Shown here piece by piece: positions 1 through 64,000 of a DNA stretch of 64,000 nucleotides. Positions within the stretch are counted from its first letter, which is position 1. Every line of letters begins with the position of its first letter. Under the pieces are notes generated by a model. That model worked only from the letters and a program-made list of their open reading frames with translations, did not search any database and was not told the origin of the DNA. A program made the translations under genes and the position numbers. Location: IMG/VR virus record IMGVR_UViG_3300028666_000022, positions 186,001 through 250,000 of that record. One strand, given 5' to 3'.

Positions 1-393
1 TAAAGATCGATTAACATAATTTCCAGATAAATCATTTGTATATTGAATTCCCTTAAAATTTGTATCTCCACTAATACTAAATGTTTTATTATTGACATTA
101 ATTAATGTATTTTTTATTAATGTGCCACCCAATTGAATACTTGTTCCTGATATATTTATACCATTTGTTGCATTAACTAACGATTTACTAATTAAATTAA
201 TATCTGCAACACCATTTTTATACCAATATTCTATACCACCAATATTTACGGTTAAACCAGTATATCTATATGATATTGGAACACCCAAATTTACTGCAGA
301 TGTAGATATCCAAGGCGTAGTAACATTTAAATATTTACTGTCAACTGGTTTACCAGTATTAATCGCTAAATTATCATTAAGTATTATTGACAT
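1..393 (-). CDS. Partial (runs off window) virion structural / tail-fibre-like protein
   Basis: Hand translation from ATG at 393: MSIILNDNLAINTGKPVDSKY...RYTGLTVNIGGIEYWYKNG...QLGGTL..., open to position 1. Absent from the ORF track because it is truncated. Gly/Thr/Asn-rich like its neighbours. Confidence 0.7.
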   Translation of the reverse strand, partial: MSIILNDNLAINTGKPVDSKYLNVTTPWISTSAVNLGVPISYRYTGLTVNIGGIEYWYKNGVADINLISKSLVNATNGINISGTSIQLGGTLIKNTLINVNNKTFSISGDTNFKGIQYTNDLSGNYVNRSL

Positions 394-421
394 CTCTTTA
401 TTTTATTTTCATATTTTTATT

Positions 422-2812
422 TTAGCTTACACACATTGGTACACCACATGCTGTTCCAGTTGTAGTACAACTAACATATACCATATAATTACAACCAGTC
501 CAACAACCTTGTGCTGATGTTACAGCAACAATACAATCCGTTGCAAATAAATTCCCAATACCACCAATACAACCATTATTTAAACTACTAACATACCAAC
601 AAGTTTTAACTGACGTACCATTTGGAACTGCAAACCATATATAATCACTTGGTGAACTGTTAAATATTATTGGTAGTGTACCACTAGCTGAAGCAATACA
701 TTTATTTCCTGCAGCAATATCAGAACTACCAAGTACCTGTGATGTACATTTTCCCCAATACCAAGGCAATATACCAGAAATTGATGATGAAGCAAAACTT
801 GTTGTTCCAGAAGACAATGGAGAACAATAATTACTACCACCACTTCCTTTTGGTTGAATACCAGAATTATATGTTGTATCTACTGACCATGTTTGACTTC
901 CACCAGAAACAACATAATTATTAGCTGTTTTAACTACGCTTGAACCACTACAAACATATAAACCCGCTACTTGAGAGCCAGTAAAACAATATTTATTTGC
1001 AGTTCCACTTCTAAATGGAGAAGTACTACAATATTGTGGACTAATAGATCCTCTATTAAAACATCCAGTAATATTTAAACTAGATATTGAACATCCGATT
1101 TCAAATGTACCTGAAGGAGATAATAAAATTGATGTACTTGGTGCAGTTAATGTACCAAATAATTCTGGTGCTAAAATATCTTGAAATAATTGAAATACTG
1201 TTTTTCCTGTTAATGCAGTACCAATAGTAATTCCACCAACAGTACATGTTGCTGGTGAATTTAGATTATATTTTGCATCATGAACTACAATAGTATTACC
1301 TACTTGGGATAATGCAGTACTACCACTACCCAATAATGAATTAAATCGTAAACAATTGTTTACTTTAGAATCAAATAAACCAATACCAGTTCCAATATTA
1401 ACAGCATTTGTCGTACCTGACGTAGTACCAGTGCTTGTTTGTGTTGCGCCAGAAATAAAAACAAAATTATCATCATAAGAAACACGTATAAGATCATTTG
1501 TTTTTGACATTATGGTTCTTAAATGAAGTTGTTGATTTGTTTTATTTACATAAACTGGTCCACCAATATTATATGTTGTTCCAGTAGTTAAACTACCACT
1601 AACATTTAAAACAACATTACCACCATTATTATATGCTCCTGTTGACCATGTAATACCACTATACATTGCACCAACAGCAGGAAACGCATTTAGAAATGTA
1701 CCAACAGTTTTTGTTATGTCACCATCAACCAAAATCCAACCAACTTGATTTGTTAATCCAGTATAAGTATTATATATCCATGATTTAACTGGAGTTGGTA
1801 TTGTTCTAACATAACCTCTTCTTAATGGTCCATTATAAATTGGAGAACCAATCCTAATTATACCATTAATATCTCTATAATAATAATTATAAACCGAATC
1901 ATATTCACCATTGTAAGCAGGATTAATAGTATTTGATATTATTAATTTTTGTATTCCAGTGCTTCCACTAAAATATCCAACATTTGTTGCACCAGTAACT
2001 GTTTTATTTAAAAATGTTTGTGTTGTACCAGTATATGTATTAAACTGTCCTAATGTAACACCTAGTTGTGTTTGTGTAGTTCCTCTATATTGTATAACAA
2101 TACCAGTATTACCACTAGCTAAAGTAATTAACATTGGTTTAGAAACTTGAGTTAAACCAGTTGGTGAAAATTTAGATAATTTTCCAGAAATACTTGCTAA
2201 ATAATACGTTCTCCCTGCAGTTAATGTTCCACCACTATAATCAACTACACCAGTAGTATTAATATTACCAGAAAAAGTTAAAGTAAAATTACTAATATCT
2301 TTTACAGTACTTACAATACCTAATGGTTCAACCGAAATCGCAGTTGTTGTAGAAACTTTAATAAAAATACTACCATTAAATCCAATTACATCTCCAACAA
2401 TAAAACCATGTGTCAATTGATAAAAATCTTTTGATATTTTTTCCCCCGCTGTAGAAGTACCACCACTAGTAAGAAAAACATTCCAATTGTTATTATCAGC
2501 AAGTGCAGTTAATTTTTGATTAGTAGTATATCCACTCCATACAGAATATGCTACAGATGGTTGTAAATGATATATTATATTATTTTCATATACATGAATA
2601 AGCATTCCTAATCTACGTTGTCCACTAGACAATCCATCAAAATTAATTCCATTAGTATAATCAACTGGTAACGCATCTCTTTCTACTATTGTCGAAACTT
2701 CCATGTATCCACCAACACCCAAAATTGAATGATGTGTACCATAAGTATCACCAGATGAACCTCTAACTATTGGAGAAGCTAATAATGTACCTGTATAATA
2801 TTGACCTGCCAT
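422..2812 (-). CDS. Virion structural protein (fibre/decoration-like), S/T/G-rich, Cys-rich C-terminal region
   Basis: 796 aa, beta-rich composition, THGFIVGDVIGFNG and LTAGRTYYLASISG segments typical of phage structural proteins; 18 Cys, all in the last ~310 aa. Confidence 0.6.
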   Translation of the reverse strand: MAGQYYTGTLLASPIVRGSSGDTYGTHHSILGVGGYMEVSTIVERDALPVDYTNGINFDGLSSGQRRLGMLIHVYENNIIYHLQPSVAYSVWSGYTTNQKLTALADNNNWNVFLTSGGTSTAGEKISKDFYQLTHGFIVGDVIGFNGSIFIKVSTTTAISVEPLGIVSTVKDISNFTLTFSGNINTTGVVDYSGGTLTAGRTYYLASISGKLSKFSPTGLTQVSKPMLITLASGNTGIVIQYRGTTQTQLGVTLGQFNTYTGTTQTFLNKTVTGATNVGYFSGSTGIQKLIISNTINPAYNGEYDSVYNYYYRDINGIIRIGSPIYNGPLRRGYVRTIPTPVKSWIYNTYTGLTNQVGWILVDGDITKTVGTFLNAFPAVGAMYSGITWSTGAYNNGGNVVLNVSGSLTTGTTYNIGGPVYVNKTNQQLHLRTIMSKTNDLIRVSYDDNFVFISGATQTSTGTTSGTTNAVNIGTGIGLFDSKVNNCLRFNSLLGSGSTALSQVGNTIVVHDAKYNLNSPATCTVGGITIGTALTGKTVFQLFQDILAPELFGTLTAPSTSILLSPSGTFEIGCSISSLNITGCFNRGSISPQYCSTSPFRSGTANKYCFTGSQVAGLYVCSGSSVVKTANNYVVSGGSQTWSVDTTYNSGIQPKGSGGSNYCSPLSSGTTSFASSSISGILPWYWGKCTSQVLGSSDIAAGNKCIASASGTLPIIFNSSPSDYIWFAVPNGTSVKTCWYVSSLNNGCIGGIGNLFATDCIVAVTSAQGCWTGCNYMVYVSCTTTGTACGVPMCVS

Positions 2813-2824
2813 TTCTAATTTATT

Positions 2825-3799
2825 TTAAACTACTATAATACTAAATGTTCCAGTTACTCTATTATCTGATCTTGCAACATAATATTGATTACTATATCCA
2901 TTTGTGTTTACAAACGTATTCGTATACAATGTACCAATATTTATATTTCCCCATGCATTATTTGGTAATCCATTTACAGTAAATGTTGGAGTTCCCAATA
3001 CTTTAGGATATGTATAATAAAAAAATTGATTATTTAACGTTATATTAATATTAAGTGCTTTAGTTGTTGATAATATACCAGTCGTAGCACTTAAAACTGG
3101 ATTTATTGCTGAATTACTATATAATGTAGCGTTACCAAAATAAAACTTCTTATTTTGCCAATTAATTGCTGTTGTTGAAGTAGTTGTTTCATTACAACAC
3201 GAAATTGCACATAAACTAAAACCAACTGACGTGCAAGTAATTCCTGAAGCTGGTGTTGTACAAATAAATGGATAAGTATAACTTACTGTTCCACCTGTTG
3301 TCCCAACAGAACCATTTGTTAATATTGCACAATTATATAATCCACTTCCATTAGTACTCCCACTTATATTACGAATAGGATACGTATTCCTTACTACATT
3401 CCAACATAAATTACCCACACTACAATCACCAAATTGCCTTGATGCACCACCAGTTGCAATACTTAAACTTGATGAAGGTCCAACTGCAGGAAAAAAATAA
3501 TTTTCAAGAAAGCATTGAACCGTACATCCTGTACCTGTATTTACTGCTGGAATCCCAGAACGAGTAGTAATACGATTTGTGTTAAAAACAGGAGTACTAC
3601 CAGCACCAGAACAGTGTAATTTAATTTTACCACCAATATATGTTAAAACAGTACCAGTAGTAGCACCAGTTGTAGCATCAATTTCAATTCCCTTTGATTT
3701 TAATACTCCAACAAAATTAGTCGTACCTGACATAGTTAAAGTACTACCAGTCAATTGTTTAAAACTTACATCTTCCAGATTAGGCCTAGCAAAGAACAT
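2825..3799 (-). CDS. Virion structural protein, S/T/G-rich with Cys-rich middle
   Basis: 324 aa, composition like the neighbouring gene; GTATTTATA motif upstream. Confidence 0.55.
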   Translation of the reverse strand: MFFARPNLEDVSFKQLTGSTLTMSGTTNFVGVLKSKGIEIDATTGATTGTVLTYIGGKIKLHCSGAGSTPVFNTNRITTRSGIPAVNTGTGCTVQCFLENYFFPAVGPSSSLSIATGGASRQFGDCSVGNLCWNVVRNTYPIRNISGSTNGSGLYNCAILTNGSVGTTGGTVSYTYPFICTTPASGITCTSVGFSLCAISCCNETTTSTTAINWQNKKFYFGNATLYSNSAINPVLSATTGILSTTKALNINITLNNQFFYYTYPKVLGTPTFTVNGLPNNAWGNINIGTLYTNTFVNTNGYSNQYYVARSDNRVTGTFSIIVV

Positions 3800-3870
3800 A
3801 TGTCTATATTGTATTTATATTATTTTTAATAATTTTAAATAAATTATATTATGTATTTTAATTTATTTAT

Positions 3871-3879
3871 TATAAATAC
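3871..3879 (-). promoter_or_regulatory. Candidate late promoter motif GTATTTATA
   Basis: TATAAATAC on + strand = GTATTTATA on the coding strand; recurs upstream of several structural genes. Confidence 0.5.
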
Positions 3880-3899
3880 AAAAAATTTTAATTAAAATC

Positions 3900-3935
3900 A
3901 AAAATCCTCACAAGATTTAACTTATGAGGATTTTT
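3900..3935. terminator. Intrinsic terminator hairpin downstream of helicase
   Basis: AAAAATCCTCA...TGAGGATTTTT inverted repeat with A/T runs on both sides. Confidence 0.7.
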
Positions 3936-3958
3936 AAAACAATAGTATGGCAATACTA

Positions 3959-6820
3959 TTAAAACTTATTTTTATTCATTTTCATTAATGTATTAATTAA
4001 AAACTTATCACTATCAGTCATTTCATCAACATTATTTATTCTACTCTCAACATCTTCAATACTCTCTTGCGTAATATTATGTTTTTTTAAAATATTTTCA
4101 TGTATCTCTTTATCAACATCAACATTATTATCAGATTCAATTTCAAGTAAATCATGTGCTGGTTGAACATTTTCTTCAACAATAATTGCTTCAATAATAT
4201 CATTATTTTTAGAATTATCAAACTCTTTAATATTATTTCCAAAATCCATTATATCCCCAACAGTTCTATTATCAGAACCATCTGTTGGGATAGCATCACA
4301 TATTCTAGCATGAAATTCTACGGCACTTGCTTTACTCTCTAATTTCTTAATTTCATCATCACCATATTTTTTTATACCTTTATATCTATTACTAGTATAT
4401 CTATCATCCTTAATAATAATTTCCATACTATCATTATTGAAAATACAGTCTTTAAATGTTTGTCCATCTTGAGCAAATCTAGCTTTAAGAATTCTAATAT
4501 TAGCCAAATGTGCTTCTTTTTGATCTGGTGTTTTAGCTACCGACATAAAAAAATGTGCTTTCTGTAATCTTTTAATTGATCCACCAGTATGATGTGATTC
4601 TACTAATTCTTGATCGATTGATCCGCGTCCTCCCTGTAATGCCGACCATGATGGTATATCAAAATCTGCTGCCATTGCTTCAAATGATTTTATTACGACA
4701 AGTTCAGCATCATTTTTATCATTTGTTTTTTTATGTGAATCAACACAATCAAGATAATCAAGAACTAAAATATCAAACTTAAATCCATGTTTTTTTTGAT
4801 ATCTTAAAATCCAACTACGAATATCTTTCATTGTTGTATCTTCTTGACTCATTCTTTTAATAATAAGTCTACCCTTATTTCCTAATTGTTCTATTTTTTC
4901 ATTTACTTTCTTTATGACAATATCATTATTATCATTAATTTCACTTAATTTAACATCACTCCAAATAGTATAATGTTTCCTTTTAATTTGATCTTCCGTA
5001 TCTTCAAATATTATTTGAAGTACATTATAATCTAATTCACGTGCAGTATTAGCTATTTTAGTTAAAATCGTTGTATTATGTGTTAATATATAATCATCAG
5101 TAACATATAAATGATCATCATTTTCAACATATATACATTGTGCATCTTCTTCATGTGAATAAGAAATATTCGAAATATATTTATTATTTTTATATTTTTC
5201 TCTATAAATAACACGATCTTGTTTTCTTTTTAACCTAAATGGTATTAACGTATTGTCAGAAAACGATAATGTTAAAATATACGATTTTTGTCCAATTCTT
5301 ATTTCATTATTATATTTATATTTTGGTATTTTTTCTCGTATACTACAAAATCCACCCAAAGATAAAATTAATTCTTTTACGTCTAAAGCTAATTGTTTAG
5401 AAACACTACAATATTGTATTCTTCCATTTTTTGATGCGTAACCATCAGTATCTAATAAACCATTTAATAATAAAATTCTATTTTCAATACTATTATATTT
5501 GTAATCATCAGGTATAAATTTATTATTAGATAATTTATCAAATAAATTATATTTTTTTAATTCATTTGAACATTTAAATAATCTTATAACAAATAAATCA
5601 TTTTTTTTATTTTTTAATTGTTTTATTGATATATTTTTATCATAAAATTTTTTAATATTATTAATAATTTCAATATCTCCACTAGTTATACGACTATCTC
5701 TCATATAACCATCACCTAACATAGCTCCAATTACATAAGGATGGATTAATACATTTTTCTCATTAAAATTAACTGGTTGAATTATTGGTATTCTGTAATT
5801 TAATTTATTTTCTGATTTTCCGGTCAACCTATAATTTTTCAGTAATGAATCAACGGTTAATGGTTTATATGTATAATTTGGTTTTTTTATATATTTACCC
5901 TTTATTTTAGTACTTAATGTTCGTTGATTTATTGAATTTACTGCCCAAAGATGTTCTTTATCACAAAATGTGGTTGTTTGATCATTAAATTCAATTTTAT
6001 AAATCGGCCTTTTCCCTTGTGGAAAAACACCTAAAACCTTTTGTGATTTTCCATCACTTCCAATAACTAAATCATTAACTTTAACATCACCCATTTTAAT
6101 CCATCCATTTGGTGTAAGTATTTTGGATGTAAGAGGTTGTGCTTTACCAACGCCACTAGGTGTTAAAATTAAACCAATTTCACCTTTACCAAGACCCCCA
6201 CCAGTTAATTCATCAATTACTTGAATACCAGTTGGTATTGTTTGTCTAAATTCTTTTCTTAATGCTTTTTCAATTCCTTCAGTAACATCAGTACCATAAT
6301 CTTCATCATCACCAATATGTCCAATTTTTTGAATTTTTTCTTCAATTAAAGCCAGAGTATTTTTTATTTTAATATCTCCATTTTTTGTCTTATCTAAAAT
6401 AAATTCACCTAATTTTCTATATTCTTGTTGTCTTATGAATGTATGTGTTGCTTTTTGAATTACATCGCCATCGTGTAATAATTGTTTATTTAAAACTCTT
6501 TCATTCCATAATTCAATTCTCCTAATAACTGAAAATAATGATTCTTCTTCAATTACATTATTCGGAGTTTTAAACTTATTTATGGCTTGATGTATACTTT
6601 GATTTTGAAGATTAGGTACTTTCTCAAATTCCTTAATAAATTCAAGTATAATTAGAAATAATCTTTTTAAATTAGGATCATCAAAATATTCAACAGCAAT
6701 ATCTGGTATTATTTTTTCTGCAAATTCTGGTTCTACCAACAGTTGCCACATTAATCTTTGTTGAAATTCAGGACCTAAATATGCTGTTAAAGTATTATCT
6801 TTATCAATATGCTCACTCAT
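3959..6820 (-). CDS. Replicative DnaB/T4 gp41-like helicase, interrupted by an intein
   Basis: IPTGIQVIDELTGGGLGKGE, Walker A TPSGVGK/T split by the intein, Walker B ILVLDYLD, ALQGGR, ILKARF. Confidence 0.9.
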   Translation of the reverse strand: MSEHIDKDNTLTAYLGPEFQQRLMWQLLVEPEFAEKIIPDIAVEYFDDPNLKRLFLIILEFIKEFEKVPNLQNQSIHQAINKFKTPNNVIEEESLFSVIRRIELWNERVLNKQLLHDGDVIQKATHTFIRQQEYRKLGEFILDKTKNGDIKIKNTLALIEEKIQKIGHIGDDEDYGTDVTEGIEKALRKEFRQTIPTGIQVIDELTGGGLGKGEIGLILTPSGVGKAQPLTSKILTPNGWIKMGDVKVNDLVIGSDGKSQKVLGVFPQGKRPIYKIEFNDQTTTFCDKEHLWAVNSINQRTLSTKIKGKYIKKPNYTYKPLTVDSLLKNYRLTGKSENKLNYRIPIIQPVNFNEKNVLIHPYVIGAMLGDGYMRDSRITSGDIEIINNIKKFYDKNISIKQLKNKKNDLFVIRLFKCSNELKKYNLFDKLSNNKFIPDDYKYNSIENRILLLNGLLDTDGYASKNGRIQYCSVSKQLALDVKELILSLGGFCSIREKIPKYKYNNEIRIGQKSYILTLSFSDNTLIPFRLKRKQDRVIYREKYKNNKYISNISYSHEEDAQCIYVENDDHLYVTDDYILTHNTTILTKIANTARELDYNVLQIIFEDTEDQIKRKHYTIWSDVKLSEINDNNDIVIKKVNEKIEQLGNKGRLIIKRMSQEDTTMKDIRSWILRYQKKHGFKFDILVLDYLDCVDSHKKTNDKNDAELVVIKSFEAMAADFDIPSWSALQGGRGSIDQELVESHHTGGSIKRLQKAHFFMSVAKTPDQKEAHLANIRILKARFAQDGQTFKDCIFNNDSMEIIIKDDRYTSNRYKGIKKYGDDEIKKLESKASAVEFHARICDAIPTDGSDNRTVGDIMDFGNNIKEFDNSKNNDIIEAIIVEENVQPAHDLLEIESDNNVDVDKEIHENILKKHNITQESIEDVESRINNVDEMTDSDKFLINTLMKMNKNKF
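5075..6142 (-). mobile_element. Intein (356 aa, class 3-type, Ala1) with LAGLIDADG homing endonuclease
   Basis: Begins AQPLTSKILTPNGW after GVGK and ends YILTHN/T. Block B CDKEHLW, block F AQCIYV, LAGLIDADG motifs PYVIGAMLGDG and LLNGLLDTDG. Confidence 0.9.
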
Positions 6821-6927
6821 TATTAATATATAACATATAAAAATACTAGGAATATCTGTAAAAATGTTATTATAAGATCAAAAATTTAGTTCAATCTTAT
6901 AATAACATGAATTTTAAAAAAATTGTT

Positions 6928-7263
6928 TTAACCAACAAGTTTTGTTAATAAACTACCTACTTCTATAAGTTTTGCATTTTCTATTGTCATTTCGTTAAGC
7001 AAAACATATAAATTATCTGTAATATTTTGTGGACTTTTTTCTTGAATATTATCAACTTTTACATCAACGTCTGGTTGAGTAAATTTACTAACACATCTTG
7101 AGAGGTAATTACTATTATCTCTCATTTTTAATATTTCGTTTCTAAATCTATCTAATATTTTATCAAATTCAGCTTTATCTTCAAGAATTTTATCTTGAAA
7201 AGTAGGATTCCTTGTACCATAAGTATTATTAGAATTTGATTCATTGTATGCACCAGCTATCAT
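6928..7263 (-). CDS. Hypothetical protein
   Basis: 111-aa ORF in operon orientation. Confidence 0.6.
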   Translation of the reverse strand: MIAGAYNESNSNNTYGTRNPTFQDKILEDKAEFDKILDRFRNEILKMRDNSNYLSRCVSKFTQPDVDVKVDNIQEKSPQNITDNLYVLLNEMTIENAKLIEVGSLLTKLVG

Positions 7264-7297
7264 AATATTAATTTTTAATTAATGAATCTCATTATTT

Positions 7298-7933
7298 TTA
7301 AACTCTAGTCATTCTTCTTATCATTTCTTCCCTTTTTGGAACTGAAAGTTGTCTTATTTGATCAATTGTTAATCCACAAGTATTAATCAAATCATAATCA
7401 TTCCACATATTTTTAATATCATTTTTCTTTATTCTATCAAAAATACTATCTGTTATTTCAACAACAGTATCTACTACATCAACAGAATATCTTGCAACTG
7501 GATTAAATCCATCAACATAAAATAATCTTTCAACTATTGGATTTTGATTTATATATAAACCCATTTTACATTCAACACCTCTAATAGTTTTTTCTTCAAT
7601 ATGTTGAACTCTCGTTTGTGGATTATAACGAATATCATTTCTATCTTCTTCAGGAAATGAATTTATTAAATTCTGCTGGTAATAATAAAGATCATAATAT
7701 ATATTCGGAGAATTATCAACATTAATATCTTCTCTTCCTACTTCAGCAATTACATCATACTTCTTTTTTGATAATACTTTCTGTAATTTACTTATTGCCT
7801 TTGGCAAAATATCCCTAATGTCTATGGAATACCTAGTAAAAGGATTAAATACATCAGCATCAAAAATTTTTTCACATAATAATACATTCCCCTGATATAA
7901 GGAAAACCTAAAAGCATTGTTATTATCACTCAT
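7298..7933 (-). CDS. Hypothetical protein (start revised to ATG at 7933, MSDNNN)
   Basis: The upstream extension in the ORF track is low-complexity and overlaps another small ORF; a TAnnTTTG box at 7965-7972 precedes this ATG. Confidence 0.65.
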   Translation of the reverse strand: MSDNNNAFRFSLYQGNVLLCEKIFDADVFNPFTRYSIDIRDILPKAISKLQKVLSKKKYDVIAEVGREDINVDNSPNIYYDLYYYQQNLINSFPEEDRNDIRYNPQTRVQHIEEKTIRGVECKMGLYINQNPIVERLFYVDGFNPVARYSVDVVDTVVEITDSIFDRIKKNDIKNMWNDYDLINTCGLTIDQIRQLSVPKREEMIRRMTRV

Positions 7934-7964
7934 ATTTTTAATTATTAATTTGTTTATAACACAA

Positions 7965-7972
7965 CAAATATA
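7965..7972 (-). promoter_or_regulatory. Bacteroidota-type -7 promoter box TATATTTG
   Basis: CAAATATA on + strand, intergenic, upstream of ATG 7933. Confidence 0.45.
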
Positions 7973-8001
7973 AATTATATTTTTTAATAGTAAAAGGGTT
8001 T

Positions 8002-8136
8002 TTAAAAAAATATAACAGAAATTAAAATAATTAATTGCACTAAATAAAATATTATTAAATATATGGCAAATAAAAACCATATAATTAATTTATTATTAGT
8101 TCCAATCAACTTAAACACATTGATAATTCTTTTCAT
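8002..8136 (-). CDS. Small single-pass membrane peptide (44 aa)
   Basis: Hand translation MKRIINVFKLIGTNNKLIIWFLFAIYLIIFYLVQLIILISVIFF; tightly packed behind 8148..8348. Confidence 0.4.
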   Translation of the reverse strand: MKRIINVFKLIGTNNKLIIWFLFAIYLIIFYLVQLIILISVIFF

Positions 8137-8147
8137 AAAATTATTTA

Positions 8148-8348
8148 TTAAAATAAATTAAAATAATCACTACACAATCCTCCAAATACCATTGCAAATA
8201 AATAACCAACAGGTATTGTACAAAAGAAAAACATTAAATACCAAGGATCGAAATGTAAATAATGCACCCCAATATAAGGAAATAACATTATTATAAATGT
8301 AATAATTATAATAATTAAGAAACATGAATAACCCACAATTTTTTTCAT
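8148..8348 (-). CDS. Small membrane protein (2 predicted TM segments)
   Basis: 66 aa, two hydrophobic stretches. Confidence 0.55.
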   Translation of the reverse strand: MKKIVGYSCFLIIIIITFIIMLFPYIGVHYLHFDPWYLMFFFCTIPVGYLFAMVFGGLCSDYFNLF

Positions 8349-8362
8349 AATTTTTCTTTTAA

Positions 8363-8827
8363 TTAAACATTTTCAATATTATATTCTTCAGGTATTAATA
8401 ATTCACATTTATTTGTATTATATATTCCAAACGTACTATCAATTTCTCTAAATTTATCTTCAATTTTATTTAATATTAATCCAGACAACATAAAAAGTTT
8501 AGCATTATATTCATCATAAGGAAAATCAATAATAATTTTTTTAAATTTTATTTCTTCAACAACAGGAATTAATTCATTTTTACTATATTCTAATAATTTA
8601 TATAATAAAAAATTTTTCTTAATATTATGATCAAATGAAACTAATTCTAAATTTATTTCATTATTATTCGTATTTTTTGAAATAAAAATAAAATATTTAA
8701 ATTTTTCTGAATCATATGTGCCATTAATCTTAATTTGTTCTTCTTTTTGTTTCTCATATTGTTTTCTTAAATCATCAAAACCTAAACGAAAAACAGTATT
8801 TATTTTTTCTTTTTTCATATTAATCAT
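8363..8827 (-). CDS. Hypothetical protein
   Basis: 154-aa ORF overlapping the exonuclease stop. Confidence 0.55.
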   Translation of the reverse strand: MINMKKEKINTVFRLGFDDLRKQYEKQKEEQIKINGTYDSEKFKYFIFISKNTNNNEINLELVSFDHNIKKNFLLYKLLEYSKNELIPVVEEIKFKKIIIDFPYDEYNAKLFMLSGLILNKIEDKFREIDSTFGIYNTNKCELLIPEEYNIENV

Positions 8828-9876
8828 AATTTAGTTTTACTATTTTTATAATACTCTGTTAATAACTGTTTTTCATTCATTATTACAGTATAAAACGGTT
8901 CGATATAATTAACAAATGTACTTCCATACACAGTCAAAAATTCATCTTCCACCATCATTTTATATAAATTCTTACTTCCTCTATTCTCTGGTGATAATGG
9001 CATTTCTAATTGTTCTAACTCATTTAAAGCCTGTTCATTTAAAAACGGTTCTTTTAAATTTATTAATTTATGATTTAATTTTAACCTCTCGACATTATTT
9101 AATAAATTCTCAAATGCCTTTAATGGTTTTAATTTCTTTGAAACTCTTTCCTTATTTAATTCTGCAGCTTTTTGACACACATCTTTTACACTAAAATGTT
9201 TGAACTGCATCTCTGGAAAATATTTTAATAATGTCGGTTCTTTTAACCCATCAATTCCTTTTATATTATCTGAAACATCTCCACATATTATTTTCATTGT
9301 TAATGCATTGGAATAATGATAACCAAAATTAAAAAAATAATTGGACTTTGTTACTGGCTGCTCTATATTTGAAAATATTATCGTTATATTCAAATCTAAT
9401 AATTGTGAAAAATCTCGATCATTGGTGAATATATGAATTTCTTCAGTATTATTATGATCTATGCAATATTTAGCAATTAGGTCATCAGCTTCCACCTCTA
9501 ATATTTCTAACTGTCTTACGAAGATTTCCTCAAGATAAGCTTGCGTCCTCTTGCGATTTGATAAAATACTCTTTGATTTCTCTTCTTCTCTTTTGATTTC
9601 AGCTTCAGACATTTCGATCTGGCTGTACCACTCCTTATTCTTTCTTGTAGATTTATAATCACTTGATAATCTGTGTCTTAGAACCCCACCATTTTGTCCA
9701 TCCCAACAAACAATAACTTTATTTATTTTATAATCTTTAATTAATTTACGTAATTTTGTGAGAAATCCATATAATCCAGAAATTTGCCCAAATGATTGTG
9801 TAAAAGTACTCTTACCTCCTTCAAATGAACGTTTTAGTAAATAATTACCATCAATTAATAATGTTCTATTTTTCAT
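8824..9876 (-). CDS. 5'-3' exonuclease / flap endonuclease (Pol I N-terminal or T4 RNase H-like)
   Basis: LLIDGN, VCWDG, YKSTRK, EADDLIA, TNDRDFSQL, GDVSDNIKGIDG motifs. Confidence 0.9.
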   Translation of the reverse strand: MKNRTLLIDGNYLLKRSFEGGKSTFTQSFGQISGLYGFLTKLRKLIKDYKINKVIVCWDGQNGGVLRHRLSSDYKSTRKNKEWYSQIEMSEAEIKREEEKSKSILSNRKRTQAYLEEIFVRQLEILEVEADDLIAKYCIDHNNTEEIHIFTNDRDFSQLLDLNITIIFSNIEQPVTKSNYFFNFGYHYSNALTMKIICGDVSDNIKGIDGLKEPTLLKYFPEMQFKHFSVKDVCQKAAELNKERVSKKLKPLKAFENLLNNVERLKLNHKLINLKEPFLNEQALNELEQLEMPLSPENRGSKNLYKMMVEDEFLTVYGSTFVNYIEPFYTVIMNEKQLLTEYYKNSKTKL

Positions 9877-9879
9877 TTC

Positions 9880-11496
9880 TTATTTTGTTTTAGGGAAAAA
9901 ATCATCTAACCAGCCATTTTTAGATGCAAAATCATAGAAACTTCTTTTTTTTGCTGCATAGTCTTTTCTACATGAATATTCTGTAGCATGATTTTTACAA
10001 ATAACATAATTATATTCAATTTTAGGTTTTTTTGGTAAAAATTCATCCAACCAATTAAATTTTACACAAACACGATATAATGTTTGGTTTTCTTTAGATA
10101 AAATACATCTATTCGAATATTTCAATGTTTCTTTTCTAGCATTTTCTTTATTTAAATAAAATTCTCTTGTTGTTAAATCTCTTTTTTTAATGGGGAATAA
10201 TTCATCTAATAAATTAAATTTAGTACAAAGACGATAAAGAGTATGATTCTTACTATAAAGCTCACTTCTGTTTTTAAATCCAACAACCTTATTTCTACAA
10301 TAAATTTCATCTTTATTTAATATTGGAAAAAATTCATTCAACCAATTATTTTCTAAGCAAATTCTATAGATTTTGGGGTTAGATTTATATAATTGTGTTC
10401 TATTTTCAAACTTTATTACTATATTTTTTATTTCTTCTTTATTTATTTTATTTTCAATTATTGGGAAAAATTCATCTAGCCATTTAGATTTTAAAGATTT
10501 AGAATATGCTGTTCCTTCATAATCGAAAAATGCTCTTTTATTAGTAAATTTAGATGCGACTAATTTACAACGAGATTTGGTCCAATAATTTTTTCCTTTA
10601 GATTTTTTTGTGTTCATATTAACACATACTTCATCTAAAATCCCCATTTGTTGAGCTGTTGAATAAGCACTACTGTTTTTAGCAAAAGCTGTACGTGTTT
10701 CAAATTTTTTTGCTTCTTCGAAAATTAGTTCTTTAGTCCACTTTCTTTGATTTCCACCTAAACTACCAGTTTTTGCTTTATTAATTTTTATTAATCCTTG
10801 TTTTTCTTTTTCTTCGAGAACAACACCTTCCATTTCAGATGCTAAATGAGCATTAATTATTCCAGAAATTTCTATTACTGGTTTAACACTATTTTTAATA
10901 ATATTATTTTTTTTTATAAATTCGAAAATACTACCTTCTCTCATATGATCACCATGTCTTCTTTTTATATTATTAGTTACACCAACATAAACATATTTAT
11001 CAAAAAATGTATATGAATATATCATTCTTTCTGTTTCTAAAACAACCGATTTTTTATTCATATGATCACATATTTCATTTAAAAAACCAGATTCTTTAGA
11101 AAAATTATAAATTTCTCGATTATTTTTATGAAATTCAGATTTAGTTTTCCATTTTTTAGAAAATTCTAAACATTCTAATTTAGACCATTTATCTAATTTA
11201 ATACATTCGTAAATTTCAGTAAGCCATCCATTTTGTCTAGCTACTGCACAAAGTGATAATTCTGAATGAGCCAACTCAAGTATTGAAGAATAAGTTCTAG
11301 CTATCTCCAAACATTTTGTTTTATTCCAAAATCCATTTGGTTTATGTTTTCTATTTAAATTTTTTAAAAGTTCTTTATTCCACCCTTTTCTATAAATTAA
11401 ATTATAAATGATTTTATTTTCCCTTTTTAAATCAATTAAATTCTCATAATTTTCAATTATTTTAATACAATCTTCTTTAGTATATAAACTTTTCAT
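9880..11496 (-). CDS. GIY-YIG endonuclease flanked by nine ~40-45 aa helical repeats
   Basis: IYSYTFFDKYVYVGVTNNIKRRHGDH...E...N catalytic core; repeats of the form W-T-K-x-x-C...Y...W-L-D-E-F-F-P. ATG at 11496 preferred over TTG at 11508. Confidence 0.75.
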   Translation of the reverse strand: MKSLYTKEDCIKIIENYENLIDLKRENKIIYNLIYRKGWNKELLKNLNRKHKPNGFWNKTKCLEIARTYSSILELAHSELSLCAVARQNGWLTEIYECIKLDKWSKLECLEFSKKWKTKSEFHKNNREIYNFSKESGFLNEICDHMNKKSVVLETERMIYSYTFFDKYVYVGVTNNIKRRHGDHMREGSIFEFIKKNNIIKNSVKPVIEISGIINAHLASEMEGVVLEEKEKQGLIKINKAKTGSLGGNQRKWTKELIFEEAKKFETRTAFAKNSSAYSTAQQMGILDEVCVNMNTKKSKGKNYWTKSRCKLVASKFTNKRAFFDYEGTAYSKSLKSKWLDEFFPIIENKINKEEIKNIVIKFENRTQLYKSNPKIYRICLENNWLNEFFPILNKDEIYCRNKVVGFKNRSELYSKNHTLYRLCTKFNLLDELFPIKKRDLTTREFYLNKENARKETLKYSNRCILSKENQTLYRVCVKFNWLDEFLPKKPKIEYNYVICKNHATEYSCRKDYAAKKRSFYDFASKNGWLDDFFPKTK

Positions 11497-11510
11497 TTTA
11501 AAATACAATT

Positions 11511-11541
11511 AAAAAGTGAATGGCATTTTACTACCATTCAC
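11511..11541 (-). terminator. Intrinsic terminator after recA-like gene
   Basis: GTGAATGG...CCATTCAC stem followed by a T-run on the minus strand. Confidence 0.65.
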
Positions 11542-11553
11542 ATATAAATTTAT

Positions 11554-12669
11554 TTATTCACCTTTTTTTTCTAAAAAATTACTAACATAAGATGAATCAT
11601 CATTATTAGTAATTTCAGTAATTTTCGTTTCAATATCTTCAGCATTTATATCATCACCAAAAAGATTTCTAAAATAAAGTATATTTTTCTTCTTATATAA
11701 ATCAATTTCATCAGGAAATACAAAACCATGTGGTGTTGATATTATAGTACCTTCCATTGATATACCCCCTAGTGGACCATCAACATGATTTTTCGCGATA
11801 TTAACCTTTGCCTCTATACCATAAGACACATCACGTTTTTTGGAAGTAGCTGTAACTCTTTTAGTTCCATGTGTAATTATGCCGCCAAAGTTATAAATTA
11901 ATCTTGAACCGAAGAAAAACGTCTCGCCCCCTTTGTGCTTAACTACTTTATTCATAGAGTCGTACCAGATCTTTTGAACACACACGATAGTGTTAGTATA
12001 TTGTTTATTTATTTTTCTACTATTTGGAATCGTATTATTAAGTAATGACATAAATGATTTTTCATATGCTCCAGAATTCCACATATTATTATCACTCTCA
12101 CTCTTTTCTAAAGCATTTATTGTTTTAATACAATTTAACGTACCAATTGAATCAATTCCAAAAAATAATTCATAAGGTAAATTACCTGCATTTTGTTCAT
12201 CTAAAAAGAAGTAAATACATTTAGCAAGATCTTCAATAGAAGCTTCATTTCTATCTTTATCTTGTTTTTTACCGAAATTTTCAAGTAAATATTCATTATC
12301 AATTAAAATATAATCACCTTTCCAATCGAAACCCATTAATTCTAATCTATCAACACCTAAATTATTTTCAGTATCGATAATAATTGGTAACAACCCCATT
12401 TTCTGCGCGTTAACTAAGCCACGACAAACAGCGGTCGATTTTCCGGTATTGGAGTACCCACGACACAAATTAACAAATCCCTTAGCAAAGCCGGGCAGTC
12501 CAGTTGATTTTTCAAGTGCATCATCGCATTTAATCCATTGTAATGGTTTATCTGGTATATCTTCAGCACCAACCTTTTTCTTAAAATCATTTAAAGAAAA
12601 TTCCTTTTTTGCAGTAGGTTTTCTAACTGGATTATTAACAGGAACTTCAATATTTTCTTTTTTAGCCAT
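11554..12669 (-). CDS. RecA/UvsX-like recombinase
   Basis: Walker A RGYSNTGKST, IIIDTE, FGIDSIG, KGG...F, KNHV. Confidence 0.85.
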   Translation of the reverse strand: MAKKENIEVPVNNPVRKPTAKKEFSLNDFKKKVGAEDIPDKPLQWIKCDDALEKSTGLPGFAKGFVNLCRGYSNTGKSTAVCRGLVNAQKMGLLPIIIDTENNLGVDRLELMGFDWKGDYILIDNEYLLENFGKKQDKDRNEASIEDLAKCIYFFLDEQNAGNLPYELFFGIDSIGTLNCIKTINALEKSESDNNMWNSGAYEKSFMSLLNNTIPNSRKINKQYTNTIVCVQKIWYDSMNKVVKHKGGETFFFGSRLIYNFGGIITHGTKRVTATSKKRDVSYGIEAKVNIAKNHVDGPLGGISMEGTIISTPHGFVFPDEIDLYKKKNILYFRNLFGDDINAEDIETKITEITNNDDSSYVSNFLEKKGE

Positions 12670-12733
12670 AAAATTTAATTTAAAATATTACAATTATTTA
12701 CTGTGAAATATATTATTCACATATTTAAAAAAT

Positions 12734-12766
12734 AAAAAGATAGGGACACTAAGTTCCCCATCCTTT
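12734..12766 (-). terminator. Intrinsic terminator after SSB gene
   Basis: Minus-strand AAGGAUGGGGA...UCCCUAUCUUUUU stem with G-U pairs and U tail. Confidence 0.6.
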
Positions 12767-12778
12767 AAGAGTATGAAA

Positions 12779-14005
12779 TTAAAAGGGTAAATCTTCGTAG
12801 TCGTTATCACTAGAGCCACTAGTTTCATCAATTTCTAGTGATTCATCAGCAACTTTACTTTTAGCAGTAATATCGACAGCATCTTCACTATAAGTACCAA
12901 CTTTACTAGGAGTAACATTAGTAATGTTTACACGTGCATCATTTTCGTCTAAATCAGAAGCTTGTTGAAAATCATCTTCTTCATCAGCATCAAGATTTCT
13001 TTGACGAGTATTAGCTTTTTCTTCCAAGTCAGGACGGCCCGGAAAAACCCAATGTTTATTTTTTTGATCAGTATCTTCCCAATAAGGAGAAGTACCATTA
13101 ACGATCATTTCAAGGAATTCTAAAGCAGTTGTATTAGGAGCAACTTTAGGTTTAAAAACATCTCTCCAAGTAATATCATCTTCAAGCCATTGTCTTGCAA
13201 CAATAGAATCATTATGAAGAGGTGATTTACCACGTGCAGTAATAGCTGAAATAGACTTATATGTCTTACCCTTTTCTTTACTAAAAGTAGCTACAGTATC
13301 AGCCATAGTAATATAAAGATCAGTACCATTATTAACATCAGCAAAACTAACACCGTTAATGTCAATATAATCTTCAAGAACTGGATATAACTTATCTATC
13401 GTACCCTGATTTTTGAAACTATGTTTAAATCTCCAAAATTTAACACCGTTATTTTCTCTCGATCTATCTATACCCCTTACGATATAAAATCGTTTTGCTT
13501 CCCAATTATTTGCTTCAAAGAATATAGCTTTATTTTTTTCAAAAACTACTTTCTGAGCGTCAGTTAAAATTTCTTTTTTAATGAACTTAATTGATTGATC
13601 TTGTTTAGCAAGAAGTTTCTTAGCTCTTTCACAAAGAGGACATGGAGCAGAAACTAAAATAGGATTTCCATTACCGTCTAACATCACATTACCATCCTTA
13701 TCATATTTTTTTACTTTAGGATCATTGTGAGCTGGACAATAAACAACTGTGTTAAGTTTTTTAAAACCACCTGCAGCGTTAGTTGGAACAACGTGAAAGA
13801 ATGCTTCTGTGTAAAAATTTTTAGATTTGTAAGGTAAGATTCTAAAGATTTCTTTAGTGTTTCGAGGAACAAAATACTTTGCCAGTATTTCTTCTTTTGT
13901 TTTTTTCTTATCTTTCACTTGATTTTTTTGGTAGTCAGAAAAAGATTTTCTGAATTCAGACAAATCACCACCTTGTGGGTTTGTTGTTGCATTTTGATTT
14001 TCCAT
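12779..14005 (-). CDS. Single-stranded DNA-binding protein (T4 gp32-like)
   Basis: FRILP, Zn-ligand-like H...YCP...PCPLC, GVKFWRF, acidic tail DYEDLPF; adjacent to recombinase. Start revised to ATG 14005 (MENQ). Confidence 0.8.
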   Translation of the reverse strand: MENQNATTNPQGGDLSEFRKSFSDYQKNQVKDKKKTKEEILAKYFVPRNTKEIFRILPYKSKNFYTEAFFHVVPTNAAGGFKKLNTVVYCPAHNDPKVKKYDKDGNVMLDGNGNPILVSAPCPLCERAKKLLAKQDQSIKFIKKEILTDAQKVVFEKNKAIFFEANNWEAKRFYIVRGIDRSRENNGVKFWRFKHSFKNQGTIDKLYPVLEDYIDINGVSFADVNNGTDLYITMADTVATFSKEKGKTYKSISAITARGKSPLHNDSIVARQWLEDDITWRDVFKPKVAPNTTALEFLEMIVNGTSPYWEDTDQKNKHWVFPGRPDLEEKANTRQRNLDADEEDDFQQASDLDENDARVNITNVTPSKVGTYSEDAVDITAKSKVADESLEIDETSGSSDNDYEDLPF

Positions 14006-14058
14006 TTTTTGATAATTACAAATAAAATTATTTTTTTCAATTATAAAAATTGACAATA

Positions 14059-14087
14059 CAAATATATTTCTAAGTTTTTATAAATAC
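14059..14087 (-). promoter_or_regulatory. Tandem promoter candidates upstream of SSB: TATATTTG (14059-14066) and GTATTTATA (14079-14087)
   Basis: Both motifs lie in the intergenic region on the coding strand. Confidence 0.45.
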
Positions 14088-14132
14088 TAGAGTTTTAAAA
14101 AATAAATTAAAAATATTTTTAAAACCTTATTC

Positions 14133-15566
14133 TTACATTATCCCATTTGAAGCAATTGTAAATAATAAACTTTGTTTATTTTCATAATAATTTCCATTTT
14201 TCATTCTAATTTGAAGATAATAATCTTGAGGTATTAACCACGAGGTGTCTAAATTGAATTCAAAACCAGTACTAGTTCTATTTACAGCAGTAAATGGTAT
14301 AACATCGATTTCGTATTTACTTCCAACTGTAATATAAACACGATATTCAATTTCTAAAGGTAAAAAATTATTTTGATTTGGGTATAATTCTTTAAGACTT
14401 AATCTAATTTTTTTAATAACACCAGCGATTATTTTTTCGTTTTCATTAATTCCCCAAAAATTAAAATAATAATTAGCAAAATTGATTTGATTTGAGAGGT
14501 TGAAATTATAATATCTATTTGGAGAAATTAAATAGAATTCATTTTCATGTACAACTTGTTTATTGTTAACTGTTATTGTCCATAAATCTCTAAATAAAAC
14601 TGCATCTGGATATGTTTGTGAATCAATATTTAGGGTAATTTTATATATACCTTTAGATACGTGAGTAACATTATTACCACTTACTGAAGTAACGATATTA
14701 TCTTCATGATCATAAATGTCTACTTTATTAACAATAATGTCTTGTGAAGAATTACCTATATTAGAATATAAATATAGATCATTATCTTTATCTAAAAAGA
14801 AATAATTTCTATCATCGGTAATTGTATCATCAATTATTGTTTCAATATATGGTTCATAGAAGGTATTTGTATGTTTTGCATGAAAAGCAACGGCATTAAT
14901 AAATTCAGTTTGTAAATCCTCGATATCGTCAGGAAATTTAATTCCAATTCCAAATGTATCACCATTATATATTGTTGTTCCAGTATAACCAGTTCCTAAT
15001 AATCTTTGATTTAAATAATCAGTAATATCTAATTCAATATTTTCATTACCCATATTAAATTCTTGACTTCCAATAATATTTGTTATTCCAGAAATATATG
15101 ATCCTCCTGCAACAGTCCAATCGGTACCTGCTTTTCTTTTTTCCCAATTAGCAATTTGTTCAGGAGTTAATACTGGAACTGTGTCTACATATATTGTTTG
15201 ATTATTAGAATAAGAAAAATCATAACCAGCACCCTCATCCCAATCTTCATTTATATTAAAAAAATCTAAACTAAATGCAGAAGCTCTTTCAATATTTAAA
15301 CTATATGATCTTTTACCAATGTATTGTGAAGCATTGGCAATAGTATTCGTCATGTGAAGCACATGTTTAGTTATTCTATTAGGATTAATCAAACCCGAAG
15401 ATATTTTAGTTTGAAGAGGTTCTAAATCAATATCAAAAATAAATCTACTAACTTGCTTATTAACAGATCCATAAAAAATTTCGTGGACTGGATTTAAGGA
15501 ATTATTCGTTAAATTACTACTAATTAAAGTATCATTCTTTTTTAAATATGAATGGAAAATACTCAT
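14133..15566 (-). CDS. Probable virion structural protein
   Basis: 477 aa, SRFIFDIDL, EDWDEGAGYD, DITDYLN, HTNTFYEPYIE segments with an Ig-like C-terminus; preceded by GTATTTATA. Confidence 0.55.
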   Translation of the reverse strand: MSIFHSYLKKNDTLISSNLTNNSLNPVHEIFYGSVNKQVSRFIFDIDLEPLQTKISSGLINPNRITKHVLHMTNTIANASQYIGKRSYSLNIERASAFSLDFFNINEDWDEGAGYDFSYSNNQTIYVDTVPVLTPEQIANWEKRKAGTDWTVAGGSYISGITNIIGSQEFNMGNENIELDITDYLNQRLLGTGYTGTTIYNGDTFGIGIKFPDDIEDLQTEFINAVAFHAKHTNTFYEPYIETIIDDTITDDRNYFFLDKDNDLYLYSNIGNSSQDIIVNKVDIYDHEDNIVTSVSGNNVTHVSKGIYKITLNIDSQTYPDAVLFRDLWTITVNNKQVVHENEFYLISPNRYYNFNLSNQINFANYYFNFWGINENEKIIAGVIKKIRLSLKELYPNQNNFLPLEIEYRVYITVGSKYEIDVIPFTAVNRTSTGFEFNLDTSWLIPQDYYLQIRMKNGNYYENKQSLLFTIASNGIM

Positions 15567-15577
15567 AACATTTTTTA

Positions 15578-15586
15578 TATAAATAC
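15578..15586 (-). promoter_or_regulatory. Candidate late promoter GTATTTATA
   Basis: 11 nt upstream of ATG 15566 on the coding strand. Confidence 0.55.
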
Positions 15587-15590
15587 TAAC

Positions 15591-15618
15591 AAAAAAGAGT
15601 ATAATTAAATACTCTTTT
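15591..15618. terminator. Intrinsic terminator hairpin
   Basis: AAAAGAGTAT-aattaa-ATACTCTTTT perfect inverted repeat. Confidence 0.65.
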
Positions 15619-15644
15619 AATATGATTTATTAATTGTTTTTATC

Positions 15645-17615
15645 TTATTTTACACCCCTAAATTTCTTCCAAAGATTAAATAATTCTTCCCTTTGATTAT
15701 CATCTAAATTATCAAAACCAGCTTTTCTATATTCCAAATATTTTTGTTGATCTTGAGGTAATGTTGAAGTACTAGAATCTTCTTGAATTTCATCATTTTC
15801 TACTTCATCACCAACATTTTTTGGTTCAAAACCTAATAACATATCTGTCATTTGTTTATCTTTATCGTCATCAAAACCCATTTTACTAAAATCTGGTTCA
15901 ATTGCAGGTATTGGATCTTCATTTCTATCTAATTCTCCCGGCATACCTTCTTGATTTTCTTCAGCATCCATAGCTGCATTATATTGTGCTGAATCATTAG
16001 GACTATCCTTAACTGTGTAATACTTTTTATTGGTCGAAAGATGATCGATCACAATTTCAATAGCAAACATAGGATCATTAGTATGTTCCATTTCTACCTT
16101 TAATCCCATTAATATTTGTTCAGGATCAAATTCTAATGTTGAATTATTTTCACCATCACCACCGGGAATTAATTCACCAACTTCTTCTTTTTCTTTAGCT
16201 AATTGTTGTACTTTATCTACATCTGATTCTTCTGAATCATTATTAATTTCTACTCCCGTAGGTATTTCATCATTTTCAATTTCATCTTCTTCACCTAATT
16301 TAACCTTCTTTGTTTTATTTTTCTTTTTTTCACTAGGATAATTTTTCTCAGGACTAAATTCTTTTCCAATTGTATCTGGATAATCCCCTTCATTCATTCC
16401 TGTAGATATTTTTTCTTTATAATATTTTTCACCAGAAGGATCGTTATCTTGTTTTTCAAAAATATCATATTTTTCGCCTTTAATCATGTAACTACCTTGA
16501 TAAATTCCTTTACCTTCATAAAATTGACCAACTTTATATGTTAATGATTTGTTTTGTTTTTTTGAATTATTAATATTATTTGTTTTTTCTTTTTTTAATC
16601 TTTCAACTTCATTTTGAATTGAATCAATTGTTGTTTCTTCACCTCTATTTCTTAAATTAGAAATTGCTTGACGTATAATTGCTTGCTTATCTGGTGAAAT
16701 ATCGGGAATTTGTTTATTATTTGTTCTAGGTTTAGTTCTTGTTGGGTATTGGTCGGTTTCGATTTCATTAACGTTTTGATTTTCTAATTTATTTATTTCA
16801 GCTTGAATTTCATGAACATTAGGATGATATTGTGGTCTACCCATCTTTACTATTATATTATCAATTGCTTTTAAAATTAAAGCTTTCTTTTCTGGAGATA
16901 AACTTTCTAATGGAGATTTCGTACTTAAAATGCCTTTAGGTTTTGCTGGATATTCATTTCTAATATCACTTAATTCTTCTGCAATATATTTTTCTAATTC
17001 TGGAGATTTAGTTCTTAATTCAGGATTAACTGGTTTTTCATCTGCATATCCTTTTCCTGTTTGCATTCTATCTGAACCACCACCATAAGGATAACTATCT
17101 TTTTTCATTGCATCGATCATTTGTATTGCTTCAGCTAATTCATCTGATTGTAGTTCTGGACTTTTAACATCAACAAATTTACTTACAACATCATATAATT
17201 CATTACTATTTTGAGAATTAAAATTTGTTAAATCATTTTCATTCAATTCAAAAGTTTGTGTTCCATCACCATTTTTAAATGAAAACTTTTTTAATTCAAC
17301 TGTTTTAATATTATAAGTTCCATCTTGATCAGCTTCATCATAATTTACTTTAAAAATAAATTGATAATTATTTTTATTATCGTCCACGCCATTTATTTGA
17401 ACAATGCTTTCATCATCAGTCATTTGTATAGTGGTATTATTACTTCCACCACCTTGTATAGATAGTTCACCATTTTTTAATGCTTGAAATCCAGTAGTTA
17501 ATATACCATTAACGTCAATACCAGTATTAATATCTTCATTAATTTTTACTTTATTAACTTTTTCTATCATTTCAAAAAGTCTATCTTTACTACCTCTGGT
17601 TTTATAAATTTTCAT
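15645..17615 (-). CDS. Acidic multi-module protein with DUF5661-like domain, probable head-internal protein
   Basis: FDPEQILMGLKVEMEHTNDP...EIVIDHL...YY (DUF5661-like), internal helical duplication, several I/L/V-x-E sites. Confidence 0.55.
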   Translation of the reverse strand: MKIYKTRGSKDRLFEMIEKVNKVKINEDINTGIDVNGILTTGFQALKNGELSIQGGGSNNTTIQMTDDESIVQINGVDDNKNNYQFIFKVNYDEADQDGTYNIKTVELKKFSFKNGDGTQTFELNENDLTNFNSQNSNELYDVVSKFVDVKSPELQSDELAEAIQMIDAMKKDSYPYGGGSDRMQTGKGYADEKPVNPELRTKSPELEKYIAEELSDIRNEYPAKPKGILSTKSPLESLSPEKKALILKAIDNIIVKMGRPQYHPNVHEIQAEINKLENQNVNEIETDQYPTRTKPRTNNKQIPDISPDKQAIIRQAISNLRNRGEETTIDSIQNEVERLKKEKTNNINNSKKQNKSLTYKVGQFYEGKGIYQGSYMIKGEKYDIFEKQDNDPSGEKYYKEKISTGMNEGDYPDTIGKEFSPEKNYPSEKKKNKTKKVKLGEEDEIENDEIPTGVEINNDSEESDVDKVQQLAKEKEEVGELIPGGDGENNSTLEFDPEQILMGLKVEMEHTNDPMFAIEIVIDHLSTNKKYYTVKDSPNDSAQYNAAMDAEENQEGMPGELDRNEDPIPAIEPDFSKMGFDDDKDKQMTDMLLGFEPKNVGDEVENDEIQEDSSTSTLPQDQQKYLEYRKAGFDNLDDNQREELFNLWKKFRGVK

Positions 17616-17657
17616 GTTCTAAAAATATAATCTAATTTATTGTTATTTTTTCTTATT

Positions 17658-18143
17658 TTATTCGAATATTTCTGGATATTTTTTCCCAAACTCTCTCATT
17701 ATTAAACCAGCTTTTGAATTTGCTTCGTTTTCAAATTCACTACCATCTTCACCCGAATCTGATTTTAATTTACCTTCTTTATATTGTTTAGTGTGTACTA
17801 ATTCATGTCCTAATGTTCTTAATACATCAGCTAAATTTCTATTAATTGCCACTACTCTTATTTCATTTGCTTCTGGTGTATTTTTACCAAAAGATTTCAT
17901 TTCTTGAGCTTCCTTATTATCATAAGATATTATGATTCTTGGATTATCATCACCTAATTCAAGTTTTTCTTTAACAAAATCAATAAAAATATTAATTATT
18001 TTATTCTTTTCATTAATAGGAAGTACTTCTTCGTTTAATTTCTTTACTGGTTTTTCTTCTTTTTTTTCAATAGGTAGTTTATTAACTTTTTTCATCATAT
18101 CAAAAAGTCTTTCCTTGCTACCTTTTTGGCTAAAAATTCTCAT
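17658..18143 (-). CDS. HExxH zinc-metalloprotease-like small protein, probable head-associated
   Basis: LRTLGHELVH...EFENEAN motif; N-terminus paralogous to 15645..17615. Confidence 0.6.
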   Translation of the reverse strand: MRIFSQKGSKERLFDMMKKVNKLPIEKKEEKPVKKLNEEVLPINEKNKIINIFIDFVKEKLELGDDNPRIIISYDNKEAQEMKSFGKNTPEANEIRVVAINRNLADVLRTLGHELVHTKQYKEGKLKSDSGEDGSEFENEANSKAGLIMREFGKKYPEIFE

Positions 18144-18171
18144 TAAAACATGTGAATTAAAATAAATTTAT

Positions 18172-18301
18172 AAAACATTCAATAATTATTTTTATCAGGA
18201 ATCTCGCTTCCGCTTCGAACACCATTAAAGAAATACTTAGTGTTCACCCTTGAGTCACTGTTCTTCCAGCTAAATAATCTACTCTTTGTATTGAATGTTT
18301 T
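18172..18301 (-). ncRNA. Candidate structured non-coding RNA (~130 nt rod-like fold)
   Basis: 13-bp terminal inverted repeat AAAACATTCAATA/TATTGAATGTTTT, apical GAACAC/GTGTTC stem, GC content visibly above background, no ORF. Strand assumed from flanking genes. Confidence 0.5.
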
Positions 18302-18317
18302 TATTTTCAAATATTTT

Positions 18318-19070
18318 TTAATCGTATTGACTAAAACTATTCTGTATATCTATTTTAGATGACTTCGGTAAATCATCAAAATCTGCAATATATGTACCAT
18401 CTGGTAATTCTCTTATACCTTTTTCTTTACCATTTCTTTCATTAAATGAATTGCCTTGCCAAAAATCATTTAAATTAAAATAATAAGGATATGATACATT
18501 CGTTTTATTCATTAATTTTTCACTATTTGTAGGTTCTCTAACCTCTTGAACATCTGCATTCAATGCTTCTAATTTAGAATTTAAACCCTGAACAGTAGTA
18601 TTTAAACCTTCTAATTGATCATTAATGCTTTGCATTGCTGCAATATTATGTTTAATTATATCATTCTGAATATCATCAACTTTTTGAACTGGTTGAATAG
18701 ATGCGTTAATATCTGCTCCCATTGGATTTACTGGGGCAGTAGTTGTAGGTGGAGCAATACCTGCAGTACTATCAATAGGTGGTTGTGTTGCTTCTCTATC
18801 AATTGGCTGATCATTTGATGGTGCAGGAGGTTCACTTCCTTCTGGTTTAGGTGCATCTTCTTGATCACCAGCTTCATTTGTAAAAGAAGGACTTGCTGGA
18901 ACAGGTAATCCATCACTAGTATTATATAATTCAACAGGAAGATTATCAAATTCTTCGTTATTATCTACCAGTGGACGATATTTAGGAGATTCATTGATCT
19001 TATAATCATAACGATATTTAATCTTCCTAAGTTGTTCCTCAAAAAGTTTATCTTTTTTTATATCTTTCAT
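18318..19070 (-). CDS. Hypothetical protein with Pro-rich linker and coiled coil, probable head-associated
   Basis: KINE and FTNE sites, acidic/Pro-rich middle, coiled coil, SYPYYFNLNDFW. Confidence 0.55.
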   Translation of the reverse strand: MKDIKKDKLFEEQLRKIKYRYDYKINESPKYRPLVDNNEEFDNLPVELYNTSDGLPVPASPSFTNEAGDQEDAPKPEGSEPPAPSNDQPIDREATQPPIDSTAGIAPPTTTAPVNPMGADINASIQPVQKVDDIQNDIIKHNIAAMQSINDQLEGLNTTVQGLNSKLEALNADVQEVREPTNSEKLMNKTNVSYPYYFNLNDFWQGNSFNERNGKEKGIRELPDGTYIADFDDLPKSSKIDIQNSFSQYD

Positions 19071-19082
19071 ACACTAAAAATA

Positions 19083-19235
19083 TTAACCTCTAAGCAATAA
19101 ACGACCATCTTCGGTAATAAATTGTTTTTCTAATCTTTCAACTTTAAGATTTAATTTTTTTGTTTTAACACTTTCTTCCTCACTTTGAGGAACATCATTA
19201 AAATTATCGAGTGTTTTTTCGATGTTTTTATCCAT
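19083..19235 (-). CDS. Small hypothetical protein (50 aa)
   Basis: Hand translation MDKNIEKTLDNFNDVPQSEEESVKTKKLNLKVERLEKQFITEDGRLLLRG; GTATTTATA directly upstream. Confidence 0.6.
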   Translation of the reverse strand: MDKNIEKTLDNFNDVPQSEEESVKTKKLNLKVERLEKQFITEDGRLLLRG

Positions 19236-19254
19236 GATAATTTATATTATTTTA

Positions 19255-19263
19255 TATAAATAC
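19255..19263 (-). promoter_or_regulatory. Candidate late promoter GTATTTATA
   Basis: 19 nt upstream of ATG 19235. Confidence 0.55.
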
Positions 19264-19273
19264 TATGTAATTA

Positions 19274-19909
19274 TCATTTTGTTAACAACGTAACTAAAAA
19301 TCTTTTAAGATGAGTAAAATTTGGAAGTATCTTATAATATTCAATATATTTATCACCATCTAAATCGATGATTGAAGCATTTGTTCTTTGTAATAATTTG
19401 TCTTTGATTTCATCAATATTAAATTGAAAAAATTTGTAAATATTAATGTCAACACCAAATATTTTATTTTCAGATAAGAGATATATCATCTCATTTTTAA
19501 AATTATATAATATATCTGCTTTTTCTGGTATTTTATTTAATAAGTCTTGAATGTTTTTTATTTGAGAAAATATAGGATCAACAATAATATATTCATATTT
19601 AGAAAAGAAATAAAATTGTGGTACTAAATTTATAAAATTTTCAATACCATTTACATGAGATGATTTACTTTCTTCAAAACTACATTCCCAATATAATTCA
19701 TTTGTTATTATTTTCTTTTTTAGAATATCTGCATTTTGAATAATATTATTATTTGGATTACTAGCTTTCATAAATGACCATCCTACATATAAAGTAGGTA
19801 ATCTTTTATCTAATTTATCGTATTCAATCGATTCTTTATAATAATTTATATAATCAACTTTTATGTGGTTAACTAGTTCTTTTTCATAGATAATATTAGC
19901 AAGTTTCAT
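19274..19909 (-). CDS. Hypothetical protein
   Basis: 211 aa, LPTLYVGW motif; no function recognised. Confidence 0.6.
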   Translation of the reverse strand: MKLANIIYEKELVNHIKVDYINYYKESIEYDKLDKRLPTLYVGWSFMKASNPNNNIIQNADILKKKIITNELYWECSFEESKSSHVNGIENFINLVPQFYFFSKYEYIIVDPIFSQIKNIQDLLNKIPEKADILYNFKNEMIYLLSENKIFGVDINIYKFFQFNIDEIKDKLLQRTNASIIDLDGDKYIEYYKILPNFTHLKRFLVTLLTK

Positions 19910-20152
19910 TTAAATATCATTATTTAATATATTATAAAATTTACTATTTTTATTAATTTTATTTGATTTATTTATCATTTTTTCGGTAAGTATTAAAATT
20001 TTAATTTTAAACCAACCATCAGTATCTTTATACACATAACTATAATCAGAAACTATTTCATCATTTTCTTTTTTACATTTACTTATATATTTTTTTCTTT
20101 GTTTATTTAATTCAGTTTTTGCTTTCAATTTAGTTTTGTATCTCATAAACAT
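19910..20152 (-). CDS. Small basic hypothetical protein
   Basis: 80 aa, abuts both neighbours. Confidence 0.45.
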   Translation of the reverse strand: MFMRYKTKLKAKTELNKQRKKYISKCKKENDEIVSDYSYVYKDTDGWFKIKILILTEKMINKSNKINKNSKFYNILNNDI

Positions 20153-20794
20153 TTATTTACTGTTAGCAATAAAATGTGAATAGTAGGTGCTTGTCTTTAT
20201 ATTTTTAAAATAATATTTTTCATCATCCGAAATATTATTCATATCGGTATAATACCAAGGAACATGCCTAGCACAATAAGGAATATTAGTTCTTATACTA
20301 TTAAATGATTTAAGTCTTGTACGATATAAAGAAAATGTGGTATCTGTTGCAGCATCAAAATACATATCATCTAACGGTCTTGTCCAGTATCCACCTTCTG
20401 TTTTCCTAACAAAATTACTAAATTCAATATTAGGTAAATCATCTATTCTTAAAGATAATGCACATTTTTCATATTGAGGATATTTATCTAAACCTCTTCT
20501 TAGTACATCTAAGAAATCTTTAGGAACTCCAGTTAAATCTAAATCAGAATCTGTTACTATGTATTCATCATCTATTCCCAATTTAAATAATATTCCAGCA
20601 TCCCAAATAACTGTGTGACCAAAATTATGATCTAATAAAACCGTTTCATATTTACAATTTTTATAATAATCTAATAATGGTTGATATGTACTTGCATTGT
20701 CTATAAAAATAGGATCTACCCCACAATTATGTAAATAATCTGCCATTTTCATTGGCAACAATAATCGATTATTATTTATTATTAATGCTTTCAA
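20153..20794 (-). CDS. Glycosyltransferase family 2-like (GT-A fold), TTG start
   Basis: FIDNASTY, HNFGH, YIVTDSDL (DxD), DTTFSLY, HVPWY. Confidence 0.7.
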   Translation of the reverse strand: MKALIINNNRLLLPMKMADYLHNCGVDPIFIDNASTYQPLLDYYKNCKYETVLLDHNFGHTVIWDAGILFKLGIDDEYIVTDSDLDLTGVPKDFLDVLRRGLDKYPQYEKCALSLRIDDLPNIEFSNFVRKTEGGYWTRPLDDMYFDAATDTTFSLYRTRLKSFNSIRTNIPYCARHVPWYYTDMNNISDDEKYYFKNIKTSTYYSHFIANSK

Positions 20795-20808
20795 AATATT
20801 TTAAAATT

Positions 20809-21042
20809 TTAATATATAATATCCTTATCATTAATGCCTAACCAAAGCGTTCTTTGTAATACATCAATCATTTCTGGATTTCCATTACTATAACCACCAT
20901 TACTAAAAATATGCCAACCAGTTTTTCTTAAATAATTAACCATTTCTTCATCACATAAATTTATTTCTACATGATACTTATAATTTTCCCAACCATTTGG
21001 TAAAATTTCAGTATTTGTCATTCTAGGATCAAAAAAACTCAT
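20809..21042 (-). CDS. Hypothetical protein
   Basis: 77-aa ORF in operon. Confidence 0.5.
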   Translation of the reverse strand: MSFFDPRMTNTEILPNGWENYKYHVEINLCDEEMVNYLRKTGWHIFSNGGYSNGNPEMIDVLQRTLWLGINDKDIIY

Positions 21043-21043
21043 T

Positions 21044-21469
21044 TTATTTATTTTTAATTAATAATAAACCTTCATATAATCCAATTTCGAGTGCTTCTTC
21101 ATAAGAATCATAAGTAACATCATTTTTATCAAGATTAATAAACGCATAGAATTGTTTATAATTTACATAAAGATGATATTTACATTCAGAATTTTCATTA
21201 GTAGAATCAATTGCAAATGGAACTATAACAATTTGAATATTGTGTTTTTCTCTTAACCATTTTTGTAATAAACTCTGTTCTGGTGCTGCAATATATCCTC
21301 TATATTCTACACCATAATATCCACATAAATTAGAATAAACTTTCCATAAAGAGGGACTTCTTTCTTCATTATTAACAACAGGAATTCTATATTCCATTAC
21401 AGTTTCTTCATCAAATCCAACTTCTTTAGCTAATACTGCAGTTTTGTGTTCAATTATTTGGTTTTCCAT
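21044..21469 (-). CDS. Phage hypothetical protein
   Basis: TAVLAKEVGF...APEQSLLQKWLREKHNI...YDSYEEALEIGL; start taken as MENQ. Confidence 0.6.
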   Translation of the reverse strand: MENQIIEHKTAVLAKEVGFDEETVMEYRIPVVNNEERSPSLWKVYSNLCGYYGVEYRGYIAAPEQSLLQKWLREKHNIQIVIVPFAIDSTNENSECKYHLYVNYKQFYAFINLDKNDVTYDSYEEALEIGLYEGLLLIKNK

Positions 21470-21470
21470 T

Positions 21471-22091
21471 TTAATTATCATTCATTATTATTTCTTTATA
21501 TTCTTCAAAACTAACTAGTTGTAATAATTCTTTTCTATTTTTATCAAAATCTTCCCAATTAAGATTGTAGATATTATAATCTAACATTTTATTTTCTAAA
21601 ATATTTCTCTTCGTAATAATAGTACATCCCCAATCTTCATCAACAACAAAACAACTCCAATCTTTTAACTCATGTTTAATTAAAACAACTGCTTTATATA
21701 CATCACCATTCCATTGTCCTTTTGTTTTTAAATATTCTTCATAAGATCTTGCATGATATTCTGTTGGTGGATTACAATCGTGCATTATTATAAATCCACC
21801 TTCATTAAGACATTTTATTGCGTTATAGACATCCTTATATGATTGTTCTGCAGTATGCATTCCATCCACAAATATAACATCATATTTATTATTACCTACT
21901 CTATTATAAAAGAAATTATCACTAGTAGTAATATATGTACAATTACCAATAGGATTTGGATCTACCGATTCTTTTATTAAAGAATTTATTTTATCGAAAT
22001 TTTCTTCTGGCCTCTCTACACCAATTTCAAGATAGGTTTGAAAATTATACTTTTCAAATAGTAGATTAATTATTTCTGTTCTAGTTGTCAT
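21471..22091 (-). CDS. Class I SAM-dependent methyltransferase (Methyltransf_24-like)
   Basis: YLEIGV, SVDP, YDVIFVDGMH, GGFIIMHD. Confidence 0.85.
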   Translation of the reverse strand: MTTRTEIINLLFEKYNFQTYLEIGVERPEENFDKINSLIKESVDPNPIGNCTYITTSDNFFYNRVGNNKYDVIFVDGMHTAEQSYKDVYNAIKCLNEGGFIIMHDCNPPTEYHARSYEEYLKTKGQWNGDVYKAVVLIKHELKDWSCFVVDEDWGCTIITKRNILENKMLDYNIYNLNWEDFDKNRKELLQLVSFEEYKEIIMNDN

Positions 22092-22106
22092 AAATTTTTA
22101 TTTTAA

Positions 22107-22289
22107 TTATTCTAATTCATTATTTAATACGTTTGCCATTTCATAAAATATATGATCATATATATCACCATCAATATAATCAAATAATTCAGCAAATAAC
22201 ATATTGTTTAGATTTTTATCTAATCTTACTAAATGATTAAAAATATCATTTTCAAGATCACATATTATATCTTCTGTGTTTCTAAACAT
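22107..22289 (-). CDS. Small acidic hypothetical protein
   Basis: 60 aa, translationally coupled to its neighbour. Confidence 0.45.
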   Translation of the reverse strand: MFRNTEDIICDLENDIFNHLVRLDKNLNNMLFAELFDYIDGDIYDHIFYEMANVLNNELE

Positions 22290-22489
22290 TATTTTAATTC
22301 TTCATCTAGTATATTATTCATTTCAAAATCTAAATATTCTATATTTAAATCATTCCACATGTTACATATATTAACATTCATATTATTATTTAATATATTA
22401 TGTATATTCTTAATTAATTCAACATTTAAGTTTTTAATATAATTAAAATCATAAGAAGATATTTTTTCATTTTCAAATTTATTTTTCAT
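22289..22489 (-). CDS. Small Asn-rich/acidic hypothetical protein
   Basis: 66 aa ending EMNNILDEELK, similar to the end of 22107..22289. Confidence 0.45.
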   Translation of the reverse strand: MKNKFENEKISSYDFNYIKNLNVELIKNIHNILNNNMNVNICNMWNDLNIEYLDFEMNNILDEELK

Positions 22490-22511
22490 AACCCAAAATT
22501 AAATAATATTT

Positions 22512-23222
22512 TCATTTAATTCCATGTTTATTAAAAATATTTTCAATTATTTTAATATCTTCTTGATTTAACTCAGCTTCACCATATATTGATTTATGCC
22601 AATCTTTAAGTAATTTTCCATGTTCCATCACATGTCCGAGAGCAACTACAAAATTATTTACTGGAAGTAATATTGCTGCATTATCATATTTTGCAGTATC
22701 TCTAGTTTCCCATTGCCAAGGATTTATATTCTGAACTAAATATTTTTTAAAATATGATGTTTTCCATATTGAATATTGTAATGATAGTCGATAATCAGCA
22801 TTTTGATTTATTTCAGAAATATTATAATTACCAAAATTTTTAATACAACTACTTCCACCATAGAAATCTGAAGGTGTTTTTGTTAACCACATTCTTCCAA
22901 AATTTGGAATTTCTTTAATGGTTTTAATTATTTGATCTAAAAAATCATTATTAAATTCAGTAGTAACAACACAATCATCATTACCATAAATGAAATATTC
23001 ATCATTGAAATCATTAAAAAATTTAATTAAATCATTACTAAAATTCTGTGCTCCGGTATCTTCACCTAATGATATGAATTTCCAATTACCTAAATCAAAA
23101 TCTAATGTTTTATATCCTAAAACTGTAATATCTAATTCAGAACCACCAAATTTATCTAATGAATATTTATTAGCTTCTAAAATATTACGATATTTATCAC
23201 ATGTGGGAATTATTATTTTCAT
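22512..23222 (-). CDS. Putative glycosyltransferase (GT-A-like)
   Basis: IIIPTCDKY, YFIYGNDD, SLQYSIWK, NPWQWE; glycan-cluster context. Confidence 0.55.
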   Translation of the reverse strand: MKIIIPTCDKYRNILEANKYSLDKFGGSELDITVLGYKTLDFDLGNWKFISLGEDTGAQNFSNDLIKFFNDFNDEYFIYGNDDCVVTTEFNNDFLDQIIKTIKEIPNFGRMWLTKTPSDFYGGSSCIKNFGNYNISEINQNADYRLSLQYSIWKTSYFKKYLVQNINPWQWETRDTAKYDNAAILLPVNNFVVALGHVMEHGKLLKDWHKSIYGEAELNQEDIKIIENIFNKHGIK

Positions 23223-23233
23223 AAAAAATATAA

Positions 23234-24211
23234 TTATTTCTTATCTTTAAGAATATTCATCCAATTATTCACCATATCTTTCATTAATTCTTCCACTGTT
23301 TGTTCTGGTTTCCAATTAAGAATAGTTTTAGCTTTAGTTGCATCACCTCGCAAATATGGTAATTCTTCTGAACGTAAATATATTGGATTTTGTACAACAT
23401 AATCTTTATAGTCCATATCTAAATATTTAAATACCATATCACATATTTCTCTAATTGATGTTGCTATTCCTGTTGCAATTACAAAATCATCAGGAACTTC
23501 ATGATTTACTATTTTCCACATAGCTTTAACATAATCAACACTAGAACCAAAATCCCTATATGTATCTAAATTACCTAATTCAATATTTTTTCTTAATCCC
23601 AATTTAATTTCTACCGCTTGCTTACATATTTTTTGTTCAACAAAATTTGAACCCCTTCTTACACCAGTGTGGTTAAAGAGAATTCCCACACATGCATGTA
23701 AATTATATGCTCTTCTAAAATGACGAACTAAATTAATTGAAGCAACTTTACTTATTCCATAAGGACTTGTTGGATTAAAAGGGGTGGTTTCTCTTTGATA
23801 TAAATCTTCATCTACATTTAAACCAAATGATTCTGAGCTTCCAGCAAAATAATATTTAGCATCAGGACAAATTAATTTATATCCCTCTAAAATATTTTGA
23901 TTTCCCTTAAAATTAACATCCATTACATAGGTTGGCACGTCAAAACTGACTCGTACATGGCTCATAGCCGCTAAATTAAAAATATAATCAGGATTTGAGT
24001 TTTTTAAAAATCTATTAACTGATACTGAATCAGTAACATCGCCATATTCACAATGAATTAAATTTTTAATGTGTTCTAATCTATATTGTTGATTTTCGGC
24101 AACACTATGTCTTCTGACCATTCCATATATGTTATGACCCATCGATAATAAGTAATCAGTTAGGTTACTGCCGTCCATGCCTGAAATTCCAAACAATGCA
24201 ATATTACTCAT
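23234..24211 (-). CDS. gmd: GDP-mannose 4,6-dehydratase
   Basis: GISGMDGS, NLAAMSHVRVSF, GSSESFG, ETTPFNPTSPYGISK, GILFNH, LGNLDTYRDFG. Confidence 0.92.
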   Translation of the reverse strand: MSNIALFGISGMDGSNLTDYLLSMGHNIYGMVRRHSVAENQQYRLEHIKNLIHCEYGDVTDSVSVNRFLKNSNPDYIFNLAAMSHVRVSFDVPTYVMDVNFKGNQNILEGYKLICPDAKYYFAGSSESFGLNVDEDLYQRETTPFNPTSPYGISKVASINLVRHFRRAYNLHACVGILFNHTGVRRGSNFVEQKICKQAVEIKLGLRKNIELGNLDTYRDFGSSVDYVKAMWKIVNHEVPDDFVIATGIATSIREICDMVFKYLDMDYKDYVVQNPIYLRSEELPYLRGDATKAKTILNWKPEQTVEELMKDMVNNWMNILKDKK

Positions 24212-24238
24212 GTTTATATTATTTATAATTTAATTTTA

Positions 24239-25096
24239 TTAAGATGCTATATCTAAAGTATGTTTTTTACCACATCTTTTACATTTAAAAATTTCTAATT
24301 CAAATTTTTCTAAATTACGATGAATATCATCTATTAATTTTGTTTCAATAGGTTCATCATTTAACCAATCAATATCAGATTCTAAATTTAATAATTCTGG
24401 ACAAAAACACCAATCTGGATTATTCTTAATTTCTTCTTCTAATTGATATTTTTTTCTTATTTCTTTATTTAATTTCTTTTTGTTACTCATTTTATTATTT
24501 TTAAATATATCCATATTAGTTAAATCAGGCCAATCAGTAACAACCCATTGTTTAGGTGGAGTATTAATAGCATTATCTAATCTTTCTAATCCCAATTGTG
24601 CTGCTTCCGGTGTTAAATAATAGTGATAACCAATAGTATCAATATTTTGTTCTCTCCAAGGTATATCAGGTAATCTACCATCATATGAATTTTTTTTCAA
24701 TTCTAATGCAGCTTCTTTATTATCTGTTAAAATTATTCCAGCACGTCCAATTTTCAAATGTTTTCTATATTGGAAAGACAGTGACATGAAAGTATTTGGA
24801 ATATAACTATTTCTTTTCCAAAGAACTGCAGCATCAATTACTTTTTTAGTTAAATAATAATAATCAACCCAATTTTCATCTTTCCATTCTAAATTAATAT
24901 TTAATTTATGTGCTAAAAAGGGAATTGATAAATATGTTCTTTTAGGAACTGTTATTTTGGTTGCCTTTGTATGTCTTAAACATAATTCAATACCATGTGT
25001 ACATGAATCAACAGCAATTGCATATGGAGATCCAAAAAACTCACATATTTTATCTTCAAATAATTTTACTGTTTCAAAATTTATATTATTATTCAT
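24239..25096 (-). CDS. Short DegT/DnrJ/EryC1/StrS PLP aminotransferase with an unrelated C-terminal CxC/CxxC extension
   Basis: FEDKICEFFG, AVDSCTHGI, IDAAV, SFQYRKHLKIGRAG (PLP Lys), GYHYYL; second ATG at 24490 starts the extension. Confidence 0.8.
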   Translation of the reverse strand: MNNNINFETVKLFEDKICEFFGSPYAIAVDSCTHGIELCLRHTKATKITVPKRTYLSIPFLAHKLNINLEWKDENWVDYYYLTKKVIDAAVLWKRNSYIPNTFMSLSFQYRKHLKIGRAGIILTDNKEAALELKKNSYDGRLPDIPWREQNIDTIGYHYYLTPEAAQLGLERLDNAINTPPKQWVVTDWPDLTNMDIFKNNKMSNKKKLNKEIRKKYQLEEEIKNNPDWCFCPELLNLESDIDWLNDEPIETKLIDDIHRNLEKFELEIFKCKRCGKKHTLDIAS

Positions 25097-25112
25097 TAGG
25101 TTTTTAATGATT

Positions 25113-25292
25113 TTAATTATTTAAATCTCTATCTAATTCATTACTTATTTCAAACAATTGTTGATTATCACTCACCCAAATTTCCCGATAAATTTCATCA
25201 TTCAATTTTAAAATTAAATCACAATATAACTCAATACTTATTTGTTCACAATATAATATTTGTTCCTTATTTTCAACTAAATAATGAATCAT
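25113..25292 (-). CDS. Small acidic hypothetical protein (59 aa)
   Basis: Hand translation MIHYLVENKEQILYCEQ...QLFEISNELDRDLNN; below the ORF-track cutoff. Confidence 0.4.
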   Translation of the reverse strand: MIHYLVENKEQILYCEQISIELYCDLILKLNDEIYREIWVSDNQQLFEISNELDRDLNN

Positions 25293-25294
25293 TT

Positions 25295-25492
25295 TTAATC
25301 TTTATTATTATCTTTTTTCTGAAAATCACCATCTGCATCACAATGTGACGGAGGATATCCAAGCTTTTTCAAACTATAGTGACGTAAAATTCTTTGTATT
25401 ATATTATAAATACCAGTAAAGATACCACCAATTAAAAACATAAATCCTAACCAAATCCAAAAATCACTAAAAATAAATTTTAATTCTTCCAT
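25295..25492 (-). CDS. Small membrane protein
   Basis: One TM segment followed by GYPPSHCDADGDF. Confidence 0.6.
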   Translation of the reverse strand: MEELKFIFSDFWIWLGFMFLIGGIFTGIYNIIQRILRHYSLKKLGYPPSHCDADGDFQKKDNNKD

Positions 25493-25509
25493 AATAATAT
25501 ATTTTATAA

Positions 25510-25647
25510 TTAAATTTCAACTAATATTTCATCATTTTCTAATATAATTATATTTTTAATACGATTTTCTTCGCCAGTTTCATTATTTATTTCAGGTAAT
25601 GAATTTATTTTCTTTTTTAAATTTTTAATTGAAATACTATTTTCCAT
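25510..25647 (-). CDS. Small hypothetical protein (45 aa)
   Basis: Hand translation MENSISIKNLKKKINSLPE...EILVEI; fills the operon gap. Confidence 0.4.
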   Translation of the reverse strand: MENSISIKNLKKKINSLPEINNETGEENRIKNIIILENDEILVEI

Positions 25648-25659
25648 AATTATAATTTT

Positions 25660-26085
25660 TTATAAATATTCTTTTTTAAAAAATAATCTCTTATACCAAG
25701 ATAACTTAGAAAATTTATCTAATATTTTATTGGTATTATTTTTAATTATTTCATCTATTTCTTCTTGTTTTAATTTTTCGTGTTCTTCTTTTAAATTAGA
25801 TATTAAATCAATACTTTCTTCTAAAATTAAACACATTGTCCCATTATCAATAGCAATAGGAATTCGTTTTCCTTTTAATTTATTAAGATTATTCCACGAT
25901 ACAATATCACATTTAATATCATTAACTAAATCTTTACCGTAACTTATTTTGTGAGCTAATAATATTTTTTCACGATCATAATTTTTAACTCCATCAATCA
26001 TGAGTTTTGTATGTCCACATCCCCTTGTATTCAGATAATAGTCATATAATATTATAAGTTTTTCTAATGTTTTAGTTTCTTCCAT
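25660..26085 (-). CDS. Hypothetical protein
   Basis: 141 aa, TRGCGHT...PIAIDN. Confidence 0.55.
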   Translation of the reverse strand: MEETKTLEKLIILYDYYLNTRGCGHTKLMIDGVKNYDREKILLAHKISYGKDLVNDIKCDIVSWNNLNKLKGKRIPIAIDNGTMCLILEESIDLISNLKEEHEKLKQEEIDEIIKNNTNKILDKFSKLSWYKRLFFKKEYL

Positions 26086-26097
26086 GATAATTTATCA

Positions 26098-27821
26098 TTA
26101 AATAATATTATGTTCTCTTAAAATTTTCTCAATATTATCATAATCAAAATACGCAATTCTAATTAATTTAATATTTTTATCTTTAGCAAATTTATTTTTT
26201 ATTTCATCATTAATTTGTAGTTCTTTAAATTTTTCTTCTCCACCGAAATGTTTAATAATTTTATAATGTTGTATACCGTCAAATTCAATTAGAATGTTTT
26301 GTTCTGGTAAATAAAAATCAAATGGTAAAGATTTTTTATTTCTGCAATTTTCAAATTTTTTTTGATAAATAAAATTTATATTATTTTCTTTTAAAATTTC
26401 AGAAATTTTATTTTCACCCTTTGATTCGTTACATTTAGGACAACAATTATCACGATTTATAAAATTAATGTAACTTACATACCAAATATGATTATCTTTA
26501 TTACATCTTAAATGAATTTTTGTTTGATTATTTTTATATAAAAATTTTTCTATTAATTCATAATTTTTCTTTTTGCATTTATTTAGAACATTTTTTTCTG
26601 CTTCTTCTTGTGTTATTTTTAAAACATTAACACATTTAGAACATCCATGATCTTGACTCACAAAACTACTATAAATTGTTTTCCATATATAATTATCTTT
26701 TTTACATTTTAAATAAATAGTTGTTTCATTATTCACATATATAAAATTTTCAACTAATTCATAGTTTTTTTCTTTACATTTTTTCAAAACTTTTTCTTCA
26801 GCTTCTTGTTGTGTTATTTTTATACTATTTCCACATTTAGGACAACCTTGATTTTGATTAATAAAATTATCATATTTAACATTCCACACATAATTATCTT
26901 TATTACATTTTAAATGAATTTTTGTTTGGTTATTTTCATATGAAAAGTTTTCAACTAAGGTATAGTTTTTTTCTATACATTTTTTTCTGCTTCTCCTTGT
27001 GTTATTTTTGAAACATTACCACATTTAGGACATCCACTTTTATTATGAATAAAACTATCGTATGTTGGTGTCCATTTATACTCATCAATAGTACATTTTA
27101 AATGAATTTTTGTTTTTGTACCTTTATAAATAAATTTATCAAATAAAACATATTTTTTTTCTTTACATTTTTCTAAAACTCTTTCTTCGGCTTCTTGTTG
27201 TGTTATTTTTAAATTTCCATTACATTTAGGACAACCTTGATTTTTATTTATAAATTTATTATATCTTACAAACCATTCATGTTTATCTTTATTACATTTT
27301 AAATGAATTTTTGTTTTATGGTTTTTATAAATAAAATTTTCAACTAATATATAGTTTTTTTCTTTGCACTTTATTAAAACTTTTTTCTCTGCTTCTTCTT
27401 GTGTTATTAATGGTCTATTACCACATTTAGGACATCCACTTTTACTATGAATAAAACTATCATAAATTATATTCCATATATAATTATCTTTATTACATTT
27501 TAAGTGAATTATAGTATCGTTATTAACATATATAAAATTTTTAATTAATTCATAATTTTTTTCTTTACATTTCTCTAAAACTTTTTGTTCGGCTTCTTGT
27601 TGTGTTAATCTTAAGTTTCCACTACATTTAGGGCATCCTTGATTCTTACTAAGAAAATTATTATAAGTTACATACCAATCATACTTATCTTTGTTACATT
27701 TTAAATGAATTTTTGTTTTATTATTTTTATATGAAAAATTTTCAACAAGAATATAGTTTCTTTTCTCACACTTTTTAAAAACATTTTCTTCTGCTTCTTG
27801 TTGTGTTAATTTCTTTAACAT
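26098..27821 (-). pseudogene. Frameshift-split endonuclease: seven ~67-aa Zn-ribbon repeats plus C-terminal PD-(D/E)xK/Vsr-like nuclease
   Basis: ORFs 26973..27821 (4 CPKC repeats) and 26098..26889 (3 repeats + SKGENKI...LPFDFYLP...LIEFDGIQH) join in the -1 frame at the A7 run 26980-26986. Confidence 0.75.
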
Positions 27822-27855
27822 TAAATAATTTTAAACATAAATTTATTTTTAAATT

Positions 27856-28407
27856 TTAATAACAATATCCCAATTCCTTAGCCCCTTTTAATATTAATTC
27901 TTTATCTCTTTCACCTATTTTTCTTGCTGGACTTCCACCATAAATACACCACTGTTCAGTACTTTTTTTCAATAATGAATTTGCTGCTAAAACACTGCCC
28001 TCTGCCATTTCAACATAAGGTAATACAACAGAATTAACTCCCACTAATGAAAATCTTCTCATGATTATTTTATTACCAATAAGATTTCTATATTTTAATG
28101 GTACTATTGGATTTATTAATCCTTTTGTAAAATCATCACTTATAACCACAATTTTTGACCCCGATCCAATGTTTGTGAAGTCTTCCATAATTAATTCACC
28201 TGTAGGGCCACCTAGCACAGATACTCCATTTCCAATGTGTATATATGATCCTAATTCAGCAGAAACAGAAAAATAAACATATCCATCAATCGAAACATGA
28301 TTTTCAATTTCAACTAATTCTGGTTGTGTTATTTCACACCACTGATGGATTCTAACATCTTCACCAATTTTCTTAAAAAGATTATCATATCTATCGGTTC
28401 TTACCAT
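27856..28407 (-). CDS. Hexapeptide-repeat (LbH) acyltransferase
   Basis: IGEDVRI, HIGNGVSV, NIGSGSKI, VGVNSVVLP, YGGSPARKI. Confidence 0.85.
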   Translation of the reverse strand: MVRTDRYDNLFKKIGEDVRIHQWCEITQPELVEIENHVSIDGYVYFSVSAELGSYIHIGNGVSVLGGPTGELIMEDFTNIGSGSKIVVISDDFTKGLINPIVPLKYRNLIGNKIIMRRFSLVGVNSVVLPYVEMAEGSVLAANSLLKKSTEQWCIYGGSPARKIGERDKELILKGAKELGYCY

Positions 28408-29052
28408 TTAGATTCCTCCATCGATTTTTAAATTACTTCCACAAACATAATCATTTTCAATTAAAAAAACAATGGTTTTAAATAATTCTTCAACAGTACA
28501 AAATCTTTTTAAACCTATTTTATTTTTCGCCATTTCAATAAATTTCTCATCTACTTTTTCACCCATTCCATATTCTGTATACCCCAATTGAATTGTATTA
28601 CATGTTATTCCATATTTAGCATTTTCTTTATTTGCTGTACTTATTAATCTATCTAAAAATGCTTTTGAAGCACAATATATTGAATTCTTTGGAATGTTTT
28701 GTTCAGAAAATACTGACGATATTGCAATTATTTTACCACTTTTCTTTTCAATCATTCTAGGTAAACAAGCAGCTAATATATTAATATTTCCCATGATATT
28801 AACATTTAACATATCAATAATTGATTGATAATTATCTTCATTAATATCATTTAAAAATACATCAAATTTTTTACCAGATAAATTCAAAACAATATCAACA
28901 TCGTTGACTTCAAAAAAATGTTGTACTTGTTTTAAATTAGTAACGTCAACAATTTTACTACTTATTGCAAGTACTTCATAATTTTCCTTCAATAATGGAA
29001 TTAATTTAGAACCTAAACCACCTGTTGCACCAAAAACAGCAATTGTTTTCAT
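28408..29052 (-). CDS. Short-chain dehydrogenase/reductase (FabG-like)
   Basis: GATGGLG, NVNIMG, AISS, YCASK, GITCNTIQLG, IDGG. Confidence 0.85.
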   Translation of the reverse strand: MKTIAVFGATGGLGSKLIPLLKENYEVLAISSKIVDVTNLKQVQHFFEVNDVDIVLNLSGKKFDVFLNDINEDNYQSIIDMLNVNIMGNINILAACLPRMIEKKSGKIIAISSVFSEQNIPKNSIYCASKAFLDRLISTANKENAKYGITCNTIQLGYTEYGMGEKVDEKFIEMAKNKIGLKRFCTVEELFKTIVFLIENDYVCGSNLKIDGGI

Positions 29053-29058
29053 AAAATT

Positions 29059-29871
29059 TTATATATTATTTAATATAATATTCCATGTTGGTGTAATATT
29101 CAGAAAAGAACTAACATTATTTTCAATAAATTCATCATCAATATATTTAGTATGATTAAATATTACCATTTTCTCATCAACATATAATTTATTATTATAT
29201 TTTTTGGCATTAAATTGGATATACCATGCACCACATTGGTATACATTATCAACAATTTTTATTTTTAATTTTTCATGTGTTATTTTTGAGATCATCCATT
29301 GAATCCCAGCATGATGTGAATTAATTTTTACAAATTCATCCCACTCTAAAATTATATTATCTCTTAGTTTAAGAAATGTTTTTTTATTTCCAATCAAAAT
29401 CGATCCAGTAAATTCATTAAAAATTTTTAAATATTCAAATTGTTCAGAATTAATAAAATTTAAATTTTTTGTAACGTCATATAATGTCATAGGTGGATTA
29501 GCAGAATAAACAGAAATAATTTGATCTTCTTCTGGTATTAAATTATTTAATTCAATATCTGTCATTTCTCGTTGCATTATTGTATCTGCATCAATCTGAA
29601 TTATTACGTCATCATCAGAACAATTTAAATAATCAATAAATTCACCACCTTGTGGACAAACAAAATCACATCTATTTTTTGGATAATCAGAACGATACGT
29701 ATAAATTCTTTTTCTTTCCATTAAATAATATTCACCAATATAATCATTAGGTAAAAAATCAATAAATCCAACAACAAATCTGTCTTTCCAATATTTTTTT
29801 ACTGAATCAAATAATGGTTTTGATTTTTCATAATAACTACTTGTTACTTGCGTTGTTAATATAAATTTCAT
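29059..29871 (-). CDS. Putative glycosyltransferase-like protein
   Basis: IIQIDAD (DxD), FTGSILIG; cluster context. Confidence 0.5.
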   Translation of the reverse strand: MKFILTTQVTSSYYEKSKPLFDSVKKYWKDRFVVGFIDFLPNDYIGEYYLMERKRIYTYRSDYPKNRCDFVCPQGGEFIDYLNCSDDDVIIQIDADTIMQREMTDIELNNLIPEEDQIISVYSANPPMTLYDVTKNLNFINSEQFEYLKIFNEFTGSILIGNKKTFLKLRDNIILEWDEFVKINSHHAGIQWMISKITHEKLKIKIVDNVYQCGAWYIQFNAKKYNNKLYVDEKMVIFNHTKYIDDEFIENNVSSFLNITPTWNIILNNI

Positions 29872-29922
29872 TTTTTATATATAATATTTCTAATTAACCT
29901 AATGATCATATTAATAATATTT

Positions 29923-30618
29923 TTATCTAGGCTTTGGATATTTAGTTTCTCCCACAACATCTAAAATATCTACATTATTCCAATCAAAATTATTAACATC
30001 AGCTATTTTTTTACCTAAATATTCACTATGACAATATAATCCACCAACTGGTCTATTTCTCAAATATTCATCAGCTAATAATGAAAATCTTCCAACAATT
30101 GGATTTGACATACCTGCCTCAATACATTCAAAACCAAGTGCTTTTGAAAATAAACACTTTAATGCCATATCACTAAATTGAAAAAAATGCCAAGGTCTTT
30201 CATGTGAAGAAAAAGAAAAATGTGTTTCAATCATTACAATTCCCCCAATTTTTAATAATTTAGAAATTTCTATAGCAACAATCCAAGGCATTGCAAAATG
30301 TTCAAAACACGCACTACTGAATATTATGTCAAATTTTTCATCTTCATTAAAATATGAAGAAAGTTTATGTGCATCACCAACAACATCAACATTTTTTCCT
30401 GCATAAAAATCAAATCCAACATATTCTGCATTAGAAAATTTATTTCTATTTTTAGCGTTAGTTACTTCACGACTCCCCACTTCTAATATTCTCATTCCAC
30501 TTTTATTCCCAATAGAATATAAATAATTTTGCCATTTAGAATGATTAATTGTTTCTGATAGAGGAACATCTGGTGCTAGAAATTGTCTATCATAAAATAC
30601 GTTATTTTGATTTTCCAT
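29923..30618 (-). CDS. Class I SAM-dependent methyltransferase
   Basis: ILEVGSR, YVGFD, VDVVGDAH, FDIIFSSACFEH, LLKIGG. Confidence 0.85.
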   Translation of the reverse strand: MENQNNVFYDRQFLAPDVPLSETINHSKWQNYLYSIGNKSGMRILEVGSREVTNAKNRNKFSNAEYVGFDFYAGKNVDVVGDAHKLSSYFNEDEKFDIIFSSACFEHFAMPWIVAIEISKLLKIGGIVMIETHFSFSSHERPWHFFQFSDMALKCLFSKALGFECIEAGMSNPIVGRFSLLADEYLRNRPVGGLYCHSEYLGKKIADVNNFDWNNVDILDVVGETKYPKPR

Positions 30619-30649
30619 TGTTAGTTTATTTTAAAATTTAAAATTATTT

Positions 30650-31027
30650 TTATTTGATTATATTAAGTTTTGAAGTTATGTTTTTATGTTTCTTTCTATG
30701 TTTAAGAACACGATATGTTGGTACTTCAAACTCTTTTCTTTTGAAGACTCTTTTCACCATTTTTTTACATAATTCTTTTATTTCTTTATTATTGAGTTCA
30801 TATTTTGATTTTAATATTGAATATATTTTATGATAACTAACATGTATTTCATTATTATCTAAATCATATGTTAAATACCATTCTCCTTTTCTGTAAGATT
30901 CAATTATCCCATCATTTATATTATCTTCTAAAATTATTTCTTTAAATTCTGATTGTTTAAATGATTTCAATAAAAATTTACTTGCTTCCTGAATATTTAT
31001 TTCGTTTTTCATATTATGAATAATCAT
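30650..31027 (-). CDS. Hypothetical protein
   Basis: 125 aa, overlaps the MT-A70 stop. Confidence 0.5.
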   Translation of the reverse strand: MIIHNMKNEINIQEASKFLLKSFKQSEFKEIILEDNINDGIIESYRKGEWYLTYDLDNNEIHVSYHKIYSILKSKYELNNKEIKELCKKMVKRVFKRKEFEVPTYRVLKHRKKHKNITSKLNIIK

Positions 31028-31599
31028 AATTTTATACTATTTTCCACTTCATTTCCGAAAACGTCCCAACCTTCTGTTTGTTGCCTTGCAAACAATTCAA
31101 CACGAGGTAAATCACCCATTAATTCAATTATTCTTTCTCTAAAAATATCTGGCTTCTTAGAATGTTTTTCATTTAAAGCAAATATTGTTTCTTCGTTAAA
31201 TTCTTCTTCAGCTAACTGAACAGATCTTATACCATGATTAATTACTTTAGGTTTTCCTTTAGTTGCAATTAAACAAAATTCTGATAATTGCCTTGAATAA
31301 AACCCCATTCCAAAACCAAGTTTATCATTTTTGGTTGTTTTAACCCAATTGAATCCTGACATTGTTTTTACCTTAAAACCCCAAGATTTAACAACTCTAA
31401 GTGCTTCTTCTGGTTGTGATGCCACCCACCACATAAATAAAATACAATCATCTGCAGCTATTTCACTTACTGGTAAATTACAAATTTCATCAACAGTCAT
31501 GGTTTTATATTGTGCTTCAGAACCACTTTTCATACTACCACCAGTATTTTTATTATTAAAACTCCAAGGACAATCAGCGTATATGATAGAATATTTCAT
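31024..31599 (-). CDS. MT-A70 family adenine methyltransferase
   Basis: YSIIYADCPW (DPPW variant), LFMWW, WGF, WVK, GMGFY, HSKKP, RVELFAR, GWDVFGNE. Confidence 0.88.
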   Translation of the reverse strand: MKYSIIYADCPWSFNNKNTGGSMKSGSEAQYKTMTVDEICNLPVSEIAADDCILFMWWVASQPEEALRVVKSWGFKVKTMSGFNWVKTTKNDKLGFGMGFYSRQLSEFCLIATKGKPKVINHGIRSVQLAEEEFNEETIFALNEKHSKKPDIFRERIIELMGDLPRVELFARQQTEGWDVFGNEVENSIKL

Positions 31600-31613
31600 G
31601 ATAATATTTTTAA

Positions 31614-31877
31614 TTAAGATATTTCTGATTGAATAACTTGACCCACATTATATTCATCTAATGTATATTTCAAAAAAAATGTGGAATTATCTAATGGATT
31701 AACAATTTTCCAATCTTCTAAATATCTATTCCACATTTTTTTATAATATAAATTACTTGATTTATTAATTCGATTTTTAAAATATTTTAAAAGATATTCG
31801 TGTGCTTTGATTTTATCTTCTGCCATCACAAAATATTCTTCACCATGATCGTTTGGATTAAAATGATATTGTTTCAT
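31614..31877 (-). CDS. Hypothetical protein
   Basis: 87 aa; TAATTTTG box at 31900-31907 upstream. Confidence 0.5.
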   Translation of the reverse strand: MKQYHFNPNDHGEEYFVMAEDKIKAHEYLLKYFKNRINKSSNLYYKKMWNRYLEDWKIVNPLDNSTFFLKYTLDEYNVGQVIQSEIS

Positions 31878-31933
31878 AATTTTATTATTAATGTTCTCAC
31901 AAAATTAAATAAATTATAATTAATATCCTAGTT

Positions 31934-32869
31934 TTATTTAAAATATTTTATAATTGATACTCCCCATGTCCAACCTGAACCTACTGCTGGCATAATTAGA
32001 ATATCACCATTTTTTATTTTATTTTCTCGATATAATCCATCTAATGCCATTGGTATTGAAGCACCTGCAGAATTACCATATTTAATCATATTTAAAACTA
32101 CTTTTTCGATTGGTAGTCGAAGTATTTCTGCAGTTTTAATAAGAACATTAATACTTGGTTGATGTGGAATTAGCCAAGAAATGTCTTCAACACTTAAGTT
32201 ATTTTTATTTAAAGAATCTAATATTGTATATGGTAATGTTTTTGTAGCAAATTCAAAAACTGCTTTTCCATTCATTTGAAATGTTTCACCGTGATGACAA
32301 GTAAAAATATCTTTTCCTATGCCATCACCATAAATATCAGTACTTATCCAACCACCTTCTGTTTCAGAAATAATTATACTTCCAGAACCATCGCCAAAAA
32401 ATACGCAATTCCGATCACTCCAATCAGTAATTTTAGAATATGTTTCTGAAGCAACCAACAATATATTTTTATATTGTTTTGTTTGAATTAAATTAGTTGC
32501 TAATTGCATTCCATACACAAAACCAGAACAAACTGCATTAATATCAAATGCTGGACAAGTTATATCTAATTTTGACATTAAAATACATGCTGTTGAAGGA
32601 GATATTCTTTCAGGACTTGAGGTAGCAAATATTATTAAATCGATTTGATTTTTATTTAAACCACTATCTTCAATTGCATTTAATGCTGCTCTATATGCTA
32701 AATCTGAATTACTTTCTTCTAAGACAACATGTCTTTCTTCAATACCTAATTTATTTTTAGTCCACTCAGGATTTGTATTTTTATTTATTAAATAAACTTC
32801 TTCGTTATTTAACGTTTTTAATGGAACATATGATCCAATGCCTTTTATTCCAACATTGTTTATTTTCAT
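31934..32869 (-). CDS. fabH: 3-oxoacyl-ACP synthase III (KAS III)
   Basis: GIGSYVP, GIEER, AFDINAVCSGF (Cys), FGDGSG, IPHQPS (His), YGNSAGASIP (Asn), GSGWTWG. Confidence 0.92.
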   Translation of the reverse strand: MKINNVGIKGIGSYVPLKTLNNEEVYLINKNTNPEWTKNKLGIEERHVVLEESNSDLAYRAALNAIEDSGLNKNQIDLIIFATSSPERISPSTACILMSKLDITCPAFDINAVCSGFVYGMQLATNLIQTKQYKNILLVASETYSKITDWSDRNCVFFGDGSGSIIISETEGGWISTDIYGDGIGKDIFTCHHGETFQMNGKAVFEFATKTLPYTILDSLNKNNLSVEDISWLIPHQPSINVLIKTAEILRLPIEKVVLNMIKYGNSAGASIPMALDGLYRENKIKNGDILIMPAVGSGWTWGVSIIKYFK

Positions 32870-33703
32870 TTATTTTCTGGAATTAAAATATTTTATTATT
32901 ATATTTCTATAAAATTCATTGGCAATAAATTTTTCATCTTTTGAAATAAATTCAAACTTAAAAAAATTATTAGAACATGTTGAAAATGCAATTGGAATTG
33001 GTGATTTAAGATCAACAAAATCTATTGGGTATTCATCACCAATGTTTTCTAAACCAAGAATATTTAATATTTGATTAGTCATATGAATAAAAACATATGA
33101 TGTAGGATGACTTGCATATAGAAATAATCTTTTCTTGCTTATATTTTCTTTTATATAATCATGTACTTTTATATCGGTATATTTATCTTTTTCTTTTAAA
33201 ATCTTCATTGTTTTATCATGTCTTTCATCATAATTAAAATCAATTTGATTATTATCATATTTCAATAAAATTTCATTCAATGATAAACCAGATTTTATTA
33301 AATCATCAATAATTTCGATATTTTTAGTAACACTATTATACCCATCCCTATTGCACCATTCATCAGTAACATCTCCATTAAGTGCAGGTACTAAAGGCCA
33401 TAAACTAAAATTATATACATAAGGTATTGAGATTGTTATACATGTTGATTTCAATAATGACTTCAAATAATTTGTTGAATTTTTACCATATCTATCGTCT
33501 AATGGTTGATAAATAAAAACATCTGTATCTCTTAATGAAGTATAATATTTGTCAATTAATATTTCATCATTATGAATCATTTGATAGTTACGAACAACGT
33601 CAGTAATATTATATTTATCTCTAAATTCTTGACTTTCATTAAGAAATTTAGCAATTGCTCCACCTTGGCAAGTAGCAAATATAAAAACATTTAATTTATT
33701 CAT
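32870..33703 (-). CDS. WcbI-family polysaccharide acetyltransferase-like protein
   Basis: FATCQG, DVFIYQP, LFLYASHPT match the WcbI NCQ...HP pattern. Confidence 0.7.
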   Translation of the reverse strand: MNKLNVFIFATCQGGAIAKFLNESQEFRDKYNITDVVRNYQMIHNDEILIDKYYTSLRDTDVFIYQPLDDRYGKNSTNYLKSLLKSTCITISIPYVYNFSLWPLVPALNGDVTDEWCNRDGYNSVTKNIEIIDDLIKSGLSLNEILLKYDNNQIDFNYDERHDKTMKILKEKDKYTDIKVHDYIKENISKKRLFLYASHPTSYVFIHMTNQILNILGLENIGDEYPIDFVDLKSPIPIAFSTCSNNFFKFEFISKDEKFIANEFYRNIIIKYFNSRK

Positions 33704-34124
33704 TTAAAAACACTTTATCTAGCTTCTGTCCTTGATATTTCCCCGTTTTCATTTCCAGTACTTTCGTTTTATCTTCTAATATAGTATAGGTATGTCCACC
33801 TCTTAAAGTAAAGCTACAATCACCTTCTTCAAGTATTGATTCAGCAATTATATTATCATCAATATCATAGAAAGTACATTTAACCTTTCCTCTTAAAACA
33901 ACCCATGATTCTTGAGCAATTCTATCATTATCGGTTACTTCTCTTATTATGTGTTTATGTGGCCTAAATGTTTTACCTTTATCCATTTTAAGTGCTGCAC
34001 ATTGAATAAAATTATCTGGTTCAATTATTTCAAACCTAAAATCATCCATTTTATCAAAATCATCAAATCTATATATCACATGTAATAAAAGATTAGGATC
34101 TACTTTTGAGAATATTTTTTCCAT
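33696..34124 (-). CDS. Cupin-fold protein (WbuC/sugar isomerase-like)
   Basis: FRPHKH...QESWVVLRG...GGHTY...EMKTG. Confidence 0.7.
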   Translation of the reverse strand: MEKIFSKVDPNLLLHVIYRFDDFDKMDDFRFEIIEPDNFIQCAALKMDKGKTFRPHKHIIREVTDNDRIAQESWVVLRGKVKCTFYDIDDNIIAESILEEGDCSFTLRGGHTYTILEDKTKVLEMKTGKYQGQKLDKVFLNE

Positions 34125-34132
34125 TTAATTTA

Positions 34133-35626
34133 TTATATTAAAAAATCTTTATATATTTCATTATATTTTTGAAGATTAGATGTAGTGCGTTTCACAATAA
34201 AACCATATTCTGGCGAAATATAAAATGTATCCCAAACACTGCCCCAATCTAAATAAGTATTTTTATTATCTGTTTTAAAATAATCAATAATCACATTAGT
34301 TGCCATGCTTGCACTAAATAAATAATAATTATCATTACCTAATTTATTTATGTTTTCAATTGCATTAATAATTTCTTGTTTAGCTAAATAACAATTTATT
34401 GTTGGTATACTAATGTGGGTAAAATTAAAAAATTTGCTTAATTTCTCTAAATATTGTGGTCCAATCAATACTAATTTTTTTGTTTTTAATACGTCTAATA
34501 ATTTTAGGTATTTTTCTGGACTTTGTTCATGGGTAATCCTAATAAAATCATAGTTTAAATATGATAATTGTGGATTTTTATTTTTTAGATCATTTAAAAT
34601 ATTTTTTACGTGAGGGAGTTGAGCATACCAATAATCAAAAGATTCTAAAACATAATTTTCATCATGAACATAATTTAATAATGCATTTTTTAATTCAATC
34701 GACATTTCTGGAAAATATACATGACCATCACAATTAGCGTTATTTGGAGTTTCACCAATTATTGCAATTAATTCACCATCATTATATCTTGAATATTTAA
34801 AATGTTCATTATTTTTAATTTTATTAAAATAATAATCAAAATCTTTTGTATAAAACATATTATTTATTATTTGTTTTATTTTCATATTTGGTTCAGGAAT
34901 TCTCTCACAAAGACCAACATTTGTTGTTATATTTATTTGTATTAATTTTTCTTCTGCTAATATTCTATAAAAATTTTTTGCATCATTTTTTTGAATTTCA
35001 TCTATATTTGAAACAGTTGCACGAGTTTTACTACTGTGATGAATAATCGGAGAACTATAAACTAAAGCAACATTATAACCAGCATTTACTGTTTTTGCAA
35101 AAACATAATCATCACCACCAAAAATTATTAATTCTTTTGGTATTTCTGGCATTATGTTTCTTCTTATTGTAAAATCCCAACCCTGATAATATACTGGATC
35201 TAATATCTTATATTCTAACGTGCTCTTAGTTTCAATATAATTAGGATTATTTGTTACATGTATAACAAAACCAACTTGTGTTTCTAAATTAAAAACATTA
35301 ATAGTATCATCAATAAATTTATTAGATAATTCAACATCGTTATTTAAAAAACACAAAAATTCACATAAACAAATATTTTTAAAATTATTCCAAATATGAT
35401 TAAGTGGTACATTCTCAGAATTTCTAAGTACGATAATTTTATTGCTTTCACAATAATTTAGAAAATCTTGAGTACCTTCTTCACTAGAATTTTGATCATA
35501 TAAATATATTTCAAAATTTTTATTTGTTTGATTTAATAAATCATATATACACTTCTTTGTTAATTGAAGTTGATTTAAATTTACTACAACAACTCCAATT
35601 TTATTTTTTTGAATTTCACTATTCAT
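34133..35626 (-). CDS. Two-domain glycosyltransferase (GT2 plus a second, possibly GT-D-like, domain)
   Basis: YDQNSSE, FLNNDV, FGGDD; second half KYSRYNDGE...SASMAT...LDWGSVWD. Confidence 0.75.
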   Translation of the reverse strand: MNSEIQKNKIGVVVVNLNQLQLTKKCIYDLLNQTNKNFEIYLYDQNSSEEGTQDFLNYCESNKIIVLRNSENVPLNHIWNNFKNICLCEFLCFLNNDVELSNKFIDDTINVFNLETQVGFVIHVTNNPNYIETKSTLEYKILDPVYYQGWDFTIRRNIMPEIPKELIIFGGDDYVFAKTVNAGYNVALVYSSPIIHHSSKTRATVSNIDEIQKNDAKNFYRILAEEKLIQINITTNVGLCERIPEPNMKIKQIINNMFYTKDFDYYFNKIKNNEHFKYSRYNDGELIAIIGETPNNANCDGHVYFPEMSIELKNALLNYVHDENYVLESFDYWYAQLPHVKNILNDLKNKNPQLSYLNYDFIRITHEQSPEKYLKLLDVLKTKKLVLIGPQYLEKLSKFFNFTHISIPTINCYLAKQEIINAIENINKLGNDNYYLFSASMATNVIIDYFKTDNKNTYLDWGSVWDTFYISPEYGFIVKRTTSNLQKYNEIYKDFLI

Positions 35627-36458
35627 GTTTAGCTAAATTTAAAATATAATTATATTCAAATAATTCTTTTAATTGTGTTTTATAATCAGGAACAATAATA
35701 TTAATGTTATTACGTATTGTAATTAATGAACGATCACATTTTATTGGTGTCCTGAGTGGAATAACATTTACATTTAATTTATATGTTTCAGAAACTAATT
35801 TAACTAAATCATATTTATTTATTGAATTTTCAGTAAAAACATGTTTTACTCCTTTCCAAAACATATTTTCATTAATTATGTCTTCACATATTTTTACAAA
35901 TTCTAAACAAGTAATGCCATTCCAAATATGATTAGTATACCCGTTTACTGTCTTATTTTTATTTGATTTAACAAATTCAATAAAAGACATTTTATTTTTT
36001 AATTCTTCACCAATTATTGAAGTTCGAATAACAGTTGCATTTGATGGTTCGCCCAATGCTTTTGTTTTTCCATAAACATCTATTGCATTTGTAGAATCTT
36101 CTTCTGAATATTTACCACGTAAACCATCAAAACAACAATCTGAACTAGGTTGTAGCATATTAACCTTAAATAATTCACAAATATTAGCTAATTTTCGTGG
36201 AAAAACAGAATTAATATTAATAAAATCTAAATCATCAATTCCATTTCTTTGTTTTATTATTCCAATACAATTAATTACCACATCTCCAACATTAATATCT
36301 TTATTTTTTAATACTAACATAATATCACTAGAATTTGTTAAAGATAAATCATTAAAATCTTTTCTGTTTATATCAATAACATCAAAATTTTTTAATTTAA
36401 AATATGTACTAACATATCTTCCTAACATTCCGGTACTGCCAAATACAAAAATTTTCAT
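35619..36458 (-). CDS. RmlD-like NDP-4-keto-6-deoxysugar reductase
   Basis: GSTGMLG, INCIG, SSDCCFDG, YGKTK, IRTSIIG. Confidence 0.85.
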   Translation of the reverse strand: MKIFVFGSTGMLGRYVSTYFKLKNFDVIDINRKDFNDLSLTNSSDIMLVLKNKDINVGDVVINCIGIIKQRNGIDDLDFININSVFPRKLANICELFKVNMLQPSSDCCFDGLRGKYSEEDSTNAIDVYGKTKALGEPSNATVIRTSIIGEELKNKMSFIEFVKSNKNKTVNGYTNHIWNGITCLEFVKICEDIINENMFWKGVKHVFTENSINKYDLVKLVSETYKLNVNVIPLRTPIKCDRSLITIRNNINIIVPDYKTQLKELFEYNYILNLAKHE

Positions 36459-36464
36459 AATAAA

Positions 36465-37460
36465 TCATTTTTTTAAAAAACCACCATTCATTAGTAATTT
36501 ATAAAGATAATTCTCATCTTTAATATTGTCTGCTGATGAAAATTCTATAAAATTAACTTTTTTATTTTTTTCTATATGTGAATAATCTTTATTTATTTTT
36601 ATTGAAGGTAAAATTATAAAATAATTTTCATTAAAAATATAAGATTTTTGAGATTCATGTTCTGATATTAATACTTCATGTATTTTTTCACCTTCTCTTA
36701 TACCAACTTCCTCAATAATAGTATCTTTATTACCATAATAATCAACCAATGCTTTACCCAAATCTTTAATATAAAAACTAGGCATATTCATAACAAACGT
36801 TTCTCCACCAATACTATTTTCAACTGCTTGAAATAATAATTCAATTGCTTCTGAAAGTGTTAAGAAAAATCTTGTCATTATGTTACTAGTTATAGTAATT
36901 TTATTATTCGTTTTGATTTGATCAATAAAATATGGCACAACACTACCATTAGATCCTAAAACATTTCCACCTCTTATACAAACAAAATTAGTATCAGTTG
37001 TTAAATTATTTGCTTGAATTGTTAATTTTTCACCAACTGCTTTAGTTAATCCATATAAATTATTTGGACTGACCGATTTATCTGTTGATACATCAATAAA
37101 ATATTTTATTTTATATTTAATTGCTGAATTAATTAAATTAATTGTACCATTTATATTTGTTTTAATTGCTTCTTGGGGTAAATTTTCACAAATAGGAACA
37201 TGTTTAAGTGCAGCTAAATGAAAAACATAATCAATATTGTTATTACTAAACAATCTATCTACTGCTTCAGCATCTCTAATATCACCAATAACATATTCAA
37301 TTATTTTATTATTAAATTTTCTTTGCATATTTACCTGCGCAAATTCACCTCTTGAAAAAATTATTATTTTCTTAGGATTTTTTAATAATAATTGTTTTGT
37401 TAATTCGTTTCCCCATGAACCAGAACCACCATCAATTAATATTGTTTTATTTTTAAACAT
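36465..37460 (-). CDS. UDP-GlcNAc 4,6-dehydratase (FnlA/CapE/PseB family)
   Basis: GGSGSWG, IIFSRGE, IGDIRD, HLAALKHVP, STDKS, YGLTK, RGGNVLGSNGSV, MTRFFL, GEKIHE. Confidence 0.88.
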   Translation of the reverse strand: MFKNKTILIDGGSGSWGNELTKQLLLKNPKKIIIFSRGEFAQVNMQRKFNNKIIEYVIGDIRDAEAVDRLFSNNNIDYVFHLAALKHVPICENLPQEAIKTNINGTINLINSAIKYKIKYFIDVSTDKSVSPNNLYGLTKAVGEKLTIQANNLTTDTNFVCIRGGNVLGSNGSVVPYFIDQIKTNNKITITSNIMTRFFLTLSEAIELLFQAVENSIGGETFVMNMPSFYIKDLGKALVDYYGNKDTIIEEVGIREGEKIHEVLISEHESQKSYIFNENYFIILPSIKINKDYSHIEKNKKVNFIEFSSADNIKDENYLYKLLMNGGFLKK

Positions 37461-37463
37461 AGA

Positions 37464-38234
37464 TTATATTTTAATAAAATTCGGATATTTTATTACCCAT
37501 TCTTTTAATTCTTTATGATTTACTTCTTCTAAAGAAACGAATCTTTTTTTAAAGATTTCATCATTTCTATTAAATAGATCAATACCACTTTCCAAACATT
37601 TTATAATATGTTCTTCATTATTTATTTCAACATTATTTGTTTGTATTTCAGAATATGATTCTAATTTTAATTTAATTCTATCTTTATCACCAAGAAAACT
37701 ATAATGCCAACCACCATTATTAATTATCTTAATATCTCTACCACTAAATAAACGAGTATCTTGTGGTGATTTTACGTATTTTTTCTTGATTACTACTGTA
37801 CCAAACCATTCTTGATTTTGTATGCAATTCACATAATAATAAAACAATTTTTGTTTTAATTTAAAAATATCATAATTATTATTAATTCCTTCTAATATTG
37901 CATCTGGATTAGGAATTTCATCAACATCTGAAATAATAATATAATCATTGTCATTTGCTGAACTTAAACCTTGAATAATTAGATTTCTATTATAGAACTC
38001 ATTTTCCCATGCATCACTATATGGTAATTTATCTACACTAATATAAATTATCTTATCTGAATATTTTTCAAATAAATTTTTATTCTTTTCATAATACATT
38101 TCTTTTTCATTTCCAGTAAATGTTGTTCCTGCTTCAACTAATACAAAATAATCAACCACATTATATAATGTCATCAACCTAAGTTCTAATAACTCAAGTT
38201 CATTAAAAAATATAAAACAGTCAAAAATTTTCAT
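37464..38234 (-). CDS. Glycosyltransferase family 17 (GlcNAc-transferase-like)
   Basis: IFDCFIFFNELELLELR, VDYFVLVEA, TFTG, ISDVDEIP, GGWHYSF. Confidence 0.85.
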   Translation of the reverse strand: MKIFDCFIFFNELELLELRLMTLYNVVDYFVLVEAGTTFTGNEKEMYYEKNKNLFEKYSDKIIYISVDKLPYSDAWENEFYNRNLIIQGLSSANDNDYIIISDVDEIPNPDAILEGINNNYDIFKLKQKLFYYYVNCIQNQEWFGTVVIKKKYVKSPQDTRLFSGRDIKIINNGGWHYSFLGDKDRIKLKLESYSEIQTNNVEINNEEHIIKCLESGIDLFNRNDEIFKKRFVSLEEVNHKELKEWVIKYPNFIKI

Positions 38235-38240
38235 AAAAAT

Positions 38241-39317
38241 CTATATTTTTCCTAACAAAACATTAATTATTATGTCTGAAACATTTTCAATCAAATAACC
38301 ATCGGGTACAATCCATTTATTTTTTCTTTTATTTATTATATTATATGCTTCAATAATATTTTCTGTTTTCGTACCACACAATATACTTGAACCGCATTCA
38401 ATTAATTCTTGTCTTTCAGTATATTCTCTAATTACTAATGATGGTATGCCAAAAATACATCCCTCTTCTGGTGTGGTTCCCGAATCACTTATTATACATT
38501 TAGCGTTTCTTTCTAATTTAACAAAGTCAAAGAATCCAAACGGTTCAGAAACAATAATATCTTCATTTAATTTTATGTTAAATAATTTAAGTTTATTTCT
38601 AGTTCTAGGATGTATCGAAAATACTATTTTTTCTTTACTATCTTTATCTATAATATTAATTGCATTTATGATATTTCTTAATGTTTCTTCATTATCTACA
38701 TTTTCAGAACGGTGTGCAGTAACCAAAACATATTCATTTGAATAAAGATTTAATTTTTTTAAAATATCACTATTACTAATATCAAAACTATAATTTTCTA
38801 ATACTTCAAATATTGGATTGCCTGTTTTAAACACATTATTTTTACTAAATCCAATATCTAAAAGATTTTGTTTACTATTTTCGATATAAGGAAGATTATA
38901 CGTTGATACATTATCAATTATTCTCCTATTCATTTCTTCTGGAACTCTATTATCAAAAGCTCTATTACCTGCTTCCATGTGATATACTGGAATTTTATGT
39001 TTTGCAGCAACAATAGCAAGCAATGCTGAATTAGTATCTCCAAGAATTAATATTTTGTCTGGTTTTTCTTTTATTAATATTTTTTCAAATTCAATAATAG
39101 CATTTCCTAAAAAATCTCCAAATGATTTACTCTCGTGTTCAAAATAATAATCTGGTTTTCTAATTCTTAGTTCATTGAAAAATATTTTACTTAAATTATA
39201 ATCAAAATTTTGATTAGTATAAACCAAAACATGATCAACCAGTTTGTTTAATTTTTCTACTATTACTGATAAACGTATGATTTCTGGTCGAGTACCAATT
39301 AATGTTAATATTTTCAA
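38241..39317 (-). CDS. Non-hydrolysing UDP-HexNAc 2-epimerase (FnlC/WbjD-like), TTG start
   Basis: GTRPEIIR, LGDTNS, HMEAGNRAFD, TGNP, TAHRSEN, HPR, SDSGT, RQE. Confidence 0.88.
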   Translation of the reverse strand: MKILTLIGTRPEIIRLSVIVEKLNKLVDHVLVYTNQNFDYNLSKIFFNELRIRKPDYYFEHESKSFGDFLGNAIIEFEKILIKEKPDKILILGDTNSALLAIVAAKHKIPVYHMEAGNRAFDNRVPEEMNRRIIDNVSTYNLPYIENSKQNLLDIGFSKNNVFKTGNPIFEVLENYSFDISNSDILKKLNLYSNEYVLVTAHRSENVDNEETLRNIINAINIIDKDSKEKIVFSIHPRTRNKLKLFNIKLNEDIIVSEPFGFFDFVKLERNAKCIISDSGTTPEEGCIFGIPSLVIREYTERQELIECGSSILCGTKTENIIEAYNIINKRKNKWIVPDGYLIENVSDIIINVLLGKI

Positions 39318-39339
39318 AATATTTTAAATTTTATTATAT

Positions 39340-41256
39340 TTATTTTTTATTTACTTCGTAATCAGTTTCTAATGTAGTGACTCCATAATATAATAATCTA
39401 TTTTTATTACGTAACTCATCAAGATTAGGCATTGAATAAAATGCTCTTGGATGATATTGATGTACAACTGAAATATCATCAGAAATACTTAAATTTAACC
39501 CCAATCTTTTTATTCTTAATAAGAATTCATTATCATCATATTCAATTCCCTTTGCATATCTTTCATCAAAACCACCTAATTTTTTCATGTTTTTTCTAGT
39601 CATTGCTGAACAAAAATGATAATAACATGGTCTATGTTTTGAATGATTATACCAACCAACATCATTTGTTATTCCTTGTGGCAATGTTTTTAATAAATTA
39701 GGAATTGTATTATTTTCACAATATTTATATAATTCATTTGTTAATTTTTCATCTAATGAAAATGTTGACATAGTAATATACTTAGTATCATCAATATTTT
39801 TATTAACATAACTAAGTACATCATGAACATGTAAACATTCAGGATTTTGAATTATAATTATATCCCCAACAGCAGCTCGTATTCCAACATTAAATGGTAC
39901 ACAAGGATTGACATACCATTTATCTTCTTTTTCTAATCTAATTATCTTTAAAAATGAAAATTCTTCAAGATATTCTTCTAATCTATGTTCTGGTGAACTA
40001 CAATCATCAACAACAATTAATTCAAAATTTTTAAATTCTGATTTTTCGATAGATTTAAGTGTTTCAAAAAACTGCTTCTTTCTATCGAAATAAGATGTGA
40101 TAATCGATATTTTTGGTTTTTGGTTTTTAATTAAAATACAACCATTTTTATCTGTTTTTGTTTTAATTACTTCGTTAGCAATTTTAGAAAATGTTGTTTT
40201 ATATTCATTATGATTATTTTCATTTAAAATATTATTATATTTTTGTGATGTAGCATGTCCACCATACCAATGATAACCAATAGAATTTAAATTAAATTCA
40301 TTAATACCTAATGATCTACTAAAACTATAATCAACTTTAGTCCAATCTAAACCATATAATAATGTTGTCGATAAATTATAAAACTTTAAATTAGAATATT
40401 TTGAAATTATTTTATTATATATTTGAGTAAAAGGGCTATGACCAAATTTTTTATAAATTAAATGAACACCCATCGATTGATAATCACTTTCATTATAATT
40501 ATTTACACCAAATTCAAATAATTTTTTATAATATTCATTATTAATTGATGCGCCTAAAAATCCTATAGTTAACCACCAAACCTTATAATCTGTTTTAGAT
40601 TGATATTCATGGATTATTGTATCATAACCACCATCAACAATTTTATTATAAAAATCATCTATCGGTCTAAAAAACAACACGTCCATATCACAATAAAATC
40701 CACCACCAACGAATAATTGATAATATCTAAATAAATCGCTTTCGTGTACTGGTGATATATTTTTTAATTTATCTTGTACTTCTTTGGGAAACTCAACCAT
40801 TTCTATTTTAATATTTAATTCTTTAAGTTTACTAAAATAACTACTACCAGTATACATATAATAATCTTGTTCATCTGTTCCTTTCCATGCTTTATCTTTT
40901 ACATTATTATTTGATACAAATAAAGTAATATCCCAATCTGGATTCATTTTTCTAAATGAAAATATTGTCATATATCTCATCCAAGATAAATCACAACCAC
41001 TCCAATAAAAAAATATTTTTTTTGGTATTTTTCTCGATAAAGAAAAAGTATTAACTTTTTTTATTTCAATAATTTCTTTTTGTTCTATATTTGCTGATAT
41101 AACAGGAGCTTTAGGTTTACCGTATATTCTTAATTTATCTGCTTCATCCATTTTTTTATTCTCTTTTTTATCAATAAAAATTCCTTGCTTATTTCTAAAT
41201 TCTATATTTTTTTTTATTTGATTTTTTAAATTAAACCTTTCTTTTTTTACTCCCAT
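39340..41256 (-). CDS. Fused glycosyltransferase (GT32/DXD-type plus GT2)
   Basis: IPKKIFFYW, SDLFRY, GGFYCDMD; then ISIITS, IVVDDCS, LGGFDE, YDDNEF, VHQYH. Confidence 0.85.
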   Translation of the reverse strand: MGVKKERFNLKNQIKKNIEFRNKQGIFIDKKENKKMDEADKLRIYGKPKAPVISANIEQKEIIEIKKVNTFSLSRKIPKKIFFYWSGCDLSWMRYMTIFSFRKMNPDWDITLFVSNNNVKDKAWKGTDEQDYYMYTGSSYFSKLKELNIKIEMVEFPKEVQDKLKNISPVHESDLFRYYQLFVGGGFYCDMDVLFFRPIDDFYNKIVDGGYDTIIHEYQSKTDYKVWWLTIGFLGASINNEYYKKLFEFGVNNYNESDYQSMGVHLIYKKFGHSPFTQIYNKIISKYSNLKFYNLSTTLLYGLDWTKVDYSFSRSLGINEFNLNSIGYHWYGGHATSQKYNNILNENNHNEYKTTFSKIANEVIKTKTDKNGCILIKNQKPKISIITSYFDRKKQFFETLKSIEKSEFKNFELIVVDDCSSPEHRLEEYLEEFSFLKIIRLEKEDKWYVNPCVPFNVGIRAAVGDIIIIQNPECLHVHDVLSYVNKNIDDTKYITMSTFSLDEKLTNELYKYCENNTIPNLLKTLPQGITNDVGWYNHSKHRPCYYHFCSAMTRKNMKKLGGFDERYAKGIEYDDNEFLLRIKRLGLNLSISDDISVVHQYHPRAFYSMPNLDELRNKNRLLYYGVTTLETDYEVNKK

Positions 41257-42869
41257 GTCTCATTTATAACATTTTCATATAATTCTAATATTTTTTTAGT
41301 TGAATAATTACTATGATATTTTATAACATCTTTTGGAACTTCTTGTAATTCTTTACTTAAAATATTACCCTCTTTATCTACACTATAAATAATTCCGGGT
41401 TTTCCACATAAAAATCCTTCTATTGTTGTTCGACCTTTAAATATTCCTGCAGTATAATCACATTTTTTTAAATAATCTTCAACGTTTGATTTAACTCCCA
41501 AATATTTTACGTGTTGATTATTTAAATCAAGTAATTCATTAATGTAATCATTATTATCTGCACCGATAATCCAAAGTTCTTGATTATTTTCTTTTGTTGT
41601 TTGAATCAAATCTATTATAATATTTTTTCTCAAATGATCTAATGTTCCTATAAATAGTACTACTTCTTTTTCATTTTTTATTTGTTTATACTTAGTATTA
41701 AACCTATTAGAATCAAACGGATTATCTATTTCAACAATATTTTCTTCATCAATACCAAAATTTTTAATATAATTAGTAATTGATTCTCTAATTGAAATAT
41801 ATTTTTTTATTGTTGGATTAATAATTGGTTCTTCAAATACTGGAATAACTTCACTTCTTACATGCATAACTGCAGGAGTATTTGGTATTAATTGTAATAT
41901 TAACTCACCAATAGGTTTATGATTAATATGTATTATATCAAATTCAACTTCATTTTTAATAAAATTAAATCTACCTTCTTGATCTAAAATATAATTAGGT
42001 AAATTTGCATATGAATATACTTTAACACCATTTTTTCTTGCTTTATCATATAAAGGATTACCAACAACAGATGATATAATTGTAACATCACACCCTAATT
42101 TAACTAATTCTTTTGATAACTCATAGTTTGAAACTTCTGAACCAGTATAATTTTTAAAAAATTGACAACAAATTAATACTCTTAACTTATCTTCAGAAAC
42201 ATGTCTTATTGGTAAATCATATTCTTTTACAAATTTTTGTCTATTCTCTTCCCAACTTTGATTAGTTATTCCAATAGATTTATGTAAAACTCTTATTGAG
42301 GTAATTACTCCTATGTTATTGTTACTCAGATAGTTATCTACTACGAAGGAATGATCATAATAGTGGTACTTACCATAATTTTCATTAAATTTATTCGTAA
42401 TTTTATTACAATCAACAGCCATAAATAATCCATCAATTGTTACAACTGGTTTTATTCCTTTATATTCATTTGAATATTCACTTACCCAAGTATTAATACC
42501 ATCTGAATGTTCTACCACCCCCACCATTTTACTGCGATCGCTCCAAAATACAGCACTATCACTCATAAACGTACTACCTGCAACACCTAATATAGAATAA
42601 TCACTATTATTAAAATAATTTAATAATATTTTACCCCAATTATTTGTTTTTATAATTATATCGTTATGACAAAATACCATTATAGAATTTTCAGTATTAT
42701 GTTCTTCAATAGCTTTATTATAAATTTCAGATAGTGAATATTGATTATAGTTAGTATAACATATTACTTTATGTTTTACACCAACAGTACTATCTATGTG
42801 TTTAATAAATTTTTGATTCTCATCATCAGAAAGATGCGAGGAAAATACGACAACTATATTATTCTTCAT
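41247..42869 (-). CDS. Fused glycosyltransferase (GT-A domain plus GT4-like domain)
   Basis: LSEIYN, VFCHNDI, LGVAG, IDGLFMA, YHYYD; then TGSE, NPFD, LFIG, GRTTIEG. Confidence 0.8.
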   Translation of the reverse strand: MKNNIVVVFSSHLSDDENQKFIKHIDSTVGVKHKVICYTNYNQYSLSEIYNKAIEEHNTENSIMVFCHNDIIIKTNNWGKILLNYFNNSDYSILGVAGSTFMSDSAVFWSDRSKMVGVVEHSDGINTWVSEYSNEYKGIKPVVTIDGLFMAVDCNKITNKFNENYGKYHYYDHSFVVDNYLSNNNIGVITSIRVLHKSIGITNQSWEENRQKFVKEYDLPIRHVSEDKLRVLICCQFFKNYTGSEVSNYELSKELVKLGCDVTIISSVVGNPLYDKARKNGVKVYSYANLPNYILDQEGRFNFIKNEVEFDIIHINHKPIGELILQLIPNTPAVMHVRSEVIPVFEEPIINPTIKKYISIRESITNYIKNFGIDEENIVEIDNPFDSNRFNTKYKQIKNEKEVVLFIGTLDHLRKNIIIDLIQTTKENNQELWIIGADNNDYINELLDLNNQHVKYLGVKSNVEDYLKKCDYTAGIFKGRTTIEGFLCGKPGIIYSVDKEGNILSKELQEVPKDVIKYHSNYSTKKILELYENVINETWE

Positions 42870-42891
42870 TATTAATTTAATTTACCAAAAG

Positions 42892-42922
42892 CAAATGTAA
42901 TTAAATTAATTTAATATTGCAA
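42892..42922 (-). promoter_or_regulatory. Bacteroidota-type promoter heading the glycan cluster (TTG-N20-TACATTTG)
   Basis: CAAATGTA at 42892-42899 and CAA at 42920-42922 on + strand, intergenic. Confidence 0.45.
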
Positions 42923-42925
42923 GAA

Positions 42926-43240
42926 TTAATTTTTTTTAAATGCAGTTAAAGCTGTTTCGTAATCTGCTTTTGCTTTTGATAAAGGAAATGGAATTCTAAT
43001 AACTTTTTGATTTGGGATATCAAATTCGCTAACATATTGATTATTACTTAATAAAATTAAAAAATCGTAAAATGGACTACCATAATATTTTTGTGATAAT
43101 TTATCTAATCTACTAAATTCAGTGTTCCATGTTTCATACTTATCACTTGAATTAACAGGTAAATTAACAAATGGCATCATGTCTATTGTTCCATCATTGT
43201 TTCTTAATATTGAATATCTATCGTAATCATTTTGCTGCAT
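42926..43240 (-). CDS. Baseplate wedge / LysM-like tail protein (gp53-like)
   Basis: RLDKLSQKYYG...LILLSN...DIP...IRIP pattern; located among tail genes. Confidence 0.7.
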   Translation of the reverse strand: MQQNDYDRYSILRNNDGTIDMMPFVNLPVNSSDKYETWNTEFSRLDKLSQKYYGSPFYDFLILLSNNQYVSEFDIPNQKVIRIPFPLSKAKADYETALTAFKKN

Positions 43241-43296
43241 AATGTACTTTATTTTAATATATTATATCACTTTATTTAAAGTATTATTACAATTAT

Positions 43297-46200
43297 TTAT
43301 CTAACATTAGTTAAAGCTTTTGTTAAGTTATTCTGTTCTACTGTTAAAATATTACTCATATATGCTTCTTGTTTATCTGCCTCAGTAGAAGGACGATAAT
43401 ACATACCATCTTTACTAAAAGTTGAATTAGCATATTGATTAAAAGTAACTGCATTCTGAAGTGCATCAATTGGTCCTTTTAATGATTGACCACCTAAAAC
43501 CTTCATTTGTAGGGTTATTTTGGCACTCATATATTGTACACCAAAATTTTCGGGATTAGTATCTAAAATTGCGTCACTATAATCAATAGTTAAATTTTCA
43601 ATAATAACTTTAGTATAGAATTGATCACCAATTCTTAAAACACATATTGGTTGACGGCCAAATACAGAATTTCTAGCAGTTAAATTACCTTGTGAATCAA
43701 CAGTATCAAATCTTTTAGCAGAACCTTGTCTCATACATTGATGTAAAAATGTTAATCTTCTATGAAAATCTTCTGGTGTTTGACTATGAAAAACAGGGTA
43801 AAAATAATTACCAGAGATCGATTTAAATCCTTTGAGAATACCACCATCATTTGAACCGTTTTCTAAATCTACTGTTCTTTCTTTAAAAACATTTTCACTG
43901 GCCTTATTACTGTTTTGTTTTTTACTTATATTATCAGCAGCAGCATTATCTTTTTTTAAATTTTGAACTGCTTGAGTATCTGTTGTTGTTAATGGTTGTA
44001 CTTTTTTATCAACAGCAACATTATTTCTAATTACTTTAATTTCGGCATATCTTTCAAAGATAACAGCAGGATCTTCATTTTCTAAAGCTAAATTTCTATT
44101 TTCAGCAGTAGTACTTCCAATAGAACTATATGTAATATTAATACCTAATTTATCTGGTGTATTAGCAAATATTGCTTTTATTCTTTCAGTAACAAAAATT
44201 TGAGCTACTTGTGCTCTTCTTATTCCTAAAGATTGATTATTAACATCAGTACCACTTTTAGAAGCAGCACCAGTGATTATAATATCATAATATTTTCTAT
44301 TAACTTCATTACTATAAACATTTCTTAATATATTATTTAATGGACAATCTCCATTAAGATTATATTGTGAAAAATTAGGTGGCAATAATGATAAATTTAA
44401 ATGTAAATTATTATCTGGAGCACTTCCTGTTAATCCAGTAACTATATACACACTACTATTAAAACCATTACCTTTAATTTTAGTTGATTCAAAACATCCA
44501 TCATCTATTTCATAAGCCATTGTTTTATACAAATAATCAATAACTGTTGTTAAATTATCTTTTTGTGTTGGATAATCATTCGGAAAATACATTTTAATTG
44601 ACTGAGGTGATAATACATCGGGTTCTGCCATATCAACTGGTCCAGTTATTATTTCTTGTTTTTTATTATTTCCGTCCTGTATTTTATTTGGATTAACAGT
44701 AGGTGGTGTAATTGGATTATATGATTCACCCCCAAATGCAAAAAATTCCGAAATTAATCTATGTTTATCAGTACCTTGATATAATTGATTTTTTAAATTC
44801 ATTGGATAGTCAACAATTAAAGAAAAACTAACTGTCGCACTTCTTTCACTATACATGTAACTATACATTGGTTCATTTCTACCAACCATAACAGTAGGTT
44901 CAAATTTAGCAGATTCACTTTCATTTACTTCCATATTATATGGAGGAAACCACATTAATCTACCATTAAATTGTCCTACTTCACTAATTGGAATTGTTGA
45001 ACCATATTCATCATCAATAATACCAACACCATCACTACCAATAACTCTAACAGCAAGATTTTCAATACTAAACATTAAATTTTTACTATTAACTTTACCT
45101 TCTTTATCTAAAGTAGGATGAATTCTAGGTATAACACTATTATATGTTACTGAATCAGGATTTCCACCATAAACTTGATTTCCATTAAATCTAATTGCTT
45201 TAGCAAATCTATCGTATTGATCTAACATTGAATGTTGTCTAATACCAGTTTTTCCAGCAGTTCCATTTTTTTGAGAATATGTACTATTACTAGCAGCCCA
45301 CATTGCTGAACCATTAAAACCAATTACATTTTGTCCTTTTTTAAATGCTTTTCTTGTAATATCAACAACACCACCTTCACTTGCATTTAATAAATTTCTA
45401 GTATATTCTAATAATCCAGAATATACATTAAATCTAGTTAAATCAGGAGTTAAATTATTTACTTCTTTTTGAACATTTAAACTATTACCACGTGAATCAG
45501 CAATATTTTTATTTGCATTTGAAGATATACCATCTCTACCCCAAACTATTTTATTATGAATATCATCATTTTCATCACTAGTACTAATCCAACTATTTTC
45601 TATTTGACTTATTTGAAATTCATCTTTTTTTACTGTTTCTCCAAAATTATACTTAACAAAATTATAATCTGGTGCATATTCTTGTGTTGTATTAGGATAT
45701 TGAGGATTAGTTCTATTCATAGAAATAACCATATCTCCATTAGCATCATTAATTGATCCTTGTTTTGATTGAGTACTACTATATGGATTTAAATTAAAAA
45801 AACTATAATAATTTTTAAATTTATTAAGTGGATTAGCAAATGAACCAATAATATTATTTCTTTTAGTTAATGGCATTTCAACATCAACACTAGATTGATT
45901 TAATACTGAATCATTATTAGAACTAATACCAAAATAATTTGAAGTACTAAATCCTTCTTTATATAAATTTTGATTAAGTGCTTGATATAAAAATGTTAAT
46001 TGTCCACTACCACTATTTTTTATAAAATCAGCATTAGTTGATGTTTTAGTAAATGGATAATTTTGTTCTGGATTAGCAAATACTATAGCATTTAGAAATT
46101 GTTGAAATGTAGATATACTATTAGGTTTAGTTATTTTATAATCTATATTTTTATTAAAAACGTGAGTATTTTTACTTCCATCAAATAAATTAGCTAATTT

Positions 46201-46563
46201 AATAGTTGGTAACGTTTGTTGAGAAATATGTGAAGTAGCATTATAAGCTAATTGTGTACCTAACATTGCTAATCCAATTTGAGCAAGTGGTGTATTTGGA
46301 GTACTTACTAATCTACCTATAACAGTATTATTCAAATCAAATGCTTTGAATGGCATAATTAGACTAGTAACACTATTAACTGAATTTATTATATTTTGAG
46401 ATTTAGTTTCTTCAGTTAATGGATATATTCTATTTGAATCATATAAATTCCTAGATAATAGTTTTTTTCTAAAATTATTATTTTCAATTAATAATCTTGA
46501 TGGACTTATATTAACATTATCTATTGACGTTGAAGTATTATTAATTGGTTTACTACCAGCCAT
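43297..46563 (-). CDS. Large baseplate hub / tail-initiator-like protein with embedded OmpA-like domain
   Basis: MWFPPY...VGRNEPMYSY...ERSATVSF and FGRQPICVLRIGD segments flanking ITGAAS...NNQSLGIRRA...RYAEI; downstream of tape measure. Confidence 0.6.
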   Translation of the reverse strand: MAGSKPINNTSTSIDNVNISPSRLLIENNNFRKKLLSRNLYDSNRIYPLTEETKSQNIINSVNSVTSLIMPFKAFDLNNTVIGRLVSTPNTPLAQIGLAMLGTQLAYNATSHISQQTLPTIKLANLFDGSKNTHVFNKNIDYKITKPNSISTFQQFLNAIVFANPEQNYPFTKTSTNADFIKNSGSGQLTFLYQALNQNLYKEGFSTSNYFGISSNNDSVLNQSSVDVEMPLTKRNNIIGSFANPLNKFKNYYSFFNLNPYSSTQSKQGSINDANGDMVISMNRTNPQYPNTTQEYAPDYNFVKYNFGETVKKDEFQISQIENSWISTSDENDDIHNKIVWGRDGISSNANKNIADSRGNSLNVQKEVNNLTPDLTRFNVYSGLLEYTRNLLNASEGGVVDITRKAFKKGQNVIGFNGSAMWAASNSTYSQKNGTAGKTGIRQHSMLDQYDRFAKAIRFNGNQVYGGNPDSVTYNSVIPRIHPTLDKEGKVNSKNLMFSIENLAVRVIGSDGVGIIDDEYGSTIPISEVGQFNGRLMWFPPYNMEVNESESAKFEPTVMVGRNEPMYSYMYSERSATVSFSLIVDYPMNLKNQLYQGTDKHRLISEFFAFGGESYNPITPPTVNPNKIQDGNNKKQEIITGPVDMAEPDVLSPQSIKMYFPNDYPTQKDNLTTVIDYLYKTMAYEIDDGCFESTKIKGNGFNSSVYIVTGLTGSAPDNNLHLNLSLLPPNFSQYNLNGDCPLNNILRNVYSNEVNRKYYDIIITGAASKSGTDVNNQSLGIRRAQVAQIFVTERIKAIFANTPDKLGINITYSSIGSTTAENRNLALENEDPAVIFERYAEIKVIRNNVAVDKKVQPLTTTDTQAVQNLKKDNAAADNISKKQNSNKASENVFKERTVDLENGSNDGGILKGFKSISGNYFYPVFHSQTPEDFHRRLTFLHQCMRQGSAKRFDTVDSQGNLTARNSVFGRQPICVLRIGDQFYTKVIIENLTIDYSDAILDTNPENFGVQYMSAKITLQMKVLGGQSLKGPIDALQNAVTFNQYANSTFSKDGMYYRPSTEADKQEAYMSNILTVEQNNLTKALTNVR

Positions 46564-47391
46564 TGAATTTATTTTTTATAAATACTTGCTTATTAATTTT
46601 GATTGTTGTAGTTTTACCTTGGGATATTATATACTTGGCTTAAAATACTTATATATCTATATTTCAATCTCTTAATGTTGAGGGTGATATTAAGGTTTTC
46701 TTAATAAGAATTAAAGAAAGATCTTAATTTAAGTAATTCTTCTTAAATTAAGAAGAAAAATATTTGGGTATAAATATAGTATGATTTTAAATGAAAAATA
46801 TTCAAACCAGAATTTATTCAAAATAATTATATATCTTTGTTTTTAAAACTGAATTTCAAAAAGAAATGAATATAATATCCCCTTACTGTCGAGTTTTTAT
46901 TAAATTAATTAATTTAATCACAAACATTGTAAATTCGTTTTTGCTTTGTAAAAGCGAGAAAGAGTTTTGTTTATATATTTATCTTTCGTAAGAAAAGATT
47001 CGTTTGAAAGTAAAAAACTTGTCGAAGTTACAAGAAATAATTTACATTTCAAAGTACTAACTTAAATTTTCGTCAAAAATATTTAAGTTATTTTCTAAGT
47101 ACTTAATAATCAATAAAAATATTTTTAAATTTTTTTAAAAAATATGCTAGTAATTTTCTAATTAAGAAGAAGTTTTAATAAAATATGGTTTTGAAAATCG
47201 GGAATATTAATTTTATACTTCAATAAAATCTAATTATATTTAAATATTTACTTTAAATACGATCTCATATAATTCTATTACTTAATTATTTATATACGTT
47301 CACTTAAAGTAAAGTGATTCTTTAAATAGAATATAATAAGTATTTAATTTAGAAAAGATTATAATGTTTTATTTAAAGTAAAACTTTAACG
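46564..47391. other. ~830-bp AT-rich non-coding region with multiple hairpins
   Basis: No ORF >=60 aa on either strand; several inverted repeats. Confidence 0.7.
46577..46585 (-). promoter_or_regulatory. Candidate late promoter GTATTTATA
   Basis: 13 nt upstream of ATG 46563. Confidence 0.55.
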
Positions 47392-49914
47392 TTAACCATT
47401 TCCAGTTAATCCAGCTTTACCGTCATAATTTTTATTTCTAATATATGCACCTGTTTTAGTAGCCTCATGAAATTTATAACCATCTATATTCATAGTTATA
47501 TTAGAAACAACAGCAACTTGTTTATCAGTAAATTCAACTTTTACTCCATTTTTTAATAATTTAGATATTTCAGCAAATATACTTCCTCCTTTTGTATTCA
47601 TATTAGAAATTGATTCAACTGCATTTTTTACTGCAATAAAATCTTCTTTACTACCAGACATAACAGTATTTATTTGTTTAAAAGCATCACCTACTCTAGC
47701 TATAGCATCTGCATGTCCAGCAATTGTTTTCATTGTACCAGCAAATACTAATAATCCTAAACCTCCTGTTGTAAATAATGCCATACTACCAGCTAATGTT
47801 GCAATTCCAGCACCTAAACTTAACATAGATGCACCTGCTCCTTTACCAGCAGTAACCAGTTTTGAGAGCCCATCACCCATATATCCAATACCTGCAGCAG
47901 CAACTCCAATACCTCCACCTACCATTAAAACAGCAGCACCTAAAGCAAGTAATCCTACAGCACCAGCAGTGGCAGAACCAGCAACTAAAGCAATTCCAAT
48001 AGCAGCAGCAGGAAATGTAATTGCTAATGTAGTTGCAATTGATTTTAATGTATCTGCTTGTTTATCAGTTAATTTACTCATTGAATCAGCCAATTTACTT
48101 AATCCAACAGCAGCAATAGCTATACCACCACCAACACCTGCAGCAGCAGCACCTACCCCAACACCCATACCAAGTGCTTTTAAGCCTTGTCCTTTAGCTA
48201 AAGCACCACCAGCATTCATTTTATTTACTTGACCAACATCAAATGCTCTTTGAGCACCCTGATTAAGAGGAAGACCATTTTTACCTATTGTTGGAGTAGC
48301 ACCACCAAAACCGGGTAATTTACCAACTAAAGAACCAGCAACTTTATTTAAAATCATTCCACTGGCTTTAAATGCTACACTAGCAGCCATAAATGTAGCA
48401 GCAACTTTAAGCCAAGCAGGTGCTATTTGTGGTCCAGTTAAAAATTTAATAATACCTTCAGCATAGGGTCTAACAGAAACCATTACTTTATTTATACCTT
48501 GTAATATTGGTAATAATCCAGTTTTTAGTTCAGCAATACTTGCTTTAAATGCACTCTCTAAATCCTGTGCTGCTTTTGCCCTATCTTCTAAACTTACACT
48601 TTGTTTTGCAAATGCTTCTGCTTCTGTTTTAGTTAGAGATGAAATATCTCTCATTTGACCACCAAGTTCTACTTGAAATTTACTACTTTTACTGTTAAAA
48701 ATAGCAGCTCCTTTAATAAGTTCTTTTTCACGTCCAGTTAAACCAGTTCCAGATAATTCTGAATTCATTTTATCTAGTTCTGCTCTTCTTTGTGCAATTT
48801 GTGTTAACTCACTAGCTTGCATTCCTAATGATTTAGCAACTGCAGCAAGTCTATCTCTATCAGCAGGACTAATAAATTTTTCAAAAGTTCCATCGGCCAT
48901 TTTTCTAAATGAAACAACACCTTTGGTCATATCTGAAATTTTTTCAGTGAATTTAGCTGGATCATTACGACTTAAAAATAACATTTCAAATGGATCTGTT
49001 TTTGCAAATTCACCACCCATGACTTGTAATTGTGCAGCTAAATCAATAGCACCTTCAAGACTTTTAGCAATGTCAGCAGCATTAAGTGCATCAGTCATAC
49101 TAACTTTTAATTTTTCTCCACTTGCTGCCATTTGAGCAATACCTTTTGCTCCAGATTGAAAAGTATATGTATTTAATCTTTTAAAATTATCATTAACATT
49201 TTTTAATACCTTAGTAGTATTAACACCCATTCTTTCAGTAGTATCAACAATACCTTGAACAAAATTCATTGTTGATTTAGCATCTAAACCAATTAATTCA
49301 AATTGAGATCCTAATCTTGTTGCTTGTTCAATTCCTAATCCAGTTCCTTTACCAATAGCTGCAATATCTTTAACCATTTCTGCAGATAAAACCCTAGCTC
49401 TTCCAGTTTCATCAGCAAAACCTTGCATTACTGTTTGTATGTCTTCAATATTACCACCTAAACTAGCTACAAATCCAGCAGACTGTTCAAATGAATTTCT
49501 CATTAATTCTGCTTTTGTACCTGACATTCCAAGACTAAGAATTGTTTGACGAATAATTTTGTCAGACTGCATTAAATATTGAAAACCAGATTTTAATTGA
49601 GAATTAAAGCTAGTAAGTGTAGAATTTATTGTTTTTCTTAATTTCTGTTCATCAGTTAATTTATTATTAATACCACCTTGACTTTTCTCAATATCAGATA
49701 ACAACTTTTTTTCATCTTCGGTTAATTTACTACCTTTAGATTTTAAATCATTTATTAATTTTTGATTATTTAAATTAATTTCTTCTTGTTTTGCTCTGGC
49801 CGAACCTAAATCATTAATACTTAAAGATAAATCTCTCTGTGCTTTTAAAGCATCATTTTGTTGTTGTATTAATCTTATATTGTCTGAAAAATTTTTTTTA
49901 TCATCAGCAGCCAT
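47392..49914 (-). CDS. Tail tape measure protein
   Basis: 840 aa, helical Ala/Gly-rich with hydrophobic segments, directly downstream of a frameshifted chaperone. Confidence 0.8.
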   Translation of the reverse strand: MAADDKKNFSDNIRLIQQQNDALKAQRDLSLSINDLGSARAKQEEINLNNQKLINDLKSKGSKLTEDEKKLLSDIEKSQGGINNKLTDEQKLRKTINSTLTSFNSQLKSGFQYLMQSDKIIRQTILSLGMSGTKAELMRNSFEQSAGFVASLGGNIEDIQTVMQGFADETGRARVLSAEMVKDIAAIGKGTGLGIEQATRLGSQFELIGLDAKSTMNFVQGIVDTTERMGVNTTKVLKNVNDNFKRLNTYTFQSGAKGIAQMAASGEKLKVSMTDALNAADIAKSLEGAIDLAAQLQVMGGEFAKTDPFEMLFLSRNDPAKFTEKISDMTKGVVSFRKMADGTFEKFISPADRDRLAAVAKSLGMQASELTQIAQRRAELDKMNSELSGTGLTGREKELIKGAAIFNSKSSKFQVELGGQMRDISSLTKTEAEAFAKQSVSLEDRAKAAQDLESAFKASIAELKTGLLPILQGINKVMVSVRPYAEGIIKFLTGPQIAPAWLKVAATFMAASVAFKASGMILNKVAGSLVGKLPGFGGATPTIGKNGLPLNQGAQRAFDVGQVNKMNAGGALAKGQGLKALGMGVGVGAAAAGVGGGIAIAAVGLSKLADSMSKLTDKQADTLKSIATTLAITFPAAAIGIALVAGSATAGAVGLLALGAAVLMVGGGIGVAAAGIGYMGDGLSKLVTAGKGAGASMLSLGAGIATLAGSMALFTTGGLGLLVFAGTMKTIAGHADAIARVGDAFKQINTVMSGSKEDFIAVKNAVESISNMNTKGGSIFAEISKLLKNGVKVEFTDKQVAVVSNITMNIDGYKFHEATKTGAYIRNKNYDGKAGLTGNG

Positions 49915-49929
49915 TAGAATAGTATTTTA

Positions 49930-49938
49930 TATAAATAC
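49930..49938 (-). promoter_or_regulatory. Candidate late promoter GTATTTATA
   Basis: 15 nt upstream of ATG 49914. Confidence 0.55.
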
Positions 49939-49949
49939 AAAAAATAAAA

Positions 49950-49974
49950 AAATCGAGATTTAATGTCTCGATTT
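49950..49974 (-). terminator. Hairpin overlapping the stop of the chaperone frameshift product
   Basis: AAATCGAGA-tttaatg-TCTCGATTT with a downstream T-run on the minus strand. Confidence 0.6.
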
Positions 49975-50166
49975 ACTATTCGCTTGATCTTGTAATCTTT
50001 CTATTTCATCATTTTCTTTTTGTAATAAATGAAGAAAATATCGTCTTTTATAAATAGGAATATTTTCTATATAATCTGCTTGAAATTTTGCATGTTTAGT
50101 TAAAATATAAATTTCTTCCTGAACCATACGTTTATAAGATTCTACTAGTTCGAGGGGAAAAAAAAA
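49960..50166 (-). CDS. -1 frameshift extension of the tail assembly chaperone (G/GT-like)
   Basis: Slippery T9-C4 run at 50154-50166; the -1 frame reads PLELVESYKRMVQEEIYILTKHAKFQADYIENIPIYKRRYFLHLLQKENDEIERLQDQANSKSRH*. Confidence 0.7.
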   Translation of the reverse strand, partial: FFFPLELVESYKRMVQEEIYILTKHAKFQADYIENIPIYKRRYFLHLLQKENDEIERLQDQANSKSRH

Positions 50167-51077
50167 TCCACACCTACGCTCAAAGTAGCATTAAATTTAT
50201 AACCATCTTTAGCTGTAAATTCATAATTCATATCTACATCAGGACTAACTTCTAATATTTTTTTACGAATAGTATATGCATCGAGTGCTGGCATAGCATC
50301 AACAAATTTATCAATATAAGCTCTTTCTGTTTTTTCATTAATTGCAACAATATGTGCTTTTAATTTTAATGTATTATATTGACTAACATCTTCATTATAA
50401 GCTTCTTTAATTGCTTCTGCTTTTTTAAAAATTTGATTTTCATCACCTGAACTAAGTAATCTAAATACAACTGTTTTTTTACGCATAGGTAACTCAACAA
50501 CGAAATTTCCATCTTCATTTGGAAGTTCAACTAATGTCTTATATTTTAATTTTAATAAATTAACAGTGGTTTTAAATGGAATACCACTTCTAGGATCAGT
50601 TACTTGTACAGTATAATCTGAACCATAACTTGAAGTACGAAGAAATAAAATAATTGCATTTCTATCACCAGCTAACAAATGTTCAGGATTAACTCCACTG
50701 GTTTTAATTTTTCTTTTTAATAATAAATCTAAAACACTACCATTTTCAATTAATGAAGGGGTTGTTAATAAATCTTCATCTTTAGATGTCATATATTCAA
50801 CATTTACTTCAGAAATGTGATTAGCATCGAATAAACCTTTTGATGGTAATTTAATTAATTCATAAGAAGTCATTAAATCAGGATCAGTTTCTTTTGACAT
50901 TGTTTTCTCAAAATCTTGAGGATTAAAAGGTTTGGCTCTTGGTACTGAATCAGTAATTACTTTATTATTGTTTGGTAATGAATCAATATTATCTGATGTA
51001 TTATTAGTACTTTCTTTATATTTTTTTAAAACATCAGAAATGTTTTCTTTTTTTGGTTGATTCAAATTTTCTTTCAT
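50145..51077 (-). CDS. Tail/baseplate assembly chaperone (T4 gp26-like)
   Basis: IKLPSKG, YMTSKDEDLL, GDRNAIILFLR...YG, PDVDM, ends VGVDFFFPSN; upstream of tape measure. Confidence 0.75.
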   Translation of the reverse strand: MKENLNQPKKENISDVLKKYKESTNNTSDNIDSLPNNNKVITDSVPRAKPFNPQDFEKTMSKETDPDLMTSYELIKLPSKGLFDANHISEVNVEYMTSKDEDLLTTPSLIENGSVLDLLLKRKIKTSGVNPEHLLAGDRNAIILFLRTSSYGSDYTVQVTDPRSGIPFKTTVNLLKLKYKTLVELPNEDGNFVVELPMRKKTVVFRLLSSGDENQIFKKAEAIKEAYNEDVSQYNTLKLKAHIVAINEKTERAYIDKFVDAMPALDAYTIRKKILEVSPDVDMNYEFTAKDGYKFNATLSVGVDFFFPSN

Positions 51078-51108
51078 TTTATAAAATTTTATATTTTATT
51101 ATTGTTTT

Positions 51109-51117
51109 TATAAATAC
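51109..51117 (-). promoter_or_regulatory. Candidate late promoter GTATTTATA
   Basis: 31 nt upstream of ATG 51077, in the divergent intergenic region. Confidence 0.5.
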
Positions 51118-51253
51118 AAGCATTTTAAAAAATTTATAAAATAATATAAAAATAATTCAAGATTATTTAAAATTTTACGTATTAGTAGTTAAAGTAAAAC
51201 TTTAAGTAGAATAAAAGAATTAATTTAAATAATAATTGTATTTCATTGATTAA

Positions 51254-51379
51254 ATGAAAACTAAAATGAAACAAAATAGTGTTGATTCTAAAAAAGAAGA
51301 AAAAATTTTAGAAGTAGAAAATAAAAATTCTAATAAAGATGATCTATTAGAATTGGATGGAGAAATAACAGCATTATAA
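51254..51379 (+). CDS. Small hypothetical protein (41 aa)
   Basis: Hand translation MKTKMKQNSVDSKKEEKILEVENKNSNKDDLLELDGEITAL. Confidence 0.35.
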   Translation: MKTKMKQNSVDSKKEEKILEVENKNSNKDDLLELDGEITAL

Positions 51380-51388
51380 TATTTTTAT

Positions 51389-51706
51389 ATGACTGAATCA
51401 AAAATATTAGTTATTTATATTGGTGTTGCTGGAATAAGATCTGAAGACATTTCAGATTATGTTAATAAAATTTATAAAACAATTTGTCCACCAACATTTT
51501 CTGGCTCGATTGTAGTTATTCCAATTCAAGAATTGAATACTAGAATTGAGTGTATTAATCCTAAATATATTACGAACGAAGAATTAATAAAAGAACATAC
51601 AGAATTAATGACTAATTTACAAAAAGAATTAAAATTTCAATTAGAACAACTAAAAGAAAATAATAAGATTAAACAAAATAAGAAAAAGAAGAATGAAAAT
51701 AAATAA
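51389..51706 (+). CDS. Hypothetical protein
   Basis: 105 aa, ILVIYIGV...TRIECINP. Confidence 0.6.
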   Translation: MTESKILVIYIGVAGIRSEDISDYVNKIYKTICPPTFSGSIVVIPIQELNTRIECINPKYITNEELIKEHTELMTNLQKELKFQLEQLKENNKIKQNKKKKNENK

Positions 51707-52493
51707 TATAATAAATTCATTTAAAAATAAATTTCAAACAAAACTAAATCTTAATTCTAAATTAAAAATAGGAATTGATATAAATGAAGTTCTACGAGCA
51801 CGTTGGCTACAAATGGATAAATATTACTATTCTGAATTTCAAAATGAATTATTAAGTCCAGATCAACCTTATGTTTATGACTTTTTTAAATACTATAAGT
51901 GGGAAGATACTGTTGAAAATAGTAAAGTATTACGTGAGCCGGGAGAATTACCTGAAGATATTAATCCTATTGATTATCAAGTAGATCCAATTACTGGTGA
52001 AGCTCCTGTTGATTTTCTTTTATTTAAAAAAGATGAGGAAAAAAAATTAACTGCTAAAGAAGTTTATAATAGGTTCATGTATGAAGATTTTGTATTTGAA
52101 ATATTTGGTACTGCACCTATTATGTATAAAGGAATGGATTTACATGTTAAAAATTTTTATGAAAAATATAAAAATACTGTTGAATTTATTCTCATCTCAA
52201 AAGAAAATGAATTTAGTATACCATCAACACTTATGTTTTTAAGCAGAATGATGAGTAGATTTACTAAATATAAATTTATTAAGACCGATGATGAAATATG
52301 GTCAGATGTTGATATTTTAATAACTACAGATCCTGATATTATTGATTCTAATTTACCTAAAGGAAAAAAAATAATTAAATTAGATAGGCCATATAATATG
52401 AAATGTAAAAAAACTGGTTTAATTAAAGATTTAATTCACATAAACGATTTATTTGATAATGAAGATTTTAAAAAAATAATTAAATATGAGTAA
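51693..52493 (+). CDS. HAD-superfamily 5'(3')-nucleotidase-like protein
   Basis: KIGIDINEVLR (degenerate DxD motif), DILIT, RPYN. Confidence 0.55.
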   Translation: MKINNIINSFKNKFQTKLNLNSKLKIGIDINEVLRARWLQMDKYYYSEFQNELLSPDQPYVYDFFKYYKWEDTVENSKVLREPGELPEDINPIDYQVDPITGEAPVDFLLFKKDEEKKLTAKEVYNRFMYEDFVFEIFGTAPIMYKGMDLHVKNFYEKYKNTVEFILISKENEFSIPSTLMFLSRMMSRFTKYKFIKTDDEIWSDVDILITTDPDIIDSNLPKGKKIIKLDRPYNMKCKKTGLIKDLIHINDLFDNEDFKKIIKYE

Positions 52494-52830
52494 TATTAAA
52501 TATAAATTTGAAATAAACGATACTGTTTATTATATTGAAACAACACCAAATCCACATAAAGAAATATGTGAAATGTGTTTAAGTGAAGGATTTCTTTTAA
52601 GAAAAGACAATAGTAGTATTATTTGTCCAAAATGTGAAGGTAAAAAAATGTTTTTTAATTCTGGTTCAATAAAACAAATAATTAAAGAAGATAATGTTAG
52701 AAACATAACAATTAAAATAAATGAAAAAAATATCATTGCTAAATATTATTTAAGAAACAATAATAAAAAATTTTATGAAGATGAATTATTTTTAACAGAA
52801 AATGAAGCAGAAAATAATAAATTAAAATAG
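52486..52830 (+). CDS. Small protein with CxxC-CxxC zinc finger
   Basis: CEMCLSEG...CPKCEGK. Confidence 0.55.
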   Translation: MSNIKYKFEINDTVYYIETTPNPHKEICEMCLSEGFLLRKDNSSIICPKCEGKKMFFNSGSIKQIIKEDNVRNITIKINEKNIIAKYYLRNNNKKFYEDELFLTENEAENNKLK

Positions 52831-52874
52831 TTAAAATGAATAAAAAATAATAAAATATAAAAATAATAATTAAT

Positions 52875-54020
52875 ATGAGCGAAGAATTAATGAATAACGA
52901 AGTACAAAAGGCTGATTCAGAAAAATTAGAAAAAATTAAACTTTCTTTAGATAAAATATCTAATAAAAAATCAAAATTTCTTTTCTGTGTTCCTGAATCA
53001 CAAAATCCTAATGCAAGTGTATATGAAATTTATTTTCATGCTACAGTTGTAAAAAATATGGGTTATGAAGTACTCATTTTAGTAGAAAAGGGTGATTATG
53101 TAATACCTACTTGGGTTGAACAAGAATTAACAGATTTTAAACATATTCCAATGGCCGATCCTAAATTAACTGTTGGACCAGAAGATGTGATGATTATTCC
53201 AGAAGTATATTCAAATATTATGGAACAAACAAAAAATCTTCCATGTATACGAGTTGGTTTATTACAATCTGTTGATTATATGTTAAATGGGCTAATACCG
53301 GGAACAGATTGGAAATCATTTGGAATAGATAATATTATAACAACATCACAGACAATAAAAGAATGGATTGAAACATATTATAGTAAAAATAAATTTAATA
53401 TTATTACTTATGATATTGGTATACCAGAATATTTTGAAAAATCAACAGTTCCACAAAAACCAATAATTTCAGTTGTTGGTAGAAATGCAAATGAAATATC
53501 TAAACTAGTTAAATTATTTTTTAGTAGATATCCTCAATATAGTTGGGTAACATTTGATCCAATGCTTACTAAGAGTAAACCACCTCAACAAATGAGAAGA
53601 GTTGATTTTGCTAAAAGATTGGCTGGAAATTTTGCTGCTGTTTGGGTAGATAGAATAGCTTCTCTAGGTACATTTCCATTAGAATGTATGAAATCTGGTG
53701 TAATTCCAATTTGTTTAAAACCAGATATTATGCCAGAATATTTACTTGAAAGAGGTGAAAATTCTGAAGATGTTAAAGTAGTTGATGGTGCAGGTGTTTG
53801 GACAAGTAATTATTATGATATACCTGTTTTAGTTGGTGAAGTACTAATAAAATATCTTGATGATGCAATTATGCCTGAATTGTATGCTTCAATGGATAAA
53901 ATAGTTGAAAAATATACTCAAGAAAATTCAGAAAAACAATTAGTTAATATATATCAAGGTTTAGTTGATACTAGAATTGCTTTATTTAAAGCAGCAATTG
54001 AACCAACAGAAAATAAATAA
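52875..54020 (+). CDS. Putative glycosyltransferase (GT-B/GT4-like)
   Basis: IIPE, WVDRIASLGTFPLECMKSG (Ex7E-like). Confidence 0.65.
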   Translation: MSEELMNNEVQKADSEKLEKIKLSLDKISNKKSKFLFCVPESQNPNASVYEIYFHATVVKNMGYEVLILVEKGDYVIPTWVEQELTDFKHIPMADPKLTVGPEDVMIIPEVYSNIMEQTKNLPCIRVGLLQSVDYMLNGLIPGTDWKSFGIDNIITTSQTIKEWIETYYSKNKFNIITYDIGIPEYFEKSTVPQKPIISVVGRNANEISKLVKLFFSRYPQYSWVTFDPMLTKSKPPQQMRRVDFAKRLAGNFAAVWVDRIASLGTFPLECMKSGVIPICLKPDIMPEYLLERGENSEDVKVVDGAGVWTSNYYDIPVLVGEVLIKYLDDAIMPELYASMDKIVEKYTQENSEKQLVNIYQGLVDTRIALFKAAIEPTENK

Positions 54021-54050
54021 GAATAAATATTATTAATAAAATATAAAGAA

Positions 54051-54869
54051 ATGAGTAAAGTCACAATTATAATACCAGTACATGAATATAATGATGTAGT
54101 ATCTAATTATTTAGATAGAGCTATAGAATCAATTCAAAAACAAGAGTTTATAGAAGAAAAACCTAGTGTAATTATAGTTTATCCAATTGATATTGATGTT
54201 CAAATTAAAGATAATGTTTCTAAATACGATGAAAATTTAAAAACAATATTAGTAAAGAATGAGGGTAAAACTGATTATCAATCTCAAGTTAATTTAGCTG
54301 TTGAATCAGTAGATACTGATTATTTTAGTGTTCTTGAATTTGATGATGAATATAGTACTACTTATTTTAGAAATGTAAATAAATATATTAATTCATATTC
54401 TGATATTGATATGTTTCTAACAATGATGATTGAAGTCAATGAAAAGAATGAAGGTATTAAATTAACTAATGAAACTGTTTGGGCACAACAATTTGTTGGT
54501 GAGAATGGTGAGATGGGTTATTTAAACGTAAACTCCTTGAAACAATATACAGACTTTAAATTATCTGGTGCTGTAATTAAAAAATCTGAATTTAAAAATA
54601 TTGGTGGGTTTAAATCAAATATTAAATTGACCTTTATGTATGAATTCTTACTCAGAGCATTAAATAATACTTGTAAAATATTTACTATACCAAAAATTGG
54701 CTATAAACATCTTGCGACCAGAGAAGGTAGTTTGTTTGATAATTATCTGAAGAATATGCCTGTAGATGAAAGGAAATTTTGGTTTGAAACAGCAAATAAA
54801 GAAGCTAATTTCATGAATGACAGAGTGATTGATATGACTAGATTGCAAAAAATAGTTGTTTCAGAATAA
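54051..54869 (+). CDS. Glycosyltransferase family 2
   Basis: VTIIIPVH, AIESI, LEFDD, IGGFK, YEFLLR. Confidence 0.75.
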   Translation: MSKVTIIIPVHEYNDVVSNYLDRAIESIQKQEFIEEKPSVIIVYPIDIDVQIKDNVSKYDENLKTILVKNEGKTDYQSQVNLAVESVDTDYFSVLEFDDEYSTTYFRNVNKYINSYSDIDMFLTMMIEVNEKNEGIKLTNETVWAQQFVGENGEMGYLNVNSLKQYTDFKLSGAVIKKSEFKNIGGFKSNIKLTFMYEFLLRALNNTCKIFTIPKIGYKHLATREGSLFDNYLKNMPVDERKFWFETANKEANFMNDRVIDMTRLQKIVVSE

Positions 54870-54897
54870 TAAATAATTTTATATAGAATTACTATGA

Positions 54898-55770
54898 ATG
54901 AGGAAAGTTGATCCAGAAAATGCACAATATTTTGCAGAAAGAGAAGAACGAGCTGTTTTTAATTATATAAATTCAGATTTATTAGAAGAAAAAAATAGAA
55001 TTTATAATGAGGTTCTAATTGAACCATTCAGAAAAATGATAGAGTCTATTTTAAGAAGGTATCCAATTCATATAGGTAATTATGAAATGTATGAGGTTGA
55101 AGCCAATGCTCTAACACATTTGATTGAACACATGATTAAATATAGACCGTTTATTATTGAACAAAGTAAAGATGAAATTAAATGGGTTAAATTAAATAAT
55201 AATTATAGATTTTGGTATGTTGAAGATGCTAACGAAAAATTAAATTTGTTAATTAGTGAAAATAATGGGTTTAGTTATAGAATTTTCAATTCCAGAGCTT
55301 ATAGTTATTGTCAAACAATCATCAGAAATTATTATAAAGATCATAGTAAAAAAAGTTATAATGAAAAAAAAATGATACTATCATTTGATGATTACGCAGA
55401 TGAAATTGAAGAAAGTGATGAATATGTATATGAAATTGAGAATGATGAACACAATCATTTAGATAAATTAATTAAGAATGTAATTGATAAAATAGAGGAA
55501 AAAATTAATAATGATCCTCTTATTAAAAGAAATGAATTTATTGTTGGAGATGCTATAATTAATGTTTTAAATAATTGGCATCTCCTTTTTATGGAAGATA
55601 CTCCAGACGGTAAATATAATAAAAGAATTACCAATAAATTTGCTAAAAATAAGATCTTATTATACTTAAAAGAACAAACTGGCTTATCAACAAAAGAAAT
55701 ACGATTAGCAATAAAACCCTTTAAAGACGTATATTTCATTGAAAAGATAGGTTATTGGAAAGAAGAATAA
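54898..55770 (+). CDS. Putative phage sigma factor (gp55-like late sigma)
   Basis: FRKMIESILRRY...RAYSYCQTIIRNYY resembles sigma region 2 of phage late sigmas; C-terminal HTH-like LKEQTGLSTKEIR. Confidence 0.5.
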   Translation: MRKVDPENAQYFAEREERAVFNYINSDLLEEKNRIYNEVLIEPFRKMIESILRRYPIHIGNYEMYEVEANALTHLIEHMIKYRPFIIEQSKDEIKWVKLNNNYRFWYVEDANEKLNLLISENNGFSYRIFNSRAYSYCQTIIRNYYKDHSKKSYNEKKMILSFDDYADEIEESDEYVYEIENDEHNHLDKLIKNVIDKIEEKINNDPLIKRNEFIVGDAIINVLNNWHLLFMEDTPDGKYNKRITNKFAKNKILLYLKEQTGLSTKEIRLAIKPFKDVYFIEKIGYWKEE

Positions 55771-55776
55771 AATATT

Positions 55777-56055
55777 ATGAAAGAAAGAAAAAATACGATT
55801 GATGATGTTCTTCTTAATTATATGAGAAGAAGTGGTAATACAATTAGGCAAATTGATGCTGCAATACAACTATTATATAATGGATATATTGTTGAAGTTA
55901 AAGATCATTGGGAAAATGGTAAAAATAAACGAGCAAATATTGGTTTATTTTTGAGTATTCTAAAGAGATTAGAATGTGAACATAATTTAAATGGTTTAAT
56001 TGAAGAAAATAAAATTCGAATAGATAGAAATAAATGTGAAATAGAATTGTTATAA
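55777..56055 (+). CDS. Hypothetical protein
   Basis: 92 aa. Confidence 0.55.
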   Translation: MKERKNTIDDVLLNYMRRSGNTIRQIDAAIQLLYNGYIVEVKDHWENGKNKRANIGLFLSILKRLECEHNLNGLIEENKIRIDRNKCEIELL

Positions 56056-56061
56056 ATTATT

Positions 56062-56427
56062 ATGAAAAAAGTAAAAGAAAATAAATCATCGATTGGTAAT
56101 ATATTAATTACAAAAGAATTGTTCATTGAAACAATGAATATGATTGAAAAACAAATGGAACATGATCATAAATGTAATAATGCTTTTAGTATAATTTTAC
56201 CTAACGATTATACTTCAGGTTATGATAGTCATTGGATTTTTAATCAATTACTTAAATTAATTAAATTAGCATTTAATGATGATAATAAAGATTCTTGGAT
56301 TGATTATTATATTTGGGATCTTGAATTTGGTGTAAAATATAGAGAAGGTAGTTGTACTAATGCCGATGGAAGTATTATTGATTTAAGTAATACTGAAAAT
56401 TTATATGAATTTTTAATTAAAAAATAA
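56062..56427 (+). CDS. Hypothetical protein
   Basis: 121 aa, WIDYYIWDLEFG...LYEFL. Confidence 0.6.
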   Translation: MKKVKENKSSIGNILITKELFIETMNMIEKQMEHDHKCNNAFSIILPNDYTSGYDSHWIFNQLLKLIKLAFNDDNKDSWIDYYIWDLEFGVKYREGSCTNADGSIIDLSNTENLYEFLIKK

Positions 56428-56451
56428 TTATAATAATTTATTGTAGTTAAA

Positions 56452-56460
56452 GTATTTATA
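56452..56460 (+). promoter_or_regulatory. Candidate late promoter GTATTTATA (plus strand)
   Basis: 15 nt upstream of ATG 56476; orientation flips with gene strand. Confidence 0.55.
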
Positions 56461-56475
56461 ATAAATTATATTGAA

Positions 56476-57081
56476 ATGAGAATATGTATAACGTGTAAAG
56501 AAAATAAAGAAGATTCTTGTTTTCATAAAGATAAAAGTAAACCAGATGGAATATATACTATATGTAAACAATGTTTAAAAAATAAATATCATACAGATGA
56601 ATTAAAAATTAAGAAAAGAGAATATGATAAACAATATAGAATAAAAAATAAAGAAATTTATGCTGAAAGACACAAAATATATCAAAAAAATTTATCATTA
56701 GAACAAAGAGCAAAATATAATCGTGAATATAGACATAGACATGCAGATAAATGGAAAAAATGGGACTTAGATTATAGAAATAAAAATAAATGTAAATTTG
56801 CATGGAGAGCAGTGTTACGTAATTTTTTTATACGTTTTGGAATAAAGAAAAATGGTTTAACATGTAATCTTTTAGATTATGATTTTGAAAAATTTAAACA
56901 AAGAATAGAATTTAATTTTAAAGAAGGTATGAGCTGGAATAATTATGGTGAATGGCACATTGATCATAAAAAACCAATATCTAAATTTAAAATAGATACA
57001 CCACCACACATAGTAAATGCATTATGTAATTTACAACCATTGTGGGCAAAAGATAATCTATCCAAAGGTAATAAATTTTAA
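56476..57081 (+). CDS. HNH homing endonuclease with N-terminal zinc finger
   Basis: CITC...CKQC; GMSWNNYGEWHIDHKKP...NLQPLWAKDNLSKGNK. Confidence 0.85.
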   Translation: MRICITCKENKEDSCFHKDKSKPDGIYTICKQCLKNKYHTDELKIKKREYDKQYRIKNKEIYAERHKIYQKNLSLEQRAKYNREYRHRHADKWKKWDLDYRNKNKCKFAWRAVLRNFFIRFGIKKNGLTCNLLDYDFEKFKQRIEFNFKEGMSWNNYGEWHIDHKKPISKFKIDTPPHIVNALCNLQPLWAKDNLSKGNKF

Positions 57082-57106
57082 ATAATAATATTAATAATTA
57101 AACCAA

Positions 57107-57499
57107 ATGGCAAGGCCAACTCGTAGAAAGCTTAAATTCGATGAAGAAAGTGTAAATAAATTACTTCAAGAAATTTATGACGAATCTCATAATATCAGAT
57201 CTAAAATAGCTCGTTTATTTAGTAAATGGGAAAGTAAAACTAAAGAAAATGGTGAAATTGCTGCAATAGGTGATCAAATAGTTAAACTTATTGCTGCAGA
57301 AGCAAAAAACCAAGATCAGAAGATCATGCTTTTAAAATATTTAAAAGAGGTTGTTTTTGATATTAAGTCTAATAAAGGAAAAGATGACGATAATCCAGAA
57401 AATTTAGGTGTTGTTACATCAGAAAAAAGAAATGAATTACTTAGTTTTATTGAATCTGAAGTAGAAAGAAGAGAAAAAACTAAAAATAAAGATAAATAA
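57107..57499 (+). CDS. Hypothetical helical protein
   Basis: 130 aa. Confidence 0.6.
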   Translation: MARPTRRKLKFDEESVNKLLQEIYDESHNIRSKIARLFSKWESKTKENGEIAAIGDQIVKLIAAEAKNQDQKIMLLKYLKEVVFDIKSNKGKDDDNPENLGVVTSEKRNELLSFIESEVERREKTKNKDK

Positions 57500-57507
57500 T
57501 ATCATTA

Positions 57508-58809
57508 ATGGCTCTTACTGATGACAAAAAAAATGTTTTTACTACTATAGGTGCATATACTAGCTTAATGCAAGCTAAAACTCCACCTGAAGGTAATAAT
57601 ACATTTTCATCAATAAATAATAGTAATGAAGTTGTACCTTTTTTAATAGATATTTTAAAAATAGTTGTAGGAACAACAGCACTGCAACAATTAACCGGAG
57701 AATTACTTACTAATTTTATTACTACTGTTGAACCAGATATGAAAGCTGGTGTTAAAAAACAAACAATTCAACAAAATTCAAATGAACCACTTCCGGGTTA
57801 TTTTAAAACAAATGGTATTAATGTACCAGTTAAAAATATTGATACTAACGGAAAATTAAAAACAAATCCTAATTCAGAAACAGGTAATTTATTATATGAT
57901 AATTCTAAGCCAAATTTTGATAATACTGCATATCAAGCAATACAAAATGCTGGAACAGATACTACATATAATAATTTAGTTATTAATTATAATTCATCTA
58001 CAGACAGTTTTAATTTTAAACCTAATCTTGCAACTAATTCTAATCCTACAATTGGTGATTGGACATCTTCTTTTATTGATAATACAACAATTGTAAATAA
58101 AAAAGAATTTATGACTAATGTAACAAATTCTTTTTATGGAACAGTAACAACAAATCAAAATAAATCAGTAAATGAAGTATATAATGAATTATTATTAAAA
58201 AAATTATTAGAACAATTAATTGCTGGTAATGATAGTTTTGTTATTTCACCTGAAGATTATGATGCATTATTAAGACAAGCACAAGATTTAGTTAATGGAA
58301 CTGTTAATTATAATCTTGGTTGTGGTAGTATGCCAGCTAATTTTCAGTTGAATGATATGACTACACTAATTAATAATATTTCTAATTCAGTAGATCCACA
58401 TTATGTTGGAAATCAATTAAATAATACAATAAATAATAGTGTTAGTGATCCAAGTATTAACGATGAAAATAAAGAAACAATTAAAGATAATTTTTTTCAT
58501 AGATTAATTGAAATAATTACATTAATGTTAGCAACAGCAGCAACTACTTCACCACAAATACGAACATTATTAGCTATAACAAGTGCATTTCAAAATAACG
58601 GAGTAGTTAAAATTGGAGATCCTAAAAGCGATTTAGCTAATTTTAAAATATATTTAAATTGTATTATTAAAATAGCAATGAAATTAATTAATAAATTTAT
58701 TTATGATTTAGTTGTTGTTTTTTTAATTGCATTAATTAGTCCTGTAATTAAAAAAATATTAAAAGAAAAAATAAATCAATATATTGGAATAATAAGATCA
58801 TTAACATAA
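57508..58809 (+). CDS. Probable virion structural protein
   Basis: 433 aa, Asn/Thr-rich with hydrophobic C-terminal helices; upstream of baseplate genes. Confidence 0.5.
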   Translation: MALTDDKKNVFTTIGAYTSLMQAKTPPEGNNTFSSINNSNEVVPFLIDILKIVVGTTALQQLTGELLTNFITTVEPDMKAGVKKQTIQQNSNEPLPGYFKTNGINVPVKNIDTNGKLKTNPNSETGNLLYDNSKPNFDNTAYQAIQNAGTDTTYNNLVINYNSSTDSFNFKPNLATNSNPTIGDWTSSFIDNTTIVNKKEFMTNVTNSFYGTVTTNQNKSVNEVYNELLLKKLLEQLIAGNDSFVISPEDYDALLRQAQDLVNGTVNYNLGCGSMPANFQLNDMTTLINNISNSVDPHYVGNQLNNTINNSVSDPSINDENKETIKDNFFHRLIEIITLMLATAATTSPQIRTLLAITSAFQNNGVVKIGDPKSDLANFKIYLNCIIKIAMKLINKFIYDLVVVFLIALISPVIKKILKEKINQYIGIIRSLT

Positions 58810-58815
58810 TAGATT

Positions 58816-58983
58816 ATGAATAAAGAAGATAATACTAAAGTATCGCTGAATGATATTGTTATGTATAGTTCAAATACATCAATAAGTAGTAATTTAAATT
58901 ATAAAATAAGTAGTAATGTTAATACGAGTGCTACTCATTTAGATTTTAATAAAATTACTTGGAATTATACTACTAATAAATAA
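58816..58983 (+). CDS. Small hypothetical protein (55 aa)
   Basis: Hand translation MNKEDNTKVSLNDIVMYSS...WNYTTNK; fills the gap between genes. Confidence 0.35.
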   Translation: MNKEDNTKVSLNDIVMYSSNTSISSNLNYKISSNVNTSATHLDFNKITWNYTTNK

Positions 58984-58989
58984 AATTTA

Positions 58990-59397
58990 ATGGCAGTAGA
59001 TTTTAATAATATTGATTCAATAATTGGTGGTTTTACTAAGATACTAAATCTATCTTCTGTTGGTGGACCTCCACCAGTACCAACTCCATTAATTTTAGTT
59101 GGTGTTCCAAGTAGGCCGGGATTATCACCAACTAAAATTGCATCACGTATTATTAGTAGAAAAGGAGAAGCTGGATTACCTGTTGGAGATTTACCTTCAG
59201 GTGGTGCTTCACCAGACGAAATAATGGAAAGAATTAGAATCGAAGAAATTGTTAAAGCAATTCAAGAAGATGGTATTATCACTGTTGCTATTCCTCCGGG
59301 AATTACATTAAGTGCTGCAGGAACATCACCATCTGGACCTGTAACAGTATTTGGTTCAACAATAACATTTTCAACAGGTTATGGAATAATACAATAA
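58990..59397 (+). CDS. Probable baseplate/spike-associated protein
   Basis: Pro/Gly-rich, RPGLSP, ITVAIPPGI...GPVTVFG. Confidence 0.5.
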   Translation: MAVDFNNIDSIIGGFTKILNLSSVGGPPPVPTPLILVGVPSRPGLSPTKIASRIISRKGEAGLPVGDLPSGGASPDEIMERIRIEEIVKAIQEDGIITVAIPPGITLSAAGTSPSGPVTVFGSTITFSTGYGIIQ

Positions 59398-59400
59398 ATA

Positions 59401-59619
59401 ATGGATGATTTAAACACATATTCACCTACAGAATTACTTAAGTTAATTAACGATCTTAAAGTAGAACATGATATACTAAAGGAAGAATTGGTTAATTACA
59501 CTTATGAAGTTGATGAACTTGAAGGTAAAATTAATAAAAAATTAGAATTATTATCAAATATTGAAAAAGAATATATTACATTAATAGAAGAATTAAATAA
59601 TAGAGAAAATAATATTTAA
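59401..59619 (+). CDS. Small coiled-coil protein
   Basis: 72 aa with heptad pattern. Confidence 0.55.
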   Translation: MDDLNTYSPTELLKLINDLKVEHDILKEELVNYTYEVDELEGKINKKLELLSNIEKEYITLIEELNNRENNI

Positions 59620-59622
59620 AAA

Positions 59623-60513
59623 ATGGGTTTTGATAAACCAATATTACAAACTAGTGATCCATATAAAAAGGAAGGTACTACTACACAAGTTACTAGAACA
59701 ATTTATTATGGTGAAGTCGTTTCTATTGAAGATGATACTGATGGTGGTAGAATTAAAGTTAAAATTCCTGATTTTGATAATAAAACAGCTAATGCTGATT
59801 TACCATTTTCATATCCATTAATGCCTAAATTTTTTCATGTATATCCTAAAGTTGGAGAAATGGTGAGGATTTTTATTGAAGACATTAAATATCCTCAGAG
59901 AAGTCGTTTTTGGGAAGGTAGTATTATTTCTCAACCTCAAAAAATAGAATTTGATTCAATTTATACTGCACTCTCAACAACAAATATGGCTTTAACTAAT
60001 CCAGAACCTGCAGTTAGTACATATCCTGATGCAGATGGTATATATCCAACAAAAGAAGATATCGCTATTGTTGGTAGAGTTAATACTGATGTTATTTTAA
60101 GACTTAATGAAGTTCATTTAAGAGCAGGAAAACATGAAAATGGTAATGTTTTAAAACTAAATACAACCAATCCTGCTGAAATTAGTATGGTTTATGAACC
60201 ACTTCTAACTGGAAACACATATTATAGTAATACTCTTATTTTAAGTGATAAAATAGCTTTTATTTCTCATTCTGGTAATCCTAAATTTAAAGCAGCTAGA
60301 ATAACTGCAGAAGATAGAAATAATATTTTCAAAAATGCCCATCCCACTGTTAGGGGCGATGTTTTAGTTGAAGCACTAAATATATTGAGAAATGCAATAA
60401 TTAATCATATTCATCCCTATTCTAAAATGACAGCAGATAAAGAATCAATCATTACTGATTTAGAAAAAATAGATTTTGATGGAATGTTACAAAATAATAT
60501 TGTAATTAATTAA
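59623..60513 (+). CDS. Baseplate spike protein (gp5/VgrG OB-fold N-terminus)
   Basis: GEVVSIEDDTDGGRIKVKI...PKVGEMVRIF...RFW; C-terminal NHIHPY metal-binding tip motif. Confidence 0.75.
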   Translation: MGFDKPILQTSDPYKKEGTTTQVTRTIYYGEVVSIEDDTDGGRIKVKIPDFDNKTANADLPFSYPLMPKFFHVYPKVGEMVRIFIEDIKYPQRSRFWEGSIISQPQKIEFDSIYTALSTTNMALTNPEPAVSTYPDADGIYPTKEDIAIVGRVNTDVILRLNEVHLRAGKHENGNVLKLNTTNPAEISMVYEPLLTGNTYYSNTLILSDKIAFISHSGNPKFKAARITAEDRNNIFKNAHPTVRGDVLVEALNILRNAIINHIHPYSKMTADKESIITDLEKIDFDGMLQNNIVIN

Positions 60514-60521
60514 AATATTAT

Positions 60522-60551
60522 TTTGTTTATTAAAAATATTTTATATATTTG
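60522..60551 (+). promoter_or_regulatory. Bacteroidota-type promoter TTTG-N18-TATATTTG
   Basis: Intergenic, upstream of the NUDIX gene. Confidence 0.5.
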
Positions 60552-60588
60552 CTGAAAGAAATATTTTAGTTAACCTAATTGTTATAAC

Positions 60589-61116
60589 ATGGAAAAGTCT
60601 GCAGGTCTTTTAATTATTTTAGATAATAAATATATTCTTTTAGGTCATCCTACTGGTTCAGCATGGGAAACTAAATTAACCTTTTCTAAAGGTCATTTAA
60701 AACTAAATGAAACTGCACTCGATGCAGCAATTCGTGAAACTAAAGAAGAATTTGGAATCAATATTCCTTTAGATCTTATTGACAAAACAGAACATATTGT
60801 ATATTATGAAGATAAGAAAGGTTATACATACAAAATAGTTAAATATTTTATTGTAAATATTAATCTTAATGATTGGTATAATATTATGGGTAAAAATTTA
60901 AATTCTAAGAATGAATTGATTATACCTAAAAATATGTTACAACAAAGTGAAATCGATTGGGCTGGATTTCTCAGTAAAGAAGAAGCTCAGGATAAGATTT
61001 TTTGGAGATTCAATGATGTTTTAAATCATGTTGTTGATAAAAACGTAACTTTTACTGTTCTAACTGAAGAAGAAATTGAAGCAGATAGAAGTTCGGCTTA
61101 TAGTTATTTACTATAG
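60589..61116 (+). CDS. NUDIX hydrolase
   Basis: KGHLKLNETALDAAIRETKEEFGI Nudix box. Confidence 0.85.
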   Translation: MEKSAGLLIILDNKYILLGHPTGSAWETKLTFSKGHLKLNETALDAAIRETKEEFGINIPLDLIDKTEHIVYYEDKKGYTYKIVKYFIVNINLNDWYNIMGKNLNSKNELIIPKNMLQQSEIDWAGFLSKEEAQDKIFWRFNDVLNHVVDKNVTFTVLTEEEIEADRSSAYSYLL

Positions 61117-61148
61117 ATAATCAATGGATACGAATTGGATATATTCAT

Positions 61149-62681
61149 TTATAATTTTAATTCATATATAGTATTACCACAATCATAGATTCTATAGTAA
61201 CCCTTTTCTAACATTATCTCATGTTCAGTTTTAGATGGATCAGAATTTTCATTATGATCAGAAAAATAATGCCTATTCAAATCACCCGGTTTAATATATA
61301 AATAATTTGGTTCAGTATTTTTAATAAATTTAAAACCTAATTGTTTAATTGAATCATTATTTAGTTTTCTATCTATTGAAATAGTTATTAGTTTAGGTTT
61401 ATATGTATTCTTAAAATAAGATAAGAATTTACTCGCACAACCATTAATTTTTGTGTTTAATTTATTAGTAAATCTAAGTATCTCATATTCATTATTTAAA
61501 TTATTTTTAAAACACATAACTGATACTAAATCATTATTATAAAACAAACCAATTCTAATATCACTTTCAATAACTCCAGATAAATGATTAATATATAAAA
61601 AATTATCTACTTCTATTTCATTAATTTCTTTAAGTTCACATTTATTAATATCTATTATGTTGTTAAATATGTTTAATCTACATAAAATATTTGAAACTAC
61701 AACATCGGTTTTAAATAATATTTCATCCTCGAAGAAATGTAATAATTTAATTTCTCTTTTTTCACATAATAGAGTTTTGTTTAAATGATAATCATTATTT
61801 TTATAGAGTTCACAATGCCAGTACATGCCATTAATTTCAATGGCTAATTTATATTTTGGTAAATTAATATCTAATTCTAAGCCACTTAGTAATTTTCTAT
61901 TATTTAATTCGTATTCAATGTTATTTTCTTTTAATTTGTTAATAATTATTTCAACAATGCTTGAAAAAGACTTTCTTTTATTACAATTTAAACAAATTTT
62001 ATTTCCTCGATATAGTCTTGATGTTATTAAATTGCTATCAATAACAAATTCACTTTTACATATATTACAATAAAAATGCACAACACCATTATCACGTTTA
62101 ATAAATTTTAATGTATCATCATTAATTCTGTTTAACATACGTTTTAGATTGAATTCATCTCCACTTAAAACTAATTGTTTTCTATTATCAATAACTGATT
62201 GAATTTTCATTGGACTATCAACACCATAATTATTAAATAATGTATTATTAAATTTTTCTCTAATTTCCTTAGATTGTAAAGGACTTTCAACTCCATAATT
62301 TTTAAGTGTAGTTTGCTTTTTCTTTTCTTTAACAGAATCTAATTGGTTATGGCTCTCAACACCATATTTATTCATATTACTATCTTTAATTTTTTCTTTA
62401 TGTTCTTCTGAGGAATTTAAACAATTAATTGAACAATATTTACTATGTCCCTTATTAAGAGTATCGACAAATTTTACGTTATTACCACAATTTGGACATT
62501 TAGGAACATCTTTTAAATCATTAATATAAAGATAAACTTTTTCTTTAAAAGGAATTGTTTTATCATTTGAATTTTCAATAATTGCAGTATATAACTCATT
62601 ATGATTTTTACTAAGCCAATTTTCGGTTGTTTTAAATCCAGATTTATTGTCTTTTAAAAAGAAATCTTTTACATTTTCCAT
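61149..62681 (-). CDS. Homing-endonuclease-like protein (Zn fingers, KYGV repeats, PD-(D/E)xK/Vsr-like domain)
   Basis: CPNC...YCS..C; three YGV[ED]S repeats; ELDINLPKYKLAIEINGMYWH; C-terminal GYYRIYDCG. Confidence 0.7.
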   Translation of the reverse strand: MENVKDFFLKDNKSGFKTTENWLSKNHNELYTAIIENSNDKTIPFKEKVYLYINDLKDVPKCPNCGNNVKFVDTLNKGHSKYCSINCLNSSEEHKEKIKDSNMNKYGVESHNQLDSVKEKKKQTTLKNYGVESPLQSKEIREKFNNTLFNNYGVDSPMKIQSVIDNRKQLVLSGDEFNLKRMLNRINDDTLKFIKRDNGVVHFYCNICKSEFVIDSNLITSRLYRGNKICLNCNKRKSFSSIVEIIINKLKENNIEYELNNRKLLSGLELDINLPKYKLAIEINGMYWHCELYKNNDYHLNKTLLCEKREIKLLHFFEDEILFKTDVVVSNILCRLNIFNNIIDINKCELKEINEIEVDNFLYINHLSGVIESDIRIGLFYNNDLVSVMCFKNNLNNEYEILRFTNKLNTKINGCASKFLSYFKNTYKPKLITISIDRKLNNDSIKQLGFKFIKNTEPNYLYIKPGDLNRHYFSDHNENSDPSKTEHEIMLEKGYYRIYDCGNTIYELKL

Positions 62682-62705
62682 ATTATTTAAAATTTTTATT
62701 ACAAA

Positions 62706-63338
62706 TTATTTTATGTTTAACCATGTCTTTCCAAGAATTATTGAAGATATTGTTGCTTGTGTTACATTGTATATTTTAGCTATTTTTGTTTGTGTAAAAT
62801 TTTCCACAGTAAATAACTTTCTAATATTTATTATGTCATCAGATTTTAATTTCGACATTGGGTGTTTTTCACATGTAAAAATTCCTTTTCTACTTATAGA
62901 AATTTTGTTTTTACTTTCTTCGGAGAGTTTATAATTAAATTTTGGATGTAAATTTCCTTTCTTACCATACATAGGATTTTTATCACCAGTTTTTTGATTA
63001 GAAGGAATTTTAGTATCTTTATTAAGATTTTTATTTATGTGAATTTCTTTTGGATCATTAATGTTATAACCAAAATTCTTATCAAATGAATTGTAATATA
63101 AAATATATTCCTTTTCTTTAGTTAATAAGTCATCAAGTTTACATTCTTCAACTATGAAAAATTCAAAAGCAGTTATAGTATATTTGTTCCAAGATAATTG
63201 TAGATGAGAGTTGTGATGTTTATTGTGATTTAAATACCATTTGTGATCACGCCATCTTTTACTTATATTGGTAGAACTACCAATATAAATTTTATTATTT
63301 ATTTTATTAACAATTATATAAATTCCAGTTATTATCAT
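62706..63338 (-). CDS. GIY-YIG homing endonuclease with NUMOD3-like and HTH domains
   Basis: TGIYIIVNKINNKIYIGSS...RWRDH...GYNI; KNPMYGK, LSEESKNKIS; start revised to ATG 63338. Confidence 0.88.
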   Translation of the reverse strand: MIITGIYIIVNKINNKIYIGSSTNISKRWRDHKWYLNHNKHHNSHLQLSWNKYTITAFEFFIVEECKLDDLLTKEKEYILYYNSFDKNFGYNINDPKEIHINKNLNKDTKIPSNQKTGDKNPMYGKKGNLHPKFNYKLSEESKNKISISRKGIFTCEKHPMSKLKSDDIINIRKLFTVENFTQTKIAKIYNVTQATISSIILGKTWLNIK

Positions 63339-63344
63339 ACAATA

Positions 63345-63383
63345 AAAATTTAACCACAAATACAAATATTATATCTGTGGTTA
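63345..63383 (-). terminator. Intrinsic terminator after the tail tube gene
   Basis: Minus strand TAACCACAGATA...TATTTGTGGTTA followed by AATTTTT. Confidence 0.6.
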
Positions 63384-63401
63384 CTATAATTAAAATTAAT
63401 T

Positions 63402-63893
63402 TTACAAATTAAGAATGCATCGCCAAGGTTGTATCGTTAATTGAACTGTTTGAAGTGCATCATCTTCATAACTACTTTCTCCAAAATCAATTGCAACAAT
63501 TTGACATTGTTCAAGAAACCATTTTTCAACCTCAATACCAGTAGGATCTAATGCTTTAAGAAGGATATTTTTTGCATAACCAGATTTATAACCTTGCCTC
63601 CCAGTAAGGCTTTCAGCGTGTAATCGAACCCACTCCATTAATTGTTGTGATGTTGATGGACCAATAGGATCAAGAAATGTAATTTGCATTTCATCCCAAG
63701 TATATCTACCTGCAACATAATTCTGTTCATTCATAAATTGAATTGGAACTGAATTTATTTTCATTGAGGGTCTTTTAAATTTTTGTACTTTCCATACTTC
63801 GATCCCAAGTTCGTCAGCAAATTCTGCAAAGAATCTGTTTACTCTCTTAGGTTCAAAAGTCATGGGTATACCCCTGATTAATTCACCAGCCAT
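63402..63893 (-). CDS. Tail tube protein (T4 gp19-like)
   Basis: FEPKRVNRF, RP, YVAGRYTW, ITFLDPI, LMEWVR, LDPTG, EKWFL, DFG. Confidence 0.8.
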   Translation of the reverse strand: MAGELIRGIPMTFEPKRVNRFFAEFADELGIEVWKVQKFKRPSMKINSVPIQFMNEQNYVAGRYTWDEMQITFLDPIGPSTSQQLMEWVRLHAESLTGRQGYKSGYAKNILLKALDPTGIEVEKWFLEQCQIVAIDFGESSYEDDALQTVQLTIQPWRCILNL

Positions 63894-63939
63894 AGTATTT
63901 ATATTAAAAATAAAGTTATCATTATAATCTTATGTTTAA

Positions 63940-63948
63940 CATAAATAC
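63940..63948 (-). promoter_or_regulatory. Variant late promoter GTATTTATG
   Basis: CATAAATAC on + strand upstream of the tail tube gene. Confidence 0.4.
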
Positions 63949-64000
63949 TGAATATTTTGGAAAATGTAAATAAAAAAGAATTGATTGAATATTTTCTCAC

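What the first reader, a model, noticed from the sequence alone, without database searches (positions are those of the whole stretch)
18172..18301. ~130-nt GC-enriched intergenic element folding as a closed rod: candidate novel ncRNA
Seen (minus strand): AAAACAUUCAAUA-CAAAGAGUAGAUUAUUUAGCUGGAAGAACAGUGACUCAAGGGU-GAACAC-UAAGUAUUUCUUUAAUG-GUGUUC-GAAGCGGAAGCGAGAUUCCUGAUAAAAAUAAU-UAUUGAAUGUUUU. It has a perfect 13-bp closing stem, a further AUUAUUU/AAAUAAU helix, partial CAG..CUC/GAG..CUG pairing, an apical 6-bp stem, and purine-rich internal loops. It is far richer in G+C than other intergenic DNA here and is not a tRNA or simple terminator. Inference: a structured RNA in a late operon, such as a 6S-like RNAP decoy, a protein-sequestering anti-defence RNA, a ribozyme or processing element, or a MITE-like remnant.
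Basis: partly seen in the sequence, partly recalled or inferred. Interest (0 to 1): 0.65.

Follow-up and report, generated by a model that had tools for sequence, protein, structure and literature searches.

The report
Orphan structured small RNA in jumbo phage
The 130-base intergenic element is a real small RNA gene whose fold is conserved in six related giant phages; in four of the other five it lies just upstream of a Ro60-like RNA-binding protein gene, but this phage has no such gene.

Summary
The element (window 18172-18301, minus strand) is real and is a conserved structured RNA. It is not a rod, and I found no evidence that it lies in a late operon.

I found five homologues (core 80-90% identical) in related ~330-360 kb phages. 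Across the six copies, 96% of pair cells stay paired. Six pairs changed on both sides, and 0 of 500 shuffles matched this. G-U pairs place the RNA on the minus strand.

The fold has:
- a closing stem P1 (7-13 bp) whose sequence differs between phages but always pairs;
- a conserved 5' bulge;
- a 7-bp helix P1b;
- a junction with three hairpins, two of which kiss through a covarying 6-bp loop-loop helix.

No Rfam or tRNA match. It is single-copy in this genome.

In all five relatives it follows a DnaB helicase gene and tRNA genes. In four of them it lies about 270 nt upstream of a Ro60-like gene (TROVE plus vWA fold), after a tRNA-like RNA. That is where a second Y RNA would sit.

Here it is inserted between two genes that abut in about 60 relatives, and this complete genome has no Ro60-like gene.

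Best reading: an orphan, trans-acting, Y-RNA-like small RNA. Its function is inferred, not shown.

The parts
18172..18301 (-). Whole element, 130 nt, bounded by the closing stem P1.
   Evidence: Sequence. The covariance-model match of the core is 125-128 bits. It is an insertion relative to about 60 relatives.
18289..18301 (-). P1 5' arm (AAAACAUUCAAUA).
   Evidence: Perfect 13-bp complement of 18172-18184. The other five members have different arm sequences that still pair over 7-9 bp at the same borders.
18172..18184 (-). P1 3' arm (UAUUGAAUGUUUU).
18280..18288 (-). 5'-side bulge between P1 and P1b (CAAAGAGUA). GAGUA is invariant in all six members.
   Evidence: Alignments A5 and A9.
18273..18279 (-). 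P1b 5' strand (GAUUAUU), which pairs with 18184-18190.
   Evidence: 7 pairs, 97.6% of cells paired, 2 pairs changed on both sides (U-A to G-C).
18184..18190 (-). P1b 3' strand (AAUAAUU).
18257..18270 (-). Hairpin H1: stem GCUG/CAGU with loop GAAGAA (18261-18266).
   Evidence: 100% of cells paired. One position shows C-G, G-C and A-U. Another shows G-U flipped to U-G.
18247..18256 (-). Junction J1/2 (GACUCAAGGG), nearly invariant.
18216..18246 (-). Hairpin H2: 8-bp stem and 15-nt loop. Loop bases 18227-18232 (UUCUUU) kiss the H1 loop.
   Evidence: Stem: 100% paired, with 2 pairs changed on both sides. Loop-loop helix: 6 bp, 100% paired, with A-U changed to G-C.
18198..18215 (-). H3 region (AAGC GGAA GCGAGA UUCC). 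Either a GGAA/UUCC hairpin or, better supported, a GC-GGAA-GC mini-hairpin with a GNRA-type loop.
   Evidence: GGAA/UUCC is paired in only 83% of cells. Three members carry a 22-24 nt hairpin in place of the tetraloop, and its closing pair varies between C-G, U-G and U-A.
18191..18197 (-). Junction J3/1 (UGAUAAA), invariant.
18318..19070 (-). Upstream gene, 250 aa, unknown function, with a coiled-coil-like middle part.
   Evidence: ORF. 64 relatives at 41-65% identity. No Pfam or PHROG match.
17658..18143 (-). Downstream gene B, 161 aa, with an HExxH motif and a conserved N-terminal leader.
   Evidence: Weak Pfam Tox-MPTase3 and Peptidase_M91 matches, both below cut-off.
18179..18310 (-). 43-aa TTG open frame over the element. 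Judged not to be a gene.
   Evidence: Its likeness to the leader of genes B and C is not significant: about 0 bits, and it is not among the 30 best six-frame pieces of the genome. The frame is not kept in the homologues, which differ by indels of 1 and 18-19 nt, not multiples of three.

Best explanation
The element is a gene for a small structured RNA, made from the minus strand like all its neighbours.

Shown:
- It belongs to a family with six distinct members in one clade of ~330-360 kb phages.
- The fold is under selection. It consists of a closing stem (P1 plus P1b, with a conserved 5' bulge) carrying a junction with three hairpins. The first two hairpins are tied by a loop-loop helix.
- In all five relatives it follows a DnaB helicase gene and tRNA genes.
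- In four of those relatives it follows a tRNA-like RNA and lies about 270 nt upstream of a Ro60-like gene on the same strand.
- It is a discrete cassette whose indel borders coincide with P1.

Inferred:
- It is transcribed within a longer RNA and released by cleavage in or near the P1 stalk.
- It then acts in trans as a Y-RNA-like partner, as scaffold or gate, of a Ro60-type ring protein and an exoribonuclease such as PNPase.
- In this window's phage the Ro60 module is absent. The copy has been moved between two genes that otherwise abut. It would therefore have to work with a host protein, or it has a Ro60-independent role.

Sub-confidences:
- Real structure-constrained RNA on the minus strand: about 0.9.
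- Cassette that normally sits in the tRNA/Ro60 locus: about 0.85.
- Y-RNA-like function: about 0.35.
For: Homologues:
- L091 (E 2.6e-24), L109 (79 bits), L121/L122 and L123, L126.

Covariation:
- All 11 substitutions at paired positions between the window and L091 keep the pairing.
- Across six sequences, 96.3% of cells are paired, 6 pairs changed on both sides, and 0 of 500 shuffles match. Slid controls give only 29-50% paired.
- The kissing helix is 100% paired and has one compensatory pair.
- P1 has six different arm sequences, all complementary.

Strand:
- Conserved G-U pairs exist only on the minus strand.
- The element is co-oriented with the flanking genes and tRNAs in all six loci.

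Cassette:
- Empty sites with the same flanks occur in L113 and L115.
- In about 60 relatives the 250-aa gene is followed within 0-10 nt by the next gene.

Ro60 link:
- The gene downstream of the element in L091, L121, L123 and L126 models as an alpha-solenoid plus an alpha/beta domain.
- The 10 best PDB matches to that model are all Ro60, Rsr or TROVE (E 2.7e-5, prob 1.0).
- Atlas features point to TROVE/vWA_Ro60 clusters.
- A tRNA-like RNA with the arm order T, acceptor-like stem-loop, D lies upstream.

Precedents:
- Y RNAs are 80-130 nt with a long terminal stem, lie within 4 kb of Ro60 on the same strand, and often come in pairs upstream of rsr (PMC4201824).
- Thermus phage phiLo has two Y-like RNAs upstream of its Ro60 (PMC12135203).
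Against: - This complete genome has no TROVE gene, no homologue of the Ro60-like protein and no tRNA-like T-arm RNA.
- The 18.6 kb held of L109's 22.6-kb contig also carries the element without a Ro60-like gene.
- At least ten relatives have the Ro60-like gene but no element, so it is not an obligatory partner.
- The GNCGAA/CGAA motif and the T and D arms that define YrlA-type Y RNAs are absent or not conserved.
- There is no Rfam Y_RNA match.
- No transcript evidence exists: no RNA run holds the locus.
- The Ro60-like assignment rests on a moderate model (pLDDT 69.5, TM about 0.3).
- Only six sequences are known, and five of them are close to each other.
Confidence: 0.5

Rival explanations
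1. A trans-acting stable small RNA that is a passenger of phage tRNA clusters and has nothing to do with Ro60. It would be comparable to T4 RNAC and RNAD. It could serve, for example, as a decoy or sponge for a host nuclease or defence protein.
For: - In all five relatives it lies at the distal end of a tRNA cluster, followed by the same spacer motif that precedes each tRNA.
- T4 has two RNAs of 119 and 139 nt at the same relative position. Their roles are unknown (PMC3014915 and PMC9697503).
- The element occurs without a Ro60-like gene in this genome and in the part of L109's contig that I hold.
Against: - It has no sequence or structure likeness to T4 rnaC or rnaD.
- Four of the five relatives place it directly before the Ro60-like gene.
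- In the window it is not near any tRNA.
Confidence: 0.25
2. A self-cleaving ribozyme or cis-acting processing module that cuts the polycistronic transcript, whether a tRNA precursor or an operon mRNA.
For: - It has a compact pseudoknotted fold with invariant junction nucleotides and covarying stems.
- It is a sporadically distributed cassette found in unrelated gene contexts.
- Small ribozymes beside phage tRNAs are known, for example theta ribozymes (bioRxiv 10.1101/2023.06.13.544163, listed).
Against: - It matches no Rfam ribozyme family even at E up to 10.
- The CUGAUAA stretch lacks the G of the hammerhead CUGANGA box. The hammerhead consensus here is from memory.
- There is no cleavage-site evidence.
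Confidence: 0.12
3. A cis-regulatory leader, such as a riboswitch or a translational or stability element, for the gene downstream.
For: - It ends 28 nt before the ATG of gene B.
- It has a complex fold with conserved unpaired bases.
Against: - The downstream gene differs between loci: a metallopeptidase-like gene here, a Ro60-like gene in four relatives and a fibre-like gene in L109.
- In L109 a terminator-like hairpin separates it from the next gene.
Confidence: 0.05
4. A DNA-level element: a MITE or other small transposon, a recombination site or an origin hairpin.
For: - It has terminal inverted repeats.
- It shows clean presence/absence polymorphism and lies at two different genomic positions within the clade.
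Against: - It is single-copy in the genome.
- The termini differ between members while the interior is conserved.
- Several conserved G-U pairs would be C-A mismatches on the other strand.
- No target-site duplication is visible.
Confidence: 0.05
5. A decayed 5' fragment of a paralogue of the leader-bearing genes B and C, or a real 43-aa gene.
For: - A TTG frame starts 7 nt after the upstream stop codon, where the next gene starts in relatives. It begins MKIK...K.RLF, which is reminiscent of the shared leader.
Against: - The profile score is about 0 bits, and the frame is not among the 30 best six-frame pieces of the genome.
- Homologues lie in non-coding tRNA regions and differ by indels that break the frame.
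- The substitutions follow base-pairing, not codons.
Confidence: 0.02

Closest known systems
Bacterial and phage Y RNAs (YrlA/YrlB; Yrl1/Yrl2 of Thermus phage phiLo), partners of Ro60/Rsr
   Same: - The size is similar, about 125-145 nt.
- The 5' and 3' ends pair into a long stem with a bulge, and there is a multi-hairpin distal module.
- In four of the five relatives it lies on the same strand within 300 nt upstream of a Ro60-like gene, next to a tRNA-like RNA. Known rsr loci likewise carry two Y RNAs (PMC4201824, PMC12135203).
   Different: - It has no conserved GNCGAA/CGAA motif and no T-arm or D-arm mimic.
- It has a kissing-loop junction instead.
- It is absent from many relatives that have the Ro60-like gene.
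- It is present in this genome, which has no Ro60-like gene at all.
T4 RNAC and RNAD (species 1 and 2 stable RNAs)
   Same: - They are small RNAs of 119-139 nt with unknown role.
- They are encoded at the distal end of a phage tRNA cluster on the same strand.
   Different: - There is no sequence or covariance-model likeness.
- T4 rnaC has a T-arm-like 3' hairpin and this element does not.
- The window's copy is not in a tRNA cluster.
Long-range processing stalks that flank rRNAs and some phage transcripts (RNase III substrates)
   Same: The closing stem is formed by the two flanks of the functional RNA. Its sequence is free but its pairing is maintained.
   Different: - Cleavage has not been shown.
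- The stalk is short, 14-20 bp including P1b, and is interrupted by a 9-nt bulge. The comparison is from memory.
Small self-cleaving ribozymes of phages (hammerhead, twister, HDV-like theta)
   Same: - It is a compact junction fold with tertiary loop contacts and invariant junction bases.
- Its occurrence is sporadic and cassette-like, sometimes beside tRNAs.
   Different: It matches no known class, and no cleavage site has been identified.

Membership tests
Y RNA (Ro60-associated; criteria of PMC4201824) | Encoded within about 4 kb of a Ro60/TROVE gene on the same strand. | tested here: not met
   Window genome: no TROVE match in six frames and no homologue of the relatives' Ro60-like protein. 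In relatives L091, L121, L123 and L126 the feature is met: the element lies about 270 nt upstream on the same strand.
Y RNA (Ro60-associated; criteria of PMC4201824) | 80-130 nt, with a long stem formed by the 5' and 3' ends plus a large internal loop or module. | tested here: met
   125-145 nt. P1 plus P1b form a terminal stem with a conserved bulge, and there is a branched distal module.
Y RNA (Ro60-associated; criteria of PMC4201824) | Conserved GNCGAA(N)G / CGAA motif in the Ro-binding stem. | tested here: not met
   CGAA occurs in only three of six members, at non-equivalent places, and never in the terminal stem.
Y RNA (Ro60-associated; criteria of PMC4201824) | tRNA-like T and D arms (YrlA type). 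| tested here: not met
   No tRNA by ARAGORN. No Rfam tRNA match at E up to 10. The hairpin loops are GRAGAA, a 15-nt loop and GNRA.
Y RNA (Ro60-associated; criteria of PMC4201824) | Physical binding to Ro60/Rsr. | not testable with these tools
   Needs EMSA or co-purification.
Any Rfam 15 family (including 6S, SRP, tmRNA, ribozymes and riboswitches) | Covariance-model score at or near the gathering threshold. | tested here: not met
   No match in the whole window at gathering thresholds. At E up to 10 on 17900-18600 only a chance MIR405 match appears outside the element.
6S RNA | A rod of about 180 nt with a central open-promoter-like bubble. | tested here: not met
   The covariation-supported fold is a branched junction of 130 nt.
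MITE / small transposon | Multiple copies, conserved terminal inverted repeats and a target-site duplication. | tested here: not met
   One copy in 340 kb. The terminal arms differ in all six members. No duplication is visible at the borders.
T4 RNAC/RNAD-type tRNA-cluster RNAs | Position at the end of a tRNA cluster, and homology to rnaC or rnaD. | tested here: not met
   The position is met in the five relatives but not in the window. There is no model match to T4 rnaC or rnaD.

The most novel reading that the evidence does not exclude
This is a new class of Ro60-locus small RNA that lacks the tRNA-like module of known bacterial Y RNAs. It has become independent of a phage-encoded Ro60. As an orphan in this phage, it captures a host Ro60/Rsr-PNPase-type RNA-decay or repair machine, or another host factor, for the phage's benefit. 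Alternatively, it is an undescribed self-cleaving ribozyme class.
Probability: 0.2. Interest if true: 0.75.

Novelty: new variant of a known kind. Interest (0 to 1): 0.58.

Why it matters
- It adds a covariation-supported, pseudoknotted RNA family to giant soil phages. No current Rfam model detects it.
- It links that family to a phage Ro60 / tRNA-like RNA module. How phage Ro60 particles work, and what their RNA partners are, is only beginning to be studied (one structure so far, from Thermus phage phiLo).
- An RNA that survives, with its structure intact, in a phage that has lost the Ro60 gene gives a natural test of whether such RNAs act through host proteins.
- It also shows that small RNA genes move as discrete cassettes within these genomes.

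Tried and rejected
1. Decayed-paralogue or small-ORF idea: rejected.
2. Closing stem as statistical evidence: 13-bp long-range inverted repeats are at chance level in this genome.
3. Rfam searches, a tRNA scan and blastn against GenBank phages: nothing.
4. Paralogues in the own genome: none. The other G+C-rich gaps are unrelated.
5. Pattern scans:
   - One search was wasted by my own typing error, one extra C in the pattern.
   - L093-L095, L098 and L111 were chance matches in high-G+C coding DNA.
   - No copy was found in 185,579 prokaryote genomes with two strict patterns. This does not exclude diverged copies.
6. Covariance-model search of nine large relatives (G002-G010) and 66 syntenic loci: no copy.
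7. Sequencing runs: only DNA runs from rhizosphere, peat and soil hold the locus, and none is RNA. Laid contigs show identical copies in two further samples but no informative variants within the element.
8. Homology to T4 rnaC or rnaD: none.
9. Sigma-70 promoter and terminator scans near the window's copy: nothing above shuffles.
10. Pfam, PADLOC and PDB sequence searches of the Ro60-like protein were blank. Only the fold search and the Atlas features identified it.

Full report
**What is there**

The window is bases 186001-250000 of a complete 339,898-bp virus record with direct terminal repeats and 25% G+C. Contigs matching it come from rhizosphere, peat and soil metagenomes.

On the minus strand, gene order is: a 250-aa gene (18318-19070), a 174-nt gap, a 161-aa gene B (17658-18143), then a 656-aa gene C. 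The gap holds the 130-nt element at 18172-18301, exactly as quoted, with a perfect 13-bp inverted repeat at its ends.

**How strong the single-sequence signal is**

It is weak.
- The MFE is -27.7 kcal/mol, with z = -2.65. The opposite strand does as well, with z = -2.76.
- Perfect 13-bp inverted repeats with a spacer of 60 nt or more occur 10 times in the genome, against 8.0 +/- 2.9 in composition-matched random sequences.
- The G+C claim holds. The core is 36% G+C, in the top 0.75% of 102-nt windows in non-ORF gaps.
- Rfam gives nothing at gathering thresholds or at E up to 10.
- There is no tRNA and no second copy in the genome.

**A first lead that failed**

A 43-aa TTG frame covers the element. 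It starts 7 nt after the upstream stop codon, which is where the next gene starts in relatives. It begins MKIK..K.RLF, which resembles the N-terminal leader shared by genes B and C and their homologues.

A profile of that leader scores the frame at about 0 bits, and the frame is not among the 30 best six-frame pieces of the genome. I dropped the coding-remnant idea. The later homologues settle it, because they lie in non-coding DNA and differ by frame-breaking indels.

**Homologues**

Exact-pattern scans, followed by look-ups around a neighbouring protein, found five further distinct versions:
- L091 (also seen as L092 and L096): 82% identical over 108 nt, E 2.6e-24.
- L109.
- L121/L122 and L123.
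- L126.

L091's other genes are syntenic with the window at 59-77% protein identity. L109 lies on the same contig as a homologue of the 250-aa gene. L121, L123 and L126 share the Ro60-like protein with L091 at 89-92% identity. So the carriers belong to the same clade of giant phages.

**Structure**

Between the window and L091 the 102-nt core differs at 19 positions. Eleven of these lie in predicted pairs, and all eleven keep the pair: five double changes and one A-U to G-U.

With six sequences:
- 96.3% of pair cells are standard pairs.
- Six pairs changed on both sides.
- 0 of 500 shuffles reach this.
- Sliding the partners by 1-3 columns drops pairing to 29-50%.

The helices are:
- **P1b:** 7 bp.
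- **H1:** 4 bp. One position shows C-G, G-C and A-U, and another shows G-U flipped to U-G.
- **H2:** 8 bp.
- **Kissing helix:** 6 bp between the H1 loop (G-R-A-G-A-A) and the H2 loop (U-U-C-U-Y-U). It is paired in every sequence, with one A-U to G-C exchange.

The third hairpin is less certain.
- GGAA/UUCC is paired in only 83% of cells.
- A GC-GNRA-GC mini-hairpin fits better. In three members it is replaced by a hairpin 22-24 nt longer, and its closing pair varies between C-G, U-G and U-A.

The closing stem P1 has a different sequence in each member but pairs over 7-13 bp at the same borders, with compensatory changes among the close relatives.

Several conserved G-U pairs would be C-A mismatches on the other strand. 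The element has the orientation of its flanking genes and tRNAs in all six loci. It is therefore an RNA made from the minus strand.

**Genomic behaviour**

In about 60 relatives the next gene starts within 0-10 nt of the stop of the 250-aa gene. That next gene is B or an extra leader-bearing gene. The element is therefore an insertion in this phage.

In all five relatives it lies elsewhere: after the DnaB-like helicase gene and one to three tRNA genes. Relatives L113 and L115 have the same flanks without the element, and the indel borders fall at P1.

Nine large relatives, six of them complete, and several closer contigs lack it altogether.

It is thus a discrete, sporadically kept cassette that has changed position at least once. 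Its termini vary while its interior is conserved, and it is single-copy. That pattern is the reverse of a MITE.

**Functional context**

In L091, L121, L123 and L126 the element ends about 270 nt before a 545-aa gene on the same strand. That gene is followed by an ARPP-1 domain gene.

The 545-aa protein has no Pfam match. Other evidence identifies it as Ro60-like:
- Its model (pLDDT 69.5) is an alpha-solenoid followed by an alpha/beta domain.
- The ten best PDB matches are all Ro60, Rsr or TROVE structures (E 2.7e-5). Two of the ten are from a Thermus phage Ro60.
- Atlas features point the same way.

Upstream of the element these loci carry a tRNA-like RNA. Its order is T-arm, acceptor-like stem-loop with an encoded CCA, D-arm, then an anticodon-like hairpin. 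T, then acceptor-like stem-loop, then D is the order described for YrlA Y RNAs (PMC4201824).

Known rsr loci, and phage phiLo, carry two Y-like RNAs upstream of Ro60. A comparative genomic survey of jumbo phages reports TROVE-domain proteins in a subset of them (PMC7824862). The element sits where the second Y RNA would.

**Against a simple Y-RNA label**

- The window's complete genome has no TROVE gene, no homologue of this protein and no such tRNA-like RNA.
- The 18.6 kb I hold of L109's 22.6-kb contig also carries the element without the Ro60-like gene.
- Many relatives have the protein without the element.
- The CGAA motif and the T and D arms are missing.

I therefore describe it as Y-RNA-like by architecture and by location in relatives. 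It is not a demonstrated member of that family.

**Most likely mechanism (inferred)**

1. The element is transcribed within a longer RNA. Here that is read-through from the 250-aa gene. In relatives it is the tRNA precursor.
2. The P1/P1b stalk forms and is cleaved.
3. The compact kissing-loop core then acts in trans as a protein-binding RNA.

In this phage it would have to use a host partner or have a Ro60-independent role.

Rivals are a Ro60-unrelated tRNA-cluster RNA like T4 RNAC/RNAD, a self-cleaving or processing module, a cis-regulator, and a DNA element. No RNA data exist to choose between them.

**Limits**

- There are only six sequences, and five are close to each other.
- Collection-wide searches used exact patterns, so diverged members will have been missed.
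- The Ro60-like assignment rests on a moderate model.
- 'Late operon' is unverified. The identifiable genes in the same minus-strand block are replication-type.

Noticed in passing
window 17658-18143 (-), window 15645-17615 (-), and own genome 3761-4285 (-) outside the window: Three genes begin with the same roughly 25-aa leader, M-[KR]-[IV]-[FY]-x3-G-S-K-E-R-L-F-E-M-x3-V-N. It is conserved in more than 60 relatives on two or three adjacent genes. It resembles a capsid-targeting or protease-cleaved propeptide (S-x-E and L-x-E motifs, as in T4 internal proteins; that comparison is from memory). Gene B carries an HExxH motif with weak metallopeptidase-toxin Pfam matches.
   Followed up: partly
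window 3959-6820 (-): The DnaB-like helicase is 953 aa, against about 700 aa in L091 and L109. It has an insertion of about 1 kb that matches the LAGLIDADG_3 and Hom_end Hint domains, so it is probably an intein. Relatives L130 and L132 have a 1085-aa version with the same domains.
   Followed up: partly
L091 about 4860-4990 (-); also L121, L126, L113 and L124 between tRNA-Met and the Ro60-like gene: A circularly permuted tRNA-like RNA. Its order is T-arm (GGUUCGAAUCC), acceptor-like stem-loop with an encoded CCA, D-arm, then a 5-bp hairpin with a 7-nt anticodon-like loop. The central triplet of that loop varies between phages (CGU, CUU, AUU). It looks like a YrlA-type Y RNA or a permuted tRNA gene.
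   Followed up: partly
L091 2606-4246 (-) and 1497-2594 (-); homologues in G002-G005: A Ro60-like protein of about 545 aa with no Pfam match, 74-92% identical across many giant-phage contigs. It is followed by an ARPP-1 (PF20208) protein. This looks like an RNA-repair or RNA quality-control module, and it is absent from the window's phage.
   Followed up: yes
L091 4250-5703 (-), L113 and L115: A repeated spacer motif of about 25 nt (GAAGAACUGAUAGUGUUUUCAGUAA and variants, a small hairpin) precedes each tRNA or tRNA-like gene and follows the element. It may be a processing signal or a recombination substrate for cassette shuffling.
   Followed up: no
L091 about 4615-4760 (-) and the aligned parts of L109, L113 and L115: A further conserved non-coding block of about 120 nt lies just upstream of the element's site. 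It is present whether or not the element is there. It is not found in the window's genome.
   Followed up: partly
own genome 29811-29960, 293389-293500 and 252784-252930 (outside the window): Other non-ORF islands with 39-48% G+C in a genome whose non-ORF DNA is 20% G+C. They have no Rfam match and no likeness to this element, and may be further RNA genes.
   Followed up: partly
own genome about 11389-11424 (outside the window): A sub-threshold match to the Rfam abiF RNA motif: 30.1 bits against a gathering score of 37.
   Followed up: no
window 26431-27923: Six tandem copies of a 201-nt unit (62-77% identical) inside two adjacent minus-strand ORFs (26098-26889 and 26973-27821). These are proteins made of 67-aa repeats.
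   Followed up: no
window 9880-11508 (-): A 542-aa protein with a weak GIY-YIG nuclease domain match in its middle. It is possibly a homing-endonuclease insertion or fusion.
   Followed up: no
L009, L012, L013, L016, L020, L021, L023, L031, L045, L054 and L063-L067, just after the 250-aa gene homologue: Some relatives carry an extra leader-bearing gene (83-216 aa) in exactly the slot where this phage has the RNA element. The junction is therefore a hot spot for insertions.
   Followed up: partly

What the first reader, a model, noticed from the sequence alone, without database searches (positions are those of the whole stretch)
20153..42869. ~23-kb phage-encoded glycan biosynthesis cluster with no export or polymerase genes
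Seen: roughly ten GT or GT-like domains (GT2, GT17, GT32-like, GT4-like, fusions), nucleotide-sugar enzymes (Gmd, DegT, FnlA-like, RmlD-like, FnlC-like, cupin), two SAM methyltransferases, a WcbI-like protein and an LbH acyltransferase. All are co-oriented directly downstream of tail genes. I see no Wzx, Wzy, Wzz, ABC exporter or polyprenyl-phosphate initiating transferase, and the GTs appear soluble. Inference: the product is a cytoplasmically assembled, methylated and acylated oligosaccharide on a phage substrate, most simply virion proteins, rather than host O-antigen conversion. DNA hypermodification is the alternative.
Basis: partly seen in the sequence, partly recalled or inferred. Interest (0 to 1): 0.8.

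Follow-up and report, generated by a model that had tools for sequence, protein, structure and literature searches.

The report
Hypervariable sugar-building island in jumbo phage
A 340-kb uncultured soil phage carries a real 23-kb block of sugar-making and sugar-joining genes with no membrane, export or polymerase parts. Related phages hold a different gene set at the same spot behind one conserved first enzyme, so each phage probably builds its own glycan inside the cell, though what the glycan is attached to remains unknown.

Summary
Window 19910-42869 (minus strand) is a contiguous, co-oriented glycan cluster. It has 6 HMM-supported glycosyltransferase (GT) domains in 4 proteins, one more GT-A by predicted fold, and two ORFs that look GT-like by motif only. 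It also encodes a UDP-HexNAc 6-deoxy-sugar trio, a GMD/short DegT-like/cupin/LbH module, WcbI, and two SAM methyltransferases.

No protein in the cluster has two or more hydrophobic segments. The same is true of 390 ORFs in 47 related islands. The window is part of a 339,898-bp phage contig from a rhizosphere metagenome and is not a chimera.

In more than 100 related contigs the same site lies between baseplate genes and a conserved 211-aa gene. It holds 4 to more than 20 kb of different glycan genes. Only an N-terminal ~220-aa GT-A domain is invariant.

A strand-specific promoter-like motif that precedes tail genes also heads this transcription unit.

Cytoplasmic assembly is well supported. 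The acceptor is not settled:
- virion protein, about 0.4, the most likely;
- DNA, about 0.07.

This is a new variant of a known kind.

The parts
41247..42869 (-). Conserved two-domain glycosyltransferase: N-terminal GT-A (Glyco_tranf_2_5, residues about 1-220) plus C-terminal GT-B (GT4/GT1). It is a core gene of the phage lineage and the proposed conserved first step.
   Evidence: Pfam. AF2 model pLDDT 85 with generic GT-A and GT4 fold hits. 1683 homologues, of which the top 120 are 63-74% identical with the same architecture. In relatives only the GT-A domain is invariant: it stands alone or is fused to other C-terminal domains.
39340..41256 (-). Two-domain glycosyltransferase: GT32-like Gly_transf_sug (DXD) plus GT2 with a GT7C-like tail.
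   Evidence: Pfam. Found in only 2 related loci.
38241..39317 (-). Non-hydrolysing UDP-GlcNAc 2-epimerase (WecB/FnlC/CapG type).
   Evidence: Pfam Epimerase_2 E=7e-90. NCBIfam wecB 264.8 bits, above the 210 cut-off.
37464..38234 (-). GT17-family glycosyltransferase.
   Evidence: Pfam Glyco_transf_17 E=4e-32. No homologue in the sampled relatives.
36465..37460 (-). UDP-GlcNAc inverting 4,6-dehydratase (PseB/FnlA/CapE type).
   Evidence: Pfam Polysacc_synt_2 E=2e-94. NCBIfam PseB 307 bits and FnlA 226 bits, both below the equivalog cut-offs. 77-78% identical copies in L101 and L129.
35619..36458 (-). RmlD-like NAD(P)-dependent sugar reductase (FnlB/CapF/Mg535-like role inferred).
   Evidence: Pfam RmlD_sub_bind E=1e-19. 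NCBIfam rmlD 55.6 bits, below cut-off.
34133..35626 (-). GT2 glycosyltransferase with an uncharacterised C-terminal half of about 350 aa.
   Evidence: Pfam.
33696..34124 (-). Probable cupin; possible sugar 3,4-ketoisomerase or epimerase.
   Evidence: No Pfam hit. Weak PHROG cupin-type hit, E=0.048. HxH-type motif in the sequence. Sits in a compact cupin-LbH-DegT-GMD-GT block in relative L099.
32870..33703 (-). WcbI-like polysaccharide-modification protein.
   Evidence: Pfam WcbI E=3e-23.
31934..32869 (-). Beta-ketoacyl-ACP synthase III (FabH).
   Evidence: Pfam. NCBIfam PRK09352 303 bits, above the 249 cut-off. Best bacterial match among the candidate stretches the genome scan retrieved is only 36% identical.
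31024..31599 (-). MT-A70 N6-adenine methyltransferase. Probably a hitch-hiker cassette together with the flanking ORFs 31614-31877 and 30650-31027, not a glycan enzyme.
   Evidence: Pfam MT-A70 E=6e-27. Absent from all sampled relatives.
29923..30618 (-). SAM-dependent methyltransferase (sugar O- or N-methylation inferred).
   Evidence: Pfam Methyltransf_23/31/11.
29059..29871 (-). Unknown 270-aa protein with a DxD-type motif; possible GT-A, unverified.
   Evidence: No Pfam, PHROG or PDB-sequence hit. Motif read from the sequence.
28408..29052 (-). FabG-like short-chain dehydrogenase (3-oxoacyl reductase type).
   Evidence: Pfam adh_short_C2 E=6e-26. NCBIfam 3-oxoacyl-ACP reductase 104 bits, below cut-off.
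27856..28407 (-). Left-handed beta-helix acyltransferase (WbbJ/NeuD/PglB/VioB-like).
   Evidence: Pfam Hexapep. NCBIfam weak hits.
26098..27821 (-). Two paralogous CapR / treble-clef zinc-finger / DUF723 genes built from 201-nt repeats. Mobile nuclease-like insertions that interrupt the cluster.
   Evidence: Pfam. Repeat family D1. Homologues lie elsewhere and on the other strand in relatives.
24239..25096 (-). Short DegT/DnrJ-like protein (possible sugar aminotransferase) with a C-terminal Zn-ribbon-like extension.
   Evidence: Pfam DegT E=1.5e-12, but only partial profile coverage. NCBIfam weak. 75% identical shorter copy in L099.
23234..24211 (-). GDP-mannose 4,6-dehydratase-like enzyme. 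Could instead act on a GDP-heptose.
   Evidence: Pfam GDP_Man_Dehyd E=4e-91. NCBIfam gmd 296 bits, below the 415 cut-off.
22512..23222 (-). GT-A-fold glycosyltransferase of a virus-only family.
   Evidence: No Pfam hit. ESM Atlas model pTM 0.88 matches GT2 clusters at TM 0.59-0.76. Follows GMD in L099 as well.
21471..22091 (-). SAM methyltransferase (Methyltransf_24 class).
   Evidence: Pfam.
19910..21481 (-). Four island ORFs of unknown role: 21044-21481 (phrog_12005), 20809-21042, 20153-20794 (GT2-like N-terminus and DSD motif, unverified) and 19910-20152.
   Evidence: None has a homologue in the sampled relatives.
42926..51077 (-). Upstream conserved baseplate/tail module: hub 50145-51077, tape-measure-like 47392-49914, 1088-aa protein 43297-46563, 104-aa wedge-like protein 42926-43240.
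   Evidence: PHROGs. PF12322 T4_baseplate. 4 TM segments and coiled coil in the 840-aa protein. Syntenic in 10-25 related loci.
46577..46585 (-). Promoter-like motif GTATTTATA, 14 nt upstream of the 1088-aa gene. The next copies on this strand are at 25405-25413 (inside the island) and 19255-19263.
   Evidence: 11 copies against 3.9 expected. 272 against 17 strand bias in relatives. Also precedes the tail sheath gene. No terminator-like site between 46563 and 37400.
19274..19909 (-). Conserved 211-aa gene that marks the downstream border of the island. Not a glycan gene.
   Evidence: Present in 77 related loci at 53-74% identity. AF2 pLDDT 83.5 with only weak RNase H-like / 3'-5' exonuclease hints.

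Best explanation
This is a phage-autonomous, cytoplasmic glycan-assembly island in a ~340-kb jumbo myovirus-like phage.

Shown:
- The island encodes enzymes for at least two activated rare sugars, plus tailoring enzymes and GT domains.
- Sugar 1 is a UDP-2-acetamido-2,6-dideoxy-L-hexose of the L-RhaNAc/L-QuiNAc/L-FucNAc type. It would be made by the dehydratase 36465, the reductase 35619 and the 2-epimerase 38241.
- Sugar 2 is a GDP-linked 6-deoxy amino sugar. It would be made by the GMD-like enzyme 23234, the cupin 33696 and the short DegT-like protein 24239.
- Tailoring enzymes are an LbH acyltransferase, FabH plus a FabG-like reductase, two SAM methyltransferases and WcbI.
- Seven to nine soluble GT domains are present.
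- No membrane, carrier-lipid, flippase, polymerase or exporter protein is present.
- Across the lineage the island content is replaced wholesale. One N-terminal GT-A domain, always the first gene after the baseplate genes, is kept.

Inferred:
- FabH and the FabG-like reductase probably supply a short 3-hydroxyacyl group for N-acylation of the amino sugar.
- The conserved GT-A puts the first sugar on an acceptor that is itself conserved in the lineage. The variable enzymes then extend and decorate it, giving each phage its own methylated, acylated oligosaccharide.
- The unit is transcribed together with tail genes from a late-type promoter.
- The acceptor is most likely a phage-encoded, probably virion, protein. 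This would parallel Megavirinae fibril glycosylation, mycobacteriophage capsid and tail-tube glycosylation, and bacterial flagellin glycosylation islands.
For: Gene content:
-.

No membrane components:
- No multi-TM protein in the window cluster.
- None in 390 ORFs of 47 non-redundant related islands.
- The 8 ORFs with one marginal hydrophobic stretch are soluble enzymes or have no family hit. None is a Bac_transf phosphoglycosyl transferase.

Phage identity and integrity:
- The contig is 339,898 bp.
- GC is uniform at 21-26%.
- Conserved phage genes lie on both sides in the same order in dozens of independent contigs.
- Identical sequence tiles occur in three other rhizosphere samples.

Hypervariability:
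- Flank genes are found in 77-130 loci, island genes in 0-8.
- 404 island proteins (390 from the related islands plus the window's own) fall into 132 families, 76 of them singletons.
- Island length ranges from 4 to more than 20 kb.

Conserved priming domain:
-.

Late-type expression:
- The GTATTTATA motif is enriched (11 copies against 3.9 expected).
- It is strand-specific: 272 against 17.
- It precedes the tape-measure, baseplate and sheath genes and endonuclease VII.
- It never precedes recombinase or exonuclease orthologues.
- It heads the unit that runs into the island, with gaps of 56 nt or less and no terminator-like site.

Analogy with proven cytoplasmic protein glycosylation:
- Megavirinae clusters have 6-33 genes between conserved genes, are clade-specific, and contain multi-domain GTs and the same Mg534/535/536-type trio (PMC10117803).
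- Flagellin glycosylation islands lie next to the structural gene and are highly variable. They carry DegT, SAM/FkbM methyltransferases, WbbJ/NeuD acetyltransferases, formyltransferases and FabG/ACP genes (PMC4875605).
- Eleven related islands carry a GT-D/DUF1792-like GT. Its only solved relative, 4PHR, belongs (from my own knowledge, not checked here) to a cytoplasmic protein O-glycosylation pathway; the Megavirinae paper lists 4PHR only as a Streptococcus GT.
- Mycobacteriophage virion glycosylation is reported in the literature (ref. 45 of PMC12619734).
Against: - No acceptor was identified. No structural protein in view has an obvious glycosylation-prone tail.
- The adjacent tail proteins are internal types (hub, tape measure).
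- The island lies at a module boundary, where accessory genes often accumulate, so its position is weak evidence.
- The GT folds are generic and do not indicate a protein acceptor.
- The conserved GT-A family also occurs in LOS outer-core loci, in a bacterial locus with an ABC transporter, and next to replication genes in another phage.
- Most relatives encode a heptose-nucleotide pathway typical of LPS cores.
- The promoter class is inferred from a motif only. No RNA run was listed.
- About 256 kb of the genome was not examined.
Confidence: 0.42

Rival explanations
1. Remodelling of the host envelope. The soluble phage GTs act at the inner face of the host membrane on a host lipid-linked acceptor. 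That acceptor would be lipid A-core, as in LOS outer-core loci, or a host undecaprenyl-PP-sugar. The host's own MsbA/Lpt, Wzx/Wzy or ABC machinery would then export the altered glycan. The effect would be to change the cell surface, for example to block superinfection or to stop progeny sticking to debris.
For: - LOS-type assembly needs no dedicated flippase, polymerase or initiating transferase, so the absence of such genes is expected under this model too.
- PF13712 GT-A proteins are recorded in Acinetobacter LOS outer-core loci.
- 20-32 of the related islands encode a PfkB kinase, a HAD phosphatase, a nucleotidyltransferase and an epimerase. Together these are a heptose-nucleotide pathway typical of LPS inner cores.
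- All the sugars inferred are classic O-antigen or capsule sugars.
- Large cyanomyoviruses carry 13-24 such genes, which are conventionally read as host-surface modification (PMC12801897; P-SSM2 hits).
Against: - The conserved GT is a core gene of a lytic-type jumbo lineage rather than an accessory moron.
- The unit appears to be driven by the promoter class of tail genes, which is late for surface remodelling.
- Multi-domain GT fusions, many sugar methyltransferases and GT-D enzymes are more typical of viral and flagellar protein glycosylation than of core-oligosaccharide loci.
- A novel repeat unit would be a poor substrate for the host Wzx/Wzy.
- The host, and even whether it is Gram-negative, is unknown.
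Confidence: 0.3
2. DNA hypermodification. The GTs build a glycan on a hydroxymethylated or otherwise activated base of phage DNA to block host nucleases.
For: - Phage GTs that put mono- to trisaccharides on 5hmC are known (Pyle 2024, cited as ref. 46 in PMC12619734).
- The island borders the DNA-metabolism module.
- A distant PF13712 homologue sits next to RecA, dNMP kinase and DnaB in another phage contig.
- An MT-A70 DNA methyltransferase lies inside the island.
Against: - No thymidylate-synthase-like hydroxymethylase, 5mC dioxygenase, cytosine methyltransferase or dNMP kinase is found in the 64-kb window or about 20 kb of flanks.
- Seven to nine GT domains, plus N-acylation and O-methylation, far exceed any known DNA glycan.
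- MT-A70 is unique to this one island.
- The motif-defined promoter class is shared with tail genes, not replication genes.
- Standard short-read assemblies from several samples reproduce the sequence without trouble. This is weak evidence.
Confidence: 0.07
3. Another cytoplasmic product. Candidates are a free or lipid-free methylated oligo- or polysaccharide, glycosylation of a non-virion phage protein, or glycosylation of a host protein as a takeover function.
For: - All enzymes are soluble.
- One top fold hit is a mycobacterial methylmannose-polysaccharide mannosyltransferase, which makes a cytoplasmic polymethylated glycan.
- Methyltransferases are abundant in the islands.
Against: - Hypervariability between close relatives suggests diversifying selection on an exposed structure, not on an internal metabolite.
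- The fold hit is generic GT4.
- No precedent exists in phages.
Confidence: 0.1
4. Assembly chimera or host contamination. The glycan genes are bacterial DNA mis-joined into a phage contig.
For: - Logan contigs of the source sample break around 25.5-27.3 kb.
- Many of the genes are bacterial-type enzymes.
Against: - The breaks coincide with the 201-nt CapR repeats.
- GC is 21-26% throughout.
- Both flanks are conserved phage genes in the order and orientation seen in dozens of independent contigs that also carry glycan genes at this site.
- Three contigs carry the identical GT.
- Three other samples give identical tiles across 26.0-31.4 kb.
- The best bacterial FabH match among the candidate stretches the genome scan retrieved is only 36% identical.
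Confidence: 0.01

Closest known systems
Megavirinae (Mimivirus/Megavirus/Moumouvirus/Tupanvirus) fibril glycosylation gene clusters (PMC10117803)
   Same: - Virus-encoded clusters of nucleotide-sugar pathways plus multi-domain soluble GTs and tailoring enzymes.
- Comparable size: 6-33 genes there, about 25 here.
- Located between conserved genes, with clade-specific replacement of the content.
- Bacterial-type rare sugars.
- The same dehydratase/reductase/2-epimerase trio as Mg534/535/536 (L-RhaNAc/L-QuiNAc).
- GT-D (4PHR-like) GTs occur there and in this phage's relatives.
   Different: - The host there is a eukaryote that lacks these sugars, and the product is proven on capsid fibrils. Here the host is a bacterium that could itself use such sugars, and the acceptor is unknown.
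- No sequence-level orthology was shown. Fold hits to giant-virus GTs are generic.
- This lineage has an invariant first GT-A domain.
Bacterial flagellin glycosylation islands (PMC4875605)
   Same: - Lie next to genes for an assembled extracellular structure.
- Highly variable between close relatives and built from exchangeable modules.
- The same enzyme mix: GTs, DegT aminotransferases, SAM/FkbM methyltransferases, WbbJ/NeuD acyltransferases, formyltransferases and fatty-acid-synthesis genes.
- Cytoplasmic O-glycosylation without flippase or polymerase.
   Different: - They are cellular, not viral.
- Their priming enzymes are Maf/GT41/TPR-type GTs that recognise flagellin. No TPR or GT41 domain is found here.
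- Their acceptor gene is adjacent and known.
Mycobacteriophage virion glycosylation (Freeman et al. 2023, cited through PMC12619734 ref. 45)
   Same: Phage-encoded GTs modify phage structural proteins in the cytoplasm. It is the only proven bacteriophage precedent for the favoured reading.
   Different: - Those systems have a few genes (about 2-4 GTs or methyltransferases) and use host sugar nucleotides. Here about 25 genes include complete sugar pathways.
- The paper itself could not be read here.
'LPS/cell-wall' gene clusters of large cyanomyoviruses (P-SSM2, S-SCSM1, S-SCSM2R; PMC12801897)
   Same: - Large T4-like or jumbo phages carrying 13-24 GT and sugar-nucleotide genes of unproven function.
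- Sugar epimerase/dehydratase homologues are shared at low identity, 26-31%.
   Different: - A different phage lineage: no match of the core GT or tail proteins in GenBank phages.
- The cyanophage genes are scattered in several clusters. Here there is a single island at a fixed site with a conserved first enzyme.
Serotype-converting prophage modules (Gtr, Oac, Wzy-alpha types) and O-antigen/capsule loci
   Same: Phage or locus-encoded glycan diversity, and some of the same sugar pathways.
   Different: Those depend on integral membrane proteins (GtrA/B/C, Oac, Wzx, Wzy, Wzm/Wzt, WecA/WbaP). None is present here or in 47 related islands.
Moraphages: aquatic jumbo phages of Bacteroidota (PMC12619734)
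   Same: - Uncultured jumbo phages of 200-307 kb.
- Four core orthogroups are putative GTs.
- Multiple homing endonucleases.
- The nearest cultured relative of the present phage by recombinase is a Flavobacterium phage, at 33% identity.
   Different: Membership was not tested because no sequences were available. The present contig is larger (340 kb) and comes from rhizosphere and peat.

Membership tests
Wzx/Wzy- or ABC-transporter-dependent O-antigen/capsule locus (including serotype conversion) | Integral-membrane flippase, polymerase or chain-length regulator, or Wzm/Wzt exporter | tested here: not met
   No protein with two or more hydrophobic segments between 422 and 46563. None in 390 ORFs of 47 related islands. 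No such Pfam family.
Wzx/Wzy- or ABC-transporter-dependent O-antigen/capsule locus (including serotype conversion) | Polyprenyl-phosphate initiating transferase (WecA/MraY-type or WbaP/PglC Bac_transf) | tested here: not met
   No Glycos_transf_4 or Bac_transf hit. The ORFs with a single N-terminal hydrophobic stretch in relatives are LbH, epimerase or formyltransferase enzymes, or have no hit.
Virus-autonomous glycosylation cluster (Megavirinae type) | Clustered nucleotide-sugar pathways plus multi-domain soluble GTs and tailoring enzymes in a viral genome | tested here: met
   Viral context.
Virus-autonomous glycosylation cluster (Megavirinae type) | Fixed genomic site between conserved genes, with lineage-specific content | tested here: met
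   Compare PMC10117803.
Virus-autonomous glycosylation cluster (Megavirinae type) | Glycan demonstrated on virion proteins | not testable with these tools
   Needs virions, glycan staining and MS/NMR.
Flagellin-glycosylation-island-like cytoplasmic O-glycosylation | A priming GT that recognises a specific structural protein (Maf/GT41/TPR type), with the acceptor gene adjacent | tested here: inconclusive
   The enzyme mix matches. However, no TPR, GT41 or Maf domain is present, the acceptor is unknown, and the neighbouring tail proteins are internal types.
LOS/LPS outer-core-type locus | Only soluble or peripheral GTs and sugar enzymes, with no dedicated export genes | tested here: met
   The PF13712 family occurs in Acinetobacter OC loci.
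LOS/LPS outer-core-type locus | Acceptor is lipid A-core of a Gram-negative host | not testable with these tools
   The host is unknown. The FabH search gave no close bacterial relative.
Glycosylated-base DNA hypermodification system | A base-activating enzyme (dCMP/dUMP hydroxymethylase, 5mC dioxygenase plus cytosine methyltransferase) and often a dNMP kinase | tested here: inconclusive
   None found in the window or in about 20 kb of extra flank. About 256 kb of the contig was not seen.
UDP-L-FucNAc / L-RhaNAc / L-QuiNAc pathway (FnlABC, CapEFG, Mg534-536) | Inverting 4,6-dehydratase/5-epimerase, reductase and non-hydrolysing 2-epimerase encoded together | tested here: met
   36465-37460, 35619-36458 and 38241-39317. 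Only the 2-epimerase passes an equivalog cut-off, so the exact sugar is not determined.
GDP-perosamine-type N-acyl amino sugar pathway | GMD, a full-length PLP aminotransferase and an N-acyltransferase | tested here: inconclusive
   GMD-like scores below the equivalog cut-off. The DegT-like protein is truncated relative to the 360-position profile. LbH is present. The compact module is conserved in L099.

The most novel reading that the evidence does not exclude
A widespread, uncultured lineage of ~300-360-kb soil and freshwater jumbo phages has its own complete, cytoplasmic protein-glycosylation machinery. One invariant GT-A domain primes a conserved virion protein. A swappable 4-21-kb cassette then builds a phage-specific methylated, acylated glycan coat. 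This would be the bacteriophage counterpart of the giant-virus fibril 'glycosylation toolbox', and by far the most complex virion glycosylation system known in a bacterial virus.
Probability: 0.4. Interest if true: 0.8.

Novelty: new variant of a known kind. Interest (0 to 1): 0.62.

Why it matters
Large phages have been known for twenty years to carry 'LPS-like' gene sets whose purpose is unproven.

This lineage offers an unusually clean natural experiment:
- a fixed site in the genome;
- one invariant first enzyme;
- hundreds of natural cassette variants;
- no membrane components.

The long-standing question of what phage-encoded glycan clusters glycosylate becomes directly testable with a single conserved GT-A domain and a small set of candidate acceptors.

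If the target is the virion, complex self-made glycan coats are not limited to giant eukaryotic viruses. They would become a general feature of very large viruses, with consequences for host recognition, particle stability and grazing in soil.

If the target is host LPS, it would be the first large lytic-phage system shown to re-tailor the envelope without any membrane enzyme of its own.

Either way, the islands are a rich source of soluble GTs, sugar methyltransferases and rare-sugar pathways.

Tried and rejected
- Megablast of the cluster, and tblastn of the 1088-aa protein and the conserved GT, against 50,697 GenBank phages gave no match. The lineage is not among deposited phages.
- The sigma-70 promoter and intrinsic-terminator scans were at or below chance and uninformative, apart from one terminator-like hairpin at 49974-49950.
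- I predicted the structure of the conserved GT in the hope of an acceptor clue. Only generic GT-A and GT4 matches came back.
- I tested the conserved 211-aa border protein as a possible partner or acceptor. It has no confident fold match and only weak RNase H-like hints, so I rejected it as a glycan component.
- The Atlas search with the 1088-aa protein found only lineage-specific clusters.
- I attempted host inference from the recently acquired FabH in 185,579 species genomes. The best of the retrieved candidate stretches was 36% identical, so the host was not inferable.
- I considered the 87-aa ORF 31614-31877 and other small ORFs as an ACP. I rejected this on sequence, since none has a DSL-type motif or a family hit.
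- No RNA run holding the GT gene was listed, so expression could not be checked.
- No tRNA and no Rfam family was found in the window.
- Walking along the contig gains only about 10 kb per look-up, and one step failed because of a GTG start. I saw only about 20 kb beyond the window. The genome-wide check for exporters or base-modifying enzymes therefore remains undone.
- Sequence searches of 29059-29871 and 20153-20794 against PDB chains gave nothing, so their GT nature stays unverified.
- The Freeman 2023, Pyle 2024 and Arora 2001 papers are not held. They are cited only second-hand or from memory.

Full report
**1. What is in the sequence**

- The window is AT-rich (GC 21-32%, island 21-26%). 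All genes from 422 to 51077 are on the minus strand.
- HMM scans of every ORF of 80 aa or more between 17.6 and 42.9 kb confirm a dense, co-oriented glycan cluster.
- In the direction of transcription it contains:
  - a GT-A(Glyco_tranf_2_5)+GT-B(GT4) fusion (41247-42869);
  - a GT32-like+GT2 fusion (39340-41256);
  - a WecB-type UDP-GlcNAc 2-epimerase (38241-39317, above the equivalog cut-off);
  - a GT17 (37464-38234);
  - a PseB/FnlA-type inverting 4,6-dehydratase (36465-37460);
  - an RmlD-like reductase (35619-36458);
  - a GT2 (34133-35626);
  - a probable cupin (33696-34124);
  - WcbI (32870-33703);
  - FabH (31934-32869, above cut-off);
  - an MT-A70 DNA methyltransferase flanked by two small unknown ORFs (30650-31877);
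  - a SAM methyltransferase (29923-30618);
  - an unknown DxD protein (29059-29871);
  - a FabG-like reductase (28408-29052);
  - an LbH acyltransferase (27856-28407);
  - two CapR/zinc-finger/DUF723 repeat genes (26098-27821);
  - several small ORFs;
  - a short DegT-like protein (24239-25096);
  - a GMD-like dehydratase (23234-24211);
  - a GT-A-fold protein (22512-23222; Atlas model pTM 0.88, TM 0.59-0.76 to GT2 clusters);
  - a second SAM methyltransferase (21471-22091);
  - four unknown ORFs down to 19910.
'About ten GT domains' is generous: six by HMM, one by fold and two by motif only.
- There is no acyl carrier protein.

**2. No membrane machinery, here or in relatives**

- A Kyte-Doolittle scan finds no convincing transmembrane segment in any cluster protein of 80 aa or more. 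The only multi-TM protein on that strand is the tape-measure-like 840-aa protein.
- One 65-aa ORF (25295-25492) has a single hydrophobic helix.
- I then collected the same genomic site from related contigs. I extracted 47 non-redundant islands with 390 ORFs.
  - None has two or more hydrophobic segments.
  - Eight have one marginal stretch. Seven of the eight were scanned with Pfam: five are soluble enzymes (an LbH, two epimerases, a formyltransferase and a GT-D-like GT) and two have no family hit. The eighth is the NAD-dependent epimerase already scanned. No Bac_transf/PglC-type transferase appears.
- The 'no export, no polymerase, no initiating transferase' observation is thus a property of the whole lineage.

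**3. It is a phage and not a chimera**

- The window is positions 186,001-250,000 of a 339,898-bp contig: IMG/VR UViG_3300028666_000022, which is JGI Ga0265336_10000007.
- Upstream lie a T4-type baseplate hub, a tape-measure-like protein, a 1088-aa baseplate-type protein and a small wedge-like protein.
- Downstream lie a conserved 211-aa gene, other conserved unknowns, a UvsX-like recombinase, a 5'-3' exonuclease and an intein-bearing DnaB helicase.
- Just outside the window are a DNA ligase and the tail sheath.
- The source is a rhizosphere metagenome.
  - Three other rhizosphere samples yield contigs identical to the window across 26.0-31.4 kb.
  - The only assembly breaks coincide with 201-nt repeats inside the CapR genes.
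- Three contigs encode the identical first GT.
- The nearest deposited phage is a Flavobacterium phage, at 33% recombinase identity.
- The lineage may be related to the recently named 'moraphages' (PMC12619734). I could not test that.

**4. The key new result: a hypervariable island behind an invariant enzyme**

- In dozens of independent contigs the order is: hub, tape measure, 1088-aa, 104-aa, GT, [island], 211-aa gene, and so on to the recombinase. This order is conserved.
- Flanking genes recur in 77-130 loci at 55-80% identity. Island genes of the window recur in 0-8 loci. FabH, WcbI, GT17, the FabG-like reductase, MT-A70 and one methyltransferase recur in none.
- Island length ranges from about 4 kb to more than 20 kb. 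The window's is among the largest.
- The 404 island proteins (390 from the related islands plus the window's own) fall into 132 families, 76 of them singletons.
- The window's island is a mosaic.
  - Its FnlA/RmlD/WecB block is shared with L101 and L129.
  - Its cupin-LbH-DegT-GMD-GT block is a compact unit in L099.
  - In the window that block has been split by the acyl and methyl genes and by mobile genes.
- Most relatives instead encode a heptose-nucleotide pathway: a PfkB kinase, a HAD phosphatase, a nucleotidyltransferase sometimes fused to an FkbM methyltransferase, and an NAD epimerase. They also carry cupins, many methyltransferases, small GT2s, a formyltransferase, and in 11 loci a GT-D/DUF1792-like GT (Pfam 26.3 bits; profile top PDB hit 4PHR, E=0.0045).
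- The first GT has 1683 homologues. The top 120 are 63-74% identical.
- Only its N-terminal ~220-aa GT-A domain is invariant. In relatives that domain stands alone (228 aa) or is fused to different C-terminal domains (434-704 aa).
- This is the signature of a conserved priming step on a conserved acceptor, followed by free diversification.

**5. Expression class (inferred)**

- While listing intergenic regions I noticed the 9-mer GTATTTATA.
- It occurs 11 times in the window against 3.9±2.0 expected.
- In 2.03 Mb of related loci it occurs 272 times on the gene strand against 17 on the other strand.
- It sits 12-60 nt upstream of the tape-measure-like gene (also in 9 of 10 relatives), the 1088-aa gene, the hub, endonuclease VII, the tail sheath and a fibre-like gene.
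- It never sits upstream of the recombinase (0 of 92) or the exonuclease (0 of 80).
- A terminator-like hairpin followed by this motif separates the hub and tape-measure genes.
- On the island's strand the motif occurs at 46577-46585, then only at 25405-25413 and 19255-19263.
- The gaps between the 1088-aa gene, the 104-aa gene and the first GT are 56 nt, and no terminator-like site lies between them.
- The island is therefore probably transcribed with tail genes. That points to a late, assembly-time role. It rests on a motif, not on RNA data; no RNA run was listed.

**6. Mechanism**

Shown by family assignment:
- a route to a UDP-2-acetamido-2,6-dideoxy-L-hexose. This is the same enzyme trio as S. 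aureus CapEFG and Megavirus Mg534-536 (PMC10117803);
- a route from a GDP-hexose or GDP-heptose to a 6-deoxy amino sugar.

Inferred:
- FabH and the FabG-like reductase supply a short 3-hydroxyacyl unit, on host ACP or CoA, which the LbH enzyme puts on the amino group.
- The two SAM methyltransferases and WcbI add O-methyl and possibly O-acyl groups.
- The conserved GT-A primes the acceptor, and the other six to eight GT domains extend the chain.

**7. What is glycosylated?**

- The folds of the first GT are generic.
- The 211-aa border protein is not a glycan component.
- For a phage (virion) protein acceptor:
  - the core-gene status of the priming domain;
  - the tail-type promoter class;
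  - hypervariability typical of exposed structures;
  - multi-domain GT fusions;
  - the abundance of methyltransferases;
  - GT-D enzymes;
  - the close match in composition and population behaviour to Megavirinae fibril clusters and flagellin glycosylation islands, both proven cytoplasmic protein-glycosylation systems;
  - the mycobacteriophage precedent.
- For a host lipid acceptor:
  - LOS outer-core loci likewise have only soluble GTs and need no dedicated export;
  - the PF13712 family occurs in such loci;
  - heptose-nucleotide pathways dominate the relatives;
  - cyanophage clusters are conventionally read this way.
- For DNA:
  - the evidence is only positional, namely the border with the DNA module and a distant homologue next to RecA, dNMP kinase and DnaB;
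  - no base-activating enzyme was seen in about 84 kb;
  - the glycan would be far more complex than any known DNA modification.
- My estimates are: phage or virion protein 0.42, host envelope 0.30, other cytoplasmic product 0.10, DNA 0.07, artefact 0.01. The rest is unassigned.

**8. Novelty and verdict**

- Large glycan gene sets in big phages are known (cyanomyoviruses), as are virion glycosylation in mycobacteriophages and autonomous glycosylation in giant viruses.
- New here:
  - the lineage;
  - the size and completeness of the cluster;
  - the lineage-wide absence of membrane parts;
  - the architecture of an invariant priming GT-A domain followed by a swappable cassette at a fixed site next to the baseplate genes.
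- I class it as a new variant of a known kind, with interest 0.62.

Noticed in passing
window 46577-46585, 49930-49938, 51109-51117, 25405-25413, 19255-19263, 15578-15586, 14079-14087, 3871-3879 (minus strand); 56452-56460 (plus strand); L160 14811 and 15017: The 9-mer GTATTTATA is strand-specific and promoter-like. It occurs 11 times against 3.9 expected in the window, and 272 against 17 by strand in relatives. It sits upstream of tail, baseplate and sheath genes and endonuclease VII, and never upstream of recombinase or exonuclease orthologues. It is probably the late-promoter element of this lineage.
   Followed up: partly
window 26098-27821: Two paralogous genes are made of 201-nt (67-aa) CapR/treble-clef zinc-finger repeats, and one has a nuclease-like C-terminus. 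Homologues sit at other sites and on the other strand in relatives, so they look mobile. They also break short-read assemblies.
   Followed up: partly
window 30650-31877: An MT-A70 N6-adenine methyltransferase with two small unknown flanking ORFs is inserted in the middle of the glycan island. It is absent from all sampled relatives.
   Followed up: partly
window 3959-6820: The DnaB-like replicative helicase is interrupted by a LAGLIDADG-type intein. Its hits to intein-bearing terminases and helicases are explained by the intein.
   Followed up: no
window 54051-54869 (+): A further small GT2-like gene lies outside the island, in the divergent plus-strand block. It scores 23.4 bits, just at the Pfam cut-off.
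   Followed up: no
window 46564-47391: An 828-bp stretch between the tape-measure-like gene and the 1088-aa gene has no ORF and 18% GC. Patches of it are 70-88% conserved in relatives. It has no Rfam match and its function is unknown.
   Followed up: partly
window 24239-25096: The DegT-like protein is only 285 aa. It appears to keep PLP-lysine-like and Asp-Ala-Ala-like motifs but lacks about 70-100 residues of the canonical fold, and it ends in a Zn-ribbon-like tail. A 75% identical shorter form in L099 suggests it is functional, not a pseudogene.
   Followed up: partly
window 25295-25492: A 65-aa ORF with a single strongly hydrophobic helix is the only membrane-type sequence in the island. 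It overlaps the internal promoter-like motif.
   Followed up: no
L097:336-1088, L122:4081-6121, L126:8332-8616, L108:1375-1749 and equivalents in 20-32 loci: Most related islands encode a heptose-nucleotide-type pathway instead of the window's sugar modules. It comprises a PfkB-like kinase, a HAD phosphatase, a nucleotidyltransferase sometimes fused to an FkbM methyltransferase, an NAD epimerase and a cupin.
   Followed up: partly
L107:2082-2807, L147:2949-3674 and 9 other loci; L151:213-1067: Eleven related loci carry a GT-D/DUF1792-like glycosyltransferase family (top PDB hit 4PHR), and one carries a sugar formyltransferase. Both are features shared with giant-virus clusters and flagellin glycosylation clusters.
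   Followed up: partly
L161 (Logan SRR29340339 contig) and L162 (Logan SRR17165154 contig): Distant PF13712 GT-A homologues occur in two other settings. One is a tandem GT directly after RecA, dNMP kinase, exonuclease and DnaB in another phage-like contig. The other is a 1954-aa multi-GT/TPR/GT41 protein beside an ABC transporter in a bacterial-type contig.
   Followed up: no
window 61149-63365: Two adjacent homing-endonuclease-type genes: DUF7487/HNH-like (510 aa) and GIY-YIG/NUMOD (about 210-219 aa). A further NUMOD endonuclease lies left of the window (L153 15619-16575).
   Followed up: no
window 17658-18143: A conserved 161-aa protein (84 loci) has weak metallopeptidase-type hits (Tox-MPTase3 and Peptidase_M91, E about 1e-3). 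It may be a zinc peptidase, and it is intact.
   Followed up: no

Follow-up and report, generated by a model that had tools for sequence, protein, structure and literature searches.

A phage gene cassette that may supply a short hydroxy-acyl group to an amino-deoxysugar

Related systems

The viosamine island of P. syringae pv. tabaci (vioA, vioS, vioB, vioR, vioM, vioT, and acp) makes N-(3-hydroxybutanoyl)-viosamine and is homologous to the orfA–orfN flagellin glycosylation island of P. aeruginosa PAK (PMC3927599). Its product is an N-(3-hydroxybutanoyl) 4-amino-4,6-dideoxyhexose on protein, and it has a sugar aminotransferase, a KAS III, a left-handed β-helix (LbH) acyltransferase, a 3-oxoacyl reductase, and a methyltransferase, as does the phage locus described here. 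The island starts from dTDP-glucose and encodes a full-length 372-amino acid aminotransferase and its own 69-amino acid ACP, whereas the phage-borne unit appears to start from GDP-mannose, has an aminotransferase core of 200 residues, includes a cupin, and has no ACP.

Three other systems share parts of this arrangement. The GDP-perosamine pathway of E. coli O157, Vibrio cholerae O1, and Caulobacter resembles the phage in having GDP-mannose 4,6-dehydratase (Gmd), a DegT-family enzyme, and an LbH N-acyltransferase, but its aminotransferase (Per/RfbE) is ~370 amino acids in length and its acyltransferase, PerB, transfers acetyl. Because the phage has a cupin and a FabH/SDR pair, its sugar configuration and acyl group may differ from those of the perosamine pathway. 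AntD, from the anthrose pathway of Bacillus cereus/anthracis, uses a β-hydroxyacyl-CoA to N-acylate a nucleotide-linked 4-amino-4,6-dideoxyhexose (PDB 3VBI–3VBP; Kubiak and Holden 2012). The AntD sugar is dTDP-linked, and its donor, 3-hydroxy-3-methylbutyryl-CoA, comes from leucine-type metabolism, with no FabH/SDR pair. NphT7 of Streptomyces sp. CL190, a KAS III-family enzyme, condenses acetyl-CoA and malonyl-CoA without ACP (PMC5509993); it differs in feeding the mevalonate pathway.

The nearest cellular relatives of the phage FabH (up to 50% identity) come from bacterial nonulosonic-acid loci with DegT-LbH-FabH-SDR. As in the compact viral cassettes, the SDR is directly downstream of FabH, and an AntD-like LbH is often present; unlike in the phage, the sugar is of the legionaminic or pseudaminic type and the DegT is full length. 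One such locus, in an Owenweeksia MAG (L042), is legionaminic-acid-type, with a dehydratase, 2-epimerase, DegT, LbH, FabH, SDR, and NeuB. No ACP gene was detected in the bacterial DegT-LbH-FabH-SDR loci by the tests used, and we found no published function for MAG loci such as L042.

Gene content and order of the cassette

The window, a 64,000-nucleotide stretch of the phage record, contains all five genes proposed in the initial annotation (Gmd, DegT-family, LbH, SDR, and FabH). They are real open reading frames on the minus strand, each confirmed by a Pfam profile (Table 1). The earlier limits, 23234–32869, do enclose these five genes, but the whole unit is wider (22512–34124), including a conserved cupin and a GT-A-like gene.

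Table 1. Features of the cassette and of the sequences inserted in it.
Feature	Position	Strand	Length	Basis or content
GT-A-like virus-only protein	22512–23222	-	236 aa	no Pfam family
GDP-mannose 4,6-dehydratase (Gmd)	23234–24211	-	325 aa	PF16363, E 3.6e-91
Mini-DegT	24239–25096	-	285 aa	PF01041, E 1.5e-12
Insertion block 2	25295–27821	-		two tandem CapR/DUF723 ORFs, 141-aa ORF, 65-aa ORF
CapR/DUF723 zinc-ribbon, endonuclease-like ORFs	26973–27821 and 26098–26889	-		CapR, 5.6e-28 and 2.1e-9; DUF723, 4e-14
AntD-like LbH N-acyltransferase	27856–28407	-	183 aa	Hexapep, E 2.4e-9
Short FabG/PhaB-like SDR	28408–29052	-	214 aa	adh_short_C2 (Pfam), E 6.2e-26
270-aa ORF	29059–29871	-	270 aa	no Pfam or NCBIfam family
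SAM methyltransferase	29923–30618	-	231 aa	Methyltransf_23/31/11
Insertion block 1	30650–31877	-		87-aa ORF, MT-A70 DNA methyltransferase, 125-aa ORF
MT-A70 DNA methyltransferase	31024–31599	-		MT-A70, E 5.6e-27
FabH-like KAS III	31934–32869	-	311 aa	both KAS III domains, Pfam 1e-24 and 5.5e-27
WcbI-like protein	32870–33703	-		PF18588, E 3e-23
Cupin, WbuC/CapF-cupin-like	33696–34124	-	142 aa	first gene of the conserved cassette

The gene order in the window (cupin, FabH, SDR, LbH, mini-DegT, Gmd) is the same as in its relatives. In 75 of 82 viral or metagenomic FabH loci, at least one partner (SDR, LbH, or mini-DegT) is nearby and in the same orientation. An LbH lies within 2.6 kb of FabH in 63 loci and an SDR immediately downstream, within 1.3 kb, in 50, with mini-DegT near FabH in 49 and Gmd in 34. 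The FabH-like enzyme, of a kind normally classed with lipid genes, is here part of a gene set carried by many uncultured phages. A module without FabH is far commoner (cupin, LbH or GNAT, mini-DegT, and Gmd), which shows FabH and SDR to be a plug-in at the acyl-donor position. Some relatives are missing the SDR, suggesting that the hydroxy group is not universal.

A compact five-gene order is seen, for example, in L093 and L109–L114. The five genes of the window are instead non-contiguous, interrupted by three runs of unrelated ORFs. Between FabH and SDR-LbH lie 2.9 kb and five ORFs, including the MT-A70 DNA methylase. Block 1, whose two small ORFs have no family match, is missing from the compact cassettes of relatives, where FabH and SDR abut, and is outside the pathway. 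A further 2.8 kb, occupied by the two CapR/DUF723 ORFs and two small ORFs, separates LbH from the DegT-like gene; in relatives these two genes abut, or one GT-like gene intervenes. This second block is likely mobile and also lies outside the pathway, and its 141-aa ORF shows no relationship to the L001 cupin. Co-expression in this phage is not assured, because three insertions break up the cassette. The region is probably an expanded version of a phage glycan cassette that ends in the GT-A-like gene after Gmd.

The cupin has counterparts in 42 related loci, where it usually adjoins FabH; in L001 and L004, the ORF that immediately precedes LbH-miniDegT-Gmd shares 60–62% identity with it. Its match to NCBIfam cupin_WbuC (E 4.4e-9, 36.3 bits) is below the cut-off of 42, and its AF2 model has a cupin fold (pLDDT 65) that resembles the CapF cupin domain (Z 11.3). 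It is a likely epimerase or isomerase of the 4-keto-6-deoxy sugar, if it does not have another role. Only in this phage does a WcbI-like gene separate cupin from FabH; no homologue of it was found in related loci, and it possibly encodes an accessory acyl/CoA-binding enzyme. Relatives of the SAM methyltransferase (35–37% identical) occur near FabH cassettes in L009, L010, L128, L129, and L157; by analogy to VioM, it is a candidate sugar O- or N-methylase. The 270-aa ORF has no homologue in the related loci. GT-A-like ORFs 43–51% identical to that of the window follow Gmd in L001–L003, L008, L143, and L165, and the Atlas model of the window gene resembles Gly_transf_sug/GT8 proteins (TM 0.76), making it a candidate transferase of the finished sugar.

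Predicted route to an N-acylated amino sugar

Gene identities, catalytic residues, synteny, phylogeny, and the lack of an ACP are observed; the chemistry at each step, a chain of four carbons, the acyl carrier, the sugar configuration, and the glycan target are inferred from homology and gene context. The cassette probably makes a GDP-N-(3-hydroxybutanoyl)-amino-6-deoxyhexose for a phage glycan. Gmd would convert host GDP-mannose to GDP-4-keto-6-deoxymannose; the phage encodes no guanylyltransferase. The cupin perhaps epimerises or isomerises this intermediate, and mini-DegT would aminate the keto sugar. In parallel, the FabH-like KAS III would join acetyl-CoA and a malonyl thioester into an acetoacetyl thioester, which the SDR would reduce to the 3-hydroxybutyryl form and the LbH enzyme would move onto the sugar amine. 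The acylated sugar would then be used by the many glycosyltransferases of the island; with no flippase or polymerase present, a phage protein is the most likely acceptor.

The SDR has FabG (4NBU, 5.7e-20) as its best solved relative and matches acetoacetyl-CoA reductases too, with the serine and the YxxxK motif aligned. Among NCBIfam models it matches 3-oxoacyl-ACP reductase (9.8e-30) and AcAcCoA_reduct (2.2e-25). Of the solved structures, AntD comes nearest the LbH protein (PDB 3VBI/K/N; E 7e-27, residues 11–172). The FabH-linked LbH of bacterial locus L042 matches AntD at 6.8e-27 and the FabH-less LbH of L004 at only 1.1e-14; FabH-linked LbHs score ~40 bits above one FabH-less LbH. In a tree of LbH proteins, one clade takes in 18 of the 19 labelled FabH-less (no FabH within 3 kb). 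The nineteenth, the window's own LbH, is so labelled only because its FabH lies farther away, and it is placed among the LbHs of FabH+SDR cassettes. The LbH lineage tracks FabH presence.

These data bear on an alternative that we consider unlikely, in which the LbH enzyme only N-acetylates (PerB/VioB-type) and the short acyl group made by FabH and SDR serves elsewhere, in O-acylation (perhaps through the WcbI-like protein), on a different sugar of the island, or in a product that is not a glycan. The change of LbH lineage along with FabH presence argues against it, even though FabH-less relatives have an LbH or GNAT in the same place, which would make acetylation the ancestral job. Similarity to AntD is seen in FabH-less LbHs as well, more weakly, and so marks the subfamily more than acyl preference; the FabH-linked LbHs of phage and bacteria are nonetheless much nearer AntD. 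FabH, SDR, and LbH abut in most cassettes, and the WcbI-like gene, which abuts FabH in the window, is unique to this phage.

The sugar amine would come from mini-DegT, which we propose to be a PLP sugar aminotransferase. It consists of a ~195-residue DegT core followed by a Cys-rich tail of 85 residues that only this phage has. Compared with known sugar aminotransferases, it is missing the entire C-terminal domain and some of the large domain, and no DegT form this truncated is known to be active. The AF2 model of the core (pLDDT 86–96) has ArnB, GDP-perosamine synthase, and ColD as top Foldseek matches. It is rather doubtful that the protein is instead dehydratase-like, regulatory, or an inactive remnant, with no amino sugar formed and LbH acylating a hydroxyl or other substrate. 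The small number of DegT-like residues kept, the weak sequence match to solved aminotransferases (E 0.026), the presence of a dehydratase, ColD, among the structural matches, and a full-length DegT nearby in some relatives would fit such a role. However, Asp88 and the Ser107-Phe108...Lys112 motif, which include the PLP aspartate and lysine, are invariant across two subfamilies, and ColD has histidine at the lysine position. At least 7,460 relatives of ~200 amino acids exist, with identity of up to 88%, and none of the 120 listed falls below 70%, a sign of strong selection. Mini-DegT is the sole DegT-family gene of this genome, and its relatives are always beside genes for Gmd and an N-acyltransferase, with Gmd directly downstream in most related loci.

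Gmd matches NCBIfam gmd (3.2e-88, 296 bits) under the equivalog cut-off of 415 and far above other dehydratase models. The sugar is not established as GDP-perosamine, because the aminotransferase is truncated and a WbuC/CapF-like cupin could alter the configuration.

The FabH-like enzyme and its acyl carrier

The window FabH is 34% identical to E. coli FabH, has a match in Aquifex FabH (2.8e-66), and passes NCBIfam NF006829 (303 bits, cut-off 249). In thiolase-fold chemistry, the KAS III thioester sits on the active-site cysteine. Cys114, His236, and Asn266 correspond to C112, H244, and N274 of the E. coli enzyme and do not vary across 16 relatives, in agreement with the intact triad first described. 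The cellular sequences of the FabH tree were selected on motif and similarity, and just seven of them come from fab operons; these seven are on their own side of a 99/95 branch, apart from the phage clade and the bacterial FabHs of glycan loci. The window FabH is inside a 100/100 viral clade, and the adjoining clade consists of bacterial FabHs with an SDR or LbH adjacent. Phylogeny against housekeeping and glycosylation clades had been set beforehand as a refutation test, and the window FabH does not group with the fab-operon enzymes.

The initial annotation also reported no ACP gene in the window, and this is true of the entire 339,898-bp phage record: the PF00550 profile found none, tblastn with E. 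coli AcpP, FabD, FabF, and PlsX gave no match, and the 87-aa ORF that follows FabH carries no ACP motif. PP-binding proteins are likewise lacking from four further large phage records with FabH. E. coli FabH has basic residues at seven ACP-docking positions, most of which are retained in seven fab-operon FabHs. In the window FabH this patch is eroded, reading K36, E40, R151, E214, N249, E256, and I257, with only two basic.

Most likely, then, the fabH cassette builds a short hydroxy-acyl group for an amino sugar derived from host GDP-mannose. The earlier suggestion that fabH supplies acyl groups to a glycan rather than serving lipid metabolism gains support from phylogeny, synteny, the AntD-like LbH, and the LbH lineage that tracks FabH. 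It is highly improbable that fabH is an auxiliary gene boosting initiation of host fatty-acid synthesis, its place in a glycan island being incidental: viromics surveys place fabH among lipid genes, and the intact triad and passing score for β-ketoacyl-ACP synthase III are those of such an enzyme, but the genome is without any other fab gene, the viral clade stands apart from fab-operon FabHs, most docking positions are not basic, and fabD, acpP, plsX, or fabF is beside FabH in 0 of the 82 viral or metagenomic loci against glycan partners in 75. We give equally little credence to chain extension on the sugar (N-acetylation by LbH, extension to N-acetoacetyl by FabH, and reduction by SDR on the nucleotide sugar), an order implied by the wording of the P. 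syringae paper, which names dTDP-N-acetoacetylviosamine as an intermediate (PMC3927599), since AntD uses a preformed hydroxyacyl-CoA and KAS III requires a thioester on its cysteine, the amide methyl being no activated donor.

If the proposed pathway holds, CoA thioesters, used in the manner of NphT7, are a slightly better than even choice of carrier, and host ACP is a less probable but sizeable one; the sequence leans to CoA. Arginine or lysine is kept at the R249 position in 18 of 61 viral FabHs, and the carrier may therefore differ among lineages.

Layout of the cassette

All five genes from which the initial annotation had drawn a route to an N-acylated amino-deoxysugar, encoding Gmd, a DegT-family protein, a left-handed β-helix acyltransferase (LbH), an SDR, and FabH, are present in the window as intact ORFs. 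They are not contiguous, however, the DegT-family gene (mini-DegT) is not full length, and two further genes belong to the unit: a 142-amino acid cupin ORF and a 236-amino acid ORF that follows Gmd. FabH and SDR are separated by an 87-amino acid ORF, an MT-A70 DNA methylase, a 125-amino acid ORF, a methyltransferase, and a 270-amino acid ORF, while LbH and mini-DegT are separated by two CapR/DUF723 endonuclease-like ORFs and two small ORFs. Despite these insertions, the gene order (142-amino acid ORF, FabH, SDR, LbH, mini-DegT, Gmd, and 236-amino acid ORF) is the canonical one, and the window copy is therefore a stretched cassette that spans 22512-34124. Functional assignments here and below are drawn from sequence, predicted structure, and gene context. 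Gmd matched the gmd model far ahead of all others, yet fell under its equivalog cut-off. Among solved proteins, the SDR is closest to FabG and acetoacetyl-CoA reductases, and its Ser and YxxxK motif align with theirs.

Genes of the cassette and of the upstream island (window coordinates)
Gene	Position	Strand	Match or grouping
236-aa ORF after Gmd	22512-23222	minus	
Gmd	23234-24211	minus	PF16363, 3.6e-91
DegT-family gene (mini-DegT)	24239-25096	minus	PF01041, 1.5e-12
LbH	27856-28407	minus	
SDR	28408-29052	minus	
FabH	31934-32869	minus	
142-aa cupin ORF	33696-34124	minus	
RmlD-like reductase	35619-36458		FnlA/FnlB/FnlC-like trio
Polysacc_synt_2 dehydratase	36465-37460		FnlA/FnlB/FnlC-like trio
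GT17-family (GnT-III-like) gene	37464-38234		between trio genes
UDP-GlcNAc 2-epimerase	38241-39317		FnlA/FnlB/FnlC-like trio

The two CapR ORFs (26098-27821) lie in tandem in different frames and are made of repeated CapR/treble-clef zinc-ribbon units. The terminal region of the second matches DUF723 weakly and includes a short FDF...EFDG-type motif, which has no family match and which we read as recalling endonuclease domains. These ORFs look like a mobile endonuclease gene that separated LbH from mini-DegT. We weighed a 141-amino acid ORF at 25660-26085 as a possible counterpart of the 141-amino acid gene upstream of LbH in the related locus L001, but the two are unrelated; the true counterpart is the cupin ORF.

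Relatives of FabH and the acyl carrier

FabH has the thiolase fold domains ACP_syn_III (PF08545, 1e-24) and ACP_syn_III_C (PF08541, 5.5e-27). It passes the curated cut-off of NF006829 (303 bits vs 249) and falls narrowly under that of TIGR00747 (285.9 vs 292.1). Sequence identity with E. coli FabH is 34%, and the Cys-His-Asn triad is intact, as noted initially: C114, H236, and N266 align with E. coli C112, H244, and N274 and are invariant in relatives. A protein search of GenBank phages with FabH returned unannotated fragments or host-like fabH at no more than 41% identity, with uninformative context.

Among 185,579 species genomes, the best cellular relatives of FabH have at most 50% identity. 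Many of these have an SDR directly downstream, and some an adjoining LbH. The FabH locus of an Owenweeksia MAG is of the legionaminic-acid type, with a 4,6-dehydratase, 2-epimerase, full-length DegT, LbH, FabH, SDR, NeuB, and nucleotidyltransferase. For phylogeny, E. coli fabH and its operon were added as a reference, and each cellular sequence was labelled by its neighbors. In a quick tree (142 rows), the window FabH belongs to a clade of 55 viral rows and one MAG row (SH-aLRT 98), beside which lies a clade of cellular FabHs with SDR or LbH neighbors. In a careful tree (63 rows, LG+C20+F+G4), it lies within a 100/100 clade of six viral rows. The seven fab-operon FabHs form one side of a 99/95 branch, present in 100% of bootstrap trees, and they and a clade from marine group II archaea split jointly from all others at 100/98; these housekeeping FabHs are few because cellular sequences were selected by motif and by their similarity to the phage FabHs. 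The phage FabH does not group with them, and the initial view that it is probably not a lipid-metabolism auxiliary gene is therefore not refuted.

The archaeal FabH-like clade mentioned above is tight (L061-L091; marine group II archaea, Poseidoniales MAGs), and the neighbor screen found no SDR, LbH, or fab genes beside its members. Another cellular entry, L046, whose contig was assigned to a Gammaproteobacteria MAG, lies in the quick tree within a clade that is otherwise viral and in the careful tree on a long unplaced branch; this contig may be a mis-binned phage fragment.

The absence of an ACP gene, noted initially for the window, extends to the whole phage genome, in which PF00550 has no match. 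E. coli AcpP, FabD, FabF, and PlsX likewise had no tblastn match in the phage genome. The 87-amino acid ORF after FabH was ruled out as an ACP, having no family and no DSL-type motif. PP-binding proteins were likewise absent from four further large phage records with FabH, including one that is complete at 360 kb. An ACP motif scan, which divergent ACPs could escape, detected a canonical acpP beside two fab-operon FabHs only.

The ACP-docking patch of E. coli FabH we take to be R36, R40, R151, K214, R249, K256, and K257, after Zhang et al. (2001). At these positions the window FabH has K36, E40, R151, E214, N249, E256, and I257, with a basic residue at two of the seven. The fab-operon FabHs keep R36, R151, K/R214, R249, and K/R257 in seven of seven cases. 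Position 249 is Asn in 39 of 61 viral FabHs and Arg or Lys in 18. NphT7 provides a precedent for a KAS III enzyme able to use malonyl-CoA (PMC5509993). Because the docking residues are changed, the other FabH-bearing phages have no PP-binding protein, NphT7 uses a CoA substrate, and AntD, the closest solved relative of LbH, uses a CoA thioester, we lean towards an all-CoA route, with use of host ACP as the main alternative.

Modularity of related loci

A base module consisting of a 138-142-amino acid ORF, an LbH of ~170 amino acids, mini-DegT, and Gmd is very common (L001-L007). In the FabH-bearing version (L008-L012), mini-DegT, LbH, FabH, and SDR abut one another. We fetched 76 IMG/VR loci with FabH relatives and scored their neighbors by tblastn. 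The recurrent order, on a single strand, is 142-amino acid ORF, FabH, SDR, LbH, one variable gene, mini-DegT, and Gmd. The 304-amino acid gene between LbH and mini-DegT in L008 was rejected as a conserved member, as it occurs in just three loci and is absent from the phage genome.

Partners were counted at 82 FabH loci of viral or metagenomic origin, one of them the window. LbH lies within 2.6 kb of FabH in 63 of these and SDR within 1.3 kb in 50; mini-DegT is near FabH in 49 and Gmd in 34. At least one of SDR, LbH, and mini-DegT is near FabH in 75 of the 82. The seven partnerless loci comprise three whose FabH neighbors were not recovered (the contig of one, L100, ends within FabH), three with distant FabHs (37-38% identity), and the window itself, in which insertions push the partners past the distance limits. 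Housekeeping context was absent: none of fabD, acpP, plsX, and fabF was near FabH at any of the 82 loci, and the phage genome has no other fab gene. Viral fabH is routinely tallied as a fatty-acid auxiliary metabolic gene, but in this phage, as at 75 or more other viral loci, it is a gene of a sugar-decorating cassette, and such tallies would thus be wrong for this FabH clade.

By a wide margin, the best solved relative of LbH is AntD (3VBI-3VBP; E 7e-27; query 11-172 vs AntD 32-193, a match along the entire β-helix), an N-acyltransferase of the anthrose pathway of Bacillus cereus (PMC6031040). As a control, two other LbHs were compared with AntD: the FabH-linked bacterial LbH of L042 matched at 6.8e-27, and the FabH-less LbH of L004 at 1.1e-14. 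In the 2012 work of Kubiak and Holden, AntD is said to move 3-hydroxy-3-methylbutyryl from CoA onto dTDP-4-amino-4,6-dideoxyglucose. A tree of LbHs (n = 76) places 18 of the 19 labelled FabH-less in a single clade (SH-aLRT 90). The nineteenth is that of the window, so labelled solely because its FabH sits beyond the 3-kb limit, and it falls among LbHs of FabH- and SDR-containing cassettes (L093, L140, and L008). This topology fits a single switch of acyl preference coupled to the gain of FabH, which as one event does not amount to statistical proof. The topology and the higher AntD scores of FabH-linked LbHs bear indirectly on whether LbH may prefer a β-hydroxyacyl-CoA donor.

FabH is followed directly by LbH, without SDR, in L104, L108, L127, L138, L146, L147, L150-L154, and L156. 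This variant would predict an N-(3-oxobutanoyl) group in place of the 3-hydroxybutanoyl one, unless another enzyme carries out the reduction. In many FabH-less relatives, including L173 (4003-8572), a 140-amino acid GNAT replaces LbH between the cupin and mini-DegT; the GNAT-bearing module of L173 and others is flanked by a GT11 fucosyltransferase-like gene and a full-length DegT. It seems that the acyl-donor position can be swapped freely.

The likeness of mini-DegT to DegT proteins is confined to its first ~195 residues, with the PLP Asp and Lys kept and the C-terminal domain absent. Asp88 and a Ser107-Phe108...Lys112 motif are invariant in two mini-DegT subfamilies and correspond in position to the Asp that binds PLP and the Lys that forms the Schiff base in ArnB. 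AlphaFold models most of the DegT-like part with confidence (pLDDT 86-96 at residues 11-130), and the structures most similar to the model are those of ArnB, GDP-perosamine synthase, and ColD. Relatives end at ~200 amino acids or have unrelated tails. A word-based search found at least 7,460 related proteins, the matches listed being 194-250 amino acids in length, mostly ~200, with up to 88% identity; given this number and size, the short form is no accident. In IMG/VR, mini-DegT occurs in at least 592 viral stretches. It is the sole DegT-family gene of the phage genome. We found no description of it in the literature searched, and to our knowledge all characterized sugar aminotransferases are about twice its size. 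If active, mini-DegT, of which metagenomes hold thousands, would define a minimal sugar aminotransferase. The last ~85 residues of the window ORF (24239-24500) form a Cys-rich tail with Cys-x-Cys and CxxC motifs that is unique to this phage.

The closest described system to the cassette is the viosamine island of Pseudomonas syringae pv. tabaci, which comprises vioA, vioS (KAS III), vioB (LbH), vioR (reductase), vioM, vioT, and acp, and produces N-(3-hydroxybutanoyl)-2-O-methyl-viosamine on flagellin (PMC3927599). The viosamine-type four (aminotransferase, KAS III, LbH, and 3-oxoacyl reductase) all occur in the window and abut one another in relatives. The island starts from dTDP-glucose, however, whereas the phage cassette starts from GDP-mannose, has an aminotransferase of half the size, includes a cupin, is phage-borne, and lacks the dedicated ACP of the island. 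The GDP-perosamine pathway, which the initial annotation had invoked, shares Gmd with the phage, but its full-length (~370 amino acids) Per/RfbE-type C4 aminotransferase is not found there.

We found no description of the phage cassette in the literature searched. A tentative reading, which we consider possible though doubtful in full, is that it constitutes a self-contained, carrier-protein-free phage route to N-(3-hydroxybutanoyl) amino sugars, in which the KAS III enzyme would act as an acetoacetyl-CoA synthase, the 200-residue DegT protein as a working aminotransferase, and the acyl-donor slot would be swappable. Such a slot between cupin and mini-DegT would hold GNAT, LbH, FabH and LbH, or FabH, SDR, and LbH, and by exchanging its contents related phages would change which N-acyl group their own glycan bears (acetyl, 3-oxobutanoyl, or 3-hydroxybutanoyl), as a fast-evolving surface trait. 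This suggests how phages diversify self-made glycans, and bears on the virion surface and host interaction of uncultured jumbo T4-like phages. The cassette also offers five or six small enzymes as a compact, testable candidate set for the ACP-free synthesis of N-hydroxyacyl GDP-amino sugars, which would be useful for glycoengineering.

The sugar, the island, and the phage

The phage has no sugar-1-phosphate nucleotidyltransferase, and GDP-mannose must therefore be supplied by the host. The cupin accompanies mini-DegT and Gmd in most loci, and so may act on GDP-4-keto-6-deoxymannose before amination and could alter its configuration; perosamine is thus one possible product rather than a conclusion. 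The sole family match of the cupin is NCBIfam cupin_WbuC, narrowly under cut-off. Its AF2 model (pLDDT 65) matches generic cupins and the C3-epimerase cupin domain of CapF (Z 11.3), and the fold search does not separate ketoisomerase, epimerase, and generic cupin options. Designed repeat proteins, the sole matches in sequence and profile searches of solved structures, were treated as spurious. The 236-amino acid ORF is a member of a family found only in viruses, with a predicted fold that is GT-A-like, and its homologues also follow Gmd in L001-L003, L008, L143, and L165.

Upstream of the cassette, the island contains a GT2, an FnlA/FnlB/FnlC-like trio, a GT17-like gene, and two large multi-domain glycosyltransferases. 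The trio (35619-39317) implies that there is a second pathway, one leading to a UDP-2-acetamido-2,6-dideoxy-L-hexose such as L-FucNAc or L-RhaNAc. The end of the island adjoins genes of 104 and 1088 amino acids, which are likewise found beside the islands of L001 and L008, both close relatives. A crude hydrophobic-run screen found no membrane-spanning segment in 29 island ORFs, and hence no flippase or polymerase is evident. Speculatively, the glycan might be placed on a phage protein in the cytoplasm.

The window covers bases 186001-250000 of an IMG/VR virus record of 339,898 bp with direct terminal repeats, 25.1% G+C, three tRNAs, and ~512 ORFs. The major capsid protein of the phage is a T4-type gp23 (PF07068, E 1.6e-64); its closest counterparts in GenBank phages are those of 'uncultured phage' LR756508 and LR756511 (484-595 kb; 32-36% identity), and the next closest are those of Microcystis and Flavobacterium myoviruses. 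The phage is therefore jumbo and distantly T4-like. Megablast of the region against GenBank phages gave no match.

Within 422-51077, all ORFs of at least 100 amino acids are on the minus strand, except for one 101-amino acid frame overlapping the end of FabH. A 953-amino acid DnaB-like helicase at 3959-6820 has LAGLIDADG and Hint matches, which suggests an intein within the replicative helicase. Just past a plus-strand block (51389-61116) is a 510-amino acid HNH/homing-endonuclease gene on the minus strand (61149-62681; phrog_3339, E 1.1e-90). The GC skew changes sign near 50-51 kb of the window, at the switch of gene orientation.
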